Of a stretch of 64,000 bases of DNA, positions 1 to 64,000 are shown one piece after another. How positions within the stretch are numbered: position 1 is the stretch's first letter; every line of letters begins with the position of its first letter. The notes beneath the pieces are model-generated. The model saw only the letters and a program-made list of their open reading frames with translations. It did not search any database and was not told the DNA's origin. The stretch covers positions 84,717 through 148,716 of the IMG/VR virus record IMGVR_UViG_3300024999_000040; one strand, written 5' to 3'. A program made the translations under genes and the position numbers. The DNA comes from a virus.

Positions 1-366
1 TTCATACATGTCATCATAAGTAGAATCTTCTATTATCAAATACATTTTACCCTTATGCCTAAGAAATTCAGATTCTAGTCTATCCCTTTCTACGAAGTTT
101 TCTATTATTTCGTCAAGACATCCCTTACGTTCTATGGAAATTTGATTATTAAAATAAGTATCTCTAATTATACCTAATTCTGGATTTTTAGGAATATAAA
201 AACTATAATCTCCCCAATCAAGTTTCTTGCTAACATAAGAGATTTTCTTTTTATCAAACCATTCTGTAATATGGGAACATTGTTGTTCCCTACTGTCACA
301 TATAATTGTCATAGAAGATAATATTTTCTTCAGTTCAGCTTCAGTATATTTGAAATTTTCAATCAT
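1..366 (-). CDS. ERCC4/XPF-domain nuclease, runs off the window start
   Basis: Translated by hand: MIENFKYTEAELKKILSSMTIICDSREQ...LDWGDYSF...ISIERKG, matching the ERCC4 DxRE/GDY/ERK motifs; ATGA overlap with the dnaE stop. Confidence 0.8.
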   Translation of the reverse strand, partial: MIENFKYTEAELKKILSSMTIICDSREQQCSHITEWFDKKKISYVSKKLDWGDYSFYIPKNPELGIIRDTYFNNQISIERKGCLDEIIENFVERDRLESEFLRHKGKMYLIIEDSTYDDMYE

Positions 367-3300
367 TTGCTTTCTCCATTCTGAAATTTGTAAGTGATAT
401 TACTATATTTTGGTATCCAATATTCAACAGTTCCATCTACTTCTCTATATATTTTCTTTCCTGTATCTGGATTAATTTCTCCTGTTGGTTCTTTTTGTGG
501 CTTTTCATCAATAACTTTAACAAACAAAAAATCTCCTTGATCAAATGGTTGTTTATTATATTGATTTGTCCACATTTTTGTTTCTATTGTTTCACCATAT
601 TTAATTCTATACAAGATTACTTTAGTTATTGATTTTAGTACTTCCAACTCCGAAATATAATAAATATCATATGAATATTGATTATCACTAAAAGTAATGA
701 TTCCTAGAATTTCCTTCTGATTGTCTATTATCTCTTTTGTGGTTAAAGGAATATTTTCTATATTACTTATAATATCCTGTAACAAATCTTTATTTCTAAG
801 TTTAGTAACTTTTTTTGCAGTTTCATTTCCATAACCCAAAACAAAATCTAGCTTTATTCCATATTCTTCTATTTTGGCTTTAGAAATTTCTTTTGATTCT
901 CCAAAAATATCATTCCATTTTATAATTTGTAAAAGATAATTAACACCACCAAATTGTTTAAAATAATTTAACTTAACAAGTTTTTCAATAACAGTTTTAT
1001 TAATTCCAACTCCTTTTAAAGAATCAAGGAATTCTATAAAATTATTATATTTACTTTGTCCAAGTTCAAATAATGTTTGCGATACCTTTTCACCAAATCC
1101 TTTTATACTAGACATATTCGGATAGATAACTTTATTTTGTTCATCAATATTTACTCTTCTATTATCTATACCAAATTCATAATCCCCAAGTCTATATCCA
1201 TAAAAAGTTAAAGCTTCTTTTACAAGTGCATCAATTTTCTTTTTATTCTCTTTATCTTGATAGTGGTTAATTGCTACTTCATAAAATTTTGTTGTATGAT
1301 GTGCTTTAAACCACGCTTGATATGCACTATCACCTCCCATTGATAAAGCATGTGGAGCATTAAATGCATACCTTGCTGAGTCCTCGATAACATCCCAAAT
1401 ATTATCAAAATTATCAAGATTATTAAATATCTTAATCCAATTTTCTTTTAATGTACTTTTTAATTTATCTAACTTCTCTCCTTTAAGTTTCTTTTTAGAT
1501 ATCGCTTTTAAAACACCATATGCCTCACCCATAGGTAAACCAAGAAAAGATAATAACTTCATTATAGATTCTTGATATAACATAAAGTGATAACTATCAG
1601 TAAGTAAATCATCTATAATTTTTTCTCCGGTTGTATAGTTTTCTCTTGCTAAAAATGTTCCTAATAGCGATTTAAATCCTGGTCGTATACCAGCTATAAA
1701 AGCACTAGATTCAGCTAAAGTTTTTGCTTTATATTGTTTTGCTTTCTTCGTTGTTGATTCTTTTTCAACTTGATTAACACAACAAGTTATTCCTTTTTCA
1801 TATATCTCCCATGTTGCTTCATCGTTTTGAATCATTTCTCTTAATTCATCAAAAGTAGGTACTTCTTTCCCAATACTTTGAAAAAACTTATGAGTTAAAT
1901 GAACACTATCAACTATAAGATAATCATTTTTTACATAGCCAAATTCATCAAGATAATTACCTTCTATACAAGCACATAGAGTACGTTTTCCTGTAGTCTC
2001 TGATACTGCATTGATTAATCCTATCTTGCGTCTTATATCTCCTTCTAGCAACAAATAACCGCATGGATGAGCCTTTAGATTTATTGTAATTCCTTGATAT
2101 TCTAAACTGCCTTTATAAATTTCAAGATATTCTTCTGGAATAAAGTCTTCAATATGTATGAATTCTTTATCTTCTTCATCAGCATATTTTAATTTATCGT
2201 TATACTTATCAATAAACTTAGATATTTCATTTGCAACTTCTGGTTCAACATCATTTGCTCCTGCGAATAATTGCCATGCTGCCTTTTCTTTAAGTTTTTC
2301 AATTGCCATCAAAGGATAACAACTATGATATCCAATTAGTTCTCTTGTTGCTTCTACAAAAGGTTCTTGTACGGCAACATTATAATCTATATCTGGCATT
2401 TGTCCACTTAATACCCTATCTTTTGTTAAAAATCTTTCAGGATATATAGGAATTTCACAATTAAATCTATCTATTGTAGTAAATCCCAATAATTTATTTG
2501 TTATAAATGATGCAGCACTACCTCTTGATGTGGTAGTTAAAATTCCACCTTTTTCATTAACTGCTTTAGATATTATATGATAATTAGTTAATGGATAATC
2601 TACTACTCCACTATCCACATATTCTCCTACTTCATATCTTATACCTGCAACTTTTTCAGGTGTTTTTAACTTTTCATGTTTATAACTATCATTTATAATT
2701 TTCTTAAATATTTTAGTTCTTTCTTCATATGTAGTATTTGGATAAACACAAGGTATTTTGAAACTCTGATCAAAAACTGTTTCTTCACATTCATTAATAA
2801 ATACATTTGTATTCATCATTGATGTTAGAATTTCTTCATTATTTAAAACACCTTGCCTTTTAAACCTTTCGAATATTTCTTTATTATTAGGATAATCAAG
2901 ATACCATCCTTCTTCATCTTCATAGGTGATGCCTTTGTATTTTAATATCTGATCACGTTTAATTGTATTTTCAGGTTTAACATAATGGCTATCTAATCCG
3001 CATATAATTTGTATTCCGTATTTCTTAGATATTTCTAATATTTTTTCATTGAGAAATTTTTGGCTTGGAGTATTATGATTTTGTACTTCTAAAAAGAAAT
3101 TATCTCCAAAATGTTCATGAACTTTTAACCATATATCTTCTGCATCTTCATATTTCCACCCTGTAACACATGCGGAGGTTATTATCATATTATCTTTAGG
3201 AATATTAAATAACAATTCTAAATCAATTCTAGGTTTATAATAATAACCATCTTCGTTCGCAATAGAAAGAGCAAAATTCAAGTCTTCACGCCCTATCTCA

Positions 3301-3653
3301 TTCTTTGCAACTAAAACTATATGACAATTAGTTCTATCTTTTTCTATTCTATTTTTAACCCAATATGCTTCAGCAGAATGTCTATACTTTAATTCATATT
3401 TTTTAGCAATTTTATATGCTTCAAACTGGTTTCCTTGGTTTCCATGTTCCCCACTAAATAAACATCTTCCTTTATATTCAATAGTTTTTTCTGCATAATT
3501 TTCTATTGGTTCTGCACAATCAGGAGTAGAAACATTTGAATGATAAGTATGCTTATGATAGTTCTCACAATATAAATTTTCTAAATAATCATCTACATTA
3601 TAAGGAAATTTAAATGATAAAGAAGGTATTATTTTTTCAATTAGTTCTCTCAT
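363..3653 (-). CDS. dnaE: DNA polymerase III alpha subunit with PHP domain
   Basis: PHP HKH/EHG/DSHY motifs, SRGSAA, MPDIDY catalytic motif, YQE, YAFNAPH; 1096 aa. Confidence 0.95.
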   Translation of the reverse strand: MRELIEKIIPSLSFKFPYNVDDYLENLYCENYHKHTYHSNVSTPDCAEPIENYAEKTIEYKGRCLFSGEHGNQGNQFEAYKIAKKYELKYRHSAEAYWVKNRIEKDRTNCHIVLVAKNEIGREDLNFALSIANEDGYYYKPRIDLELLFNIPKDNMIITSACVTGWKYEDAEDIWLKVHEHFGDNFFLEVQNHNTPSQKFLNEKILEISKKYGIQIICGLDSHYVKPENTIKRDQILKYKGITYEDEEGWYLDYPNNKEIFERFKRQGVLNNEEILTSMMNTNVFINECEETVFDQSFKIPCVYPNTTYEERTKIFKKIINDSYKHEKLKTPEKVAGIRYEVGEYVDSGVVDYPLTNYHIISKAVNEKGGILTTTSRGSAASFITNKLLGFTTIDRFNCEIPIYPERFLTKDRVLSGQMPDIDYNVAVQEPFVEATRELIGYHSCYPLMAIEKLKEKAAWQLFAGANDVEPEVANEISKFIDKYNDKLKYADEEDKEFIHIEDFIPEEYLEIYKGSLEYQGITINLKAHPCGYLLLEGDIRRKIGLINAVSETTGKRTLCACIEGNYLDEFGYVKNDYLIVDSVHLTHKFFQSIGKEVPTFDELREMIQNDEATWEIYEKGITCCVNQVEKESTTKKAKQYKAKTLAESSAFIAGIRPGFKSLLGTFLARENYTTGEKIIDDLLTDSYHFMLYQESIMKLLSFLGLPMGEAYGVLKAISKKKLKGEKLDKLKSTLKENWIKIFNNLDNFDNIWDVIEDSARYAFNAPHALSMGGDSAYQAWFKAHHTTKFYEVAINHYQDKENKKKIDALVKEALTFYGYRLGDYEFGIDNRRVNIDEQNKVIYPNMSSIKGFGEKVSQTLFELGQSKYNNFIEFLDSLKGVGINKTVIEKLVKLNYFKQFGGVNYLLQIIKWNDIFGESKEISKAKIEEYGIKLDFVLGYGNETAKKVTKLRNKDLLQDIISNIENIPLTTKEIIDNQKEILGIITFSDNQYSYDIYYISELEVLKSITKVILYRIKYGETIETKMWTNQYNKQPFDQGDFLFVKVIDEKPQKEPTGEINPDTGKKIYREVDGTVEYWIPKYSNITYKFQNGESK

Positions 3654-3664
3654 ATTATATTCCT

Positions 3665-6457
3665 TTACTTTAATATTTCTTTTAATTCATCTGCGAACAA
3701 ACAATATTTACCTTTATTTCTACTTTTATTTTCATTAGTATTATATGTAATATACAGTTCATCTTTTGCTCTAGTGATATCAACAAATAGAAGTCTTCTT
3801 TCTTCTTCAAGTAAATTCAAATCGTCTTGAATTTCGTCATATTTAAATGAATTAATAGTTGTAATAACTACACTCCATTCCTTGCCTTTGCTACTATGTG
3901 CTGTTGTCAAAGTTACTACATTGTATTTATTTTCATCTTTTTCTATGCTTGTATCATCATTATATAAATTTATTTTATAAATATGTTCTAAGAAAAGATT
4001 AAAATTATCAAAAGTTATTTCTTGTAAATCTTCAATAAAACTTTTTGCTATTTCATCTTTTTCTATAATGGGATCAATTAATTTATAAAAATATTCTATT
4101 CTTGATTCTTCAGATTTTAAACTACTGAATTCCTCTATTATTTTTATTTTAAAATCATTACAAAACATTTCAATATATTCCTTATTCTTTTCTGAAAGCT
4201 CATTAATAAAATACAAATGCTCCATCAAATAATAATCATGTTCATTGTTTTTAAAGAAATTACTTAAATTTATTATGTGCTGAACATTTACATTATCGAT
4301 ATATAACTCACTTGCTTCTATCACATTAGGAATATTTTCTTTTTTAAAGTAACTTTGAATTTCCAGTAATTCTTTTTTGGTTCTTGCTATTATACAAACT
4401 TCATATTTTGGAATGCCTTTAGATATACTCTCTTTTACAAAATTGGTAATACCAATGTATTCATTTTCTAAAGTATCATAAGGTATTAAGATAGGTACTT
4501 TACCATTACTTCTTCTGCCAATAATTTCTTTATCAATTCTTTGTGTATTTAATTTGTTTAACTCATTAGCAACATAACATATTTCATTTGTTGACCTAAA
4601 ATTATCAAGCAGAAAAACGTCATTTACATTTGTAAATTGTTTATCAAAGTTTAAAATGTTCTCAGGCGTAGTATTTCGAAATGAGTAAATTGCCTGTGAA
4701 TCATCTCCGACAACCATTAATGAATTCATATTATTATATTTTTCTAATAAATGTAATAACTTTACTTGTGTAAAATCTGTATCTTGATATTCATCTATTA
4801 TAACATGCTTAAATCCATATTTGTCAATTAAATTAATATCTACTTCAAATAGTTCAATTAAGTATAATATCTGGTCTTGATACTGTATTAACCCCTTAGA
4901 TTTTAGCTTTTCATTAAACTTAGAATACATCTCATAAATAAGATCAGCCTTATTTGATTCTACATTAAAATCCTTTTCTCTTGACAAAATTTTCTCATTA
5001 AATGTTCCAACACTATAATCATAACTTTTTATAATATTGAAATATATCACAAGTTGCTTAAAAGCCCCTTTAGCATTAGGATAATTAAGTAGTGGATTCC
5101 TATAATTTAACCATTCTATTTTACTATACTCTTCTATTTCAAACAGTTCTTTAATAATATCATTTACATCTATAGAGTTTGCCAACTTAGGTTGTACTGA
5201 AAACCCTAGTTTATTCCATTCTTTAGATACTATGCTATCTCCAAAAGAGTTAAAGGTAAAAATATTGAGATTATTAACATTTATGTTTTTGATTCCATAA
5301 TAACTTAACCAATAGTTAATTTTATCTCTTAATTCTTGCGCTCCTTTATTAGTGAAGGTTATTAATAATATATCTCTTGGAGTATACCCCTTCTTGAACA
5401 ATTCTATTGTCCTCATGACCATACTTGATGATTTTCCTGAACCTGCAACAGCATTTATCCTATAATTACCATGTTCTATTTCTACAATCTGTTTTTGATC
5501 TTTTGTTAGTTTAAGTTCTCCGCTAGATTTCTTAGAATCTATAACTATTTTCATATCCAATTTATTATTAGTATCTTCATAATTACATAGAGTTGAATAA
5601 TTACAAAAATCACAATCGGAAGATTTACATTTTTCTGAATTAAAATTCAAATCAGAATTTAAAAGTTCTATAATTTCAGCATCTAGGGATTTATCATAAT
5701 TAAAAGTTATGATATTGTTCCCTTCGGAATTATTAAAATATAGAACATCAGATATTTCCTTAATTTGTTTTTCGTGTTCTTTTTGCAACTTTTTATCAGG
5801 GTAACTAATTAGTTTTAGATTATTTAATACTTCAGTCAGTTCATTTTCATCCGTCAAAAATTGAGAATAAAGGGCTTCTTTATCCTTCTTCCCTTTTAAA
5901 TGATAAAATGAAGATATAATTGGTTTACCTTTACTAGCGTATAATTGCTCCCCTAACTTTTTCAAAAGATATAATTCTATATCATTCTCAGGTAAATTCT
6001 TATCTGTTCTTGCCTTATAACTCAATTCAGTTGCACCCATCTTATATTTTATTATTTCAATACTTTCAGGATTCTCAAAACCCACATCAGCATTTATTTC
6101 TATTTCTTGATCATTTATTGAAACATTCCCATATATAGTTTTAGCTATTATTTCTCTATTCTTCAGCTTCTCAAAAGTTATATATCTTGATAAATGGGAA
6201 AATATTATATTTATTTCTACTGTTTTCTCTTGTTTTGTTAAGAAAAACTTTTCTTCTATTAGGTTTTCTATCAAAGATTTTAACTCTGTATCCTTTAGGT
6301 TAACAAAATCATAATCCTTAATAATAGTTTTATATATTTGGGAAATCATACTGGACTTATTATTAAGAGTCTTAAAATTGCTAAATTGAGATACATAGGC
6401 TTTAAATTTACAATCTTTTATATTTTTGAGTTGATATAATTTTATTTTATTTTTCAT
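3665..6457 (-). CDS. UvrD/PcrA-like SF1 helicase with N-terminal degenerate PD-(D/E)XK-like, Cys-rich domain
   Basis: AVAGSGKS, ITFTNK, IIDEYQD, VGDDSQAIY, NFRS, TAHSSKGKEW, EERRLLFVDITRAK; N-terminal IIKYKMG and CKSSDCDFCNYSTLC. Confidence 0.9.
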   Translation of the reverse strand: MKNKIKLYQLKNIKDCKFKAYVSQFSNFKTLNNKSSMISQIYKTIIKDYDFVNLKDTELKSLIENLIEEKFFLTKQEKTVEINIIFSHLSRYITFEKLKNREIIAKTIYGNVSINDQEIEINADVGFENPESIEIIKYKMGATELSYKARTDKNLPENDIELYLLKKLGEQLYASKGKPIISSFYHLKGKKDKEALYSQFLTDENELTEVLNNLKLISYPDKKLQKEHEKQIKEISDVLYFNNSEGNNIITFNYDKSLDAEIIELLNSDLNFNSEKCKSSDCDFCNYSTLCNYEDTNNKLDMKIVIDSKKSSGELKLTKDQKQIVEIEHGNYRINAVAGSGKSSSMVMRTIELFKKGYTPRDILLITFTNKGAQELRDKINYWLSYYGIKNINVNNLNIFTFNSFGDSIVSKEWNKLGFSVQPKLANSIDVNDIIKELFEIEEYSKIEWLNYRNPLLNYPNAKGAFKQLVIYFNIIKSYDYSVGTFNEKILSREKDFNVESNKADLIYEMYSKFNEKLKSKGLIQYQDQILYLIELFEVDINLIDKYGFKHVIIDEYQDTDFTQVKLLHLLEKYNNMNSLMVVGDDSQAIYSFRNTTPENILNFDKQFTNVNDVFLLDNFRSTNEICYVANELNKLNTQRIDKEIIGRRSNGKVPILIPYDTLENEYIGITNFVKESISKGIPKYEVCIIARTKKELLEIQSYFKKENIPNVIEASELYIDNVNVQHIINLSNFFKNNEHDYYLMEHLYFINELSEKNKEYIEMFCNDFKIKIIEEFSSLKSEESRIEYFYKLIDPIIEKDEIAKSFIEDLQEITFDNFNLFLEHIYKINLYNDDTSIEKDENKYNVVTLTTAHSSKGKEWSVVITTINSFKYDEIQDDLNLLEEERRLLFVDITRAKDELYITYNTNENKSRNKGKYCLFADELKEILK

Positions 6458-6479
6458 TAATAAATCCTTCTTTATAATT

Positions 6480-7835
6480 TTATTTGAAAATTGATTGTTT
6501 TTTATTGTTTTTATCCTCTTTTGCTATACTGTAAAAATTAAAAGTTCTGCCTTCAAACATCAAAGGGAAATATCCAGTAGCCCCATTTCTTTGTTTTGCA
6601 ATAATTGCTTTCCTTTTTTGAATTTCAGCCATATCATCAGAATCACTTTCTTTATGAAGAAAAATTACGTTATCAGCATCCTGCTCTATATCACCACATT
6701 CTCTTAAATCGCTCAATCTAGGTTCTCTATTTTCTTTTTCTGTTGCACGATTTAATTGTGCTAACGCAACTACAGGAATATTAAATTCTTTTGATAGTGA
6801 TTTTAAATTTCTACTGATATCTCCAAGTTCTCCATTTCTATTGTCAGTTTTTTTCATAGTCAACATTAACTGAATATAATCTACAAATAAAGCATCTAAC
6901 TTGTTTTTTGATTTTAATTGTCTACAATAAGCACGAATTTCTTGTATGTATTTAAATTCTTCAATTTGCAATGGAAGGCTATTAATATATATCAAGGTTT
7001 GTTTGTATAATTTATATTCATCTTCTGTCATTAATTTAGGCTTTCTTAATTTATGACTATTAATTTTTGATTCTGAAGATATTAGTCTTGCCAATAATTG
7101 CTTATCAGACATCTCTAAACTTATAAATGGAATATGTAATCCTTTTTTAACAAGATTTCTAGCAATTTGTAATCCGAAAGCGGTCTTGCCAACAGCAGGT
7201 CTAGCCCCAATAATTGTAAATTCTTGTTCATGCAATCCGTCTAACCAATAATCATAATCGGTTAATCCTGTAAAATATTTTTCTTCATTTCCATTATCTT
7301 GATTTCTTTTTCTTTCAATATCTCCATCAAGTTCTTCTGAAGCTTTTTTCATACTTCTATTTTTCTTTTGATCATTTATGTCTATTCCAGATATAATTTC
7401 TAGGGCATCATTTTTTAAGTCAACAGTATTATCATAGTCTTGCTCATATGCTTTTTCTTGTATTTCTGAAGACTTTTTTATTAATTGTCTTCTTATGGAT
7501 TTTTCTTCTACTATTCTTGAATAATGTTTAGCATTTGCAGTTGTTGGTACATTACTTGAGATATAAGCAAGATAATCATAGCCACCAATTGTATCGAAAA
7601 TATTCTGTAATTTTAATTGTTCTGATACAGTAATTATATCTACTGGTTTATTACCATTATGTAGTTCATAAATAATATCAAATATTTCTTGATGTTCTGG
7701 CTTATAAAAATCCCTTGAATTTAAAATAGATAAAATATCTGGTATAATATCACTATCCAATAAGGCAGAACCTAATACACTTTGTTCTGCCTCAATGTTT
7801 TGTGGAGGCAACCTACCTAAAGCATTAAAATTCAT
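6480..7835 (-). CDS. dnaB: Replicative DNA helicase
   Basis: PPQNIEAEQSVLG, GARPAVGKT, SLEM, VDYIQL, LAQLNR, DLRECGDIEQDAD, IAKQRNG. Confidence 0.97.
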   Translation of the reverse strand: MNFNALGRLPPQNIEAEQSVLGSALLDSDIIPDILSILNSRDFYKPEHQEIFDIIYELHNGNKPVDIITVSEQLKLQNIFDTIGGYDYLAYISSNVPTTANAKHYSRIVEEKSIRRQLIKKSSEIQEKAYEQDYDNTVDLKNDALEIISGIDINDQKKNRSMKKASEELDGDIERKRNQDNGNEEKYFTGLTDYDYWLDGLHEQEFTIIGARPAVGKTAFGLQIARNLVKKGLHIPFISLEMSDKQLLARLISSESKINSHKLRKPKLMTEDEYKLYKQTLIYINSLPLQIEEFKYIQEIRAYCRQLKSKNKLDALFVDYIQLMLTMKKTDNRNGELGDISRNLKSLSKEFNIPVVALAQLNRATEKENREPRLSDLRECGDIEQDADNVIFLHKESDSDDMAEIQKRKAIIAKQRNGATGYFPLMFEGRTFNFYSIAKEDKNNKKQSIFK

Positions 7836-7845
7836 AACACCATCC

Positions 7846-8523
7846 TTAATTTACTTCATAATTTGATAAATCTTTATATTGAGGCTTTTTAGGCTGATTA
7901 ATAGAATTTTGTTTATTCTTTTTTTCTTCCATATTAATCCAAGTTAAAATAGTATGGTAATGACTAGCTTTCTTTCTTTTTGCTTCAGTAGGTTTTTCAC
8001 CTATCCAATTATTCAAACTCTCTATTTTATCATCTATGAATTTCTTATCGTATTTTTCTACTAACTTTTCATATTCATTTTCAGTCAAAAAAACATATTC
8101 CAAATATTGTTTTTTATCTTCTTTGGGTTTTTCTATTTTTATATCGTTTTCAACTAAATTTGTATTAATATTTACTTTCTTTTTCATCTTCTGAATATTA
8201 TTTAATAAATTTGGTACATATAAAATTCTTTCATTTTTCCATTTTTCTTTATCAATAGCATCTAATTCACATAGAGTGTTTAAAATTTCAGACATTAATT
8301 TACCATCAATTTTAAATTTATCTAATAGAATTTTACATGCTCCTTTTGTTTTAGCACAAAATTGATAATCATGAGATGGACTACTTCCTAAAACTTCTAA
8401 TAATTTAAACCAAACTGCATACCCATTATTTTGATATAACATTTCCAATGTTTTTATTGTTGTGCTTTCTTTTAATAAATGAGGGAAAAAGTCTATAGAT
8501 TGTTTAGGTTTCCCTGCCATCAT
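7846..8523 (-). CDS. Phage replication initiator-like protein (DUF4373/Lin1244-like N-terminus)
   Basis: DFFPH...GYAVWFKLLEVL N-terminus; C-terminal VFLTENEYEKL...HYHTILTW; located between ssb and dnaB. Confidence 0.65.
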   Translation of the reverse strand: MMAGKPKQSIDFFPHLLKESTTIKTLEMLYQNNGYAVWFKLLEVLGSSPSHDYQFCAKTKGACKILLDKFKIDGKLMSEILNTLCELDAIDKEKWKNERILYVPNLLNNIQKMKKKVNINTNLVENDIKIEKPKEDKKQYLEYVFLTENEYEKLVEKYDKKFIDDKIESLNNWIGEKPTEAKRKKASHYHTILTWINMEEKKNKQNSINQPKKPQYKDLSNYEVN

Positions 8524-8547
8524 ATATCACCTACTTTTAAAAGATTT

Positions 8548-8572
8548 TAGGAGGAGAATATTTCTCCTCCTA
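8548..8572. terminator. Perfect 11-bp stem hairpin after ssb (weak terminator or mRNA stabiliser)
   Basis: TAGGAGGAGAA-tat-TTCTCCTCCTA. Confidence 0.55.
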
Positions 8573-8590
8573 TAAGTTTACATATTTGTA

Positions 8591-8995
8591 TTAAAATGGA
8601 AGATCATCGTCTTCCAAAGGATAAAAACCATCTCCCTGTGCTCCAGTAGGTTTTTGTGAAGGTGTTCCTTCACCCTTTTTGCTATCTGCAAAATAAGTAT
8701 CTTCAACAATAACTTCTGTTACATAATGCTTTTTACCTTCGTTATCATCCCAAGTTCTTGTTTCAATTCTTCCTACAATAGCAACCTGTGAACCTTTAGT
8801 AAAATATTTAGCTACAAATTCTGCTGTCTTTGCCCATGACTGACAATTGATAAAATCTGCTTTCTTTTCTTCCCCTTGTTTTGTAAATTTTCTGTTTACC
8901 GCTAATGTGAAAGAACATACGGCAGTATTATTAGCAGTAGTATACTTCAATTCAGGGTCTTTGGTGAGCCTTCCCATAAGAATTACTTTGTTCAT
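8591..8995 (-). CDS. ssb: Single-stranded DNA-binding protein
   Basis: MNKVILMGRLTKDPEL N-terminus, DDDLPF acidic tip. Confidence 0.97.
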   Translation of the reverse strand: MNKVILMGRLTKDPELKYTTANNTAVCSFTLAVNRKFTKQGEEKKADFINCQSWAKTAEFVAKYFTKGSQVAIVGRIETRTWDDNEGKKHYVTEVIVEDTYFADSKKGEGTPSQKPTGAQGDGFYPLEDDDLPF

Positions 8996-9014
8996 AATTA
9001 ATTTATCCTCCTAT

Positions 9015-9959
9015 TTATTTTGTTATAGTTATATCCTTTAATGCCTTGATAACGGCATTTGCGACCTCTATGTCCTTAATTGTGGTATAATTTGCAACTG
9101 TGTGTTTTGACTTTATTGCCGTTTTAATGTCTGCCTCTGATACTTTCAATGAAGTTAATTCAGCAACTATAGTCTTAATATCTTCTTTTGCTTTTGCTAA
9201 TTCATCAACTACTGATTCATCAATTTTAGATTCATTGAATTTTGGTGTCTCTGATTTAGGTTGTGGTTTAGGGTCTGGAGCATCTCCACTATTAGCCCAA
9301 TCATACAATGCCATACCATCTTTTTCTGTCAGCACATCATATCTATTTTCAAAGAGATGTGTATTGTCTTTCATAGCATCAGCAATATGTGATTGTTGGT
9401 CAATATTGAACGTAACGGTATAGTTGTATTCTGTATTATCTCTCTGTTTATAACCCAATCCAACTTTCTTTGGCACTTGCTTTCCATTCTTCTCTTCCAT
9501 AACATATTCGTCTTTTCCTCTGACGGTAGCAAAAATATGTAGTGGAGATTGAAGAATCTTTTCCATAAAAGGGTCATGTCTAGGAGTAATTTTTACCCAA
9601 TTAGTATAACTATTTCCTGGCATTTTTGAGTGAACTTCCAAACAATAATCCCATTCATGAGTTATACTATCAATGATTAAAATAGTGTAACCCCCATCAG
9701 CAGCAGCATCTATTGCTTCAATATACTTTTCTGGAGTATAAGGTGCTGATAATTGCAAATCATCAAAATCGAATTCATTTGCATAATATCTTATACGTCC
9801 ATTTTCCGTATCAATTGCTGCAATTTTACCACCAGACTTTTTTGCAAATCCAGTTGCAAGTCTTAACATTGAATATGTTTTGCCTGAACCCGATGCTCCT
9901 GCCCCGAGAACCTTTATCCATATCTGTTCTCTCTTCGCTTTTTTAAAGCCAATTGCCAT
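9015..9959 (-). CDS. AAA_24/Sak4-like ATPase (single-strand annealing recombinase)
   Basis: GASGSGKT Walker A, IDTENG, IIDSITHEW; adjacent to ssb. Confidence 0.8.
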   Translation of the reverse strand: MAIGFKKAKREQIWIKVLGAGASGSGKTYSMLRLATGFAKKSGGKIAAIDTENGRIRYYANEFDFDDLQLSAPYTPEKYIEAIDAAADGGYTILIIDSITHEWDYCLEVHSKMPGNSYTNWVKITPRHDPFMEKILQSPLHIFATVRGKDEYVMEEKNGKQVPKKVGLGYKQRDNTEYNYTVTFNIDQQSHIADAMKDNTHLFENRYDVLTEKDGMALYDWANSGDAPDPKPQPKSETPKFNESKIDESVVDELAKAKEDIKTIVAELTSLKVSEADIKTAIKSKHTVANYTTIKDIEVANAVIKALKDITITK

Positions 9960-9997
9960 AAATTCTCTTACCCTCTTTCTTTATTATATTTATTTTA

Positions 9998-10687
9998 TTA
10001 TTTGTTATATAAAGGTGAAAACTCACCAAAATATATTAACTCTGCATTATGTCTTGCTTTAACTGCATTTTCAAAATCATCAAAGTTTCCTAAATAAATT
10101 TGTTTGCCTTCAACTGTAATTCTGGCTCTCCAACAATTTTCTTTTTCTCTCCAACCAACGCCAGTTATTCCAGAAGTATTATCTTTTCTTTTGTTAATAT
10201 TCATACCATTTTGACTATTTGTAGCAACTCTTAAATTTTTTCTACGATTATCATATTTATGTCTATTTCTATGATCAACTTTACTTGATGTATTCATTAA
10301 TAATTTATGTAATTTAATACCTTTACCATAAATCCTAGTTACTACATATCCGTCTTTATCAAAATACCAACTATGACTTTCAATAACTTCTGAATCAATT
10401 ATGTCATAATAAAACTCTTGATTAGTGTCTGTAAATCCAACTTTATAATTATCTTTAAACTCAAAAATATTAGGTGGAACTGAGTTTCTTTTTCTTTCTT
10501 TATATAGACACCCACAACTTTTGATTCTTTCTGACGTTAAATGGGATGCTCTAACTTCTTTTATTGTTCTTTTCTCACATTGACATTCACAAATCCAATA
10601 AGGTCTACCATTTCTATCTTCTGCTCTTTTTATTACTTTAAGTAAACCAAACATTTGCCCTGTTAAATCTTTTAATACATTAATCAC
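9998..10687 (-). CDS. HNH homing endonuclease with AP2 domain
   Basis: WICECQC...SCGC, VDHRNRHKYDNRRKNLR, SGITGV...WRARI...YLGNF AP2 domain. Confidence 0.9.
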   Translation of the reverse strand: MINVLKDLTGQMFGLLKVIKRAEDRNGRPYWICECQCEKRTIKEVRASHLTSERIKSCGCLYKERKRNSVPPNIFEFKDNYKVGFTDTNQEFYYDIIDSEVIESHSWYFDKDGYVVTRIYGKGIKLHKLLMNTSSKVDHRNRHKYDNRRKNLRVATNSQNGMNINKRKDNTSGITGVGWREKENCWRARITVEGKQIYLGNFDDFENAVKARHNAELIYFGEFSPLYNK

Positions 10688-11271
10688 TTTCTTTCTATTA
10701 CTATATCAAAGTCAAATTCAGATAAATATCTTCTTGATGATAGATAGTCACCAATATGGGTTATACTTTGTAATTTATTTTTTGGTTTTGGAAGCAATTG
10801 ATTCTTCTTATACTTATCCTTATAATCATAAGCCCAAGAACCCATATGACTACTGATACAACCCTTTATTTGTTCAAGTATATCTGAATCAATTAAAATA
10901 TTTAATTCAGCATCATTAGTCAGAAAATCAGCCATTATAGTAGGATGTAATAAGACTGTTCCAGTACCGTTCTCTCCACACTTCATACCATCATGTAACA
11001 ACAAAGAAGCAATTACTATATCCTTTTCTGTATCAGTATACTTCATCATTTCCAGACTAAGCAAATCTACTGCAATTCTTACAGCTACTTTAGTATGTCT
11101 TATCAAACCACCTTCACCTAGACTGAATTTCGGATGATAACGTCCTGATGAACTTGCAGGAATTTCAAAGAAGTAATCTGGAAGTTTATTAAGTGTTGAT
11201 TCTGCAAAATTTCTTATCTTCTCGTCTTTTATGTATCCAAGTTCTGTTTCAAATATTTCTAGTCTATTCAA
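10684..11271 (-). CDS. HD-domain phosphohydrolase (YhaM-like)
   Basis: PASSSGRYH...GGLIRHT...LLHDGMK...SHMG...DYLSSR. Confidence 0.8.
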   Translation of the reverse strand: MNRLEIFETELGYIKDEKIRNFAESTLNKLPDYFFEIPASSSGRYHPKFSLGEGGLIRHTKVAVRIAVDLLSLEMMKYTDTEKDIVIASLLLHDGMKCGENGTGTVLLHPTIMADFLTNDAELNILIDSDILEQIKGCISSHMGSWAYDYKDKYKKNQLLPKPKNKLQSITHIGDYLSSRRYLSEFDFDIVIERK

Positions 11272-11310
11272 GTTTAACCTCCTTTCATAAAACCCAATAA
11301 ATTGTCTCTT

Positions 11311-11604
11311 CTATTGGCTAATTAATTTTCTTGGTTCTGCTAACTTATCCATATTAATATCAGGTACAAATGTCAAAGCTTCCGCAACAGCATATGAACC
11401 ATCTGGATTCTTTTGCTGTGTAGTTACCTGAACTATGCAACCATTGGGTAAATTACATACCTTAGTTGATTTCATCCAACCCTGTTCCTGACTTGAAGCT
11501 TTACACAATAACGCAAATGTATCTCCATCTCCATATACCTTCAAATCAGATATATTTGCTTTTGCTCCCTTTACTTCTGATATGTCTAACATTTTTTCTT
11601 GCAT
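11311..11604 (-). CDS. Hypothetical phage protein
   Basis: Clean ORF with RBS; GWMKSTK...GCIVQVTTQQ...AEALTFVP. Confidence 0.6.
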   Translation of the reverse strand: MQEKMLDISEVKGAKANISDLKVYGDGDTFALLCKASSQEQGWMKSTKVCNLPNGCIVQVTTQQKNPDGSYAVAEALTFVPDINMDKLAEPRKLISQ

Positions 11605-11621
11605 TGTTTTTCATTCTCCTT

Positions 11622-12038
11622 TCATAATAACCAATTAATTTCTTCCGACAATCTTACATCTGATTCTGGATTAATAATCTCATGAAGAATTATTGTTAAG
11701 ATTCCATCTGCTATTTTATAAGTTACCTTATTGTAAATGGTATAATCTACTGGCAAGTTTATATTTATTTTGTTTTCAAAACCAGTAAGTTCATCAACAT
11801 ATTTACCTTCCACAGTAACAAAAAGTGTCTTGGTCTTATTAATGAAATTTTTCTTAACAATAATATGATTTCCGTTCAAACCAATCAATTCATACTGAAG
11901 TATTTTCTTGTTATCTTTTTCAATTGTCTGAATTGGTCTATCTTTACTATTATCAATAGTGATATCATATGGATTAAAATTATAAGTTGCATAACTTATG
12001 CCATGAGTATGACTGCCATCATAAAGTGTATTATCCAC
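11622..12038 (-). CDS. Hsp20/alpha-crystallin-like small heat shock protein
   Basis: Beta-rich domain ending INLPV...YKIADGILTIIL, resembling the sHSP 'xxxGvL.I' motif. Confidence 0.55.
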   Translation of the reverse strand: MDNTLYDGSHTHGISYATYNFNPYDITIDNSKDRPIQTIEKDNKKILQYELIGLNGNHIIVKKNFINKTKTLFVTVEGKYVDELTGFENKININLPVDYTIYNKVTYKIADGILTIILHEIINPESDVRLSEEINWLL

Positions 12039-12421
12039 TACTCTTCATCCTCCATATCCTTTTCGTCTTCGTATAAATCTTCATCCTCGTCAGATTCAAT
12101 TTCATTACCGCTATCAAGAACTTTTAAAGTACCTTCCTTAATACTCAATACAGACCATATTTCTTCATAATCCATTCCAGTAGGTACTATCTGCAATTTA
12201 GTCTTTTCCTTTTTGCCTTTGACCTTCAGTATCAAACCTTCTTTGATCTCAGAGTTCTCAGTAATAAAGGAAATCTTATCACCTTCCTGAACCTTTATTG
12301 TATTACCATCAAACTCAACCTCAAATACATTCCATGCTTCTTTTGGGTCTACCTTTAGTGTCTTTTCTTTTCCATCAATGTTCATATCAATCAACTTGTA
12401 TGAATTCGTAACATTAATCAT
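12038..12421 (-). CDS. Hypothetical protein with acidic tail
   Basis: ORF track; coupled to the downstream gene. Confidence 0.6.
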   Translation of the reverse strand: MINVTNSYKLIDMNIDGKEKTLKVDPKEAWNVFEVEFDGNTIKVQEGDKISFITENSEIKEGLILKVKGKKEKTKLQIVPTGMDYEEIWSVLSIKEGTLKVLDSGNEIESDEDEDLYEDEKDMEDEE

Positions 12422-12798
12422 TATGTATTAATCTCTTTCTGTGGATTCACCACTACTTATTTATTTTTATATTTGATATTGATTTACTAAGTGATTCTGA
12501 AATATTATTTTTCTCGTTCAATATTAAAATCATAGCTTCTTCTTTTGAAAAACCTACTGAAATATACGCATCATACTGATTTCTTTTTGCTATTGCCACA
12601 GTCTCAAAATAATCCGTATTATTAGCAAAGTCTTTATAAACTACAAGCAATTCATTAGCAATTGAATATGCCAATGGTTTATACTTGCTTATAAGTTCAG
12701 AAATCATTTCCTTTGCCAAATCAGGATCTTCCATTAACATTACTAAAATATCATTCATATTTTTTCTCCTTTCCTTTATTATATTTACTCACTTAAAC

Positions 12799-12960
12799 CT
12801 ACGCCCTATATCCGCAATGATTAATAAGATAATCCATTGCCGAACATGCTGTCAGACCTTTCAAACCTACTTCTTTCTTTAATATTATTCTCTTACCTGA
12901 AATTTCTCCACCGCTGGACGTAACTAAAGATACTGCCTGTGATTCTGTGAATTTCTTCAT
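12799..12960 (-). CDS. Small hypothetical protein (53 aa), not in the ORF track
   Basis: AGGAAGG RBS; MKKFTESQAVSLVTSSGGEISGKRIILKKEVGLKGLTACSAMDYLINHCGYRA*. Confidence 0.65.
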   Translation of the reverse strand: MKKFTESQAVSLVTSSGGEISGKRIILKKEVGLKGLTACSAMDYLINHCGYRA

Positions 12961-13292
12961 GTGATTTTTACCTTCCTTTTCTACGTATTATTTTATTTTT
13001 GTTTACTGATTGACTGAAATAACCCTTACACTACCACCAAAATATTTATTACAGATATTGATATAATTTACTGGATAGTGAGCAAACAAGTAATCACCCA
13101 CTGAACTCCATGTTTCACTTACCCTACCTTGTAAAATTTTTACTTTTGCTTCTTCCATGAAAAAACTAGCCTTTTGTGAATCTGAATACTTTTCCTTGTG
13201 CTCCGATTTATGTTCTGCCATTATGTATTTTCCTACCTTTCATATTATTATATTTACTTAATTTAAAAATTGAGCGTATTCGCCTTAATTAT

Positions 13293-13322
13293 ATTATAAC
13301 ATGAATCCTTTATATGTGTCAA
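13293..13322 (-). promoter_or_regulatory. sigmaA-type promoter with extended -10
   Basis: TTGACA-18-TATAAT with TGn. Confidence 0.7.
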
Positions 13323-13738
13323 GCATATTACTATATTTATTTAATTGAAATTCCATTTTTCTCTAGTATTATTTCAAGAAGAAGAATATAATCATTTTTT
13401 TCTGCTATAATATCATCTTTGCCTATATTGAGTTCTTTTTCTACTTCTAATTCTCTTTCCATTCTTATAAATTCGTAATTTAGATTTGTAAGCAAATTAC
13501 AAATATCATCTGAATCAATACGTTCTTTATGTCTTGTTGTATTAACTATTTCCACTGTTGTTACCCTCCATTAACTTTTTATAGAATCCTACCTTGCCTG
13601 TATCTTGATCAACACAACGTATATAGTTATCTATATCGTTTTTATTTTGCATGTATTCTTCTTTAATTATTTCTTGCCATTTTTCAGGATTACCGAATTG
13701 ATCTCTACCAGTTAATATTTTCATATACACCTCCCTCA

Positions 13739-14194
13739 TCACTTTATTATTTTCTTAGACAAACATTTACTACCATATCTATTGCCTATTATATAGCCAT
13801 ATTTTTTAAGCCCATATTCATAAACATTTCTTCTTCGATTATCTGTCCAATGAATAATAATTACATCATCATTTCTACAAAATTCAGAATCTTCAAAATC
13901 AAGTAGTTGTCTTTTAGCCCATAATAAACCTTCTAATCCACACCTTCCTACTTCTTTATCTGACAAGATATCTCTTTGCCCATCAATTAATTGTTTTATA
14001 TGTTTTTTCTTATTGGCTATGGCTACAAATACTGAATATTCATCATTACTTTTACACTCATATCTGAATAGATAAATAGCTATTGTTTGACCATTGGAAA
14101 GTTTTTCAGTTTTAAAATAGCCATGTGATTTATTATCACCATCAAATTTAATTCTTTCAAAATCTTTAATGTTTATCACCTCACTTTTGGACAA
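13739..14194 (-). CDS. Hypothetical protein
   Basis: ORF track; true start probably slightly downstream, after a GAGGTG RBS. Confidence 0.6.
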   Translation of the reverse strand: MSKSEVINIKDFERIKFDGDNKSHGYFKTEKLSNGQTIAIYLFRYECKSNDEYSVFVAIANKKKHIKQLIDGQRDILSDKEVGRCGLEGLLWAKRQLLDFEDSEFCRNDDVIIIHWTDNRRRNVYEYGLKKYGYIIGNRYGSKCLSKKIIK

Positions 14195-14216
14195 TGAAAA
14201 TGAAATTTTATTGGGT

Positions 14217-14264
14217 ATACTATATATTGTGTTTTAATCTTATTTTGTATATTATATATAGCAT
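14217..14264. promoter_or_regulatory. Tandem NrdR-box-like operators
   Basis: ATACTATATATTGTGT (14217) and ATATTATATATAGCAT (14249), 32 bp apart; NrdR consensus acaCwAtATaTwGtgt. Confidence 0.5.
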
Positions 14265-14726
14265 GGTCTTATTGCTAATCATTTAATAATTTGAATAATT
14301 CACCATTACATTTTTCAATTTTACAATTTGTGAGTTCAATAACAATTTCCCACAAAGCACCATGATAATCTGAACTGTCATTAAAATATAAGGCATTTGA
14401 AGCTATTCTCAATATTTCTTTATCTCTGCCAGTTAAGTCATTAATAATTGTTTTCAATTTATTCATGACATACCCATACCTTTCATTGCCAACTCATTAA
14501 TCTTATTTTCAATTGCTTTTTTAATTTCATTACGACAAATCCAACAAGTATCTTCATAATCAAATTTTGCAGTACATTCAAACACTCCTAAATATATATT
14601 TAAATCTAATGGAAATTTATTTTCGTTACATGGTTGATTTTCTCTAAATTCATTTCCACATATATCACATTTCCAAGCATCGATTTTACTCATGACTTTC
14701 CTTTCCTGTTTTATTATATTTATTAA

Positions 14727-15299
14727 TTAACTTTTACCAGCAAATTCACCATAATATTGTTGTCTATACATTTCTGCATCTTTTCCTGCCTCATGTACAT
14801 CTGTATAATATTTACCAACTCTAAATCTGTGATTCTTGATACAAAGCATTATTATGTATTTTCCAGAGTCTTTATCTTGTAACACATTTCTATAATCTGA
14901 CTTATTATTTCTATTTTTACTTTTTCGATTTTTACTATTTTGATTGTTATATATTACACGAAGATTATCTTTACAATTGTTTAAAGTGTTATTATCTTTG
15001 TGGTCAACATGGATGTCGATTCTACCATGACTAGTATTTAAAATAAAATTATGTAGTCTTTCGAGATGCATTTTTCGTTTTTCATTTTCATCTCTTGTGT
15101 AATAAGTAGCACTTGCATAAATAGGGTCAACATCTGGCTTTCCATCAATATGCCACCTATAATCTAAGTCTATAAGCCTTTGTAAATCTTCTGTGTCAAT
15201 AATTACAGTAAATTTACGTCCATTTCTTTGTACAATATAAATCTCAGTAATATTTCCAATTACTTTGTAATCATTAAATCCAAGTCTCTTTAAGTTTAT
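14727..15299 (-). CDS. HNH endonuclease, probably starting at a non-canonical ATA codon
   Basis: HVDHKDNNTLNNCKDNLR; the frame stays open 76 codons upstream of the ATG, to an ATA preceded by GGAGAGG. Confidence 0.75.
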   Translation of the reverse strand: MNLKRLGFNDYKVIGNITEIYIVQRNGRKFTVIIDTEDLQRLIDLDYRWHIDGKPDVDPIYASATYYTRDENEKRKMHLERLHNFILNTSHGRIDIHVDHKDNNTLNNCKDNLRVIYNNQNSKNRKSKNRNNKSDYRNVLQDKDSGKYIIMLCIKNHRFRVGKYYTDVHEAGKDAEMYRQQYYGEFAGKS

Positions 15300-15329
15300 A
15301 TGTATCCTCTCCTTATTATATAACTTTAA

Positions 15330-15740
15330 TTACTTCAACATTTCCTCAATTGAACCAATTTCTAATTCGACCTGCTTTTCGTTTGAAAGTAAATTTTGCA
15401 GCTTAATTTCTAAAGCCTGTAGTTTATTTTCTTCTTCTCTCTGTATTACCATTGCTAACTTATTATTAATATCAGTAACCCATTCTTCAAGTTTATAACC
15501 TGAAAGAATATACTCATCAAGCAATCCTAAATCAATAGCAGACAAACGATAAGCATTTAACTTAATTAATATTGAAATCAATTCATCCTTTGATAATACC
15601 TGTAAATTCTTTCTTACTCCATCAACCTCAATTGAACAATTGGTAATAGGACTAAATTTCTTCGCTTTCTTTAACTTCTCTTTCTTTTCCTTAATCTGAG
15701 CCTTTAACTCCATAATCTTTTCATCATTTACATTTTTCAT
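15330..15740 (-). CDS. Coiled-coil hypothetical protein
   Basis: ORF track; overlaps the upstream gene end. Confidence 0.6.
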   Translation of the reverse strand: MKNVNDEKIMELKAQIKEKKEKLKKAKKFSPITNCSIEVDGVRKNLQVLSKDELISILIKLNAYRLSAIDLGLLDEYILSGYKLEEWVTDINNKLAMVIQREEENKLQALEIKLQNLLSNEKQVELEIGSIEEMLK

Positions 15741-16788
15741 CTTTAACTCTTCTCCATTCTTTTATTATTTCTCCGTTTGATTTATAGGTGGCTAAATAAC
15801 AAGGTTTATATTTTTCATAAACTCTTTCAATCGCCATTTCTCTATCTAATGTATCGCCTGACCTATTTCTATCACTATTACTTACATCATACTTAGGGAT
15901 AGTGTTTCTACTACCATACCAATATTCTCTATATTTAGATATAAAGAATTTATCTCCATTTTCATTGTAAAAATGTCCATTATAATAACATTCTTCTGCA
16001 TGTTTTTTAAACTTATCTAAAGTATAATCAATATATTTATCTTTCTTTTGATCTCTTTGTGAAATATACTTTTTTGCATTCAATTTATCCATTAATTCTG
16101 CATAATTCTCTACGCAATTTTTGTCAACAGCATCAATAATTTGACCACTTAAAGACTTATATGAACTAAAGTAATCATCTTCATAATCAGAAGTTTCATG
16201 AAAAAAATATTCATTTACTTCTTTATCTTCACCATTTGATTTTTGAAATTTACCCATATAAATTTTATTGGTATTATTTTTAAATTTATATGTTCCACCA
16301 AGAATCATGTCCTTGCCTTGAAAACTTGTTTTTTGGTGAAGTTTTTCATTAAACTCAGAAAGCTCCTTATAATCTGGTGATTCTGTTGGAATTAAAATTA
16401 AATCTTTCCCGTCCCAACCATAGACGAAATCCCCTTCTAATCCTTTACCCTTAGTAGATGTAGCGTTTTCTAAAATAAACAGAAGATTAGGGATGGTAAT
16501 TTCAAATTCAAAATCTCTAGGGTCATATACTCTACAATATGTCTGCCTATGATTCCATCCTGTATTATACCCACCAACCTTCTTATTAAGAACAAAACCT
16601 GATGTTGGAACATTCTCAAGTATTTGATTAGGTATCTTTTCATCTCTCCAGCCCTGCCAGGACGTTTCTTTTCTTAAAATACCTTTCTGATCAAAATATA
16701 TGATGTAAGCCAATTTCTTTGTATATGTATCATTTCTATTTTGAAAACCTACATTAATTTTTTCTGGTATAAAAATATTTGTTTTCAC
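15724..16788 (-). CDS. Hypothetical phage protein
   Basis: 354-aa ORF with RBS; KLAYIIY...RKETSW...RVYDPRDFEFEIT. Confidence 0.65.
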   Translation of the reverse strand: MKTNIFIPEKINVGFQNRNDTYTKKLAYIIYFDQKGILRKETSWQGWRDEKIPNQILENVPTSGFVLNKKVGGYNTGWNHRQTYCRVYDPRDFEFEITIPNLLFILENATSTKGKGLEGDFVYGWDGKDLILIPTESPDYKELSEFNEKLHQKTSFQGKDMILGGTYKFKNNTNKIYMGKFQKSNGEDKEVNEYFFHETSDYEDDYFSSYKSLSGQIIDAVDKNCVENYAELMDKLNAKKYISQRDQKKDKYIDYTLDKFKKHAEECYYNGHFYNENGDKFFISKYREYWYGSRNTIPKYDVSNSDRNRSGDTLDREMAIERVYEKYKPCYLATYKSNGEIIKEWRRVKDEKCK

Positions 16789-18242
16789 TACTTATACTCC
16801 TTTCATTAAACATATATATCCAACAACAATCTTTCAAAATACTCTTTAACTCCACCATTAGTTGTTACAGAACTTTTAATAACATCCATCAATTCTTCAC
16901 CAGTGAATTTTCTATCTTTATATTGATTTAGTGTCTTATAAAGAAAATACATTCCCTGTGCTACACCTAATGAATAATATTGATGTTCCGTAGATTTTTC
17001 AAAAATTTCATGATGTATTTTTTCTGATTCATACTTTTCATAACCCATTCTTATTAAAGTTTTTCTATCCATAACTCTCCTTTCATTAATCCAATAAAAC
17101 TGTCACTTCATTGTAAAAATAAATACTTAAGTTTACTTTCTATTATTTTTATTAAGTTATTATCTTTGGGAATAGTACAATTATAAACTTCAGCACTACT
17201 ATTTTCAAACCAGTTAATTCCTATAAATCTTCTACTGTCTATACACTTATATACTAATTTTTTATTATGAGTCCACATCTTAATAGATCCATCTTCATTT
17301 TTATGAAAGCATATTTTCCAATTACAAAAGAAAGCAGCAACTTCATAATATGAAAAACTAATAAATTCTTGGTATGTAGTGAAAACTTCTTTTGGAACAT
17401 TAATTAAAATATCCATTATTGTTTTATTCCTTTCAGACGATAAAATTGTAATATCATGGGGTTGATTTACTATTATTTTTCATAAAGAATTCTTTTGGTG
17501 TCATTTTTGTAGCAGTAAAATTAATTATGTTTGGATTTTTTAATAATCTTATTGCTTCTTCTAATGTAACATCTTTACCTTCCATAGTAGTAATCAAGGT
17601 AGATGATTCAGCAATTTGAAATTTGATCTTTTTGAACATTTATGTATTCCTTTCTTATTTAACTTCTTCTATATATTCTCCGTCAACTTCTTCTTTACAT
17701 GAAGGGCAATAAAAGTAACCATCATCTTTATAGCTCATTTTCACCAAGTCTTCTCTATCATCGTAGTTAAAACTAGTTTGGCAATCCCATTCTTCAGCAG
17801 TATGTATTTCTTTGCATTCTGGACATTTAAAATTACTCATTATTATATTCCTTTCACTTAGATACAATTTTTACCTTATATCCTAACATATGTTCAATTT
17901 CTTCAATACTTAATTCTTGTGGTGTATCATCTATATCTTCTACATACTCTTGAACTAATTTAAACCACTTTGAATTTTCTCTTACACTAGCATGAAAAAT
18001 AATTGCATCTCCTGTCAATCCACAGTTACCTTTTCCTGAATAACAACCACCATTTTTAGTCCAACATAATTTTAAACATCCTTCAGCTAAACTACCATGT
18101 ATATCATCTTCTTTATCCCAATAAAATATTGCTCCTGCATCTATTCCAGGAATATCTTGTAACAATTCATAAAAATTATAACTTCCGTCTAATGCTTTTA
18201 CTCCCATATTGTTTTCCTTTCCCAATGCAATCATAGTTTTAA

Positions 18243-18833
18243 TCACTCTTTGAAAGTTATCACATTATCATCTTTAGTATTAATAATATAAAATGGTGGT
18301 GATACTCCCCTATTAAACTTACTTGATGATTGAAGTGCTTTATGTATTCTTTCTACTGGAGCTAATACAGTACCCTCTGTAGAAAATAATGAACCTAATG
18401 CAACCGATACTCCACAACCTATTGCTTGATAATCTAAATCAACCGATAAGACAGCATAATTTGATTCAATCAAATACAATTTATTTTTATAAGCAAACAT
18501 GAAATAACTTTCAATCTCATTTACACCTTTGTCTAATATATTTGTATGTCCATTTGAAAATAATTGAGTTATATTAGGAATAAATTTTGTTACAAGATAC
18601 TTATGATCTATATTGGGTTCATCTCTTTTATCAATTAAATTTTCTGCATATGTAAGTAAATTTAGATCTCTTACGCTGCCACTAAAACCCATAATTGCGT
18701 TGGATGTATCTATAGACTTAAATACTTTTCTTTGGAATAAAGTTTGCTCTAAATAACTTGTAGAAGCACAACTATCTCCACCCATATATACACAATCATT
18801 TTCTTTATCTAATAAACCTATTACACAAGTCAT
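18243..18833 (-). CDS. HslV/proteasome-beta-like Ntn protease
   Basis: N-terminal M-Thr nucleophile (MTCVIGL), GDS, RKVF, GFSGS, YQAIGCG. Confidence 0.75.
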   Translation of the reverse strand: MTCVIGLLDKENDCVYMGGDSCASTSYLEQTLFQRKVFKSIDTSNAIMGFSGSVRDLNLLTYAENLIDKRDEPNIDHKYLVTKFIPNITQLFSNGHTNILDKGVNEIESYFMFAYKNKLYLIESNYAVLSVDLDYQAIGCGVSVALGSLFSTEGTVLAPVERIHKALQSSSKFNRGVSPPFYIINTKDDNVITFKE

Positions 18834-21294
18834 ATTATATTACCTTTCTTATTTAATTTTCTCAATACTTTAAAAATTCTAATTGCCTTATTCTCATCCT
18901 TCTCTTCCATAGCCCAATCCATTAATTCTTCAATTAAATCAGGAATAAATTTTGTAAAAGTAAAAGTACACATATTGTCCATTCCAGTAGGCATAATCTC
19001 TCCTTTCAACCAATTAAAATCTTTGCTTTTATTATAAGTTACTCTTTATCTTTTTCAGTAATGGTATAAATATTACTGTCCTGACTTATAATTCTATATT
19101 TTTCATTAAACTCATTCATTTTAACTGTATTGCTTATGATTACTTGATATTGTGTATATGAAGTTCTACTAAAATAACTATAAAAACCTCCAAACGAAAG
19201 AAGTCCAAACAATATAGTAAAAAAGAATAACATTGCTCTAATATTATTATTATTATTATTATAATCTCCTCTAAAATCTTCAAAAACTAACCATAAAAGA
19301 AATAAAGTTGCAAGTCCTATTAATATACCTAAAATTAAATTTTCAATTCCTGATGTCCACTTAACTGTCTCATTTAAAACTTGAATACCTTTCATCATAA
19401 TATTATATATCCTTTCTTAAAATCCTTTGAAAGACTTATTTTAATTACTCATCATTCAAATATAATTCCGCTTCAGTTTTAGTTGAATAAAGTTTTTGTG
19501 CTGGAAGACATCTAGGATAACTCAAATTGTAACTTTCATGATATTCATTTATAAAAATATCATTTACAATACTTCTATGTATCTTCTTTACTTGTTTATT
19601 TGGTAATCTACTATTACAGCAAGAACAAGTCTCGCCGTATTCTGTTTCTTCTTCAATAAACCAAACGGTATCACCGATATTAAATTTTGTTTTATAACCT
19701 TCACTCATTTTTATATTTCCTCCATTAACTTAATCAACTCTGGATGCCACTTATCAATAAATCTAGTAAATTTTGATTGTTTTATATACTCACCATAGCT
19801 TTTAGATTTAGAAACAATATTAGACCCGTAGAATCCATATGCTATTCCTGTTCGTATGTAACTATCATTTTTATTAGAACTTATCATAATCCAAATTAGT
19901 TTATCCATTTTGTAAGCTGGTTCAATTCCAATATAAAATGATATACCATCTTTTGATTCATTGATTTGAAAATCACATCCATCAAACTCTGAAAAATATA
20001 ATGGTATTACATCTTCACAGATTTTCTTTAATAGTTCATTAATTTTCTCGTTTTCACTCCATTGATTATTAAGCAAACATTTATCAGGATTACCCAAACC
20101 TATACTAGTAGCCATACCCAATCTATGTCTCATAGTTTAATCTCACCTCACTTTAAAATAACTGTTTCATTGGATTTATTCTTCATCTTCCAATAAGTCT
20201 AAATTATAATCAAATTTATAAGGTTCTCCTGCTACTACCTTAATCGTTAACTTTCTATTTTCTAGAGATAGAATAATTATTCCATCGTTGAATACCGCAG
20301 AAATTTCATCACCTTCTTCAAGTTTTTGGTCTTCTCCGTATTCTTTTTCAAATTCATCCATTATCATTCCAATTGCTTTATTAACAGTTTCCATCATTTA
20401 ATTTCCTCCTTATATGCCTTTGGTTCAATTCCAAAACCATGCCCTATTCCAATACCTTTCTTACCAACAAAGAACAAAATGCCTTGTTTTGCATCCCATA
20501 TCCCAAATTTCCTATTATCATCTACTTTAGAGCAATATATAAGTGCTATTCTCCAAATCCAAAGTATATGAAAATCTCCATGTGTTTTTGTGAATATTAA
20601 TGGTCTTTTCATATTTTTACCTCAAGTTAATCTTAATAATATCTAACAAAACAAATCCCACAAATATACATCCTGTTCCTAAAAAGAATGGTATTACTTT
20701 ATACAACAATGCTGAAACAAAATTCTTAGTGTTTTGAACAAAACTACCAATTATGTAATAAACTCCTGCTATTATCGAAATCCACGCACATAAAATTGTC
20801 ATATTTTATATCTCCTTTCTCTTATTTTACCCAATGAAATGAACGATTCATCGTCTTTCCTATTTAACCCTTTTTATTTCTCTTTTAACTCTTTCAACTT
20901 TCGGCAATTCCATAAACAATTCATTCGCCATCTCACCATAAACACTTAATATATCAGCTTGTTCTTTTGTTGATCTTCCTTGTAAATCTGCAAGAATAAG
21001 TTTTCTGATTCTGTTTTCATGAATTGATTTCATTTATGTATCCCCTTTATTTAAGTGATATTTTGTCTGCTACAAAATCAACAAAAGCAAACAGATTGAA
21101 TAATAAGACAGCTAGAATAGTAACTGGTAGAGAAATCAAAGCAAAAATCATCTGCTTCTTGGAAAGTCTTTTATTCAATATAAACCAATCATATGTAATC
21201 CAATCGTATTTCCACATCCACATCATTGCTGAAATCATAATCCAAATAACCAAAATCAAAGTTATAATACTCATACTATATCTCCTTTCCTTCA

Positions 21295-21990
21295 TTACTC
21301 CTCAACAAAAATTACATCTTGATACCCCAACTTACCAACCAATTCTCTTAAATTGTCTTTCAAGTTAACCAACGCTTCATTAAAAACTTCTTTATTGTTG
21401 GTTAACTTTTCTGTCACTATCTCTTGAGCAATGTCTATTATACCTTTTATGTCTTCAGGTACAAACTGCTTTGAAAGCCAAGACTTTTCTCCGTCAATCT
21501 TACTATTCTCAGTATCTAATTCTACATATTTAAGTTTAACTTCTGATTTAGGTATTGTAAGAATAACAGTTTCTTCAGAGAATCTTACAGATATTTTGTT
21601 CAAGTCCATGACTATGCCGAAATTATATGCAAGGCTTATATCTAGAGATTTATTTGCAAACCAATTTCCCTCTTTTATATAATCTGTGTATGTAACAATC
21701 CCTTCGCTGATAATTAATTGGTTTACTTTTTGTAGCTCATTTGTAATTATCTCTGGATTTTGTAACTGTTGTAATCGTATCTTTCTGAGTTTATCTTCTT
21801 GTGCTTTCAGTTTGTATGTGTTTACCGTATTTTCTAGGTCTTTGATTTGATTTTGTAGATCATTAGTATCTTGTGTAACCTGTTGCACTGGTGTAGGTTC
21901 TATTTGCTTGGATTGTTTATAATCTAAATAAGCGATTACAATAACTCCTATTGCAACTAGAACAAGTATGAATTTGAAAAACTTTACCAT
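21295..21990 (-). CDS. Membrane-anchored DUF4230-like protein
   Basis: N-terminal TM, coiled coil, FGIVMDLNKI...LTIPK...LGYQDVIF. Confidence 0.55.
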   Translation of the reverse strand: MVKFFKFILVLVAIGVIVIAYLDYKQSKQIEPTPVQQVTQDTNDLQNQIKDLENTVNTYKLKAQEDKLRKIRLQQLQNPEIITNELQKVNQLIISEGIVTYTDYIKEGNWFANKSLDISLAYNFGIVMDLNKISVRFSEETVILTIPKSEVKLKYVELDTENSKIDGEKSWLSKQFVPEDIKGIIDIAQEIVTEKLTNNKEVFNEALVNLKDNLRELVGKLGYQDVIFVEE

Positions 21991-22010
21991 AACTCACTTC
22001 CTTGTATATT

Positions 22011-22039
22011 ATTATACCAACTTAGTTAACGTTTGTCAA
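22011..22039 (-). promoter_or_regulatory. sigmaA promoter with TTAACTAA spacer motif
   Basis: TTGACA-aacgttaactaagttgg-TATAAT. Confidence 0.85.
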
Positions 22040-22484
22040 GACAGATATTTGAAATTATTTAATCTCTCAGTCAATTCTTCTGACCAAATAGAAAGTAATT
22101 CATAATCCTTACTATTTATTTCTATATATTCATATAAAGCTCTACTCAAATCTTTTATTCTTTGATATTCAAATATATCTTTAGGCATAACACCTAAAGG
22201 TGGTTTTGTATATTTATAATCATTAGAAAGAAATTCAAGATTTTCAAAATCAAACAATAAACCACCATTACTTTTATCAATTGTTTGTATTATTTCATCA
22301 TCAAAATCAATAACAAATCTACGTCCAATCTTATAATCATAATTTATTGTGCCTGTTTTATTAATATAATCCTCAAGATTCTTATAATCATTTTCAAACC
22401 CATTCATATTTAGTATTCTTATTTTCTTACCTATGCATTCTAATTCGTTATTCATAATGATCTCCTCTCATTTTACAATAAAAC

Positions 22485-23024
22485 TTATGATTTATCTTGT
22501 TTTCTTTTAATTCTCAGTTCTTTCAATTTCTCTTTCTTTACTTTTAGTAATTCATCAATCTTTTCTTGTAACTTTTCATTTTCTATTTCTAATGGATTCT
22601 TTTTCTTCTCAACAATACGTTCCTCATATCCGAACATTTCATTTGTAAAATTAATAGCAGAAGCATAAGACCTAGTTAAACTTAAAAATTTAATGTTATT
22701 TCTTATTTGTCTATGTAATCTAGTTATTTGTTTAGTTTCTGAATATGTAACCATTCTAGTTTCTCTTGCTTTTTTGGTTCTTTCTTCTTTTACTTTACGT
22801 TTTTCTTCTTCTCTTTTCCATCTTCTGTCTTCGGACTCTTCACAACGTCTTTGACCATCAACCATTCTATCATATATGTCATCCATATCATCATCTGGAT
22901 TCCAAGACATACCAACGCAAGGTGGTTCAATTGGTATACCTCCCGGAGATGAAGTCATACCACCAGTGCACATTTCACCTAATAATGGACATTGACTACA
23001 ATCTTCAAGTTCTTTATATAGCAT
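22485..23024 (-). CDS. Hypothetical protein, Cys-rich N-terminus and coiled coil
   Basis: CSQCPLLGEMC...EPPC. Confidence 0.6.
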   Translation of the reverse strand: MLYKELEDCSQCPLLGEMCTGGMTSSPGGIPIEPPCVGMSWNPDDDMDDIYDRMVDGQRRCEESEDRRWKREEEKRKVKEERTKKARETRMVTYSETKQITRLHRQIRNNIKFLSLTRSYASAINFTNEMFGYEERIVEKKKNPLEIENEKLQEKIDELLKVKKEKLKELRIKRKQDKS

Positions 23025-23539
23025 TTTTATACCTCTTTATTTTTTACACTTTTCATAGTTCCAGTGTTCACAAGGAACGTCATAAGATTTTTCATCCATC
23101 AAATCAAGTATTTTTTGTGCTAGATTTTTAGGAGTTATCCAATATGACATTTCAGGAGGCAATTCACCTCTATTGTTTTTCACATTGTCAGTAATAACAA
23201 AGTCTTTTTCATAAGTATCGTAACTATCATAACTAGGTGTTTTATCTGTCTTTAATATTCCTTCTAATGCATCTCTTAAATAATCGACATGTAACCAACC
23301 TGCAACAAGTTTACGTGACTTCACTTGCCTATTTAAATCCCATAACTGTGTGCTTTTATGATTTATTTCTGAATATATTGGTTTAATACTTTTCATAAGA
23401 TTTTCAAATGTCTTATTCAGTTCATTTAATTGTACTATAAATTCATCAATCTGAGAATATAATTCTTCTGGACTAATTTGATTGTTTTGATCTTCCATTT
23501 TTACTCCTTTCAAGTGAATAAAATCTGGTGTTCATAGAC

Positions 23540-24004
23540 TTATCTTAACACTAATAAATAAAACATATATCCAAAGTAACTTAAATATATAGTACTTGTG
23601 ATAAATCCTTTGACTGTAAATCTTTTCATATCATCAAGAGCAACTTCATATCTCACTCTTCCTTCATCAGTTTTCAAATCACACTTTGGCTTATTGTTTC
23701 TGTTAAATACAAATGTACTAAACAATAAGTAAAATATTGTAAATATAGTAGGATATTTGTAAATATCTACACCAAAGGCATTTACTAGGTATATACCCTC
23801 TGCAATAATTAAAAGCAAAACTAATAACATTTTCCAACTAATTTTTAGTATTTCTTTTCCAATTGTTTCTTTCTCTTTTTCCTCAATTGTTTGTGCCTGT
23901 TTTAATGTTAGTTCTCCATGCTTCTTCATTATATCAAAGAATAAATTTCCTCTAACCAATGAAGCCGCATAATATGTAATAAATACTACTGTCCAAAATA
24001 TCAT
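23540..24004 (-). CDS. Multi-pass membrane protein
   Basis: About four hydrophobic segments. Confidence 0.6.
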   Translation of the reverse strand: MIFWTVVFITYYAASLVRGNLFFDIMKKHGELTLKQAQTIEEKEKETIGKEILKISWKMLLVLLLIIAEGIYLVNAFGVDIYKYPTIFTIFYLLFSTFVFNRNNKPKCDLKTDEGRVRYEVALDDMKRFTVKGFITSTIYLSYFGYMFYLLVLR

Positions 24005-24015
24005 AATTTTCTCCT

Positions 24016-24481
24016 TTACTCCTGCATCTCAAATTCAACGTTACATTCACCACAAATAATATTCTTATCTGCTTTAGCCTTTATCTTTTCTTCACATTGA
24101 GGACAAATGTATGTGAATTGTGTTTTCTCTTTAGGTGTACTTTCTTTTAACGGAGCATTCCTAAAATAAGAGAAACATTCCATATTTAACTTTATACTTT
24201 CATCAATGAAAGCCTTAAATTCTTCTGAACACGTTGTATGACCAAATCCATACTTCTTACTCTTGTCAACTATTAATCCTACAGCTTCAGCAGCCTTTTT
24301 AAACTTTTTATTATGTACTTGACCATTACAATCCTTAATCTCTGCTATTTTGTTAGCGTAGTGTACCATTTCATGTTGTAGCGTACATACTATCTCATAT
24401 CCATCTCTGCTGAGATATTCAGCACACATATGTAATTTCATACCACATATCTTCTGAAGAATCTAGTAAATATAATTTCAT
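24016..24481 (-). pseudogene. SprT-like zinc metalloprotease, 5'-truncated or frameshifted
   Basis: HEMVH and HNKKFK plus C-terminal CPQC/CGEC; the RBS-linked ATG at 24481 is out of frame (YEIT|MCAEYL needs a 1-nt shift). Confidence 0.55.
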
Positions 24482-24933
24482 ATATTAATCCTCATCCTCT
24501 ACTATATCTATTTTATTTACTGTTTCAGGAGTCAACCCTATACCCATTAGAAAATTCTTAAATTCATCAACTAAGAATTCTAAAGAAGTTTTATCCATAA
24601 ATACTGCATCGGTAAAAGTTTTTGTAATTCTACTTTCTTGACCAAATTCATCAGTATAGGCAAAATCTGTTTTTATAATATTTTCTTCCATTATTATTTC
24701 TCCTTTCAGGCATCAACTATCATATTGATATTCTGGAGTACAAATAAATCTGTAACTATATTCTTGTTCTTTTATTTCAAAAATTATTCTAGTTGCATCT
24801 CTATATTTGTCTCTTAGTATATCAAAGACTAATTTACAAACTTCTTTATCATCCATATTTTCAATTTCTATTCTTATTTCATCTTTCATATCATGTTTAT
24901 AAATATTATTTGAACAATCAATTTGTACCATAA

Positions 24934-25893
24934 TTATTCTCCTTTAACAATTTTAAACATTTCATCAATTGTTCCTAATAACTCATATCTATTTAAAGAA
25001 GTGGAATTCTTAGCAAAATCTTCTTTTACCAAATCTATATACATTGTAAATTGACCATCATCTCCCATATAAAATTCATTCCATTCTTCGGTTGTGAATA
25101 GCCTTCTTATATTCAATTGTTCTAATGCTAGATTATCAAAACTAACCACCTCGAAAGAAGCAATGATTTTATGCATATTATCATAAATAGATTTCTGATT
25201 TTTTACTATATTATCTTCATTATTTCCTTTGTACTCATGACCTCTTCTTAAATCTTTATATCCTAATATTAAAAGTTTATATCCTTTATTCGATAATTTC
25301 ATAATACTATCAAAAGAATGAATTCCATTAATAACATGAATTACTGTATTCTTCTTATATTCATTTACTTCTCCATCATCATATATATCTAAAGTAAATA
25401 TTCTTTCTAATTCTTCGGCATCTCCATTATAAGATATACCAACTCCATATACTTCTTTATGCTTCATCCAATGAAAAATATCATAAACATTTTGAGATTT
25501 AAAATAATTTTCTTTACCATTAAAGTTCATAAATTCACCAGTTAGATGATTTTGATTAACAGTTATATTTGCTATAATCCCCTTACTCTTACACCATTTT
25601 AAGAACATATATAAATCTTTATTCTCAAAAATATTCCCTCCACCTATAGCAAGTTCCGTTCCTGCTCTTAGTGAGTATAAAAATTCATGATTAAAATTTG
25701 CATTTTTACCATCTGGAGTAGAATTTTCATGACAAAAAGCACAGCCCATATCACACTTATCAGAAATTTTAATATCAATATTTTCAGGAAAAGAAGATAT
25801 GAATTTATCCTCGTTGTTTTCCCTTATTTTTGTTCCATCATCATAAAGTTTTACAGAATAATTTCCATTTATGTATTCATGAAGTAAATTCAT
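24934..25893 (-). CDS. Radical SAM protein
   Basis: CDMGCAFC (CxxxCxxC), ELAIGGGN, NITVN. Confidence 0.9.
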   Translation of the reverse strand: MNLLHEYINGNYSVKLYDDGTKIRENNEDKFISSFPENIDIKISDKCDMGCAFCHENSTPDGKNANFNHEFLYSLRAGTELAIGGGNIFENKDLYMFLKWCKSKGIIANITVNQNHLTGEFMNFNGKENYFKSQNVYDIFHWMKHKEVYGVGISYNGDAEELERIFTLDIYDDGEVNEYKKNTVIHVINGIHSFDSIMKLSNKGYKLLILGYKDLRRGHEYKGNNEDNIVKNQKSIYDNMHKIIASFEVVSFDNLALEQLNIRRLFTTEEWNEFYMGDDGQFTMYIDLVKEDFAKNSTSLNRYELLGTIDEMFKIVKGE

Positions 25894-25916
25894 ATCTCTT
25901 ATCTCCTTTTTCTTAA

Positions 25917-26210
25917 TTAACCATCATATCCAAAATAACCAAATGCTACTACTTCGTCACCGCTTTTAGTAGTAAAAGATTGTGAAAATTCTTCATAATC
26001 TCTTCCGTAATTTTCAAAAGTACATAAATCACTCCACTTATGTTCCTTTTTATACTTATCTAATTCATCAATTGGTACGAAAATATTTTCGTCTTTATCA
26101 AGTAATACTTCACCTTTCTTCCATTTTAAGTAATCTTCCTTTGCAACAATAGAAAGACTATGAGTAGAACTACTATTTGTTTCAAAAATACTTCTTCTAA
26201 TTTGAATCAT
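25917..26210 (-). CDS. Hypothetical protein with N-terminal RRSxFETNSSSxHS motif
   Basis: IRRSIFETNSSSTHSL. Confidence 0.75.
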   Translation of the reverse strand: MIQIRRSIFETNSSSTHSLSIVAKEDYLKWKKGEVLLDKDENIFVPIDELDKYKKEHKWSDLCTFENYGRDYEEFSQSFTTKSGDEVVAFGYFGYDG

Positions 26211-26225
26211 ATGTAACCTCCTTTC

Positions 26226-26693
26226 TTAGTGATTATCGTTGTCAATGATTATAAAATATTTATCATTGAAAACGATATCTCTCATATTATTTTTAAATTC
26301 TTCTTTGTTTTCAGACCAGACATCATCAAGAATATCTGTAGATTGATGATCTATGTAACCATCTTTATACCACTCATCATTTTTATCATATGGCTCATAA
26401 ACCAATTCACTACCAGTATAATCTTTAAACATTTCAGAAAGCCATTGAAAAAATCTACTCTCTGCTATTTCCTCACTAGAATCTTTGTATTGAATCATTG
26501 TAGCAATATAATTTAGTTTTTCTAGTGGAGAAGAAAGATTGTCTCCTGACCATCCATATTCGTCTGAACTAACTGTTACAGATTTACCAAATTTATATAT
26601 ACCCATTCTATCTTTACCTACCATTGCCAAACTGTGCATTGAACTTGAATTTGTTTCAAATACGCTTCTTCTTATTACTGTCTTCATTTTCAA
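26226..26693 (-). CDS. Hypothetical protein with N-terminal RRSxFETNSSSxHS motif
   Basis: IRRSVFETNSSSMHSL; GYIDHQS. Confidence 0.75.
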   Translation of the reverse strand: MKMKTVIRRSVFETNSSSMHSLAMVGKDRMGIYKFGKSVTVSSDEYGWSGDNLSSPLEKLNYIATMIQYKDSSEEIAESRFFQWLSEMFKDYTGSELVYEPYDKNDEWYKDGYIDHQSTDILDDVWSENKEEFKNNMRDIVFNDKYFIIIDNDNH

Positions 26694-26746
26694 TTTACCT
26701 TTCTTTTATTATTATATTTTTTATATTGCCCTTTAAAATTATCAAT

Positions 26747-27379
26747 TTAAATACTTAATTTACTAAAATAATCTAAATTACTAATAAATTTAATGATCTT
26801 ATCATTTTCAAAAACTACAAATTCTGTAACAAGCTTTTCTTGCTTTGATAAATCTGCATCTTCATATTCTTCTGTATTTTTATTATAGCTTCCAAACCAA
26901 TTTTCTACTCCATCATCACAACTGGTATTCTTCCAAATAAAGTATGGATATTCATTTTCATCTAATTTCAATATTTCATCAGCAATTTCATTAAATATTT
27001 CAATAATATGTTGCTGCTTTAATGGATATTCTCCGTCAGTATGTTTATTAAATTCTACATTTTGTGCTGCAAATCTACGAATACTCGCTGCTATTATTTG
27101 CTTGTCATTGGTAAAGAAAACTTGCTGATTACTTAATTCCCAACAAACTCTATCAGGTGTATTTTGACAATTGTTAACTTTATTATTTAATGGATTGAAA
27201 AGACTACCATCTGATATTAAACTCTTTTTATATCCAAATGGAGTTTCTATTAATCCTCTTATATATTTGTCTGATAATATACCCCATATTATAGGACTAA
27301 ACAACCACGAATTTCCAAATTCTAAAATTTCGCTACCATTAAAATTTTTATCCATAACCCATAAACTACTTGTACTCAT
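26747..27379 (-). CDS. Hypothetical protein
   Basis: 210-aa ORF with AAGGAG RBS. Confidence 0.65.
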   Translation of the reverse strand: MSTSSLWVMDKNFNGSEILEFGNSWLFSPIIWGILSDKYIRGLIETPFGYKKSLISDGSLFNPLNNKVNNCQNTPDRVCWELSNQQVFFTNDKQIIAASIRRFAAQNVEFNKHTDGEYPLKQQHIIEIFNEIADEILKLDENEYPYFIWKNTSCDDGVENWFGSYNKNTEEYEDADLSKQEKLVTEFVVFENDKIIKFISNLDYFSKLSI

Positions 27380-27749
27380 ATTCCTTCTCCTTTAATTTAC
27401 CACATGAAATTTGTGTTTTATTGTTTTTCATTCCATTTTTCAAATTGTTGTAGCATATCCAAGCTATGATAACAATCCATTGGTACTTTTAAAGGTTCAC
27501 TCTGATCATACCATTTATCTACTTGTAAACTTTTGTGTGAATTTCTCATACAAAAACAACAAGGTCTTTCACCACTAGGTATTCCAGGAAAGTCTGTGCC
27601 TTCTACCAATTTACCATCTGTATATGTACAATAAGCTGCTGAATGAGAACAACCATAGCATATTAATGGTTGATTGTTTTCATCTTTGACACAATCATTT
27701 AATCTTTTTAAAATATCACTCATATATTACCTCAACTTTTCTATCTATT

Positions 27750-27778
27750 ATTATATCACCTTAGTTAACCAAAGTCAA
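27750..27778 (-). promoter_or_regulatory. sigmaA promoter with TTAACTAA spacer motif
   Basis: TTGACT-ttggttaactaaggtga-TATAAT. Confidence 0.8.
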
Positions 27779-28069
27779 TTGTTTCCATAAATATTCTTAG
27801 TTCCATCAATTACATTCTTAATTTCTTTTAACTGTGTAGCTAATATGTATGTCGTATTTGTAGAATCATCTATACCAAAGATTACAATACCCTCAGAATC
27901 CTCGTATACACTCATTCTTAGCTGTTTATTGTGTAGATCGCTCCAGTGAATTGTTTGAATATCTTTTTTTGAAAAAAATAAATTACTCATAATTATACCT
28001 TTCTTATAGTTATTATGTATAAAAGTTATTTTTAGAAATATACTATATGTGCATATAACTACACAATAC

Positions 28070-28134
28070 ATTAATGGCATCTATTATAGTATGATTTGGG
28101 GTGGGTGGTAGGACTTTAATTAGGTGTCATTAAT
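28070..28134 (+). ncRNA. Candidate small RNA hairpin with G-rich loop
   Basis: ATTAATGGCATCTA/TAGGTGTCATTAAT stem (G-U pairs favour the + strand); loop contains GGGGTGGGTGG. Confidence 0.35.
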
Positions 28135-28842
28135 TATGTAAAAATTTAAAACACATTGAAATGCATCATTCGTGGTCTTACTTCTTTTCATCAAAATAAA
28201 CACTATACCACCAACGATTTAATCTCTTGATATTTAATTTAAAATTCTTTTGAATGTAAATATTCTCTTTTAATAATTCAAGAATATTTTCTCTTACTTT
28301 CACTTTTAATCCAACAACTAAAGGATGTGCAAAAACCCTATCCTTATTTTCTTTACCTTGAATTATTGTTAACTGATAAAACGTATTGTCTGGTTGATTA
28401 GGATTTGCTAAATCATAGCTAAGAATATGTTCTTTATCCATTATAATTACCTGAAAATTCATTAATATCTACAGGAAAACTTCCTATATCTTCAGTCATA
28501 AAAATGTCTGCACCACATAAATATTCTTCCTTCATTTCATCCAAGTCAAAATCATAAGTCTTAGCCAACTTAGTAAAATGTTTTATTCTACTATAACCCT
28601 GATTTAAGGTATGACCTTCTTCAACTAATTTACCGTTTATGTATAGACCTTCCCAATCGTCTGAAATTAATAATATTGCCTTGTTCATGGTTGACCCTTC
28701 CTTATGTTAAAAAATTCATTCAACTCTCTACTTAGTAATAATTGGATATTCATTGGAATACTAAAAGATTCGCTTCTCATACAATTATCAGGTAAAGATA
28801 CATAAGCATATTCTCTTCCTAATTTTAATTCTAATGTTGGGT

Positions 28843-29955
28843 CTAGTTTACACAATTCGGACAAAATTTTTGCAAATTATCATAATTTAAATCATAATAC
28901 TTACTATTAAAATCATATACATCATAAGGAATACCATAGGCAACATCAAACATTCCCAAAAAACCTGAATTTGAATTTCCTTTTGACCAATAAGACCCTG
29001 CAAGAGAAGTATATCCTAAAAATTTTTCGGCTTTTGGGGCATAATAGATACCATATCCAAAAAGTTTACCTGTAACTACTGCATTTGGTCTTAATACTAA
29101 ACCTGTATTAATTATTGACCAAAAATTCTCTGACTTCGACCCATGGAATAATAATTTACAATTCTTTATACTATTATTGTTTACAAAATCATCAAACTTC
29201 TTTTGTGTTTTTAAATTAATAACTTTCCATGCTTGATAAAATTTATTGTTGCACGAACCTAACTGAGTTTTTATTATATCTCTTTCTTTATCAGATATTT
29301 CTTCAAACTTTAATCCCATAGTATCTAAAATTGTTTGAGTTGGAACATATGTATCTTCCACAACTTCATCGGTTAAGGACTGTTGAACTACTTGACCTTT
29401 CATAACATCAAGTAGGTCTTGTTCACTTTGAATTATTTTTCCAAAATCATTTTTATCACAGGCAAGATAATCTTTTACCTTACCCATCTTTCTAGGAATG
29501 ATTCTAAATAATTCTAATAGAGTTTTATTAAACAATTCAAGATTTTCAGTTTTTATTAAATTATTTAATGTCATTTGTGCTTCTGTGACCATATTAATTG
29601 TACAGGCATTTGAAGATATTGTATAATTATCTGCTATTACTTGTTTAGCCATTGCTTGTAATCTTTGAACTATTTGAGCAATAGAAGGATTAGAAATATC
29701 TACGTATTCTTTTTTCTTTTGCTTTGTAATTGTTTCTGCAACTAATCTGGTTTGATCATGATATCCTTTTTTCAACTTTTCATTAAGTTTTTTATCCCAT
29801 TGTGATATTGGATACTGTGCTGTTTGATATCCAGTTGCACCAACTCTACCATATTGAACGGTAAACGAATTTTCATCTGGATTTGGTATAAGACGATAAT
29901 ATTTGTTATTGTTTGCATCTGCTTCTACCATAACTAAATATAATGAGTTTTCCAT
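28843..29955 (-). pseudogene. WGR-domain PARP-like ADP-ribosyltransferase, C-terminally truncated
   Basis: NNNKYY...YGRVG (WGR); LLFHGS, GKLFGYGIYYA; ends at QKFCPNCVN before the expected catalytic Glu strand. Confidence 0.75.
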
Positions 29956-29956
29956 A

Positions 29957-31930
29957 TTAAGCCATCCTTCCTATCATATCATTAAAAGATGCTTCAGTAA
30001 TGATTGGTATATTTAAATCCTTTGCAGCCTTATTCTTTCCTGAAGTAGATGTAATGTCATTATTGATTAAAAAATTTGTCTTACTGGAAACACTTCCGTT
30101 CAGTTTGCCATTAAGTGAAAGTATTAAATCTTCAAGTTCTTTACGATTCTTAAATGTTTTCACATCTCCTGTTACAACAAATGCAATTCCTGTAAGGTCT
30201 TTAAAACCTGTGGACTTCTTTTCTTCTGGTTTATTTATAGTAACATATTCCAACAACTCTTTAACCTGATTCATATTGTCCTGATTCTGAAAATATTCAT
30301 AAACAGCATAAGCGGTAATCAAACCAAAATCAGCAATACCAGTGAAATTATGATGAGATTTAGTTGCTTCTAAGAAAGCGTTTATATCGTTTTTAAAGTG
30401 CTTCGCTAGTCTCTTACTTCCTCCGACTCCAATTTTCGGAATACCAAGAGCATAAATAAAGTTTTCAAACTTAACTGTCTTAGAATTCTCAATTGCTTCT
30501 ATGAGTTTGGAATAACTTCTCAAACCAAATCCTTCTGTATGGATAATATCCATCTTATATCTTTCAATCCTATAAATATCAGCAAATGTTTCTATCCAAC
30601 CGTTATTGATGAAAGTCTCAATTCCTGCATCTGATAGTCCATCAATGTTCATTGCTTCCTTACTGACAAAATGAACAAACTTATTTACCAACTTGGAAGA
30701 ACAATCCTCATTCTCACAAAATAAAAATCTTGCCTCTTTAGGTCTTTTTATAACCAAATCACTACCGCATGAAGGACAATGCATATCTATCTTATATGTT
30801 CCTGAACGAGTTAAATTATCTTCAATCTGAGGGATCACGGCATTGGCTCGATACACTGTTACAATATCCCCTACACCTAACTGTAAAGATTCAAATATAT
30901 CATAGTTATGCAAACTTGCTCTTGATACTTTTACTCCATCAATGTCCACTTCTTGAAATAATCCTGTAATTGAAGTCATACCTGTACGAGTAGTATTTAA
31001 TTCAACTCCTATGAATGATGTTTCGCTAGAATCATCCTGCCATTTCAAAGCAAACATATTTTTAGTATGATGCCCTGTAGAGCCTTGTGATTTTCCATAA
31101 GCAATATCATTAAATTCAACAATAAGTCCATCAGTAAGATATGGTAAAGCAGGTAATTTTTCTTTAAAACTTTCTATACCTCCAATGATACTAATAATAT
31201 CTACTAATATAGCTTCTACTACTTCAAATCCTCTATCTTTTAGAAATTGTAATTGCTCCCTTTTAGTTAAAAGTAAATCAAAATCACATTTAACTATTCC
31301 AAAAGCAATAAATATTAAGTTTCTATCTTTTGTAATATTAGCATCCAACTGTCTGACACTTCCCGAAGCCAAATTCCTAGGACTGGAATATGTTTCTTCA
31401 CCTTTAACAATAAGTTCAGTATTTATTCTCTCAAACTCTTTAAATGCTACCAAACCTTCTCCACGAATTTCAAGATAACCATCATAGTCAATCCAAAGTG
31501 GGACATTCGTGAACTTCATAACAGTGTGTGTCACATCTTCGCCTTCTTCGCCTCCACCTCTGGTTATAACTTGCTGCAATTTACCTTTATTGTAACGAAG
31601 AACAAGAGTAAGACCGTCCAACTTCCAAGACAATACACATTCTTGATTATTCATGAATTTGATAACATCATTAATATCTTTTGATTTCTCGGCAGACAAC
31701 ATAGGCTCAGTATGAGTAACTTTTTTCAAATAATCTACTACTTCTCCCTGAACTTTCTGCGTTGGTGAATTTGATAGAATATAACCTGTTTCTGCTTCAA
31801 GTTCACAAAGATTATTATAGTAAGAGTCATACTCTTTGTCGGATATTTCAGGTTTATCTTTTGTATAATATTTTTTTGAATGATAATTACACAGTCTCAC
31901 GAGTTCTTTAATTTTTTCAATTTTACTCAT
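29957..31930 (-). CDS. ligA: NAD-dependent DNA ligase
   Basis: SWKLDG, EIRGE, PRNLASG, DGLIV, ALKW, CPSC zinc finger, C-terminal BRCT. Confidence 0.97.
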   Translation of the reverse strand: MSKIEKIKELVRLCNYHSKKYYTKDKPEISDKEYDSYYNNLCELEAETGYILSNSPTQKVQGEVVDYLKKVTHTEPMLSAEKSKDINDVIKFMNNQECVLSWKLDGLTLVLRYNKGKLQQVITRGGGEEGEDVTHTVMKFTNVPLWIDYDGYLEIRGEGLVAFKEFERINTELIVKGEETYSSPRNLASGSVRQLDANITKDRNLIFIAFGIVKCDFDLLLTKREQLQFLKDRGFEVVEAILVDIISIIGGIESFKEKLPALPYLTDGLIVEFNDIAYGKSQGSTGHHTKNMFALKWQDDSSETSFIGVELNTTRTGMTSITGLFQEVDIDGVKVSRASLHNYDIFESLQLGVGDIVTVYRANAVIPQIEDNLTRSGTYKIDMHCPSCGSDLVIKRPKEARFLFCENEDCSSKLVNKFVHFVSKEAMNIDGLSDAGIETFINNGWIETFADIYRIERYKMDIIHTEGFGLRSYSKLIEAIENSKTVKFENFIYALGIPKIGVGGSKRLAKHFKNDINAFLEATKSHHNFTGIADFGLITAYAVYEYFQNQDNMNQVKELLEYVTINKPEEKKSTGFKDLTGIAFVVTGDVKTFKNRKELEDLILSLNGKLNGSVSSKTNFLINNDITSTSGKNKAAKDLNIPIITEASFNDMIGRMA

Positions 31931-32831
31931 TATTTTCTCCTTTTATATTTATCTTTTTATTATTTCTTCTTTCATCTGAACTCTCTAATACTTATCTTGA
32001 ACTCCGTATTTTTCTTCTATTTGTTCAGTTCTCAAAAAGCAATTATCTTTTCCTAATTCAATATCAAATTTTGAATAACATTCCTGAGTACAATTTTGTA
32101 ATAATAACTGACATCTTAACCACCTATTCACGTTCATTCTATCGGAACAATAATCCAAATAATTTAAAAATGAATTATACATTTTCAAATAATTTTCAAA
32201 CTTATCTAAGTCTTTTGTTTCACACCAAATATCAGTAAGTCTATTTGGTAAATCATTATAACTTAAAAAATATTTTTCTGACATTAGTTTCCATAAACAT
32301 TCTACTTCTTTTAAAATGTAATAATCATTTAGATCATCATTAAGTTTAAAATTTTCAAGACTATTAATAAATTCTTCCCATTGCTCGTATGTAATTTCTA
32401 TCTTCTTTTTCATTGTAAAAAAAAATCCTCCAATCTACATAAAATGTTTTATTTACTCTTTATAAAAGTAATTTTATTATTCATACTTTCAATTTCATAA
32501 CCTAATTCAGCACATGCTATCTCCTGAACTATTGTTTGATCGAAATAAAAAGTATCATATCCAATACTATTTAGGTACTGTAACATTTCATCAAGTGTCA
32601 TTCTATTCTTTAACATAAAAATTTCTCCTTCAAATGCCCATTTTATTTATATAATCCAAGTTTTTTGCATTCTTCTCTCATAAAAGCATGTTGTCTTTTA
32701 CTTAATCCATAATAACCAAATACTAAAAAGTCATCGTAAGTTCTATTAATTTCCTTATTAATAAAATAATTCTTAATCATTTTTATCATTTTTTTATTCC
32801 CTCTCAATGAAACATCTATTTCGTTGTCTTT

Positions 32832-33437
32832 TTATCCAGCACTTTTAAACACTTTTTCATGTACATAATCTGCTTCAGTTATTACTTTTTTAATAATTTC
32901 ATATATATTACTCTTGCTACAACCTTTAATTTCTGCCATTTCTAAAGGTGTTTTCTTTTGTAAAATATATTCAAATATTTCTCTGTTTCTACCTTTAAGT
33001 ATTTCACGCAATTTTATAATTACTTTTTGATTATAAGTAGTATCAATAATATTTGTATAGCAACCTTTATCTTTAAGAACATCTATTATCCTATCACCGT
33101 TTATTTGATTTCTTGATACAGGAGTATAAATAGAAATTACGTTCTTATCATACATTTTTATTTTATTTCTCGTAACCTTCATTTTCTTTAGTATCATTGA
33201 CCTAATACAAATATAAGCCAATGTAGAAAATTTACAGTTCTTAGATTCATCATATCGTTTCATTGCATCATACAAACCCAACATGCCTTCTTGAACAAAA
33301 TCTTCCTCATCATATGTATTGATAATACTTGGATATGTTTTTCTTAAAACTTTCTTAACCAAGTTTTTGTTTTCTTCAAGAAAATCATTTATTTTGTTTT
33401 TGTCTTGTAGTATTTCTTTAATGTTTATACTTTCCAT
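32832..33437 (-). CDS. Phage sigma70-family sigma factor (regions 2 and 4, sporulation-type size)
   Basis: EDFVQEGMLGLYDAMKRYD...KFSTLAYICI; C-terminal HTH EMAEIKGCSKSNIY. Confidence 0.85.
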   Translation of the reverse strand: MESINIKEILQDKNKINDFLEENKNLVKKVLRKTYPSIINTYDEEDFVQEGMLGLYDAMKRYDESKNCKFSTLAYICIRSMILKKMKVTRNKIKMYDKNVISIYTPVSRNQINGDRIIDVLKDKGCYTNIIDTTYNQKVIIKLREILKGRNREIFEYILQKKTPLEMAEIKGCSKSNIYEIIKKVITEADYVHEKVFKSAG

Positions 33438-33681
33438 TATTATCTCTCTTTCATAATCTTTTAATGTCCTAAATTATTTACTCTAAGTTTTTTAGTTTCG
33501 CTTTGCACGACTCAGGAAACAATCTATTATAGGAATTCCAATCGTGTCAAGAAATTCCATTGAAGGCGTAGTCCTAATACAATCCTATCTCGATTTCAGA
33601 TTATACCATTTAACTACTTTCTCATCTACCCAATAGCTGTACGCTTAGAGTAAATAATTTAAGATACTATATTTAGTTTTA

Positions 33682-33717
33682 TTGAAGGTTATTCAAGCGA
33701 TACCTACAAACGCTTTA
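33682..33717. repeat. 36-nt dispersed repeat, copy 1 (pseudoknot-like)
   Basis: TTGAAGGTTATTCAAGCGATACCTACAAACGCTTTA; 34/36 identical to 57744-57779. Confidence 0.85.
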
Positions 33718-33771
33718 GAAAGTTTAGCAGACTTTCTATCCCTGTTGCATGAATAAAATGGTATCCATTGC

Positions 33772-33846
33772 TGGCAGCCATTAATGGATTCGAACCACCG
33801 CATACAGGAGTCAAATTCCTGAGCCTTACCGCTTGGCTAAATGGCT
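33772..33846 (-). tRNA. tRNA-Gln(UUG)
   Basis: Cloverleaf: AGCCATT acceptor, AGCCAAGCGGTAAGGC D-arm, CAGGA-ATTTGAC-TCCTG, TTCGAAT T-loop, encoded CCA. Confidence 0.92.
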
Positions 33847-34136
33847 ATGTAATACGGTTAATCCACCCACCGTAAGGGAGTTGTCATCAACTCACATGGA
33901 ACAGTCTTATCATTCTACTGCCAAGTCGAGGTTTCTGTATCTGTATGCATCCAGTATACCAATTTTATCAAAACCACCCCACCCATAAGTGTTTTGACTA
34001 GATTATTTCTATTTAACACCAATGATTAAACAACCAAATATCATTGTGTTGTAGGTTCTTATACAGGTGATCTACATTACCTAACTCTGTATGCAAAGAG
34101 TTACCAGAAAGTTTTACCTTTATTACTTCCAAGTTT

Positions 34137-34213
34137 TGGTAGCTGTGATGGAATTCGAATCCATTCTTTCAGGTTTTTAAGACCTGTTCCTCTTCCTGTT
34201 GGGATACACAGCC
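34137..34213 (-). tRNA. tRNA-Leu(UAA) with short variable loop
   Basis: GGCTGTG/CACAGCT acceptor, CAGGT-CTTAAAA-ACCTG, 5-nt variable loop, ATGGA-TTCGAAT-TCCAT, A73, CCA. Confidence 0.88.
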
Positions 34214-34219
34214 ATATAA

Positions 34220-34363
34220 ATAGAGCAAACCAGATAATTTTGTCACGCTTCTTAGGGATGAAGCTCATACATGTAAACCTTGTACTTTGGTTTTACGGTT
34301 CTCATTCTCGAGTCAACCGCATTATGTTGTGATTACCTCTGTTTTGCTTGCCCTTCGCTCTAT
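34220..34363 (-). ncRNA. Candidate 144-nt structured ncRNA
   Basis: Starts at the predicted +1 of the 34370 promoter; ends pair (ATAGAGCGAA/TTTGCTCTAT); three internal hairpins. Confidence 0.55.
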
Positions 34364-34369
34364 GTTATT

Positions 34370-34398
34370 ATTATATCTATTTAGTTAAATCTTGTCAA
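34370..34398 (-). promoter_or_regulatory. sigmaA promoter of the tRNA/ncRNA operon, with TTAACTAA motif
   Basis: TTGACA-agatttaactaaataga-TATAAT. Confidence 0.85.
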
Positions 34399-35708
34399 GC
34401 ATATATCAAAAAATATTTTAAAAGATTACGCATTACTTTGATAACAATCCTGACACACAATAAATGGTCTTCCTATACTAGAATTTTCATTATAATCATA
34501 TTCAAGTTCCTGTGATATAACACAATTTGTTGAACCACAATTTAGACATTTAATCTCAAACCCTTTGTCTTGTTCGTCATATTCTGGTTCTGACTCAGGA
34601 CACATTAGATCGCACATCTGTTTTAACTCAGGATGCAGTTTAGAGCAATATTCTGGATAACATCTCTGTGAACCACATAGGTTACATGCTTCTGGTATTA
34701 TAATTTCTTCTGTTGTTTCTTCTGGAGTTTTGGATTCTACTCGACTCCACTCATAATCATCACCTGTATGATTTGTAAAATTCGGTTTATCAGTCATTTT
34801 TTATATCTCCAATCTTTTTTCAAAACTATTATAGCAAAGATTATATTTGCTATTTTTCTTTGTAACACAATTTATGTTACAATCAAAATTTACCGATGAA
34901 ATAGCTTTTTTATTTGGTACATTCTAACCATTTTTCTATTTCATCTTTTGCGTTTCTAACTTTTTGTGTATTCATAAGTTTTACTAATATATCATCAGAA
35001 ATATTAAGGTTATAATCTTCGCTAAATTTAGTTGCTAAAGCATAATGTATACTATCATCAAGATAAATATCTCCTTCTTTTGCATCGGATTCAACAGCAC
35101 ATAAAGCTATAGTAATCCCATCAATAATTCTTATTCTAATTGCCATTTATATTAAAATCTCCTTTTTCCTAAAGAAACACTTCATTCAATGTGTTCAATC
35201 TTCTATTTCTGAATCTTCATCATCTTCTCTGTAAAAATAATTACTTGCCCAATTACTAACATGTCTTGTCTCAGTTCTTTCGATTTGATAATCTAATCTT
35301 TCGCTACGATAACCACTGTCCCTAATTAACTTTCTTAAAGTAATGCCATATTGTAATTCAGTTTCTATATTGTATAAAATATTTAAAGATAAAGATAATA
35401 TCTCTTTAGTTACTTCTTCAGAAAAATTAAATTCATTTTCACAAATTCTTACACAAATATATTTTGAATCTTTTGTTCCTACATATCCCCATATGCTTTT
35501 TTGTTCTGTTTGATTATTAAATTTAATAGTTATCCATGCTGAATAATATGAAGTAAAATTATATTCGAATTCAGATTCTCTATTTGCTGAAAGTTCTATG
35601 TATTCTACTTCTGGAAAGTATTCGAACATTTTTACTACTTTATAATAATTTTTATTTAACATTTATTATTCCTTTCAAAACAAAATGAATTCTCCCATTC
35701 ATCGTCTT

Positions 35709-36146
35709 TTAATAATCCAACAAAGTACTATCATTCAAAATATCAAATGCTTTATTATATTTCTTCACTCTTTCTCTATCTTTTTCAGTAACATTTTTAA
35801 GTCTACTTAAATCACTATTATGCTGTAAATCTAATTTTTTAACATATGTAGCAGTAGAATTTTGTTTAACTCTTTTAATATAATCAAAATAATCTTCACC
35901 TTTTCTATGAGTTAAACAATCCAAAGCATTTAATATTTCATCGGAAAATTCACACATGTATTTTAAATAATTCATATCATAATCACTATCTTCAATAACA
36001 TCATGTAATACAGCTACAATTCTTGTTTCATTATTATAGCATTGCATCATCAAATGCAACGGATGTAGTATATATGGCTTTCCTGCTTTGTCTAATTGTC
36101 CTTCATGTGCATTTACAGCTACCTTAATTGCTCTGTCTAAAGTCAT
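35709..36146 (-). CDS. Small alarmone hydrolase-like HD protein (RelA/SpoT HD, Mesh1-like)
   Basis: AHEGQLDKAGKPYILHP...AVLHDVIED...VKKLDLQHN. Confidence 0.85.
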   Translation of the reverse strand: MTLDRAIKVAVNAHEGQLDKAGKPYILHPLHLMMQCYNNETRIVAVLHDVIEDSDYDMNYLKYMCEFSDEILNALDCLTHRKGEDYFDYIKRVKQNSTATYVKKLDLQHNSDLSRLKNVTEKDRERVKKYNKAFDILNDSTLLDY

Positions 36147-36191
36147 AACTACTCCCTTCCTTTGAACTTTCCCTTTTAATTACAATTACTC

Positions 36192-36329
36192 TTGTTTTTT
36201 ATTTTTAAAAGTATTATAATAATATTAGCAATCATAAGATTGGAGACCCTTATGATTTGCTATATTAAGTTTTTTGTAATTACAATGTTTGCAGATAGGA
36301 GGTGTGATCAAGTACATCTCCTTATTTGC
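36192..36329 (+). ncRNA. Candidate antisense-strand sRNA with its own promoter and two hairpins
   Basis: TTGTTT-17-TATAAT (36192-36220); AATCATAAG/CTTATGATT hairpin; GCAGATAGGAGGTGT/ACATCTCCTTATTTGC hairpin. Confidence 0.45.
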
Positions 36330-38145
36330 GTTTAATAGGTAAAAACACTGATTTATTTTAATCTATTTAATTCTTTTTTAATTAAATCCATTATAATAGG
36401 ATGGGCAATTATGTTTCTATCCATCATATAAATATCTTTTTTCGGTACTTCTTTATATCCATATCTCTTAGCCCATTTCTTATTTATGCGTTTGCTCTTA
36501 TGCTTCCTTCTTTGAATCTTGTCAACCATAGCTAAACTTTCAATAAATTTATAACCCATCATTTGATACATCATATATTGATTAAACTGAAAATTACTGC
36601 ATGTTAGTGTTGCTTCTTTGGAATGATTAAAACTTACATACTTCATTTTTTCTTCTGAAGAAGAAGATATATCAGCTTTAAAATCGGTTGTACCTATGGC
36701 TACTTCTTTACCATCTTGAGTATATAATTTAAAATTACAAGCGTTATTTATGTACATATTTACTCCATTCTACCCAATAGAATCATTATTCTATTTACCA
36801 CTCATATTTAATTTCTTGAAACTCTTCTGGAACACAAGAAGTACAGTTTATTCTATATTTTATCCAATTAATTAATTCAGCTTGTTTATAATAAATATCC
36901 CACCTACAATCATCAACGACTATTAACTGATCAATATAATGCCCTCTTGCATGATTATATGTAGGAAATGTTTTATATATCGTATCATCTTTCATTATTA
37001 TATAATCTTTATATATAGATTTTATTTCAGTGTCATTATCATTTTCAGCTAAAATCCTTATAGCTTTACACGATAATTCAAAATTATAACCAACTACTGC
37101 TATACTTAACATTTATTATACTCCCTTCATTAAAAACGATGAAAAATTACTTTTATAAGGTTTTACCTTTATCTTCATACTTTGGTCTATCTAATAGAGA
37201 CTTACTATCTTCACAATTCCAAATATCACATTCACTTTCAAATGGGCAATAAGGTTTATTTTCATCATCTAACCTAAAATATTTACAATCTGTACAATAT
37301 ACATGCATATTTTCATCCATATTATACTTCCTCACAATCTAATCCCAAATATTTCATTAACTCAACGATAAATTTCCATCCATAACCACTAAATGTATGT
37401 ACTATAGGATTATCTATTTTTTTATTAATTGTTTTGACTTCTATTATATGGAATTTCACCTAATACAAAATCTTTAATATCTAATTTTTCATAATTTGAT
37501 ATTGCATATTTTCTTATTCTTAAAAATACGTCTTGTTGACTCATATATTCCCTTTCTACACGATGAAATTAAAGTTTTATTTACTTAATCTTGAAAATGT
37601 TCAGACTCTATATTATTCAATTTATCTATAATTCTATTTGCATTTTCTGAATATATTGATATAACCGATTTAACATATTCAATATCGTCTTTACTATCAA
37701 AATTCATATATCCAGATAACATATACTCACATTCAGGACAGACAATATGATATATTCCTCTTCCGTATCCATCTCTACAATTTGCCCAAATAATTTTATT
37801 TAATTTGCCATTGAAGTTTTCTTCTAATTTATTACAATTAGGACAGTAAAAAATACTCATACCAAACCCCTCATCCCAATCCTAAAGATACCACTGACAA
37901 TATAGCTGAATGAGCTTCATAATCATCTTCTTTTGATATATTATTTCTAGAAATATAATCATCGGAACTTACACAAAGTCCATTACACCAATCAATAAAT
38001 ATCTTTTTTTGAACATCATTCTTTAAAGAGTCTAAATGTTCTTTTTCAACTCTATTTATATATTCTCTTACTGAGTTATCAAAGGCTTTAAAAGTATCAG
38101 ATTCCATAAATTCATCAATATCTGTTTTTACTACATTAAGTAAGT

Positions 38146-38598
38146 TCATAAACTTCTCCTAATTGTATTTCTAAATATTTCTGCCAGTTCATCAGAATAA
38201 CCAAATCTATCTTTATTTATTTCTATACTTTTCATTATATCTCCGTTGTCATGTCTCATTGTTGCTGCCATCCAATCACATATCATTTCTATTAAATCAA
38301 CTAAAGATATATCCTTAATACCATTTTCCCAATGTTCAGGATGATGTTTATTTTGTGAATAGTGATGGTCTAAGGCAGGTTTCATTTCTTTAAGAAATCC
38401 TTTGTATTCTTCTGAACCATATGTGCATCCAGAAAGTTTTGGAGTAAATTCAGTAAAAATATCTATTTCATAATCACCTAATTTTGAATTATCATGACTT
38501 ATTGCTCTTTGTTGCAATTCAAAAATAATTTCATTTATAAAAACATTAACACTATATTTATGTTTATATGTTTCTACCATTGTTTCATATTTTGTCAT
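38146..38598 (-). CDS. DUF5662-like HD-type protein
   Basis: HK...HDNSK...HHYSQNKHHPEHW...EMICDW. Confidence 0.7.
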   Translation of the reverse strand: MTKYETMVETYKHKYSVNVFINEIIFELQQRAISHDNSKLGDYEIDIFTEFTPKLSGCTYGSEEYKGFLKEMKPALDHHYSQNKHHPEHWENGIKDISLVDLIEMICDWMAATMRHDNGDIMKSIEINKDRFGYSDELAEIFRNTIRRSL

Positions 38599-40189
38599 TT
38601 TTGTTTTCCTTTCTTTAACCCATTGAAAGAATAGATTTATTGTCTATTCTTTATCTTCCCATTCTGATATTACTGGTTGAACCACCAATTTTGCTCTTTC
38701 AGAATAAGTTTTTGTACCACCCCAAAAGAATTCTCCTGCCTCGTTATAAGCTTCAAGTTGTCCTTCATCTGTACGATATTCTGATTTAAAACAGATGGAA
38801 TCATTAAATACAAATAATCCTGCTGGACATTCTTCTAATGTGCAAGCCCAACCTTCAGGCTTTAACACTAATTTTTTCATAATATATTCCTTCCTTTCCG
38901 ATTAAAAAGATTGCTTCGTGGTCTTATTGCCACAGTACCCACCAAAATTCCTTAATTGCTTTCCACCAATCATTATATTTAAAATCACAATACCTTCTAA
39001 TATGCTCTATCTTCGTTTCTGGCTCTTGCATATATCCATAAGCATAATGATTAATATAATGTCCACAATTGGCACACACAAGATCATATTCTAAAACAGT
39101 TGAACCATACCCATCTAATCTATCTGTATTGGTTTCTGTTGTTTTGGTGGATTTACATTTAGGACATTTTTCAAGGTTATTCCACTTGTTGAATATGTAT
39201 AAAAACTAATTTCTTATCTTTCCAAATAGCCTAACTTTCATTTCAAATGTAAAAACTGTATCCATACAATCTGGACATTTATCTGGACATTCAGTCCAAT
39301 TATTACAATCATCTAAATTACATGGAGATTTATTATATTTTTGTTCCATATTTCTCCTTCCCAAAAGTGATTAAAAGGCTTCATTTAAAGTATTTTAATA
39401 CTCTGTAAATTCATGCCCACAATCATTACATTTACACTCATATTTTATTTTATATGATACTGTTTCCCAATAACTATAATCAAGGCTGCTGTCCATTTTC
39501 TTTTCTTTGACCTCATTATATCTTACTTCTTTTACAACAATATCTGAACTATTACATTTGTCACATGTAAACTGAATTTCCTTCATGCTTTCATCTCCCT
39601 CACACCTATAGCACATTCCATACACTGAGTATAGTAATCATCCCAATTACCTGAAGGTAAATCCTTATCTAATAATCCATTTCTTCTCAATAAGTTTCTA
39701 ATAGCCATTCCATCATAATGATGATATCCAATAAACCATTGTGCTTTAGTTTCTGAAGGAGTATTATTATATAGATTTACTAAAAACTTTTTCTCTCCTT
39801 CTTTAAAATCATTGTTTAGAATTTCTACTGCTTTTTGTAATATGTCTTTAGGCAATTCATTAGAACACTTTTCATGATGAGCGTTAAATTCCTCATCTGT
39901 TGGAATTTCGATTATATTACTATTCATATATTTTTCCTTTCTTGAAACAACAACAGTTGCTTTTCATTTACTCTTCTAAATATTTATCAAACCAATCAAA
40001 ACAATCTTGCAATAATTGTTTTCTACACCAATAAGTATTTGAACCTTTTGGGTCACGTTTACAATTTCCACAATTTCCTTCTTTGCAAAATTTTAAAGTA
40101 TGATAAAGTTCTACACTTTTATCATCTACAATATTTATTATTTCACACATAATTTCCTTTCTCACAATGAAATTTATATTTTATTGGCT

Positions 40190-40237
40190 ATACCATATAT
40201 AGATTTATAACATAAAAATATATACAATATATGGTAT
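40190..40237. promoter_or_regulatory. Tandem NrdR-box-like operators within an 18-bp inverted repeat
   Basis: ATACCATATATAGATT (40190) and ATACAATATATGGTAT (40222), 32 bp apart; IR 40183-40200/40227-40244. Confidence 0.5.
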
Positions 40238-40264
40238 AGCCAATTGGACAATTACTATATTTAT

Positions 40265-41749
40265 TTAATTACTCATTAGTTTATTTCTTATCTCTGCCAA
40301 AGTTTCATCTCTTATCAATTTACCATCAACAAAAATGTCTTCGAGGATATCTACATCTTTTAACTTCTCTCTTTCAGCTCTGCCTAATCCATCAATATAC
40401 TTAATATTCCCATTTTCATTTACTACGCATACAAGTCCTGTTTGTGATTTCTTGAAGTTTGCTTTATCTGTAACAGGGTCTTTAAATAAGTTCTTTTCTT
40501 TTCCACCAAATACTCCAAAGGTTGACTTCAAAGCAAATCCAAAAGTATCTCTTGTATTATATTGGTAAGTGAAGGAACCAATGCCATAAACCATATTGGT
40601 TGAAGCAAATCCTTTATCCATTAATCTCTTACAAATTTCATCACATCTTTCAAGTGTAATTGCATCTCCATAAATACAACCAATATGTGAATCCAATTGT
40701 TTATAACCTTTATCAGTAATAGTTCCACCAAAAATATCCCAAAGAATCTCTATAACGCCTTTCTGTTCATTTTCATCGGCAGACTCAGAATCACCACAGA
40801 TTATTTTTACAGGATCACCACTATCAGGGCGAATAACAATTCTACCATCTCTTGCCAAAATTTCAGGCTTCAATGTTTTAATAACATTATTCAAAACTCC
40901 CCATAAATCCCATGTATCAGATACTATAGAGGCGAATCCAGAAGGATAAACTTCTGTGATAATTCTTCTATAAGATTCAAGTTCATTCTGTCCGTATGCA
41001 CACATTACCGAGTGTTCCGTAGCTGGTATAGAAGTTCCTACTAATTCCTTTTCTATATTGGCATTGTAAAACTCTTCTAAATACAATATTGCAGGAATAG
41101 TATCTGTTCCAGAAAATGAAAGTAAATGTCCTGCTCCACTTGCTTTAGCAGCATCTAAAGCACTCATACCCCTCATAGAGAAATCATGACCCTGAAATTG
41201 AACTCCACCTAAATCTCCACCTGTTTTTTCAGCATACATATTAAGTAACTGTCTGTATTCATATGCAATAGTAGCACTTGTTGTAGGCTGCCATAAGATA
41301 CATGACATAAGTGTTTCAATATAATTTGTCAACCAAAAAAATTCAGGAATGGTATTTTCAATTGTAAACATAGGAACTCTAATTGGTACTCTTGTTCCTT
41401 CTTTAACAGCTCTGATTTTAAAAGGTAAATATCCAAGTTTATGTAATGCTTCAATATGAGATGCATCTGGATTATCCTTACCAAGAGTATACTTGATCAC
41501 TCTTTTATATTCATCTATAACTTCTTCAGTTGTTCTTGAAAAGAAATTCTCATTGAAATATTTAATAAGATACTCCTTGATAAATGCCTGAAATCCAAAA
41601 GCAACAACCTTGTCAACACCTTTAATTCTTGTCATACGAGGTGTCCATGTGCTAAAAATCATTTCTGTATTTTCTGGATACTGTTCTCTATGTGATACCT
41701 TGTAAAAGTCACATAACAATGTTGCAGGATAAATGTAATTTTTGTTCAT
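40265..41749 (-). CDS. Nicotinamide phosphoribosyltransferase homolog (NadV/Nampt; likely Namat of NARP1)
   Basis: CDFYKVSH, HDFSMRG, SIPATEHSVM, SIVSDTWD, VIRPDSGDP, IYGDAIT, KDP...KKS. Confidence 0.92.
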   Translation of the reverse strand: MNKNYIYPATLLCDFYKVSHREQYPENTEMIFSTWTPRMTRIKGVDKVVAFGFQAFIKEYLIKYFNENFFSRTTEEVIDEYKRVIKYTLGKDNPDASHIEALHKLGYLPFKIRAVKEGTRVPIRVPMFTIENTIPEFFWLTNYIETLMSCILWQPTTSATIAYEYRQLLNMYAEKTGGDLGGVQFQGHDFSMRGMSALDAAKASGAGHLLSFSGTDTIPAILYLEEFYNANIEKELVGTSIPATEHSVMCAYGQNELESYRRIITEVYPSGFASIVSDTWDLWGVLNNVIKTLKPEILARDGRIVIRPDSGDPVKIICGDSESADENEQKGVIEILWDIFGGTITDKGYKQLDSHIGCIYGDAITLERCDEICKRLMDKGFASTNMVYGIGSFTYQYNTRDTFGFALKSTFGVFGGKEKNLFKDPVTDKANFKKSQTGLVCVVNENGNIKYIDGLGRAEREKLKDVDILEDIFVDGKLIRDETLAEIRNKLMSN

Positions 41750-41750
41750 A

Positions 41751-42170
41751 TTATATATTCTCCTTTTTAATATTTATATTATTTAAATAATTTGACACTT
41801 CTTCTAATGATTTAAAATATAACCCACCGTTTCTTTTTACTAAACATCCTACTGCATCTAAATGTTTTAAATCTTGATGAGACATAGCCCATTCGCCATT
41901 AGGTAATTTTTCGTTTATAATACAAACTATAGTTTTATCAGGTCTTTTGTTACTATCATCTACAACTTCAGCTATTGAATATGTACTAAAAACTCTAGTT
42001 AATGTGTATAAAACAAAATCGCAAATTTTTCTTTGTTTAATCTCTTCTACTTGACATTCTGGAGTCCAATTAGATACCACTGGATTAAAATAATCTATAT
42101 TTAGCTTTGGTATTAATTTATCTCTCCACTTACTATTAGCACATGTGCCACCTAAAAATACTCTACTCAT
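41751..42170 (-). CDS. Nucleoside 2-deoxyribosyltransferase-like protein
   Basis: VFLGGT...WR...YFNP...W...E...CD...YSIAE. Confidence 0.7.
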   Translation of the reverse strand: MSRVFLGGTCANSKWRDKLIPKLNIDYFNPVVSNWTPECQVEEIKQRKICDFVLYTLTRVFSTYSIAEVVDDSNKRPDKTIVCIINEKLPNGEWAMSHQDLKHLDAVGCLVKRNGGLYFKSLEEVSNYLNNINIKKENI

Positions 42171-42579
42171 TATTTATATTCTCTCTTTCTATTTGTTCTA
42201 CAGCATTTAATAAACATTCATATGAAGATTGAAGTCCTGATCTATCATCAAGCATTATATTGTAATAAATTTTTCTACCTGTAAACTTTATAAAGTCAAA
42301 ATTATTATTTATTCTATCAAACGGAATATTATTACTATATAAATAATCTTTGATTTTTCCATATTCATCTTCTCCACAACATGTGAATACTACAAAATAC
42401 GCTCCAGCCTTATCGTATCTTTGTAGTAGTGAGATTACATCAGTATAAGTTCTGCCTTTCTTCCAGAAATCAAATACAGTATCATCGAAATCATAAGCAA
42501 TAATAATCTTACCGTATTTCTTCCATTCCTCTATAAGTCTATTAATTACATTTTCATTATTTAAATAATAATCCATCAT
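42163..42579 (-). CDS. HAD-superfamily hydrolase
   Basis: IAYDFDDTV (DxD), VFT, KIYY...LDDR. Confidence 0.75.
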   Translation of the reverse strand: MMDYYLNNENVINRLIEEWKKYGKIIIAYDFDDTVFDFWKKGRTYTDVISLLQRYDKAGAYFVVFTCCGEDEYGKIKDYLYSNNIPFDRINNNFDFIKFTGRKIYYNIMLDDRSGLQSSYECLLNAVEQIERENINNE

Positions 42580-43406
42580 CCAATAACTCCTGTTCCTTGA
42601 ATAGGATATATCTTTATTCTATCATTCAATTCTTCAGTAATAATACTATTTGTAGTATATACTTTGTTAATTAAATCGGTTTTAAATATATCACCTTTGT
42701 AAATTGAATCTTCAGCATGACCAATTACAAGATATACTTCTCCAGCTCCAAGTTCTATTAACTTTCTAGCTCCTAACATGAATGTACCACCATAAGAAGA
42801 TAAATCATCTATCATTATTACTTTAAAACCTTTTGACTTAACTTCTCCAAGGACTTCAAGGCTTGTAATTTTGCCTGTTTGAAAATCTCTATGTTTAAAT
42901 CCTACTAGAGAATTTTTAACTTTAATCATTTTACTATACCTTTTCTCACTACCAGCATCAGGGAAGTAAATATAATCCTCATCCTCATTAAAATTCATTC
43001 TAACCTTAACATCAGATAGAATATTAACAGATGGAAAACTGATCTCACAATTATTGAGTAATGCAGGTGTAACATCAGAATGAGGTTCAATTACCGTTAC
43101 TTTTTCAAAATTAAGTTTATTGATAAAGTCTGCTACATATTTTAATGTGAAAGCTGAACCACCTTCAGACCTATCCATTCTACTATATGGCATATAATAT
43201 ATTACCAATTCAGATTGCTTTTTAAGTATGTCCAAATAGCGTTTAACAAACATAAGTTTAATTAAATTACTATCATTCTCATATTTAAGAGAAACGACAT
43301 TCATTCCTCCTGTTTCTGCATTATCTCTTATCTGTTTTTCATTCATCTTTGTTTCTCCATTTGGGAAAGTTTCAAATCCTAATGGAATTGAGTTTAAAAA
43401 TATCAT
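42576..43406 (-). CDS. PRPP synthetase homolog (likely Adps of NARP1)
   Basis: FPNGE, YMPYSRMDR, EPHS, FPDAGSEKRY, IDDLSSYGGTF, TTNS. Confidence 0.92.
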   Translation of the reverse strand: MIFLNSIPLGFETFPNGETKMNEKQIRDNAETGGMNVVSLKYENDSNLIKLMFVKRYLDILKKQSELVIYYMPYSRMDRSEGGSAFTLKYVADFINKLNFEKVTVIEPHSDVTPALLNNCEISFPSVNILSDVKVRMNFNEDEDYIYFPDAGSEKRYSKMIKVKNSLVGFKHRDFQTGKITSLEVLGEVKSKGFKVIMIDDLSSYGGTFMLGARKLIELGAGEVYLVIGHAEDSIYKGDIFKTDLINKVYTTNSIITEELNDRIKIYPIQGTGVIG

Positions 43407-43433
43407 ATGTAACCTCCATAAATTTATACTATT

Positions 43434-43462
43434 ATTATACTTACTTAGTTAAGATTTGTCAA
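43434..43462 (-). promoter_or_regulatory. sigmaA promoter of the NAD operon, with TTAACTAA motif
   Basis: TTGACA-aatcttaactaagtaag-TATAAT. Confidence 0.85.
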
Positions 43463-45377
43463 GTACATTTTTATATTCCTTTAACCATTTTTGAACATAG
43501 AATAATTGACCACATCCACCACCAATATCATCCTGTCCTGCTGGATTAAATATTCTGCAATCATATCCTTTATCAATAAAATACTGTTGAAATCCTTGAA
43601 TAGTATCTAGATTTCTAAATCCTGCCTCTTTCATGGTTTCATCAGCACTACATACAACACTGAAAGTAAAGCAATAAACCAAAGGACTAAAATTCATATA
43701 TAGTTTTAAGAAATCATCATGTCTATTATTTGTACCATCTACACAATAATTTAAATAAGGTTTCCTTCCAGTTTCTTTCCACCATAATAGTCCTGCATCT
43801 CTTAACTTATATAAACTCATTTTATTTTTAAATGGTATTAATTCATTTCTTTCTGCATCACACGATTTATGTATTGAAAATTGAAGCCCAACTTTAGAAA
43901 TCTCTTTTGATAAATTTATAATTCTTCTGAATACGTCATCATCATCTACTCCAATAGTTGATAATAATAAATCAGCATAAGGATATAAAATATGTAGACT
44001 TCTAATTGCTCTTTCCACTTCTTTAAAATTAAGCATAGGTTCACCCATACTCATAAACATAATTTGAAATTTACTGCAATTTTCAACGTTAATATTCATG
44101 TCACTTTTTATATGAAGAATTTGACTCAGAATTTCTTCGTTGGATAAATTTCTAATAAATTTCTTACCTGTACCACAATTATGAACTAATATATTTTCTG
44201 CAATATATGTATTTTTAGTAGTTGTTAAATTATACACTGTTCCAACAAAATTTCTCTCTTCAATTTTTACAATTTCGTCAAAATCCACTAAAGATTTTAC
44301 CTTTATATTTTGTATAAAATCTTTTTTAGGATGAATTGGAGTACAGATTTGTAAAAATTTAATTCTTGGCATAGTACTATCTAATACATATGTATTTCCT
44401 TCTTTATTATATTTTTTTATTTTAAAAGTGTAACCCAATTCTTTAATATATTTACCAAATTCATTTAAATATATTAAATTATTATTACATACTCTAACTG
44501 ATTTATTATTTTTAAATGAATATCCTTCTGCATCCCAAAAACCCGCCAAATAACCTTTTTTATAATTATTATTATCTGCATATTTATGAATAATACTATT
44601 AAAAACTTTAATTCCATTATCTCCAAATTCAAATCTATAATTTAACATATGTTTTTCAATTTTTGATTTCTGTTCCCATATGTCACTACATTGTATATGA
44701 AATTCAGAACATAAATTTTTAACAAAATTAATAACTTCTTTATTTGATTGAGATATAGACCACCTAAAGCAATTTTTATTTTTTCTTTGACTATAAACAC
44801 CATCTCCGTGGACAAATCCTACTAACCATCCTGCTTTCCAAAACAAGTCATTTTTATTATCAACTTGAACATTATTACAAGTTAAAACATTATCGCCTAT
44901 GTGAATATTTTCTATATTAACAAACTTGTTTCTATATAATTTTTTATTATTTATAGCTATTGGATGACCTACAGTAGCTTCAATTGACTTTCCACTTTTT
45001 GTAGTTAATTTTATTAATTTCCCATTATATTCTCTTGATGATACATTTAGTATTTTTGAAGAAGTTGAATTTAATGAAGAATAATCTGAAAATCCATTAG
45101 ACGCATTAGTTAATATATTTCCAATTATATTATCGCCTATTTTAACATCTACAATTTTCTTATAGGAAAAATCATCCATCAATATTTTAGTTTCTTCTGG
45201 TAAACAAAATGTGCAGCCTACTGGACATCCAGATTGTACAGAACAACATATAACCGTACGTTTTTCAAATGAATCATATTTATACAATACTGTTTCAGCT
45301 ATCGCATTATTAAATTCAAATATGTATTTCCACACATTACCTTCACTACTATCTAATCTTTTTACATTCTTAAACAT
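43449..45377 (-). CDS. RlmN/Cfr-like radical SAM RNA methyltransferase, interrupted by an intein
   Basis: ICCSVQSGCPVGCTF|CGTG, FMSMGEP, FSIH, GGGCGQL; about 299 aa after splicing. Confidence 0.88.
   Translation of the reverse strand: MFKNVKRLDSSEGNVWKYIFEFNNAIAETVLYKYDSFEKRTVICCSVQSGCPVGCTFCLPEETKILMDDFSYKKIVDVKIGDNIIGNILTNASNGFSDYSSLNSTSSKILNVSSREYNGKLIKLTTKSGKSIEATVGHPIAINNKKLYRNKFVNIENIHIGDNVLTCNNVQVDNKNDLFWKAGWLVGFVHGDGVYSQRKNKNCFRWSISQSNKEVINFVKNLCSEFHIQCSDIWEQKSKIEKHMLNYRFEFGDNGIKVFNSIIHKYADNNNYKKGYLAGFWDAEGYSFKNNKSVRVCNNNLIYLNEFGKYIKELGYTFKIKKYNKEGNTYVLDSTMPRIKFLQICTPIHPKKDFIQNIKVKSLVDFDEIVKIEERNFVGTVYNLTTTKNTYIAENILVHNCGTGKKFIRNLSNEEILSQILHIKSDMNINVENCSKFQIMFMSMGEPMLNFKEVERAIRSLHILYPYADLLLSTIGVDDDDVFRRIINLSKEISKVGLQFSIHKSCDAERNELIPFKNKMSLYKLRDAGLLWWKETGRKPYLNYCVDGTNNRHDDFLKLYMNFSPLVYCFTFSVVCSADETMKEAGFRNLDTIQGFQQYFIDKGYDCRIFNPAGQDDIGGGCGQLFYVQKWLKEYKNVLDKS
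44178..45206 (-). mobile_element. Intein with LAGLIDADG homing endonuclease (343 aa)
   Basis: CLPEETKIL start, ATVGHP block B, LVGFVHGDG and YLAGFWDAEG, VYNL...ILVHN|C end. Confidence 0.93.
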
Positions 45378-45646
45378 TTCTTCTCCTTTCTATTACCTTA
45401 CAAAATATGGAATTCGTTGACTTATTCTTCATCATCATCTTCCTCATAAACACTTTCGGCAACATCCATAACTTCAATATATGTTTTGCCTTTCATCCAA
45501 TCCTTAATCTGATTTTCTATATCTTTATACGAATCTCCAGTAAATTTAATTGCATTATATGCACTTAATTTATTTACAGAACAATAAATAACCCAACATG
45601 TTTTCATATTATATTTCCTTTCTTATATGTCTATGAAACCAACATT

Positions 45647-46021
45647 TTATGCACTTTTTATTTCACTATTATTTGACTTTACACTAATTGAAAATATACT
45701 TAGCGATACTGTTAATATTACATAAGTCCAAAATCCATTAATATCAAATCCCTGCAAATATTTATCAAGTAAATATAACTTAATAGGAGTCAGAACTATT
45801 GCAACCAAGAATAAAACTGCTGTTGTTAAGCACCCTATTCCTAATGGAACTAAAAGCATTGATGCTGTCATTAGTAAACCAAATAGATACCCTATACCAA
45901 CCATAAGTAAAGTAGCAATAATTAGTGTTTTTGTATCTACTATGAATATATATTCATTGAAATATTCATTACCCATCCAAAATACTAAACCTGTTAAAAC
46001 TAAATTTAAAATGTTTCTCAT
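45647..46021 (-). CDS. 4-TM membrane protein (phage holin 4_2/YvlD-like)
   Basis: Four hydrophobic helices; LQGFDINGFWTYVIL. Confidence 0.55.
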   Translation of the reverse strand: MRNILNLVLTGLVFWMGNEYFNEYIFIVDTKTLIIATLLMVGIGYLFGLLMTASMLLVPLGIGCLTTAVLFLVAIVLTPIKLYLLDKYLQGFDINGFWTYVILTVSLSIFSISVKSNNSEIKSA

Positions 46022-46470
46022 ATTATTATATATCCTTTCTTATATTGCCTTACTATAATTACCTATTGTTTTCATTATCCATTCACCATTAGGATTCAAC
46101 ACTTCAGAATCTAAAATAGCTTGCATTTGAAATGGAAATGATCTTTTCCATAACTTTGATAACTCATATATACTATTAAAAAATATTGCTTGTTGAGAGC
46201 CATCCATTTCACAAAATTCATTTGCTAATTCTTCTGGTGTAATTTCAAATTGCTCAGTAAATTCTCTTGTAATCATATATTATATTTTCTCCTTTACTTT
46301 TAATTTCTCTTCCTCAATTTTAAAATTCTCATCACACAACACACAGTAAAACATATCTGTCTCCCAATTGTATCCGATATATGGACTTGGAAAATGTTCG
46401 CACATAATTTCTCACCGCCTAATAAAATACACGTTTTATTGTCTTTTGTTTTTAAAATTCTCTTTCTATT

Positions 46471-46499
46471 ATTATATATCTTTTGTTCTCAACTGTCAA
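46471..46499 (-). promoter_or_regulatory. sigmaA promoter
   Basis: TTGACA-17-TATAAT. Confidence 0.75.
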
Positions 46500-46530
46500 G
46501 AATTTTTGGATTATTCCTTATTATATTTAC

Positions 46531-47139
46531 TTATTTCAAAATTTGTACAAAAGCTTTTATAACACCTAAATCCATTGCTTGTTTAGTACAATCTTCTCCA
46601 AGAAATAGATCAATTCGGTTTCCCTTAATTAATCTTCCTGTATCTTTGGCCTGATACACCCCTGAAAATTGCTCATATTTTTCACCAAAAAATCTAATCT
46701 TAACCTTGCTATGTAAAGGTATAACTTTCGGATCAATGGCTATCACTCTTGCTGTTTCCCAATTTAACCCTTTTAAATTAAAGCCCGAAAATGTAATTCC
46801 GTATTCAGGATGTGTTTTCTTTTTTCCGCATGACTGAACCGAAAGGTCGTAAAATGTAACCTTGAATTCTTCCCATTCTTCACTTTCTCCCCTTGAAGCT
46901 AAAACAAATTCTCTCAATTCTTCTCGTTCTTTATAAAGTTTTTGGATTTCAATTTCCTTCTCTTTTATAATATTTTCTTTGTTACTATTTTCATTTAGTA
47001 TGAATTTAATTTGATTTTCTTTTTCAATCTTCATTTGTCTGTTTTTAATTTCATTTTTCTGATTCTCTGCTATTATATTTGCAAATATAACAGCTAATAT
47101 AGTTAAGAACAATATAATTACTCCATATTTAAATTTCAT
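46531..47139 (-). CDS. 3D-domain peptidoglycan hydrolase with N-terminal TM and coiled coil
   Basis: GITFSG...IAIDPKVIPLHS...AKDTGRLIKGNRIDLF. Confidence 0.88.
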   Translation of the reverse strand: MKFKYGVIILFLTILAVIFANIIAENQKNEIKNRQMKIEKENQIKFILNENSNKENIIKEKEIEIQKLYKEREELREFVLASRGESEEWEEFKVTFYDLSVQSCGKKKTHPEYGITFSGFNLKGLNWETARVIAIDPKVIPLHSKVKIRFFGEKYEQFSGVYQAKDTGRLIKGNRIDLFLGEDCTKQAMDLGVIKAFVQILK

Positions 47140-47199
47140 AAAACCTTGGCAGGAAACCCCTACGCCTTTAGGCTAGGGGAGGAATGCCTTACGCATACT

Positions 47200-48432
47200 C
47201 TAACCTACCTTTCTCCTCTCAGTTAATAAACTTTTTCTTCTCTCAATTAATTTGAAAGATTTACAATTAACACTACCTTTGTTTACTTTAGTACCATCTA
47301 AAGTTCTAATATCAAAGAAACCAGTGTTTCTTCTTCCAAAGATATAATATAGCTTCCCTTGGTATTGAATCTTATCAAATAATCTAAACCCTTTTACCTC
47401 AAATTGCGCTTGATTTAACTTCTTAATTCCACATTTTAATATATTCGCTTTATGGATCTGTCTGTTGTGGCATCTTACTTTCTTATAAAAGTAATAATAG
47501 TTTAATCTTTTAACTAATGGATTGCCACTTATACATAAAGCATCAATCCTATGTTCTTTTGGTAATTTATTCTCAATTCTTGTATTCTTAGTTATATAGC
47601 CATAAGTTAATGTTACATTAGGATATATTTCTTTTAACTTATTATAAAATGCCCAACGCATTATTCCCATAAAAGCCGCATCTTTGAATGATTTACCACG
47701 CTTTAAATTTAATTTCAATTTGCCATTATGATAATCTTCATGACATTCTTCACATAAGGTAATCAGATTACTTGGTGCATCTCCACCAGTTTTTCTTGAT
47801 TCAATGTGATGTACATTTAATATTTTATTCTTACATCCTTTTTTGCCTTGACATTTATGCCCATCTCTAAATAGTACATACTCACGTACATTCCAGAAAT
47901 CTAATTGATTGCCTTGTTGATATTCTTTTCCTTGTATTTCTGGATTATTTATTTTCTGTATATCAAAACTTGCTACTTCAACTATTATTTTAGATATAGG
48001 TAATATCTTATAAATCTTATCAACAATACTTAAATGTGTTTGTATTTTGTTTTCAATACTAGGTGCCAGCCATCCTTTGTTTTTACTACCAACACGATTT
48101 AAAAATCTAGGTTCCCTATATCTTAATCTATTTCTTCTAGTACGTCTATTTTGTCTGCGTGTAGAAAGCAAATCCACAATATCATTTCTTAATTCAACTT
48201 CTGATGAATATAGTTCTTGTTTTTCAGTAGTAGCAGATAAGCCTATTACTTTGCTTCCTGCGTCAATACCTAATGTAATATCTTGAACTTGATTCTCACA
48301 TTCAAAAATTAGTTGAATAGTGAATGGTTCTTTTTTAACAACTCTTGCCAGACTGTCTCTGAGCAATTTTCTTGCTTTTGCTTCTTTGCAAGGCATTATA
48401 GGTTTACCTTGAATGTTTAATACATATACCAT
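47200..48432 (-). CDS. iscB: IscB RNA-guided endonuclease
   Basis: PIMP (PLMP domain), LGIDAGSK RuvC-I, RRQNRRTRR bridge helix, IIVE, HHI...SNLITLCEECH HNH, HRIDA RuvC-III. Confidence 0.95.
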   Translation of the reverse strand: MVYVLNIQGKPIMPCKEAKARKLLRDSLARVVKKEPFTIQLIFECENQVQDITLGIDAGSKVIGLSATTEKQELYSSEVELRNDIVDLLSTRRQNRRTRRNRLRYREPRFLNRVGSKNKGWLAPSIENKIQTHLSIVDKIYKILPISKIIVEVASFDIQKINNPEIQGKEYQQGNQLDFWNVREYVLFRDGHKCQGKKGCKNKILNVHHIESRKTGGDAPSNLITLCEECHEDYHNGKLKLNLKRGKSFKDAAFMGIMRWAFYNKLKEIYPNVTLTYGYITKNTRIENKLPKEHRIDALCISGNPLVKRLNYYYFYKKVRCHNRQIHKANILKCGIKKLNQAQFEVKGFRLFDKIQYQGKLYYIFGRRNTGFFDIRTLDGTKVNKGSVNCKSFKLIERRKSLLTERRKVG

Positions 48433-48667
48433 TTTGTTTATAAAACCTCCGTATATTAGAGTTAATATCCTTAGACAATGTTGTAAAGGCTTGTTGTATA
48501 TAGCACACCGTTCCTACCTCTTAGAACTTTTAATACTATACGATAGAGCCAAGAACTAGGATAAATATTCTTGGGTATCATGACCTAAACAACATAGTTA
48601 ATTAAAACTTAGTCTAGTCAATCAGGCTTTTACAAGCCCCGACCCTTTAGGGTCGCGGGTTATTGAC
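48433..48667 (-). ncRNA. omegaRNA scaffold
   Basis: About 235-nt non-coding leader beginning GTCAATACCCGCGACCCTAAAGGGTCGGGGCTTGTAAAAGCCTGATTGACTAG. Confidence 0.8.
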
Positions 48668-49275
48668 CGTCTTTTTCCTTTGCATAATTATTTTTTAGCC
48701 AATCCTTGATATACCTTACTGTTTCTTCAAATTCAGTGAAGTACATTTTATGATCTATGGATGAATATATGTTTACTCCACTTCTTATAATATTAAAATG
48801 ATATATTTTAGTTACTGTTAACATACGTACATAAATCTTCAAATCATAATATTTAGCAACCCAAAGAGGATAAATTTTGTTTCGTTTTGCTCGTATAAAC
48901 TGCATTATTATACCTTTGTTTAATTATTTATTATAAATTATAATATAATTATGCAGTTTACACAATCGCAAAATTCGACAAAGTTATGTCAACTCTTTTA
49001 TTAAAAATGTCCTCTTAAAATCCTTCGATATTTTATGTAAATTGTCTTCCAAATTTTTGACAATGCCTTTTGCTTCTTCCCTTGATTTACAAAAAATCAA
49101 TGGAGCTATCACATCAGCATAACTAGTATAATTCCATTTACCATCATCTGAGTTGTACCACAAAGTATATTTGTCTACATACTGCCCTTCATTGTCTTGG
49201 ATTGTGAAAAATTGATTACATCTAATCATGATTTTTACCTCTTCTTTCTCTATTTTTTTTTGTAATATTTACATA

Positions 49276-49364
49276 TTGCATTTTTATTACATATATGTTA
49301 CACTTTCCTGTGTGAAAAGTATTACATCATTTCAATTGCTGTTCATAGCAGCAATTCTTTTTTT
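49276..49364 (+). ncRNA. Candidate ~55-nt antisense RNA (promoter plus intrinsic terminator)
   Basis: TTGCAT-17-TACACT with TGn (49276-49304); AATTGCTG/CAGCAATT hairpin followed by T7 (49334-49364). Confidence 0.5.
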
Positions 49365-49367
49365 ACC

Positions 49368-49396
49368 ATCATACGCGAACACTTGTTCTTTGTCAA
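49368..49396 (-). promoter_or_regulatory. sigmaA promoter containing a LexA (SOS) box
   Basis: TTGACA-17-TATGAT; CGAACACTTGTTCT at 49376-49389 (Firmicutes GAAC-N4-GTTC). Confidence 0.75.
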
Positions 49397-49502
49397 GGTA
49401 CAATTAAAAATTATTCTAAATACATTTTCCCATTAATTAAGGTATTTGTCCAATTTTTGTTTCGACAGGAATTTCCATTATTTCTAAATTACGCATTATG
49501 CG

Positions 49503-49554
49503 TATTATCTCTATATTATCTCTATATTATCTCTATATTATCTCTATATTATCA
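49503..49554. repeat. 11-bp tandem repeat, four full copies plus a partial
   Basis: (TATTATCTCTA)x4 then TATTATCA. Confidence 0.9.
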
Positions 49555-49595
49555 TATTACTATATTTCCTTAATTATGTAAATAGGTATTACTAC

Positions 49596-50549
49596 CTATT
49601 TATGGGATTTAAACACTAAATAATTTTCCTTTAGAAGCCCCCATGTCTCAGGATTCATACCTGAAATTTTCAAAACCTCATGATAGTCTAATCGTCCTAG
49701 TTCACCTTTTTCAGATTCAATCTTTTCTAGTTTTTCAAACATTCCTGAATAAAAAATATTTGTCGAATTAATGTAGTATTTTTCTGTCCATTTTTTTATT
49801 TTATCAAATTTTACATAGATTCCATGATCACTTATAGCATCCCCTACAGTATTATGCATTTTTATAGGTCTTATTACATATGGAGAATCCATTAATTTTC
49901 TTGTTGGGGCTTTAGCTTCAGATTCACCATTATTGTTATAATATATATCTTCTTCTATTGCTTCTTTAAGTATATCCATTGTCCGTTGATCTATATTTGC
50001 AATAATTCTTGGATTATTACTATAACGCACTTCAATGAAATTACTAATAAATTTAACATCTTGTTTTTCAAGATAACGCACTTCCTTCATTTCTTCACCG
50101 TTAAGTCCTTCATAAAATGAAACCAACAATGCTCTATCGACTGGATTAGCGAGTTTATCACACAATTCATATAATTCATCTCTATTCTTTATATGTTGAT
50201 TACTAGCTGCATCCTTGTTAATATATAATTGTAAATCCTTTCTAAATATATTCATAAAAGCTGTATTAGGACTACAATAACCTTTTTTTGTTACCCATTT
50301 AACATATTGTTTAGCATAATGAAAATTTCTTCCTAGAGCATTAACAGTGGGACAGTTCATATATCGTAACATATCTTTTACTTGGTCTTCATTAAAATCA
50401 TATAAATCTTTTTTAAAACTTTCTTCTACTTCTGCTATCTTATCAAAAGTATTTACTATTGTTTTTTGAGTGTCTACATCATAATAAAATTTGTCAATAA
50501 ACATTTTTTTGGTTTCTTTTGAAGTTTCTTTATTATATGAATTATACAT
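49596..50549 (-). CDS. MrpR/YopR-like repressor (degenerate tyrosine-recombinase fold)
   Basis: E...KKDLYDFN N-terminus; LLVSFYEGL in place of TGxR; no HxxR; NIFYSG; follows a YopQ-like gene as in SPbeta. Confidence 0.7.
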   Translation of the reverse strand: MYNSYNKETSKETKKMFIDKFYYDVDTQKTIVNTFDKIAEVEESFKKDLYDFNEDQVKDMLRYMNCPTVNALGRNFHYAKQYVKWVTKKGYCSPNTAFMNIFRKDLQLYINKDAASNQHIKNRDELYELCDKLANPVDRALLVSFYEGLNGEEMKEVRYLEKQDVKFISNFIEVRYSNNPRIIANIDQRTMDILKEAIEEDIYYNNNGESEAKAPTRKLMDSPYVIRPIKMHNTVGDAISDHGIYVKFDKIKKWTEKYYINSTNIFYSGMFEKLEKIESEKGELGRLDYHEVLKISGMNPETWGLLKENYLVFKSHK

Positions 50550-51885
50550 TTATAACACCTACCTTCTTAAAATGCTCACTGATTTTTTTAATTAAAGAAT
50601 TATTGATCTTATCACTAGATATACCAACAGATTTCCAATCATAATCATTAGAAAAATCAATAGAATTCAAAATATTTTCCAATAATTCTTTCCAGTTTTC
50701 TTCTTTAATTAATATTGAAACAAGTGCTACATAACCAATAAATATATTATTTTCAAAAATTACACTGTTTTCTTTTGTATATTTCTTTTTAAGAGTAATT
50801 AAAATTTTATTAAAGCATCTAATTAAAAAATCTTGTGCTTCTTCTATTTCCTCCGCATTTTCAAATTTTCCAAAATTATATCTAATAGCCTTTTTTAAAG
50901 TTTCAATAGTAGTGAATTTTCCTTGTACTTTTAAATCAGAATCATCTTCAGCAATTTTGTAATACATCTCATTTTTAGTTGAATTACCATATTCATTTAT
51001 TTCTTTAATCATTAATACATTTTCATCTCTGTTGTCATATCCTTCTCTATGACTTTTTTGCATAGGGGTAGCTTTTTCTTCTCTATTTAGATAAGATTGC
51101 GCTCTCAATTCACTAAAATTAAATATTTTAATATGAAAATATCCAGGATTACTTGGATTTTCACTTATACACCTTTCTGCCGCTAACCATCTATGCATTC
51201 CATCAATTATATCAAGATAAGTATTTTCATTGTCTATCCATATAGTTAAAGTTCTGTTTTTCTCATTGTATTCAAATTTTTGTTCACGATTAAGTTTTCG
51301 TATATTTAAAGATAACATATTGGCTTCAAAATTAGTTTCCATCATTTCAGCTATATCTATGATCTTATTTTGATTTATAGTCGGCATTTTTTGATATTCT
51401 CCACCAAACGAAACTAAAGTAGGTTCTCTTTGAGTTCTTTCATTATAATATAATAATCCTTGACCTCTTAATGCTTTCATTTCAGGATAAGCAAATCTTG
51501 GACATAAATATTCAAAATCAGAAGTTTTAGATACATCATAAAAAATAACTACATCGTTTTTATAATGCTCGTCTTCTTCCTTTTTATATTCATTGTATGC
51601 TGTAATTTCAAGAGGATTAAACCAATCATTAGGATTAATCCTTTCATAAGTGGTAGTTTCATATAAAGCCTTTACAAATAAATACAAAACTTCATCTGAA
51701 ACACTAGAAATTAAAACTTTATCTACACCATACATTCCTGTGATTGTTCCAAGATTTATATTATGTTTCTTTAGTGAGTCTAAAATATACTCTCTATTTT
51801 TCCACTTGTTCTCTTTTGATTCTTTAATCGCTTTATACAGCGTAATTTCAAGTTCTTGTCTGTCTTTTTTCATTTTTATAATCAT
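50542..51885 (-). CDS. DGQHR/DndB-like ParB-fold protein (SPbeta YopQ-like)
   Basis: YNERTQR...IIDGMHRW; 447 aa; overlaps the start of the MrpR-like gene. Confidence 0.65.
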   Translation of the reverse strand: MIIKMKKDRQELEITLYKAIKESKENKWKNREYILDSLKKHNINLGTITGMYGVDKVLISSVSDEVLYLFVKALYETTTYERINPNDWFNPLEITAYNEYKKEEDEHYKNDVVIFYDVSKTSDFEYLCPRFAYPEMKALRGQGLLYYNERTQREPTLVSFGGEYQKMPTINQNKIIDIAEMMETNFEANMLSLNIRKLNREQKFEYNEKNRTLTIWIDNENTYLDIIDGMHRWLAAERCISENPSNPGYFHIKIFNFSELRAQSYLNREEKATPMQKSHREGYDNRDENVLMIKEINEYGNSTKNEMYYKIAEDDSDLKVQGKFTTIETLKKAIRYNFGKFENAEEIEEAQDFLIRCFNKILITLKKKYTKENSVIFENNIFIGYVALVSILIKEENWKELLENILNSIDFSNDYDWKSVGISSDKINNSLIKKISEHFKKVGVINV

Positions 51886-51912
51886 TCCCTTCTGACATAG
51901 TTTTACGTATGT

Positions 51913-51941
51913 ATTATAACATGATTATTCTCAGAAGACAA
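51913..51941 (-). promoter_or_regulatory. sigmaA promoter for the yopQ-like/mrpR-like pair
   Basis: TTGTCT-17-TATAAT with TGn. Confidence 0.65.
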
Positions 51942-51984
51942 GATTTTTATAACAAAATTATTATTTCCCTTTAATTAATAATAA

Positions 51985-52656
51985 TTACACAGCATATTGT
52001 AATCTTAATACTTTTTGTGGAGAAGTTATAATTTTATCATTATTATATTCCTTTAGCATTTGTAAATAATTTTTACCATAATCATTGCAATAATCAATTA
52101 CATCTCTTAATAACAACTCTCGTGCAAACATCAATCCTTCATTTGATATTTTTTTAGCACAGGTATTAACGCTTACATAAGCAGCAATCATTTTTCTTAA
52201 TATTACAGGATTAAAACACAAATCAATCATACCTAATTCTTTCTTTAGTGCTGATTCAACTTGTTTCATTGTAGCATCACTTATCTGACCTACTTTAATC
52301 AATTCTCCACCAATGAGTAACCTTCTCTTAGATATACACCTTGTTTGTTCAATTATAGATACCGATTGCTTGTATAGTCCTGTATCAGTCTCAAGAAATA
52401 CATGAGTAGGAAGATATGAACCTTTATCAGTTTGTGTCGTAAGAGGACATCCAACAATAGTAGAACTTTTTTCATTTCCCTTGTTATTTTGGGTAATTAA
52501 AAAAGGCCTTATACCTCCCTGTTCTTGATCAAGAACAGTACCCAAATCAACCATGTAAATTTCTCCACGTTTAACTTTAAGGTTAATTAAATCTTGAACA
52601 TTATTAGTCCTTGTATTTATATTTGTAATATAGTTCCTTGTTAATACTTTTGTCAT
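51985..52656 (-). CDS. mazF: MazF/PemK endoribonuclease with C-terminal extension
   Basis: KRGEIYMVDL...EQGGIRP...QNNKGN...PLTT...HV...EQTRCISKRRL. Confidence 0.88.
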   Translation of the reverse strand: MTKVLTRNYITNINTRTNNVQDLINLKVKRGEIYMVDLGTVLDQEQGGIRPFLITQNNKGNEKSSTIVGCPLTTQTDKGSYLPTHVFLETDTGLYKQSVSIIEQTRCISKRRLLIGGELIKVGQISDATMKQVESALKKELGMIDLCFNPVILRKMIAAYVSVNTCAKKISNEGLMFARELLLRDVIDYCNDYGKNYLQMLKEYNNDKIITSPQKVLRLQYAV

Positions 52657-52695
52657 TTGAAAAAATTACGCTCCTTTATTTTTTGATATGTACAC

Positions 52696-52724
52696 ATTAT
52701 ACTACAAATATATTTATTTGTCAA
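52696..52724 (-). promoter_or_regulatory. Consensus sigmaA promoter directly upstream of mazF
   Basis: TTGACA-17-TATAAT. Confidence 0.8.
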
Positions 52725-52830
52725 CAGTATTAGTATATTTATTTTGTTAAAAATAATATACCAATAAAACTCATCTTTTATTGTCCTCCTTTTTCTTTTA
52801 TCTTCTGCAACCTTTCCTGATATTGCGCGG

Positions 52831-53127
52831 TTAATCAAATTCCTCTTCATCGTAGTATTCATCATCTTCTGCTGTGTTTGCTTGATATATGTCGCGATGT
52901 ACTGCGGTGACGTTTTCAACTGGAACTTTTAATTGCGAAGCTAATATTTTTGCGTTTGATTTTGAATGCTCTAAAAACCTTTCTGCTGTAAAAGCTTCGG
53001 CGTTAACTGCCATGTCGTATTTCATTTCCGCATACCCTTTGTGTCCAATCCCGCCATATATCTCTGCGTCTTTAATTTCATAAAAGAAATGAACTGTAAA
53101 ACATCTTAAATCTTCCATAATCCTCAC
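52831..53127 (-). CDS. Hypothetical protein with acidic tail
   Basis: Ends EDDEYYDEEEFD; visibly more GC-rich than its neighbours. Confidence 0.6.
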   Translation of the reverse strand: MRIMEDLRCFTVHFFYEIKDAEIYGGIGHKGYAEMKYDMAVNAEAFTAERFLEHSKSNAKILASQLKVPVENVTAVHRDIYQANTAEDDEYYDEEEFD

Positions 53128-53163
53128 ATTTCTGCGGTATTACACCCGCGCATTCTTTTTATA

Positions 53164-54084
53164 TTATACATTAGTTTTCTTTTTATATGGTATTTTTCCC
53201 GCCATTGCTTTTTGACGCTTTTCAGAAGCATGAAGATATATCTCTGTAGTAGATAATTTGGAATGACCAAGAGCTTCTTGTATAGATCGTAGGTCTGTAT
53301 CTTGTTCAAGTTGTAAAGTTGCATAAGTATGTCTTAATATATGCGGAGTGAAATTCTTTAATCCTAGCATATCTTTGTACTTATTTACCAAGTACCTAAT
53401 ACTGTCGTAAGATAACGGATAAGGCTCTTTTTCAGTATAATGATAAATTACAAACACATTTTTATAACTGGTTTGTGGTCTTATTAATAGCCAATTATTA
53501 ATAGCTTCAATAGTATCATCATCAATAAATATAACTCTATCTTTATTACCTTTAGCTTCTCTTAAATGTACTCTATCATTTCGTATATCATCTAATTCTA
53601 AATCGCAGATTTCACTAACACGCATTCCAGTGTTTAAAAATAGTTTTATGATAGCAATATCTTTTTCATTTCCTTCTTTTTCTACTGCTTCAATTAATTC
53701 ATTTGCAGTTTCAAGATGTAAATAATTTCTAGTTTTTTTAGGTAACTTTGGTTTTTTGATTTGTAAAGCTAAGTTATTATTAATTAGTTTTCTATCATTT
53801 AAGTAATTAAGTAATGACCTCAAACACGAAACTTTCCTGCTTTCTGTGCCAGCATCGTTATTTAAAGTTAATCTCCATTCTATAGTGTCCTCTAATGTTA
53901 AATTTTGAAATATATCAATAGTAATTATATCAGTTTTTTTATACTGTTTTAACCAATTACAGAATGCACATAAAGTACCTCTATAAGATATAATTGTTTT
54001 GTCGCTGGCTTTATTAACAATCATAGATTTTAGAAAATTCTCTATGAAAGTTGATAATGTTAAATCTTTTTTCTGTTTTACCAT
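53164..54084 (-). CDS. XerC/D-like tyrosine recombinase
   Basis: TGMRVSE (R), KGNK (K), PHILRH (HxxR), LGH, TTEIY (Y) all intact. Confidence 0.93.
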   Translation of the reverse strand: MVKQKKDLTLSTFIENFLKSMIVNKASDKTIISYRGTLCAFCNWLKQYKKTDIITIDIFQNLTLEDTIEWRLTLNNDAGTESRKVSCLRSLLNYLNDRKLINNNLALQIKKPKLPKKTRNYLHLETANELIEAVEKEGNEKDIAIIKLFLNTGMRVSEICDLELDDIRNDRVHLREAKGNKDRVIFIDDDTIEAINNWLLIRPQTSYKNVFVIYHYTEKEPYPLSYDSIRYLVNKYKDMLGLKNFTPHILRHTYATLQLEQDTDLRSIQEALGHSKLSTTEIYLHASEKRQKAMAGKIPYKKKTNV

Positions 54085-55688
54085 TTAAAATCACTCTCCC
54101 TATAAAACCAGAATTTTATTGCCTACATTTTATCATTCTTGGCTTATCAACTGAATATATTTTACCACATTCACATTTAACTTTCTCTGCATCAGTAGTA
54201 TAAATAAAATAAGCCTCTAGTTCTTCCATACAATTTTCGCATCTAAATTTTAATATCATATACCAACCTTCTTTATATTATTATATCAATTTACTTTAAT
54301 TGTGTCAATAACATTTTTGTTTTTAAAAGATTCTTCTGTGTGAAAACTTTTGCATGTTGTTGCATCATATAAAGCCAATCCATCAGGTTTACAATATTCA
54401 GTATTATATAAATAGCATTTCCCTTTACATACTTTATCAAGTAATTCTTCTTTACTAATCATTATTTCCATTGGTTTATTCATAATTTGCTCTTTATAAC
54501 ATTCTAGTGCTTTGTTAAAACCTTCTTTATATCCATCAAAATATCCTTGCTGATAAAATTCATGATGTTTTATTGCCTCTCCCATAATAAATTCTCCTTA
54601 ATATAAAATCTACATTTTATTTTAATTCAAAAACATAATCTTCAATTCCATTTAAGAACTCTGTTGATATATTATCCAATGAATTGACTTCCCAAATATA
54701 ATATACACACTTAGCATCTACGCTTCCAAAAATTAATCTTGCATCAACATTAAACTGTATTTTTGCAAATATTGATATATTCTTATCTTGTATTTTTTCT
54801 ATATTTATTGCAATAAACAAATATCTATTATTATTAATTTTAATCCACTCGCTATTCCCTTTAATTCTCATTTAAACAACCTCCTAAAAGTATTCAAAAT
54901 GTCTATTTTGTTGCCCTACATTTCTCACTTAACTCTTGTTCTTGTTTCCACCATAGTTCTATGTGATTGGCATATTTAGCAAGTTTATAATTTATATTTT
55001 TATTAATCAATATTTCTTTTAAAATTTTGTTTCTAACCACATTATAATATATTATCATATTAATCAATCGATTCTGGTAGCATAGTATCCATATCTATTG
55101 GAGGTAAATTTATAGAGCCACAATAATCCTCGTAATTCAATGGACAACTCTTACAATCCAAACCCTTATCTGATTTAATTCTTTCACAAATTTCTTCTCT
55201 TGCTTGCGCTATATTTATTAATCTTTGTCTTAGATATTTTTTATCTCTTTTAGTTAACATCTTAGCACCTCGTATTCTTAAATCGCACTAACAAAATTAT
55301 CTCTCAACTTGCAATCATTTGGTACATAAGATTCTATTACTTTTAACACGTCTTCCATCATTTTTATAGATTGATCACGTTCTATACCATATAAACTTCT
55401 GAGTTTACCAATAGATATCTGTCCTAATAGACATAAACCCATAACCTCAAAATGATTAAGGTTACTAATATTAAGAGGTAATTCATGTAGATATTCAATT
55501 TCTTTACTGTGATTATAATAATCCATGATTATTTTTCTTCCTCTCCAATTTCTTTATAAGCAGGGCAATCCACTACCCAAGGAGTCATTTGATATCCATC
55601 ATGCTTGATGTAAATAGCACAGACACACATTTTACCTGTAAGATTACATTTAATAGGATGTAACTCTTTATCTTTGAGAATATTTGCA

Positions 55689-56483
55689 TTAGCGCATTTT
55701 AGATTCATATATTTCTCCTTTAATAAATAAATTATTAGTTTTGTTGTTTTTATATATTAAATGAACTCTTTGTCTAGTTATTCCTAATATTTTACCAATA
55801 TCTTCAAATGTTCTACCCTCACTTTTTAATTTAATTATATCCTCAATTCTTTTAGCATTAATTCTTTCATTTGCTTCTTTTTCATATTTAAGTCCTGCCT
55901 CTTCTAAGGCTTTTTTCCAAGTTCCAAAAATTTTTTTATATATTGCCCAAGAAGGATTTTTAACTTCGTTACTTCGAGGGGTTCTACCTAATTTTTCATA
56001 TGTTTCTTTTAAAATATTAATCAATTTATCTTTATCATAAATTGATACATTATAAAAAGAAGTTAATTTTGCTTCTTTTAAAGCATTTTTCCAACTACCA
56101 AATATCCTATAATAAACATATTCAGTTGGGTTTCTCATATGTTTACTACTAGGGGTACGTCCTAATTCAATTGCTTTATTATGAATTTGCTCGATTAATT
56201 CATTTTTTGTATAATCAGATTTAATCATTTGTTTTATTGATTTTTGAGTTTCAAATTTATTATTTTTGATATTGGGCATTTTTTTTGTTTCTAATCCACA
56301 TTCAAATAAAGCATCTTTTAATGAACGAAAATAAGATAAAATTTGACTATATTCATAAGAAGAAAAATCTTTTCCTATTAAAACTCTATTTATATTTATA
56401 GATTTATCTTGAATCAATTGAATACATTCATTTTTACTCAAATTTCTTTTTCTCTGTCTTGTTTTAATAAAAATTTTATCCAT
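55689..56483 (-). CDS. Homing-endonuclease-associated repeat protein with C-terminal HTH
   Basis: Repeated LGRTP...FG(S/T)WK.AL.EA; TFEDIGKILGITRQRV. Confidence 0.7.
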   Translation of the reverse strand: MDKIFIKTRQRKRNLSKNECIQLIQDKSININRVLIGKDFSSYEYSQILSYFRSLKDALFECGLETKKMPNIKNNKFETQKSIKQMIKSDYTKNELIEQIHNKAIELGRTPSSKHMRNPTEYVYYRIFGSWKNALKEAKLTSFYNVSIYDKDKLINILKETYEKLGRTPRSNEVKNPSWAIYKKIFGTWKKALEEAGLKYEKEANERINAKRIEDIIKLKSEGRTFEDIGKILGITRQRVHLIYKNNKTNNLFIKGEIYESKMR

Positions 56484-56497
56484 ATTATCTCCTTGAT

Positions 56498-57047
56498 TTA
56501 TTTTTGCTTTCTATTATATACTATACTTTTCCATTTTATTTCTGGATAAACGTCTGTAAGTGCTTCTATAAATGAACTATGATAAATAATATCAATCATA
56601 GCACCTAAACCATTTTCTCTAAAAATAGATTCTCTAATCTTTTTTCTAAAATTAAAAATATTACATTCTAATTTATCTTCAACCATCCATTTAATTGCTT
56701 CTCTGCTCTTTTCTTTAGTCCAAAAACCATGTGATACTTTTCTTAATTCCCAAGGTTTATATTTATTAGGATAAGCATTATCTAATGCTGAAAATATTCT
56801 CCAATTAAAAACATGATGCAGCATACCAAATAACTTATGTTCAATAAAAATTTCTTTTCTCAATTTTTTCTTTTATGTCATTTTCATTCCAATTCAAAAT
56901 TTGCTCAAATAAAAATCTTGTAATATCACCTGCCTCTTTTAAACTTTCAGGTTTATTCCAAAAATATCTTGGAAATGCGTATAATTTTCTTTCCAAAACC
57001 AATTTATAAATTTCAATAGCAGTTTTATTATTTAAATCAATTTTCAA
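56498..57047 (-). pseudogene. DUF4046-like protein split by a frameshift
   Basis: Two overlapping ORFs that fuse if the A6 run at 56864-56869 were A5; FPRYFW, YKPWEL, GFWT repeats. Confidence 0.6.
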
Positions 57048-57743
57048 AAATGTTCACAACCCTTTATTTTCTTTAAACCTAATGCTTGCATGATACCTAT
57101 TGTTCAACACATAAATATCATGATTCTCAATGTCATTAAATACTTGTTGTATTGCCATCGGTTTATTTTCATAAACTTTATGCAAGTGAAAATCTGGTTT
57201 ATCTATTTTAAACATATCATAGTAATCTTTAACATTAATAGTACTTATACTCATATTTAAATGAAATAAATGTTCTTTATTATCTGATAATACCAATATC
57301 CAATGACCAAACCTAGATACAATACTTGCTACTTGATTCTCAATATTATATGAATATCTGAATATCTTACATTTTTGCTTTATTTTATTGTTTCGTTGCA
57401 ACTTTTGATTACGAGTAAGATATTGAAGAACGATATTCAAAATATCGGCAATCAAACAAAAGTATTGACATTCTCTAGCTTTAGTTAATCCTATAAGCAA
57501 ACCATTTTCAAAAGAATTATAACACCAAGGATAAAATATGCCACCAATATTAACATTTTTATAAAAATAACAATTACAACATTTTTTCATTTAAAATTAT
57601 TTCCTCAATCACCTTTATAATATTTATCCAACGTCTTATCTTTCATTCTCACACCTATTACATCCTGCACAAGAAAAGCATAAAGTTTGAGGTAAAAATT
57701 GTGGATATTGTTTCATTAAATTCCTCCACATAATTTAAGTATT

Positions 57744-57779
57744 TTGAAGGTTATTCAAGTGATACCTACAAACACTTTA
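57744..57779. repeat. 36-nt dispersed repeat, copy 2
   Basis: TTGAAGGTTATTCAAGTGATACCTACAAACACTTTA. Confidence 0.85.
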
Positions 57780-58889
57780 TTACATTTATATTGGCAAGTT
57801 GTAAGATGTCCCATCCTTACAAAATTAAACTAATGAAAACTACCTTTTATTCAAACTTCAAATTTCTTAAATTATCAAGTTGTTTTTCAATGCTTTTTAT
57901 TTTATTTTGCTTTATTTTCTCTGCTTTTTTAATTGCATTTTCTCTAGTAAGATGCCAATCCTTACCTTTACCATGATAATAAGTAGGAAATCTAGTTCCC
58001 TGTATTTCTATCATATCTTCTGATACTGTATCACATATATTTGCATCTTTTTCAATGATACCCTGTGTCAATGCATATTTAGTTATCCATACTTTCATAA
58101 CTTACCTCCAAAATATTTATTCATACTCTATCAACAAATCTATTTTATCCCCTATATCACTCGAATGAGCATGAAATTTAAATCTATCTCCAAATACATT
58201 CCAATCATGCATCTTATCTTCAACAAAAACTGTAATCCAATGACGAAGAACTAAATTATCTAAACTTTTTTCACATGGTTCTCCTGTTTGTGGATTAAAC
58301 TTAGCATACATTTCTTCTTCATTAAGAATTGTATAAACTCTCTTGATGGTTTTACTTTCTAATCCTAGTTCTTTTAGTGTTTTATATTCGCTGTTGATAA
58401 TATTTCTTACAATCATTCTCATACTAATTTTCTCCAATCCCCATAAAAGCCATTTTTCATCGACTTATTCCTGATTTAATATTTCTTCAATCTTTCTTAT
58501 TTTATCATAATTTTTACAATTTCTTACCATTTCAGAAATTTTATAATGATTATCATTCATCCAGCACAATTGATTTACTTGTTCTTCTGAAGTATAAAGA
58601 ATACCATCATGACCATAACCATAGGTATAAGTCAATGTCTTTTTATTAACCTTGTAATTACTTTTACTGTCTGTATTAGAATATTCACTTCCTACTATCC
58701 AACTTTGTTTGGTTTCTCCTAAAATAATCTGATCTTTAAAATAATATTTAAACCAACATCTATCTAGTTTATTTCCTTTATCATCATGATATTGTCTTCT
58801 ATTACTATCAAATATCCAAACTTTATCACCTATTTGCATTTTAACCTCCTAATTATTTCCAAATGAAATCGAGATTTTATAGTCTTTTA

Positions 58890-59468
58890 TTAGAATCCAG
58901 ATTGCGTTGTAAAGAAATTAATATTACCTTTCCCTATCACCTGAACTTCTTCGTCTTCTGTCTTTTCATCATCTTCATCTTCATACTCAATATCCACTAC
59001 CTCAATCTCAATGTCACCATCAAAATTCTTTATTAATGTAGTAGTATGAGGTTTCTTAATATGGTAATTAAATTTTGGATTATAAGCCAACACTTCATCG
59101 AGAAGGAACACACTTACAAGTCCTGCATCAGCACAAAATTGTCCTATTTCTTCATCTGTATCTTTATTAATAGTTGTGCATGACCAATCACCATAAATGG
59201 TATCTCTAGTTAAGTATGTTTTAATACCTAATACTTCCATATTTTCACCATAACTACATGCTTCCCAATCATCAGTATTATTTCTTTCCCATTGTTTTTG
59301 ACATTCTTCTAAATCTACATATGCTCTGTTTTCTTCGTCTATAAAGTCTTTAAACTGTTTACTACCTTTACCCTTTAATATAGGATAGTCTTCCATACTT
59401 GGTTTTCCAGTTTTCTTTTTAATAATATAGCATGGGTCTGTAATTATAATATCACCTTTAAATTTCAT
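58890..59468 (-). CDS. Hypothetical phage protein
   Basis: IIITDPCY...TIYGDW...FCADAGLVSVF. Confidence 0.6.
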   Translation of the reverse strand: MKFKGDIIITDPCYIIKKKTGKPSMEDYPILKGKGSKQFKDFIDEENRAYVDLEECQKQWERNNTDDWEACSYGENMEVLGIKTYLTRDTIYGDWSCTTINKDTDEEIGQFCADAGLVSVFLLDEVLAYNPKFNYHIKKPHTTTLIKNFDGDIEIEVVDIEYEDEDDEKTEDEEVQVIGKGNINFFTTQSGF

Positions 59469-60024
59469 AATTTTAATCTCCCTTTATTTGTTATAATTGA
59501 CACCACTTTGGTGTGTTTCTAGTTAAATAATTTTTCCTAATCATTTTATATAAAACTCGCCTGTCTTCCCAATCCCAAGTGTTTACAGTACAGACATAAT
59601 AATCTTCACTATCAATTTTTAGTTTATATGAACAATCACCGCAACAAAATGGCTTTGATATTCTTTCTTGATATTTATGGTTTTCCTTATTAAGTCTTGT
59701 AAATACATCTTTACACAAGCCTATGCAGATTTCTTTTCTATCCTCTAATTTAGCCTTGTGAATACAGGTATCACATTTCCACATTATAAGCTCACTTTCC
59801 TAAAACACTTTAAACTGAATATTTCATTATCCATTCATAATTTCAACATCTTTTATTTTAAATGATTCTATCACTTGAATATCATTATTTCTAATAAAAT
59901 CATCTAACTCATCTTCTGTATCAAACCACGCAATAGTAGTCTCAATACACCCACATTTCTTTTTTGTATGTTGATAAGTCAACAAATAATTTTTATCCAT
60001 ATGAATCCTCCATTTTATTGTCTT

Positions 60025-60219
60025 TTATATATCCAATCTTTCATCCAAATCTTTTCTTCTCTTTAAATAAAAACCATTTTCAACCACAAATACTTCAAAT
60101 GCGGGAGCATTATTACTTTCCTTTGTAGACATCCCAAATTCTCTTCTAAGGGTCTTAGGTATTACCACCCTACCCAAATCATCCATTCTACGTATATAAC
60201 CTTCTGAGTTTGTATCCAT
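60025..60219 (-). CDS. AbrB/SpoVT-family DNA-binding protein
   Basis: GYIRRMDDLGRVVIPKTLRR. Confidence 0.85.
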   Translation of the reverse strand: MDTNSEGYIRRMDDLGRVVIPKTLRREFGMSTKESNNAPAFEVFVVENGFYLKRRKDLDERLDI

Positions 60220-60624
60220 TTTATTTTAATCCTCCATATCATTATTTTTATTTTACCATATTTAGGCACCCATCACAATATCAAACTCATTGTATTTACG
60301 TCCATTATCTTTTACATAATAATCAGCTTCATCACTTGTAGGAAATTGCATAGCCTCACCTTGATTTTTAGTTAATTCAATATTTCTATCTATATATCTG
60401 ACATATCTTCCACAATGTTTAAGATAAAACATAACCTTACACTCCTTTCGATTCTTTATAAGAATCTACTATTCGATTAGATATATCTTTACTTATCGCT
60501 TGCCTGTATTCCTGTGGTGAATTGTAGTAAGTAATTCTAGGTGGTAATAATTTGCCTTCTTTCCACAATTTCTGTCTATATGTACTCATTTTTCTGTCCT
60601 TTCTTATGTAAAGGTTAGGGGAGA

Positions 60625-61785
60625 TTAATACTCCCCTGTTACTGCCGACATAATATTTGAAGGAATATATTCTTTTACATTTAAACTATCTCCCATGGAA
60701 AATTCAGAATCAAAATTGTTATTCCTTACTGTGTGCTTCGGTGATACATGAGAGGCTTCTGTTATAGGCTTTTCAACAAACTTTACATGACTATTATACA
60801 AATCCTGTAATCCTTTAATCCTATTATTTACATTTTCCTTCTTAACCCCGCCAGCACCTGTAAAACGCTTGTATGCATCTCCTGATTTTGTATTCTTTGA
60901 ATACCAATTAAGGAATTCTTGAACCTTTTCAGTATCTTTATTATTATTCAATAAATTTGCCATTGCTGATATACTTATTTTATTAACAAATTTGTTATGT
61001 TCATGTTTGAATGCTTCAGCAATATCCACAAAAACACCTTCAAGTTTATCAAGAATATCATCAGATATTATAGAATTTTCATTCCAGAATTTCTCTACAT
61101 CCTTTGCTGCAAAGCTGTTATAGTTCAATCCTGTTAATAATATTATTGACTGTTGAATGGTCAAATCTCTTCTTGAACTTTTAATATCACCATCAGAAAA
61201 ATGTGCCACAGTTTTGAATAAAGGATTCTCCTTTGTTTGTTTTGCTACAAATGATTGAACATTTTTAGGAGCAGCTACCAATGCAAGATGTTCTCTACTT
61301 ACTGCTTTACCGTTATTAAGTCTATAGAATATTTCTTCAATAATTGATTCTTCATCATCGTCTTCTTCAAGTTCAATTGATCTAATAACTAGGGTATAAC
61401 CTTTAATTTCTTCCTGAACCTCTTCAGGTAATTCAGAAAATTTCTTTCCTGAAATATCATACTTTTCACCAGTTGATTCTAATACAATTGGCTCAAGCTC
61501 TGTTAATGCCCACTCATTATTAAGGAATGATGATATAATTGTTAATCGCTGTTTTCCATCGATTATATCATATACATTTACCTTTTTACCATCTACTTCT
61601 GTAGGTATTTGAATTGCATATATATCAGGTACAAACATTCTTAGAATTGAATCAATAAGCAGAGACATATCTTCAATTCTCCACTGCCCAGCAGGTCTTT
61701 GAACTGGAGAATCAAAAGTAATATTACCCTTACCTATCATACTGCAAACCTGTTTTACATTCCAACTTAACGGCTTTCTAATCAT
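60625..61785 (-). CDS. DUF262 (ParB/GmrS-like) domain protein
   Basis: PVQR...W...LIDSI...IIDGKQRLT...IFYRLNNG. Confidence 0.85.
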   Translation of the reverse strand: MIRKPLSWNVKQVCSMIGKGNITFDSPVQRPAGQWRIEDMSLLIDSILRMFVPDIYAIQIPTEVDGKKVNVYDIIDGKQRLTIISSFLNNEWALTELEPIVLESTGEKYDISGKKFSELPEEVQEEIKGYTLVIRSIELEEDDDEESIIEEIFYRLNNGKAVSREHLALVAAPKNVQSFVAKQTKENPLFKTVAHFSDGDIKSSRRDLTIQQSIILLTGLNYNSFAAKDVEKFWNENSIISDDILDKLEGVFVDIAEAFKHEHNKFVNKISISAMANLLNNNKDTEKVQEFLNWYSKNTKSGDAYKRFTGAGGVKKENVNNRIKGLQDLYNSHVKFVEKPITEASHVSPKHTVRNNNFDSEFSMGDSLNVKEYIPSNIMSAVTGEY

Positions 61786-62126
61786 TTTAATACACTCCTT
61801 AATTTTATTTTGTTTGTTATCTGTTTGTTATTATATGTACTTTGTTAAAAGTCTACGAAAGTGTTGATTTATTTGGTTAATCAAAATCTGGAACTGTTAT
61901 CTGTTTTGTTTTTTTTGTAAATTCTGTAAAACTACATTTTTTACAACTTCTTTCCCATCCATTTTCTTCATTTTTTATAAGCATTCTAATATCAGACGAA
62001 CCAATATAACAAAATGGATTAGGAATTTCTGTTACAATTTTTGCTTTAATTGGTTCTGAAAAATCATGTATACAATTCATATTAATTATCCTCCTTCACC
62101 ACATTTAATATCATTTCCATGTACTT

Positions 62127-62155
62127 ATATTACTATATTTATTTAGTTAAGTCAA
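62127..62155 (-). promoter_or_regulatory. Probable sigmaA promoter with TTAACTAA overlapping the -35
   Basis: TTGACT-17-TAATAT. Confidence 0.5.
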
Positions 62156-62174
62156 TGGGTTTATGAAAATAATT

Positions 62175-62885
62175 TTAAATAACCACTTTCTCAAAATCTA
62201 AACTCTCCGTATCAATTACCCAGCCTCTTAATAAATGCTTTTCAGGACTACAAGCACAGTTAAATACACCTGTATTACCTATACTCTTAACTCCAAAATC
62301 TTCATGTATATGACCACACAGCCATAGTTTAGGTTGCTTCACTTCTATGAAATCTCTAACCGATTTACTACCTACTTTTACACCTCTATTTGTCATATCC
62401 AGACAATCATATGGAGGATCATGAGCTACTATAATAGTATATGAATCAACAGGAAAATTATCATGAAGTTTACTTAACTCATACCATATTTTATTTTCGT
62501 TTGCTTCTCTATTTGTATTAAATGGAGTAATGTGAACGAATTCAAAGGATAAAATCTCATAATTACACCAATAATAATCTGGATAGTTACTAATACGTTT
62601 TTCCTTATTCGACTCAAACCAATCATCGTTTCCCAGTATATGTAAAACATTTGGAAATTGCTCAGTAAAATAATTATATTGGTCTTTCTGATATTGTCCA
62701 AATTCAATTAATGACCTAGCATTTTTATCTTTGCCTCCAATATCACCGCAATGGATTACTAAATCAAAGGTATTTTCAATTGTGAAGTCTTTAAGTTTTC
62801 TCAGGATTACTCCATCGTTGTGAGTATCACTGGTTACAAATATTTTCATATTATATCTCTTCCTTTCTAAAAGTGTTTGAATCAT
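62175..62885 (-). CDS. Calcineurin-like metallophosphoesterase
   Basis: SDTH, HCGD, GNDD, AHDPP, CGHIHE. Confidence 0.88.
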   Translation of the reverse strand: MIQTLLERKRYNMKIFVTSDTHNDGVILRKLKDFTIENTFDLVIHCGDIGGKDKNARSLIEFGQYQKDQYNYFTEQFPNVLHILGNDDWFESNKEKRISNYPDYYWCNYEILSFEFVHITPFNTNREANENKIWYELSKLHDNFPVDSYTIIVAHDPPYDCLDMTNRGVKVGSKSVRDFIEVKQPKLWLCGHIHEDFGVKSIGNTGVFNCACSPEKHLLRGWVIDTESLDFEKVVI

Positions 62886-62895
62886 TGTTTATTGC

Positions 62896-63495
62896 CTATT
62901 CGAACTTTTTATCGTCAATTTCTCTCAATTCAAAAGACACTTGATATTTTTTCGACTTTAAAATTATTCCACCTATACTCATGATTCTCTCTTGTAATTC
63001 TTCACCTGACATTTCACTAACTAATCGCATCATAAACTTGGAATCGATAATTTCAGGAACAACTTTCTTTTCTTTAACTTTAATTTCTTTTTCCATTAGT
63101 TTTTCCTCGTTTCGATTTTCTTTAGTTTTTTTAATTTCTGCATCCCTAAGTTTTTTAGCTCTATAGTACATATCATGAATACTTTGAACTTTGACCTGAA
63201 AATGTTCGGCTACAGATTTTCTAGTACTAAATTTTTTAATCAATGCTTCAATTGCAATTACTCTGTCCTTATTAGAAAGTTTTAATAATTCTTGATAAGT
63301 AATATCGTCATATAAATTAGACATAAAAATACCTCCATTCAATCTATCTTTTTGTTTTTTAGACAAATAATCGGCAGGAAATAGTATTTTATTAGAATAT
63401 ACTCTATTCTTTCGATATTTAATATTTCTGCCGATATTTTTCTTTTCTCTAACTTCATCATAAAACATTTTCTCAATATTGTCTATATTGTCCAT
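62896..63495 (-). CDS. Hypothetical protein, possible HTH
   Basis: RKSVAEHFQVKVQSI. Confidence 0.5.
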   Translation of the reverse strand: MDNIDNIEKMFYDEVREKKNIGRNIKYRKNRVYSNKILFPADYLSKKQKDRLNGGIFMSNLYDDITYQELLKLSNKDRVIAIEALIKKFSTRKSVAEHFQVKVQSIHDMYYRAKKLRDAEIKKTKENRNEEKLMEKEIKVKEKKVVPEIIDSKFMMRLVSEMSGEELQERIMSIGGIILKSKKYQVSFELREIDDKKFE

Positions 63496-64000
63496 TATGT
63501 TTTCCTTTTTGAAGTATGCCTATATTTTATATGATACACTATTTTATAGATATTGTGAATGCCTGTATATCAACAAATTATTTGCTTTCTCCATTAAATA
63601 TCTTCTGATTTCTTTTATTAATTTCATCTACCTTGTTTTCAATTTTTTGTTTATTGCCTGATACAAAATCAATTTCAACACCATTATCATTTTTAAAATT
63701 AACTCTTATATCAATTTCTCCTTTACGTTTATAAACTGAATACCCAAATATATTTCCTTCAGCAAGATATACTCTTTTAGCAAGTCCATCTAAAGCTACA
63801 TAATAAACATGTTCTCCAAATTCAAATGGCAATTCAATATTCATCATGTTTTTATCCTCCATTCTTATATACTATAAAATCCGTCTTTCATTTTCCTTTT
63901 AAATAAGTAATCCTTTTATTGCTGTGCCGATTAATACTAAACTCAAAACACTTAAAAATCCAAATTCTTTATACCCATATAAATGATGTACATATATTTT

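Follow-up and report, generated by a model that had tools for sequence, protein, structure and literature searches.

A conserved palindrome at gene junctions of SPbeta-like phages and its possible role in module exchange

The junction palindrome and its distribution

There is a palindrome, ATRAAA-N6-TTTYAT, in about 40 gaps between small genes in the 64-kb window (the whole stretch of DNA analyzed) of a large SPbeta-like phage, and this junction element is confirmed as real. Distant relatives with wholly different accessory genes retain it, and in relatives the edges of homology blocks coincide with it. It is possible, with a probability of roughly 0.45, that the palindrome is a protein-recognized, dif-like junction element that serves as a joint for module exchange; the binder and the chemistry are proposed. 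An earlier interpretation, the sequence-only reading, considered a repressor operator array or an integron-like cassette system and is partly supported.

The repeat had previously been described as ATRAA-N8-TTYAT, with a spacer of fixed length and varying sequence. The fixed length and the variability are borne out, but the true spacer is 6 bp and not 8 bp, because the A and T that flank it are conserved. The earlier pattern is present in the window in 24 copies versus 4.4 expected (shuffle maximum, 12). In the whole 148,716-bp genome, 25 exact copies of ATRAAA-N6-TTTYAT were identified versus 1.25 expected. Enrichment is limited to the 6-bp spacer; variants of 4, 5, 7, and 8 bp give 0–2 copies each. 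Intergenic DNA contains 22 exact cores where a composition-matched background gives 0.21 (maximum of 3 among 200 simulations), and only 3 are found in 124 kb of coding DNA. Thus, AT-richness, which had been suspected of inflating chance matches, does not explain the count, and the placement at accessory-gene junctions is real.

The PWM made from the sites gives the extended consensus a-S-n-C-A-ATRAAA-N6-TTTYAT-t-G-g-g. Matches of at least 12 bits number 68 in the whole genome, a count that is partly circular because the model was trained on the sites of the sequence-only reading; 39 of them are within the window, and Markov nulls give 1–6. The arms are inverted and about 11 bp in length, and the central 6 bp is free and different at every site. 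This is the geometry of a recombinase site, as had been suggested, and matches the layout of dif/Xer-type core sites. The PWM recovered 29 of the 32 positions listed originally; of the other three, 54603 and 57833 have the exact core but weak flanks, and 36339 is a weak site. Ten additional sites were found in the window (10537, 13101, 18225, 22478, 26733, 35172, 39371, 52764, 54894, and 59810). Those at 10537 and 13101 are inside coding sequence and are doubtful. The sites are given below in window coordinates with no strand assigned; each is a junction palindrome unless otherwise described, "new" indicates a site not listed earlier, and bits are PWM scores.

11297..11314, 27.3 bits, intergenic, arm overlaps upstream stop
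14194..14211, exact core, 23.4 bits
17094..17111, exact match to ATRAA-N8-TTYAT, 14.8 bits, stop inside arm
17440..17457, 18.2 bits, stop inside arm
18225..18242, new, 21.7 bits, intergenic
19427..19444, 20.1 bits
20153..20170, 24.0 bits
20834..20851, 31.0 bits
22478..22495, new, exact match to ATRAA-N8-TTYAT, 22.8 bits
23518..23535, 15.1 bits
26733..26750, degenerate, new, 15.8 bits, stop inside arm
27404..27421, exact core, 19.8 bits
28156..28173, 24.6 bits
32807..32824, 28.5 bits
34896..34913, exact core, 20.2 bits
35172..35189, degenerate, new, 16.2 bits
35685..35702, 23.5 bits
36162..36179, degenerate, 16.7 bits
36339..36356, weak candidate, listed earlier, below 12 bits, poor right arm
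36777..36794, 17.7 bits
37139..37156, exact core, 12.9 bits
37563..37580, exact core, 25.9 bits
38623..38640, 28.2 bits
38902..38919, degenerate, 17.1 bits
39371..39388, degenerate, new, 15.7 bits
40167..40184, directly downstream of a -10-like element, exact core, 31.4 bits
45400..45417, 22.0 bits
45633..45650, exact core, 23.2 bits
46422..46439, 31 nt downstream of a consensus sigma-A promoter, exact core, 26.9 bits
52764..52781, palindrome, new, exact core, 25.1 bits, intergenic per public L004 gene calls
54102..54119, 17 nt upstream of the Xer-like recombinase gene, exact core, 26.0 bits
54603..54620, weak outer flanks, exact core, below 12 bits in the flank-weighted PWM
54894..54911, degenerate, new, 12.8 bits
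57833..57850, weak outer flanks, exact core
58443..58460, exact core, 27.5 bits
58863..58880, exact core, 26.8 bits
59810..59827, new, 17.0 bits
60001..60018, 28.7 bits
61855..61872, 19.3 bits
63874..63891, exact core, 25.3 bits

The palindrome sits in the short gap between the stop (or terminator) of one gene and the ribosome-binding site (or promoter) of the gene that follows. It is 0–9 nt from the upstream stop, or the stop codon is the TRA of the arm, and the next start is mostly 16–26 nt away. About half of each intergenic gap is occupied by it. The copy at 52764, for example, is between the stop of a 95-aa gene and the consensus promoter of the MazF-like gene. The PWM scan found no convincing palindrome in the replication core (363–11271) or the NAD operon (40265–45377), in agreement with the absence reported earlier.

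The palindrome is an element common to the SPbeta-like phage supergroup. SPbeta, G009, and G010 are enriched for its core as well, as are Geobacillus E3, c-st, Staphylococcus SPbeta-like phages, and Tsamsa (N7 spacer as control), Perkons, phi6255, and MT835469, and many IMG/VR contigs from metagenomic relatives. Enrichment of the core was not found in phiCDIF1296T or Lactococcus PMBT69. One relative, L145, has 24 sites within 22 kb, and these are between genes unrelated to those of the window.

Breakpoints and module exchange

Breakpoints of gene gain, loss, and replacement in related phages are commoner at palindromes than at other junctions. In the SPbeta family, they were found at 49 of 62 motif junctions versus 74 of 166 motif-less junctions, counts that are non-independent across genomes, and homology begins or ends at the palindrome edge. 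Between the relatives L145 and L146, an identity of 99.985% ends at base 17 of one palindrome and returns 11 nt before the next palindrome, and the genes between differ. A single downstream gene was found in three unrelated upstream contexts, with the same spacer in all three and a left arm that depends on the context. The edges of the identity blocks shared by SPbeta and phi3Ts are within 7 nt of palindromes. Since the palindrome fills about half of the gap, the nearness of intergenic breakpoints to it is partly due to geometry.

Some observations count against a module joint. Breakpoints are frequent at motif-less junctions and within genes as well, and clean single-gene indels in the SPbeta family involve one palindrome only, the other crossover being at the ribosome-binding site or in a 14-bp direct repeat. 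One breakpoint is 45 bp from a palindrome and another is without any palindrome. The laboratory-evolved hybrid Hyb2phi3Ts-SPbeta, which has its crossovers inside identical blocks of 1.4 kb and 4.9 kb, arose by ordinary homologous recombination.

As a module joint, the palindrome could possibly work as follows. A dimeric phage protein would recognize the two inverted arms of about 11 bp (a-S-n-C-A-ATRAAA here) around the 6-bp spacer. Over evolution, the palindrome would be a joint for swapping gene modules between related phages, in which the adjacent arm of a module would move along with it and the spacer would remain with the slot. The exchange could either be catalyzed in the spacer or could occur through short-homology recombination followed by selection.

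The sro-like module and candidate binders

We infer both that a protein binds the palindrome and which protein this may be. The window possesses an sro-like operon with the following genes:

49596..50549, minus strand, MrpR/SroF-like recombinase-fold repressor, catalytically dead (MrpR_N_CB; homologous to solved MrpR/YopR)
50542..51885, minus strand, YopQ/SroE-like DGQHR (DndB) protein (Pfam DndB in precomputed calls, NCBIfam DGQHR)
51985..52656, minus strand, MazF/PemK-like protein within the operon
53164..54084, minus strand, Xer-family tyrosine recombinase of 306 aa in the SroD/YopP position (Pfam Phage_integrase and SAM_1)

The pairing of a dead MrpR-like protein with an intact recombinase, noted before, holds at the residue level. 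The protein at 49596 is without Arg I and the HxxR block, and the R, HxxR, H, and Y residues are all present in the recombinase. The recombinase matches the XerC, XerD, and XerA models over their full length with scores below the equivalog cut-offs, and it is homologous to solved XerA, XerD, and XerH. The copy said to adjoin its gene was located at 54102, 17 nt upstream. This recombinase is proposed as the best structural candidate for the binder. The DGQHR protein, with homologues in SPbeta, G009, and G010, is the second candidate. It counts against a module joint that G009 and G010 have no recombinase adjoining the YopQ/MrpR pair, yet G010 is the richest in sites, and that SPbeta YopP has Lys where Arg II is expected.

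Alternative functions

The palindromes could instead form a regulatory insulator or roadblock array, although this is somewhat unlikely. A protein of the sro module, a conserved repression module, would occupy them in the lysogen and stop read-through between genes. It would be either the YopQ/SroE-like DGQHR protein or the SroD-like recombinase-fold protein and not MrpR, and the mosaic boundaries would be a by-product of conserved sequence at many junctions. There are tens of sites through all modules, nearly all intergenic, and stoperators (PMC9283540) are a precedent. The non-structural genes common to this phage, SPbeta, G009, and G010 are those of the YopQ and MrpR types, sroDEF is the signature of SPbeta-like phages, and, of the phages tested, 10 of the 11 with MrpR carry the motif and 2 of the 3 without MrpR lack it. 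However, there are only 3 sites in Sundance, which has MrpR, and 18 in MT835469, in which neither MrpR nor YopQ was detected. Some sites also follow terminators, precede promoters, or fall within divergent promoter regions, and in such places there is little to block; in addition, the palindrome is symmetric whereas stoperators are oriented.

A true integron- or pdif-like system, in which the intact recombinase moves one- or few-gene cassettes via the 6-bp spacer between two full sites, appears quite improbable. The 11-6-11 layout and the encoded Xer-family enzyme would fit, as would the one replacement between two palindromes, where the arms change with the module and the spacers do not. Integron-like one-gene cassettes are nevertheless not supported: the clean indels have one palindrome only, and many breakpoints are elsewhere, including the one 45 bp away and the palindrome-free one. 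Integron-integrase models score far below cut-offs, no conserved recombinase accompanies the motif, and exchange between slots is forbidden because the spacers differ at every site in a genome.

It is very unlikely that the palindromes are the operator array of the dead MrpR-like repressor, by analogy with SPBRE. The window does encode an MrpR homologue, and dispersed sites are bound by MrpR in SPbeta and by SroF in phi3T. However, SPBRE is a different sequence, located within sigma-A promoter spacers at about 10 SPbeta promoters, and SPbeta carries the palindrome as a separate enriched element besides it. ChAP-seq of MrpR gives ten promoter peaks and not the 14 palindromes of SPbeta. The SroF of phi3T is a monomer on a long asymmetric box, and SroF specificity varies among phages, whereas the palindrome core does not change even between very distant ones. 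The phage also has its own promoter-embedded repeat in about 10 copies, one of them ahead of the sro-like operon:

54276..54308, minus strand, consensus sigma-A promoter with conserved TTAACTAA-type spacer, before the sro-like operon
43430..43462, minus strand, promoter-embedded TTAACTAA-type box
34366..34398, minus strand, promoter-embedded TTAACTAA-type box
27746..27778, minus strand, promoter-embedded TTAACTAA-type box
22007..22039, minus strand, promoter-embedded TTAACTAA-type box

This box is proposed to be the SPBRE analogue, outside the palindrome family, and it is a better operator candidate than the palindrome.

A function in RNA, as a hairpin, terminator, processing site, or translation linker of a polycistronic mRNA, has hardly any likelihood, even though the palindrome lies between stop and ribosome-binding site and two copies are annotated as stem-loops in the SPbeta record: folding is weak (mean of -2.1 kcal/mol for the 68 sites, arms paired in only 35), the U-run is absent, copies are found in divergent promoter regions and upstream of promoters, and strict symmetric spacing is unexpected for a linker. 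Pairing covariation was absent on the sense strand in this phage, G009, and G010, with A..C mismatches as common as G..T (G..U in RNA). The half-sites vary independently, and the palindrome is therefore an element of double-stranded DNA and not a hairpin in RNA.

Comparison with known systems

Integron attC sites are also imperfect palindromes after the 3' end of each promoterless gene. They differ in being 57–141 bp long, in being recognized by IntI as folded single strands, and in bracketing every cassette, none of which holds for the palindrome. The stoperators of cluster A mycobacteriophages (PMC9283540) are similar in that a temperate phage has tens of short, repressor-type sites spread over its intergenic gaps. 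They lack symmetry, follow the direction of transcription, and are identical to the early-promoter operator, whereas the palindrome is symmetric and distinct from the promoter-embedded box. SPBRE (PMC10516654) likewise occurs as dispersed copies in this phage family and has a recombinase-fold protein, MrpR (SroF), as its binder, but it is ATACA-N7-TGTAT with a conserved center, it is inside promoter spacers in about 10 copies, and SPbeta has both elements.

The pdif/dif modules of Acinetobacter plasmids (PMC6449649) and difH/difSL (PMC2731167) share the inverted arms of about 11 bp and the variable hexanucleotide. The single-recombinase sites difH (TGAAAA-N6-TTTTCA) and difSL have the same geometry and A-tract inner arms, and pdif systems have many copies in accessory regions, modules between sites, and an Xer-family recombinase encoded nearby. 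In contrast to these, the palindrome has another sequence, tens of copies per phage, single-gene spacing, and a different spacer at every site; its Xer dependence is a candidate feature, and its indels are often one-sited.

The PeSL (promoter-early stem-loop) cassettes of T4-type phages (PMC2839356) have a short conserved intergenic repeat between small non-essential genes, and this element bounds insertions, deletions, and replacements between close relatives, as the palindrome does. PeSL is a sigma-70 promoter with a working terminator hairpin. The palindrome, by comparison, is without a promoter and has a weak hairpin, strict dyad symmetry, and a free 6-bp center, and it is conserved in phages of many Firmicute genera.

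Layout and placement of the palindrome

The phage record is a single contig of 148,716 bp (28.9% G+C; CheckV completeness 76%), and the window is its terminal 64 kb. The same region occurs at 99.99% identity on a groundwater scaffold of 191,715 bp from the same project, and the 148,716-bp record is probably incomplete. Every gene of the window is encoded on the minus strand. The window phage belongs to the wide SPbeta-like group. Its replication genes encode a DnaE-type polymerase, a DnaB helicase, and an NAD-dependent ligase, and the polymerases of known phages are only ~35% identical to its own. No close relatives were found by DNA in the phage collection. A query of IMG/VR with its MrpR-like protein also returned no close relatives, the other contigs being the same phage at 99.99-100% identity. 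Genes that the window has in common with the proviruses G009 and G010 and with IMG/VR contigs were of no use for comparing junctions.

The sequence-only reading had described a palindrome, ATRAA-N8-TTYAT, at the junctions of accessory genes. The pattern is real, with 24 copies in the window where 4.4 are expected. Since a conserved A and T flank what was taken as the spacer, the true layout is ATRAAA-N6-TTTYAT. This exact form is found 25 times in the genome against 1.25 expected. Only the N6 spacer is enriched; lengths of 4, 5, 7, and 8 bp give 0-2 copies each, which is background. Enrichment at junctions was likewise borne out, as 22 copies are intergenic where a background built from intergenic DNA itself predicts 0.21, and the 124 kb of coding sequence holds only three. 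These counts against composition-matched backgrounds rule out chance or AT-richness as the source of the palindrome.

A position weight matrix (PWM) settles on a ~28-bp palindrome in which a-S-n-C-A-ATRAAA and TTTYAT-t-G-g-g are separated by four to six free bases, with inverted arms of ~11 bp around a 6-bp centre. A genome scan with the PWM yields 68 sites, of which 39 fall in the window, whereas Markov nulls yield 1-6; as the PWM was seeded and trained on the sites first reported, the exact-pattern counts are the cleaner test. In the window, 29 of the 32 positions first listed were recovered and ten further sites were added. A site begins 0-9 nt past the upstream stop codon, or the TRA of its arm supplies the stop, and the next start codon mostly follows at 16-26 nt. 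The median gap is 45 bp at junctions with a site and 22 bp at the others. No convincing copy was found in the replication core or the NAD operon, as had been remarked. The ends of the genome's internal repeats do not coincide with palindromes. Equal half-sites at a fixed distance around a free centre are the layout expected for a dimeric DNA-binding protein, and not for a hairpin, a terminator, or a linker.

Other repeated and putatively mobile sequences are present in this genome. An RRXRR and HNH gene (window 47200-48432) has an inverted copy, 83.5% identical, 87 kb away (genome 44429-45879) and a third, partial copy at genome 24968-25172; the three copies point to a selfish gene family of the homing type. 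Directly upstream of the NAD-salvage genes (NAMPT, 40265-41749), a 642-aa protein (window 43449-45377) contains an intein with a LAGLIDADG endonuclease. There is also an unexplained 48-bp repeat, 89.6% identical, at window 57733-57779 and 33671-33717. Outside the window, self-comparison revealed diverged tandem repeats with a period of ~66 bp (genome 60025-60907).

Breakpoints in relatives

Homology breakpoints were mapped from yorM to yotN in SPbeta, phi3T, Goe11, Goe13, and Goe14. Of 62 junctions with a palindrome, 49 carry a breakpoint, as do 74 of the 166 that lack one (odds ratio 4.7, or 3.3 when the comparison is limited to motif-less gaps of at least 25 bp). Counts from different genomes are not independent of one another, and coincidence with breakpoints is inflated because the palindrome occupies about half of each gap. 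At several of these junctions, identity starts at the first base of the palindrome or stops just past its last. Two of the three clean intergenic single-gene insertions begin 0-3 nt past a palindrome, and the third lies within a duplicated 14-bp RBS repeat downstream of one. None of the three has a palindrome at its far end.

Two groundwater relatives of the window phage, the metagenome loci L145 and L146, share 99.985% identity across 6,649 bp. Their identity ends at base 17 of one palindrome and returns 11 nt ahead of the next. The replaced segment between these two palindromes holds a 146-aa gene in one locus and two different genes in the other. The gene downstream of the second palindrome occurs behind three unrelated upstream contexts, with an identical spacer in each and a left arm that varies with the upstream context. 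Palindromes bound homology blocks far more often than expected by chance; this holds over several time depths and for two distant lineages. The half-site beside a module tends to travel with it. Block-edge placement and the travelling half-site fit a module-exchange junction element.

The proposal that breakpoints in relatives fall at these sites is upheld in part. The edges of homology blocks favour palindromes, but among the groundwater relatives one break lies 45 bp upstream of a palindrome and another is at a stop codon without one. The laboratory hybrid Hyb2phi3Ts-SPbeta arose by ordinary homologous recombination, with both crossovers inside parent-identical blocks of 1.4 and 4.9 kb. The edges of the SPbeta/phi3Ts identity blocks lie within 7 nt of palindromes.

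The preferred reading, given a probability of about 0.45, is that the palindrome is a protein-recognised, dif-like junction element used as an exchange joint. Strand exchange may be catalysed in the spacer by a recombinase-fold protein. Alternatively, the conserved arms and the RBS may simply be the one source of short homology between otherwise unrelated junctions. Exchange by short homology has been proposed for the promoter-early stem-loop cassettes (PeSLs) of T4-type phages (PMC2839356).

Spread among phages

The exact palindrome was counted in other phages and in two proviruses, G009 and G010.

Copies of ATRAAA-N6-TTTYAT by phage or provirus
SPbeta: 14 copies, 0.9 expected
Provirus G009: 25 copies, 0.75 expected
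Provirus G010: 64 copies, 0.55 expected
Geobacillus E3: 24 copies, control 0
Clostridium phage c-st: 14 copies, control 2
Staphylococcus SPbeta-like phage: 10 copies, control 0
Tsamsa: 21 copies, control 0
Perkons: 38 copies, control 2
Mammaliicoccus phi6255: 26 copies, control 0
Fecal scaffold MT835469: 18 copies, control 0
phiCDIF1296T: 2 copies, control 3, no clear enrichment
Lactococcus PMBT69: 1 copy, control 0, no clear enrichment
Brevibacillus Sundance: 3 copies, control 0, no clear enrichment

The sites are intergenic in 23 of 25 cases in G009 and 60 of 64 in G010, often with the stop codon inside an arm. In an IMG/VR scan with the extended motif, many contigs match the site density of the window phage. 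Relatives were identified with the ligase of the window phage as query. In L145, whose ligase is 67% identical, 22 kb hold 24 sites, all of them between genes unrelated to those of the window. Two other loci, L147 (1-21962) and L150 (1-8547), with ligases 63-66% identical (66% in L147), are nearly devoid of palindromes, and their genes follow one another without gaps. This contrast at equal distance could reveal a gene that tracks the palindrome.

Conservation of the palindrome extends over phages of Bacillus, Geobacillus, Staphylococcus, and Clostridium as well as uncultured phages of groundwater and gut. Its copies lie at the borders of the mosaic blocks to which these 130-190-kb genomes owe their great variability. 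No description of it was found in the searchable literature. The repression system of the model temperate phage SPbeta (SroD, SroE, and SroF/MrpR) is actively studied, and the palindrome is a second and far wider dispersed element.

Candidate binding proteins

The window phage has an sro-like operon, listed here in transcription order.

53164-54084, minus strand, Xer-like tyrosine recombinase
51985-52656, minus strand, MazF-like protein
50542-51885, minus strand, YopQ/SroE-like DGQHR protein
49596-50549, minus strand, MrpR/SroF-like protein

The MazF/PemK-like gene, located between the recombinase and YopQ-like genes, has its own consensus promoter (-10 ending at 52696) and no evident antitoxin gene. 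A PemK gene is also directly upstream of the YopQ/YopR pair in Clostridium phage c-st.

The Xer-family enzyme is full-length with all catalytic residues (R, HxxR, H, and Y) and scores below the equivalog cut-offs. In SPbeta YopP (SroD), Lys replaces Arg II. One palindrome lies 17 nt upstream of the Xer-like gene; a palindrome adjoining an SroD-like gene was not seen in the other phages examined. SPbeta, E3, the staphylococcal phage, and phi6255 have a recombinase gene upstream of the YopQ-MrpR pair; c-st, G009, and G010 have none there. The enzyme is not conserved in all phages that carry the palindrome. The non-structural genes common to the four genomes compared in full (window phage, SPbeta, G009, and G010) are those for the YopQ/SroE-like and MrpR-like proteins. 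Their phyletic match to the palindrome is imperfect, with Sundance and MT835469 as exceptions. No solved structural homologue of the YopQ-like protein was recovered by sequence.

Two other explanations involve an sro protein or a recombinase-fold protein. The palindromes could form a regulatory insulator array for an sro protein, which is doubtful but tenable: YopQ- and MrpR-like genes are shared by the four genomes, and the two exceptions break the match. A dedicated site-specific recombination system appears unlikely. In it, a recombinase-fold protein would synapse same-spacer sites of two co-infecting or resident relatives and swap modules with gene order kept. The shared 6-bp spacer would then serve as an "address", and the system would be a phage equivalent of integrons and pdif modules in which each slot has its own address. 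If a protein binds the palindrome, it would either fill a gap in the lysogeny circuit, where sites have yet to be assigned to SroE and SroD, or drive the exchange of gene modules across a large group of phages.

The integron-like cassettes proposed in the sequence-only reading fared less well. The L145/L146 replacement is bracketed by two palindromes, but the SPbeta-family insertions have one only. As not every cassette is bracketed by two, an integron-like system does not fit, and a true two-site cassette system is quite unlikely.

The MrpR operator and the promoter box

SPBRE, the MrpR (SroF) operator of SPbeta, was derived here from ten ChAP-seq promoters (PMC10516654). It consists of ATACA, a conserved 7-bp centre, and TGTAT, and occupies the interval from -35 to -10 in strong promoters. 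The window's MrpR-like protein is homologous to the solved MrpR/YopR and, as supposed earlier, is catalytically dead, lacking Arg I and the HxxR block. That the palindromes are an operator array for it was not sustained. The palindrome does not match the 15-bp SPBRE motif. The 68 palindromes follow stops and precede RBSs, whereas SPBRE occurs ~10 times, inside sigma-A promoter spacers. SPbeta carries both elements, the palindrome being separately enriched, and its published MrpR ChAP-seq peaks are at SPBRE promoters, not at palindromes (PMC10516654). SroF specificities differ among phages, whereas the palindrome core is constant across very distant ones, and the window phage has its own SPBRE-like promoter box that differs from the palindrome. 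An MrpR operator is thus a most improbable identity for the palindrome.

The promoter box is the conserved spacer of ~10 consensus sigma-A promoters, TTGACA, 4 nt, TTAACTAA, 5 nt, TATAATAATA.

22007-22039, minus strand, promoter box in a consensus sigma-A promoter spacer
27746-27778, minus strand, promoter box in a consensus sigma-A promoter spacer
34366-34398, minus strand, promoter box in a consensus sigma-A promoter spacer
43430-43462, minus strand, promoter box in a consensus sigma-A promoter spacer
54276-54308, minus strand, promoter box in front of the sro-like operon
Genome 22708, 50686, 66395, 71569, and 79769, promoter boxes outside the window

Because its copy number and position match those of SPBRE in SPbeta, the promoter box is likely the operator of the MrpR-like repressor and a better candidate than the palindrome. 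Separating the two is useful for annotation.

In phi3T, monomeric SroF binds to an asymmetric box of 26 bp (bioRxiv 2025.11.27.690993). A GAATAAAAATAAAAT-type element resembles this box. Copies are found in phi3T (6569, 6830, 19876, 19963, and 23990) and SPbeta (113678, 120654, 129175, and 132761), just upstream of a -35 or between a palindrome and the next RBS, and are sometimes palindrome-flanked.

DNA site or RNA element

The SPbeta record annotates two copies of the palindrome as stem-loops. The left-arm purine and right-arm pyrimidine vary independently, the sense-strand pairs being A..C 21, G..T 16, and G..C 7, so that G..C is not favoured. The same independent variation is seen in G010 and G009. 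Folding of 26-nt RNAs gives a mean of -2.1 kcal/mol, with the arms paired in only 35 of 68 sites and no U-run. The lack of covariation and the weak folding rule out an RNA hairpin or terminator, and the G+C-rich stem followed by a U-run of an intrinsic terminator is absent; an RNA-level role for the palindrome is very improbable.

Promoter readings were also rejected. The palindrome has no usable sigma-A -35/-10 pair, and a promoter lies within 120 nt upstream at only 4 of the 68 sites. The YonO RNA polymerase of SPbeta starts at a single site upstream of yonK (PMC5467207), whereas SPbeta has at least 14 palindromes across all modules.

Comparison with known systems

Dif/Xer core sites have inverted arms of ~11 bp around a centre of 6-8 bp, and the palindrome has this form (11-6-11). 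Single-recombinase dif sites, such as difH, TGAAAA-N6-TTTTCA (PMC2731167), share the same 11-6-11 layout with A-tract inner arms. The pdif modules are flanked by sites on both sides, as in L145/L146 but not in the SPbeta-family indels. Integrons are more distant. The window recombinase obtains 88 and 54 bits against integron-integrase cut-offs of 265 and 435. Integron attC sites are 57-141 bp and bracket every cassette, whereas the palindrome is 18-28 bp and is found at indels with one site. Stoperators are asymmetric, oriented with transcription, and the same as the promoter operator; the palindrome is symmetric and unlike the promoter box. PeSLs combine a strong sigma-70 promoter with a terminator stem-loop, and the palindrome has neither. 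Like the PeSL, however, it bounds indels and replacements between close relatives.

Follow-up and report, generated by a model that had tools for sequence, protein, structure and literature searches.

The closest described relatives of the locus analyzed here are the lysogeny-control regions of the phages phi3T and SPbeta. In their sroA-F (yopM-R) operon, a tyrosine recombinase lies ahead of YopQ/SroE and YopR/SroF, and in phi3T the promoter of the small gene sar, located behind the repressor, is SOS-controlled (10.1101/2025.11.27.690993). Two studies from 2024 showed that phi3T makes its choice of lysis or lysogeny through manipulation of the host MazF. In this phage, the host enzyme acts in favor of lysogeny and leaves the sro operon intact (PMC10769878; 10.1101/2023.04.27.537455; 10.1101/2025.11.27.690993).

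Here, a window of 64,000 nucleotides (positions 84,717 to 148,716 of IMG/VR record IMGVR_UViG_3300024999_000040) from a large uncultured low-GC phage was studied. Its cassette resembles the phi3T/SPbeta operon in the order of the two repressor genes behind a tyrosine recombinase, in the LexA-box promoter and small gene that follow them, in the proposed tie between a MazF-family RNase and the switch, and in UACAU-poor repressor genes. However, phi3T and SPbeta use the host MazEF together with arbitrium (AimR/AimP/AimX), whereas in the window MazF is phage-encoded and lies inside the cassette, and window-type phages seem to infect low-GC anaerobes, not Bacillus. A preliminary description had proposed that this phage has internalized the RNase for a lysis/lysogeny switch or a superinfection defense. 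Its observations on gene identities, layout and an intact MazF are confirmed here, and its interpretation is partly supported. The cassette is read as the core that controls lysogeny in an SPbeta-like phage, with a phage MazF as a fixed member whose cleavage favors lysogeny, a reading to which a probability of about 45% is given. No published description of a phage-owned MazF in an SPbeta-type cassette was found in the literature searched.

Layout of the cassette and its repressor genes

The five cassette genes lie where the preliminary description had placed them, all on the minus strand. In the direction of transcription, the order is tyrosine recombinase, 98-aa protein, consensus promoter, MazF, YopQ/SroE, YopR/MrpR/SroF, LexA-box promoter and a small gene. 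Upstream of the recombinase, a sigma-A-type promoter matching 12/12 consensus positions with a TG extension (54280-54308, minus strand) belongs to a phage promoter family with the common spacer motif TTAACTAAG. The recombinase (53164-54084, minus strand) is intact, as had been described, and consists of a phage integrase domain (PF00589, 1.6e-32) and a SAM-like domain (6e-07) according to Pfam, with H-x-x-R and Tyr motifs visible near the C-terminus. It is 36% identical to its counterpart at the equivalent place in the related locus L006. The recombinase occupies the YopP/SroD position, but with a pairwise E of 0.044 against SPbeta YopP it is a positional counterpart only, and no clear orthologue.

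Behind the recombinase follows the gene for the 98-aa protein with the acidic tail that had been noted before (52831-53127, minus strand). The mazF promoter (TTGACA-17-TATAAT, 12/12; 52724-52696, minus strand) is located 40 nt before the MazF ATG, and the gap contains no ORF, which bears out the earlier claim of a consensus promoter with no mazE between it and the start. Its spacer holds a perfect palindrome, ACAAATA-N4-TATTTGT (52704-52721), of which the window has no second exact copy; when up to 2 mismatches are allowed, 2 sites were found in the window where 2.96 are expected by chance, which is no excess. The promoter reported before the YopQ-like gene is also present, as a site with 10/12 matches and a TG extension (51941-51913, minus strand) in the 99-nt gap before yopQ. 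As a class, however, promoter-like sites are no more frequent than chance predicts for such AT-rich DNA (40 found, 44 expected); only perfect matches carry weight.

The genes described before as YopQ-like and MrpR-like are true homologues. The YopQ/SroE homologue (50542-51885, minus strand; DGxHR, DndB/ParB-like) aligns over its full length with SPbeta YopQ, with 24.8% identity over residues 18-444 (E 4e-12), and also matches CST029 of Clostridium phage c-st (E 3e-25) and phrog_5732 (8e-59), while its relatives match PF14072. It is located directly upstream of yopR (49596-50549, minus strand), with an overlap of 8 nt. The product of the latter is a homologue of the integrase-fold master repressor YopR/MrpR/SroF, matching MrpR_N_CB (PF22822, 2.9e-16) and the MrpR/YopR structures 8A0A (1.5e-9) and 9RD5 (5.7e-11). 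At 200 nt past yopR, in the position of the phi3T sar promoter, lies a promoter (TTGACA-17-TATGAT; 49368-49396, minus strand) whose spacer includes a LexA-box-like GAAC-N4-GTTC; an 81-aa gene (48984-49229, minus strand) comes next, and this arrangement is likewise present in five relatives. The 81-aa gene contains one UACAU, is 39% identical to the gene at the equivalent place in L006, and is by position a candidate for a Sar-like antirepressor.

The phage MazF and its relatives

The MazF of the window has 223 aa. A leader (residues 1-25) and the PemK/MazF core (residues 26-146) are encoded at 52219-52656, a three-helix C-terminal domain (residues 147-212) at 52021-52218 and a disordered tail ending in ..LQYAV, with the stop codon, at 51985-52020, all on the minus strand. 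The core matches PF02452 over residues 29-139 (4.3e-24; 85.2 bits against a cut-off of 23.1) and the MazF structures 4HKE, 1NE8 and 4MDX with E values of 1e-18 to 1e-19. The catalytic Arg (GGIRP) and Thr (PLTT) that had been recognized earlier are Arg50 and Thr73, corresponding to Arg25 and Thr48 of B. subtilis MazF, and both are invariant in an alignment with active MazFs, as are the loops around them. The AF2 model of the core has a pLDDT of 80-90, and Foldseek aligned it to 4OF1, 1NE8 and 4MDX with E values of about 1e-11 and TM scores of 0.85-0.88. We infer that this protein cleaves RNA in a sequence-specific manner, for which the UACAU depletion in yopQ/yopR of MazF-bearing phages (see below) is indirect evidence. 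Compared with the chromosomal MazEF systems of B. subtilis (EndoA/EndoAI; 4MDX, 4ME7) and S. aureus, the core is 38-39% identical to Bacillus and Staphylococcus MazFs and shares their fold and catalytic Arg/Thr pair, with RNA-binding loops resembling theirs. In contrast, the window MazF has no adjacent MazE and adds the 25-residue leader, the three-helix domain and a conserved tail, and its gene, set within a phage repressor operon, carries a separate promoter.

The extra C-terminal segment, put at roughly 70 aa before, comprises about 77 residues past the core. Its domain is confidently predicted as three helices (residues 150-169, 173-192 and 197-205; AF2 pLDDT about 90), is common to the relatives P0001, L030, L034, L048 and the c-st group, and occurs as a separate ORF in phage Perkons. 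This assignment is new, as is the conserved C-terminal end ..[VI][AS][YF]A that cassette MazFs share. The tail is present in 20 of 33 cassette MazFs, whereas none of the 52 viral MazFs from outside such cassettes has it (Fisher 4e-11), and an ending of the form [YF]A(x) occurs in 15/25 cassette MazFs but in 1/698 other ORFs. Examples are ..NNVAYA, ..QVAFA and the ..LQYAV of the window MazF, with the variant NNMV[AS]xx[CY] in c-st; the tail was not found in ordinary MazFs. In the reverse direction, a long tail-bearing MazF was found in six of 80 viral MazF loci, all six within YopQ/YopR cassettes.

The position of mazF is also conserved; the preliminary description had called for a synteny search. 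Among 33 viral loci with a YopQ relative, 21, that of c-st among them, encode a MazF of 218-292 aa located 0.1-1.9 kb upstream of yopQ-yopR, and the other 12, which are more distant, have none. In c-st, the order is CST027 MazF (220 aa), CST028, CST029 YopQ and CST030 YopR. The metagenomic relative P0001 (55% identical) is located between a recombinase and DndB/YopQ-MrpR on four metagenome contigs. Some relatives differ by an N-terminal HTH-like domain on MazF or a second MazF, and in some, signaling genes (AgrB, a TPR protein) lie between MazF and the repressors. The window cassette lacks AgrB, a membrane partner, a second short MazF and the HTH-like N-domain, and thus has the minimal form, as in L048. 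The earlier proposal could have failed on lost synteny, unrelated flanking genes or an RNase-dead protein; since synteny is kept, the flanking genes are YopQ/YopR homologues, and the catalytic residues and fold are intact, none of the three refutes it.

UACAU sites and candidate partners of MazF

UACAU is the cleavage site of Bacillus MazF, and the phage MazF, being 38-39% identical to the enzymes of Bacillus and Staphylococcus, is assumed to cut it as well. In yopQ and yopR together, TACAT ranks second of 706 pentamers by depletion, with 25 occurrences against 71 expected from neighboring genes, in an unbiased scan of 13 representative MazF-bearing loci that represent about six lineages, so that the depletion statistics overstate independence. 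In MazF-bearing loci, yopR contains 11 UACAU against 24.8 expected from codon shuffles, with none in 8 of 17 genes, and yopQ contains 26 against 31.4, while neighboring genes have 2.36 per kb. No depletion was observed in yopQ/yopR of the MazF-less relatives. For the window alone, yopQ contains no UACAU and yopR one, where about 4 are expected for the pair; the difference is not significant, and the test has no statistical power here. The whole cassette has 5 in 4.2 kb. Genome-wide, this phage has 1.83 UACAU per kb against about 1.6 expected from composition, and its lytic genes are not protected. The depletion that the preliminary description had suggested looking for in lysogeny genes is thus seen across MazF-bearing phages, and it fits a phage-owned version of the host-MazF logic of phi3T. 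A UACAU-specific MazF of the hosts' own, if present, could account for it equally well.

The earlier reading of MazF as an orphan holds in that no MazE-family gene is linked to it: PF01402 (RHH) gave no match, and no MazE/RHH family adjoins mazF. A 64-aa AbrB-like gene was rejected as MazE, with only 15 bits to PF04014, a distance of 7.4 kb and a position that is not conserved. The orphan reading is less certain with regard to the 98-aa protein, a candidate MazF binder. This protein is predicted to have a small alpha/beta fold and a disordered acidic/aromatic tail (AF2 pLDDT 84), matches no Pfam or PHROG family and has four relatives, one of which is in an ERF/SSB/DnaB module without MazF. Its predicted complex with MazF scored 0.40, against 0.01 for the best of 3 controls, which weakly suggests binding. 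Among 80 solved complexes, 58 pass the mark applied to such scores, as do 2 of 110 mismatched pairs, but in the range from the mark up to 0.60 lie just 7 of those solved complexes and both passing mismatches. At least 84% of contacts are shared between runs, and the partner has a pLDDT of at least 69.

The absence of aimR/aimP, previously stated for the window, extends to the whole 148.7-kb contig (CheckV, about 76% complete), where tblastn gave a best E no better than 0.18 for AimR/AimP. Likewise, no relative of MazE, AimX, YosL, phi3T_93 or YopM/N/O was detected in this contig.

Possible roles of the phage MazF

In the proposed mechanism, MazF would be made from its own strong promoter and would cut UACAU-type sites, whose frequency in the other phage genes is unremarkable. 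Messages of yopQ and yopR, being poor in UACAU, would be spared, so that repressor synthesis would be favored and the phage pushed towards, or held in, lysogeny. The role of host MazF in phi3T would thereby have moved onto the phage and would act without arbitrium. We infer the direction of the MazF effect on lysogeny, as well as the roles of the tail and of the C-terminal domain. A constitutively promoted toxin without an antitoxin requires some means of tolerance. A linked MazE-type antitoxin probably does not hold MazF in check; restraint by its own free C-terminal tail and helical domain is more likely, and the 98-aa protein may add to it.

The gene could instead be a prophage-borne defense gene (moron), an RNase expressed in lysogens for abortive infection or superinfection exclusion, whose adjacency to the repressors reflects only a region expressed during lysogeny. 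MazF has its own consensus promoter in a lysogeny-type operon, PHROGs class such genes as morons, site depletion in resident repressor genes would also suit a nuclease active in lysogens, and mutants of phi3T and SPbeta that lack the antitoxin are restricted by MazEF (10.1101/2023.04.27.537455). However, even very divergent phages keep MazF directly upstream of yopQ, whereas morons usually vary, the AgrB and TPR genes between MazF and repressors suggest a regulatory circuit, and the phage's own lytic genes are unprotected from UACAU. A defense role is considered unlikely, and it is compatible with a lysogeny switch. The unprotected genes also weigh against an early lytic function, in which decay of host mRNA frees ribosomes and nucleotides and the position is incidental. 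Phage-encoded RNases for host shut-off exist, the promoter looks strong and constitutive, and a short-lived enzyme, if the tail implies one, would suit a transient early function, but with depletion confined to the repressor genes such a MazF would cut the phage's own lytic messages, and this role is judged improbable.

A conventional toxin-antitoxin pair, in which the 98-aa protein or the C-terminal domain is an unrecognized antitoxin and post-segregational killing keeps a plasmid-like or weakly integrated prophage stable, is somewhat less improbable than host shut-off but still unlikely. The 98-aa gene is in the antitoxin position and encodes an acidic tail, its GY-x-EM ... EAF motif recalls the MazF-binding segment common to YosL, AimX and EndoAI, the complex prediction exceeds its controls, the C-terminal domain is a separate ORF in Perkons, and c-st persists as a plasmid prophage. 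On the other hand, the 98-aa family is absent from other MazF cassettes and occurs once in a replication module with no MazF near, its profile matches no MazE, AimX or EndoAI in the PDB, and its motif is in a predicted beta-strand, not a helix. In addition, a promoter stands between the two genes, and the conserved tail is on the toxin, not on the putative antitoxin. Least probable of all is a non-toxic RNA- or protein-binding regulator, for example a repressor scaffold, that has in practice lost its nuclease function. The missing antitoxin, the extra domains (C-terminal, and HTH-like in relatives) and a His at the catalytic Arg position in at least one relative (L018) would agree with it, but in the window Arg50, Thr73 and the nearby loops are invariant with active MazFs, the fold matches with the TM scores given above, and without cleavage the UACAU depletion would have no easy explanation.

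For the proposed lysogeny-favoring MazF, the conserved tail points to a kind of control beyond the C-terminal extension, acidic protein and host MazE considered earlier. It may be a degron or docking peptide, with ends resembling in sequence the ..ALAA end of the ssrA tag. A speculative and rather doubtful extension is an inverted toxin system, in which MazF itself would be short-lived and need no antitoxin. The tail would direct it to a host AAA+ protease, and a burst of transcription would give a brief, self-limiting RNase pulse that erases UACAU-rich lytic messages and spares UACAU-poor repressor messages, a timer without arbitrium tuned by the helical domain or, in relatives, by HTH-like, Agr or TPR modules. 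The type VI system SocAB and the fused toxin-antitoxin CapRel are systems in which control or lability lies with the toxin. The window MazF has no homology to these, but by analogy it lacks a free-standing labile antitoxin, and control is suggested to be in the tail or domain of the toxin.

A clade of large phages, apparently from low-GC anaerobes and with relatives of the botulinum-converting c-st among its members, has an RNase built into its own repressor operon and repressor genes depleted of the assumed MazF site, which bears on whether the manipulation of host MazF by phi3T is peculiar to one Bacillus phage. If the proposed mechanism is true, selective mRNA cleavage would be a general, portable part of SPbeta-type switches, and this compact antitoxin-less MazF would allow its control by tail and domain to be dissected, with the tail as a testable handle. 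The c-st record lists CST027-CST030 as MazF-like, hypothetical, YopQ homologue and YopR homologue, and no functional reading of these genes was found in the literature searched. As in the window, MazF with its C-terminal domain and tail is located upstream of yopQ-yopR in c-st, with 25% identity over residues 25-209, but c-st has a different tail variant and, between MazF and YopQ, the extra gene CST028 of the HxHLQR family. This family may also have a member in the window, a weak match 3 kb upstream at 57054-57590 (pairwise E 0.006).

The cassette and its genes

The cassette lies in the final 64 kb of a 148.7-kb IMG/VR contig with a completeness of 76% (CheckV). The window has a G+C content of 28%, and nearly all of its genes are on the minus strand. 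In transcription order on this strand, a 12/12 promoter (54308-54280) precedes a tyrosine recombinase (53164-54084; PF00589, 1.6e-32), followed by a 98-aa protein with an acidic tail and without a family (52831-53127), a 12/12 TTGACA-17-TATAAT promoter for mazF (52724-52696), the 223-aa MazF (51985-52656; PF02452, 4.3e-24), a weaker promoter between mazF and yopQ, a 447-aa YopQ homologue (50542-51885) and a 317-aa YopR/MrpR homologue (49596-50549), whose gene overlaps yopQ by 8 nt. Residues 18-444 of the 447-aa protein align with SPbeta YopQ (E 4e-12), and c-st CST029 is matched at E 3e-25. The 317-aa protein matches MrpR_N_CB (2.9e-16) and the solved MrpR/YopR structures 8A0A (1.5e-9) and 9RD5 (5.7e-11). 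The gene order and promoters of the preliminary description are thus correct according to Pfam, structure and promoter matches, and its assignment of the two flanking genes to YopQ and YopR relatives is borne out. The recombinase has a marginal likeness to SPbeta YopP (E 0.044). It had also been noted that aimR and aimP are missing from the window; this extends to the whole 148.7-kb contig (76% complete), in which AimR, AimP, AimX, phi3T_92-94, YosL and YopM/N/O had no tblastn match.

The recombinase-operon promoter belongs to a family of minus-strand consensus promoters that have the spacer motif TTAACTAAG in common between -35 and -10 (22007, 27746, 34366, 43430 and 54276, also 39762, 46460 and 62128), to which the mazF promoter does not belong. 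A palindrome in the spacer of the mazF promoter recurs in the window no more often than chance predicts. Just upstream of this promoter, a hydrophobic micro-ORF of 11 codons (MSFIGILFLTK; 52739-52774, minus strand) has a strong AAAGGAGG ribosome-binding site.

MazF beside yopQ and yopR in relatives

No DNA-level relative of the cassette was found among 50,697 phage records (blastn), no confirmed locus was obtained when genome contigs were scanned with the YopQ alignment, and the window MazF alone as query gave no close viral relative. At the protein level, P0001 is the sole close relative of this MazF among 5.8 billion proteins (55% identical), and its gene is located between a recombinase and DndB/YopQ-MrpR on four metagenome contigs. 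In c-st, MazF (220 aa) is followed by one additional gene and then by YopQ and YopR; the c-st record gives the names of the genes and nothing more. IMG/VR was scanned with the YopQ alignment, giving 33 loci in which MazF was then sought by HMM scan. In 21 of these, a MazF of 218-292 aa precedes yopQ-yopR at a distance of 0.1-1.9 kb, and MazF is missing from the recombinase-YopQ-YopR array of the 12 most distant loci. In the reverse test, YopQ or YopR was within 6 kb in only 8 of 80 viral MazF loci, six of which are exactly the loci with long, tail-bearing MazFs. In phage Perkons, an SPbeta-sized Psychrobacillus phage, MazF is 10 kb away from the yopPQR genes. Because of c-st, P0001, the 21 loci and the reverse test, MazF is, as judged from gene order, a constant part of the cassette across a wide clade, which answers the suggested synteny search in the affirmative. 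No paper describing a phage MazF beside yopQ/yopR came up in full-text searches. The reverse synteny test, the conserved tail and the C-terminal domain of MazF (CTD) are additions made in this analysis.

The cassette has its minimal form in the window and in one relative (L048), and other relatives have inserted genes, which encode AgrB together with a polytopic membrane protein, an additional short MazF, or a TPR or HxHLQR-motif protein. AgrB (PF04647, 2.7e-33 in L014), a polytopic membrane protein of ~265 aa, small ORFs and a second short MazF are found between the recombinase and yopQ-yopR in L014-L023, L033, L034 and L049-L053 (e.g. L019:1378-10366), and in L006:3878-5371. This Agr-like peptide cassette occupies the place of the SPbeta arbitrium, whereas the window is without all of it. 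In L030, a gene overlapping the end of mazF (6708-7421) encodes a 237-aa protein with sub-threshold TPR matches (TPR_2 9.7e-06, TPR_12 1.1e-05), which may represent a different type of sensor at this position. In c-st (CST028) and in the P0001 contigs (pairwise E 6e-05), mazF and yopQ are separated by a member of the HxHLQRxY family (L006:6509-6862, L002:6835-7491), which has no Pfam family. A weak, possible relative in the window is encoded at 57054-57590, 3 kb upstream (pairwise E 0.006).

The MazF protein and its possible partners

The window MazF is 38-39% identical to Bacillus and Staphylococcus MazFs, and its predicted model has the MazF fold (TM 0.85-0.88). Arg50 and Thr73 align with the catalytic positions of these enzymes, confirming that the catalytic Arg and Thr are kept. 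The long MazF of L018 (6081-6893) has His for the catalytic Arg (GGIHP) and may be inactive or altered. Proteins of ~346 aa (P0033, P0041-P0047) combine Bro-N (PF02498), ANT (PF10552) and MazF (PF02452), so that antirepressor-type domains are here fused to a MazF nuclease.

The extra C-terminal segment of roughly 70 aa is indeed present and is modelled with confidence as a domain of three helices (residues 150-205, pLDDT ~90), after which comes a disordered tail. The CTD is common to P0001, L030, L034, L048 and the c-st group; an exhaustive phmmer search with it returned itself and P0001 only. In Pfam, neither the CTD nor the 98-aa protein, a 117-aa gene or the N-domains of relatives had a match. 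Fold matches of the CTD in the atlas were rejected as generic helical hairpins. In Perkons (L001:6001-6558, ORF37/ORF38), the MazF core and a tail (..NMALSAC) are followed by an in-frame stop, 24 nt and a 56-aa CTD-homologous ORF in the same frame. A sequencing error could account for this arrangement, as could read-through of the stop or a natural split.

Whatever their length and divergence, almost all cassette MazFs have a similar terminal tail, such as NNVAYA(N), QVAFA, RVASFA or IQYA; the window MazF ends in LQYAV, and the c-st group and Perkons have NNMV[AS]xx[CY]. A strict terminal [YF]A(x) is present in 15 of 25 cassette MazFs versus 1 of the 698 other ORFs in these loci, and in 20 of 33 cassette MazFs versus none of 52 non-cassette viral MazFs (Fisher 4e-11). 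The tail was not found on ordinary MazFs, and in the phage of the window it is on MazF only. In Perkons, where the helical domain has its own ORF, the tail is attached directly to the core; the tail thus accompanies the nuclease and requires the free end. The ssrA tags end in ..ALAA, and this likeness suggests that the tail is a candidate degron; a docking peptide is equally possible. No phage ClpP or tmRNA was found in the contig.

MazF had been described as an orphan. No MazE-type family is linked to it, PF01402 gives nothing, and there is no ORF between the mazF promoter and start. A 64-aa gene with an AbrB/SpoVT/MazE fold is present 7.4 kb away (60025-60219, minus strand; PF04014 15 bits, below the cut-off); it was rejected as antitoxin, as its position relative to MazF is not conserved (relatives are elsewhere in L030 and L006). 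In the 98-aa protein, a GY-x-EM...EAF motif resembles the segment through which YosL, AimX and EndoAI bind MazF; AF2 places this motif of the 98-aa protein in a beta-strand. A relationship of the 98-aa protein with MazE, AimX or YosL was rejected: searched with its profile, the PDB gave no chain of this kind up to E 10, and in the control YosL readily finds AimX (8ANV) and EndoAI (4ME7). In fold searches nothing stood out; the highest Z was 4.4, and T4 Dmd (Z 3.8) was level with unrelated rows. The family is absent from all other cassettes, with one relative in a replication module. Complex prediction with two MazF cores gave a score of 0.40 (best of three controls 0.01). In the calibration of the method, 58 of 80 solved complexes passed the mark, as did 2 of 110 mismatched pairs; 7 of the 80 complexes and both mismatches did so with a score of 0.60 or below, a range in which a pass is by this calibration more often wrong than right. 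The runs have at least 84% of their contacts in common, and the partner pLDDT is at least 69. The prediction weakly suggests the 98-aa protein as a candidate MazF binder, so that the orphan status stands for linked MazE-type families and is qualified, weakly, by this score. An addiction pair with an unrecognised antitoxin, a less likely reading of the cassette, would draw on the same prediction and would have to accommodate the absence of the 98-aa family from the other cassettes.

UACAU sites, the proposed switch and the downstream region

B. subtilis MazF cleaves UACAU, and in phi3T host MazF has been reported to degrade phage messages, sparing the sro operon (PMC10769878; 10.1101/2023.04.27.537455). 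In the window alone, UACAU occurs 0 times in yopQ and once in yopR versus ~1.4 expected in each, which is not significant and uninformative. Across non-identical genes of the MazF-bearing loci, yopR has 11 sites versus 24.8 expected from codon shuffles (zero in 8 of 17 genes) and yopQ 26 versus 31.4; the neighbouring genes have 2.36 per kb, and MazF-less loci have no depletion. In an unbiased scan of yopQ and yopR from 13 representative loci, TACAT came second among 706 pentamers in order of depletion (25 observed versus 71 expected from the neighbours), exceeded solely by the TAA-containing AATAA; the loci amount to about six lineages, and UACAU is assumed as the motif of these MazFs. With UACAU taken as the motif, the depletion test that had been suggested gives a signal across the MazF-bearing loci and has no power in the window by itself. 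Host MazF could be an alternative source of the same depletion.

The reading that we favour, at a probability of about 45%, is that the MazF arm of the SPbeta/phi3T switch has in this phage a version of its own, the cassette MazF, which would operate without arbitrium and be kept in check by the toxin's own features, not by a linked antitoxin. In contrast to the phi3T/SPbeta switch, MazF is here encoded by the phage, without arbitrium relatives in the contig. Less probable readings are a prophage defence gene, less easily squared with the fixed place of mazF upstream of yopQ, and a lytic shut-off RNase, less easily squared with a depletion of UACAU confined to the repressor genes. A non-catalytic regulator would fit the substituted L018 protein and is disfavoured by Arg50 and Thr73 of the window MazF.

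About 200 nt downstream of yopR, a TTGACA-17-TATGAT promoter with the LexA-box-like GAAC-N4-GTTC in its spacer precedes an 81-aa gene. This resembles the arrangement described for the LexA-controlled antirepressor gene sar beside sroF in phi3T and SPbeta (10.1101/2025.11.27.690993). The box is at the equivalent position in five relatives, and UACAU occurs at least once in the small gene after it, both in the window and in 11 of 12 loci. Four tandem copies of the 11-bp unit ATATTATCTCT (plus strand, 49513-49565), situated between the yopR end and the LexA-box promoter, could be operator or iteron-like sites. Further on, an IscB-like RRXRR (PF14239, 3e-64) and HNH protein (47200-48432, minus strand) is inserted between the downstream genes of the cassette and a 3D-domain gene, and the neighbours flanking this insertion are contiguous in L006.
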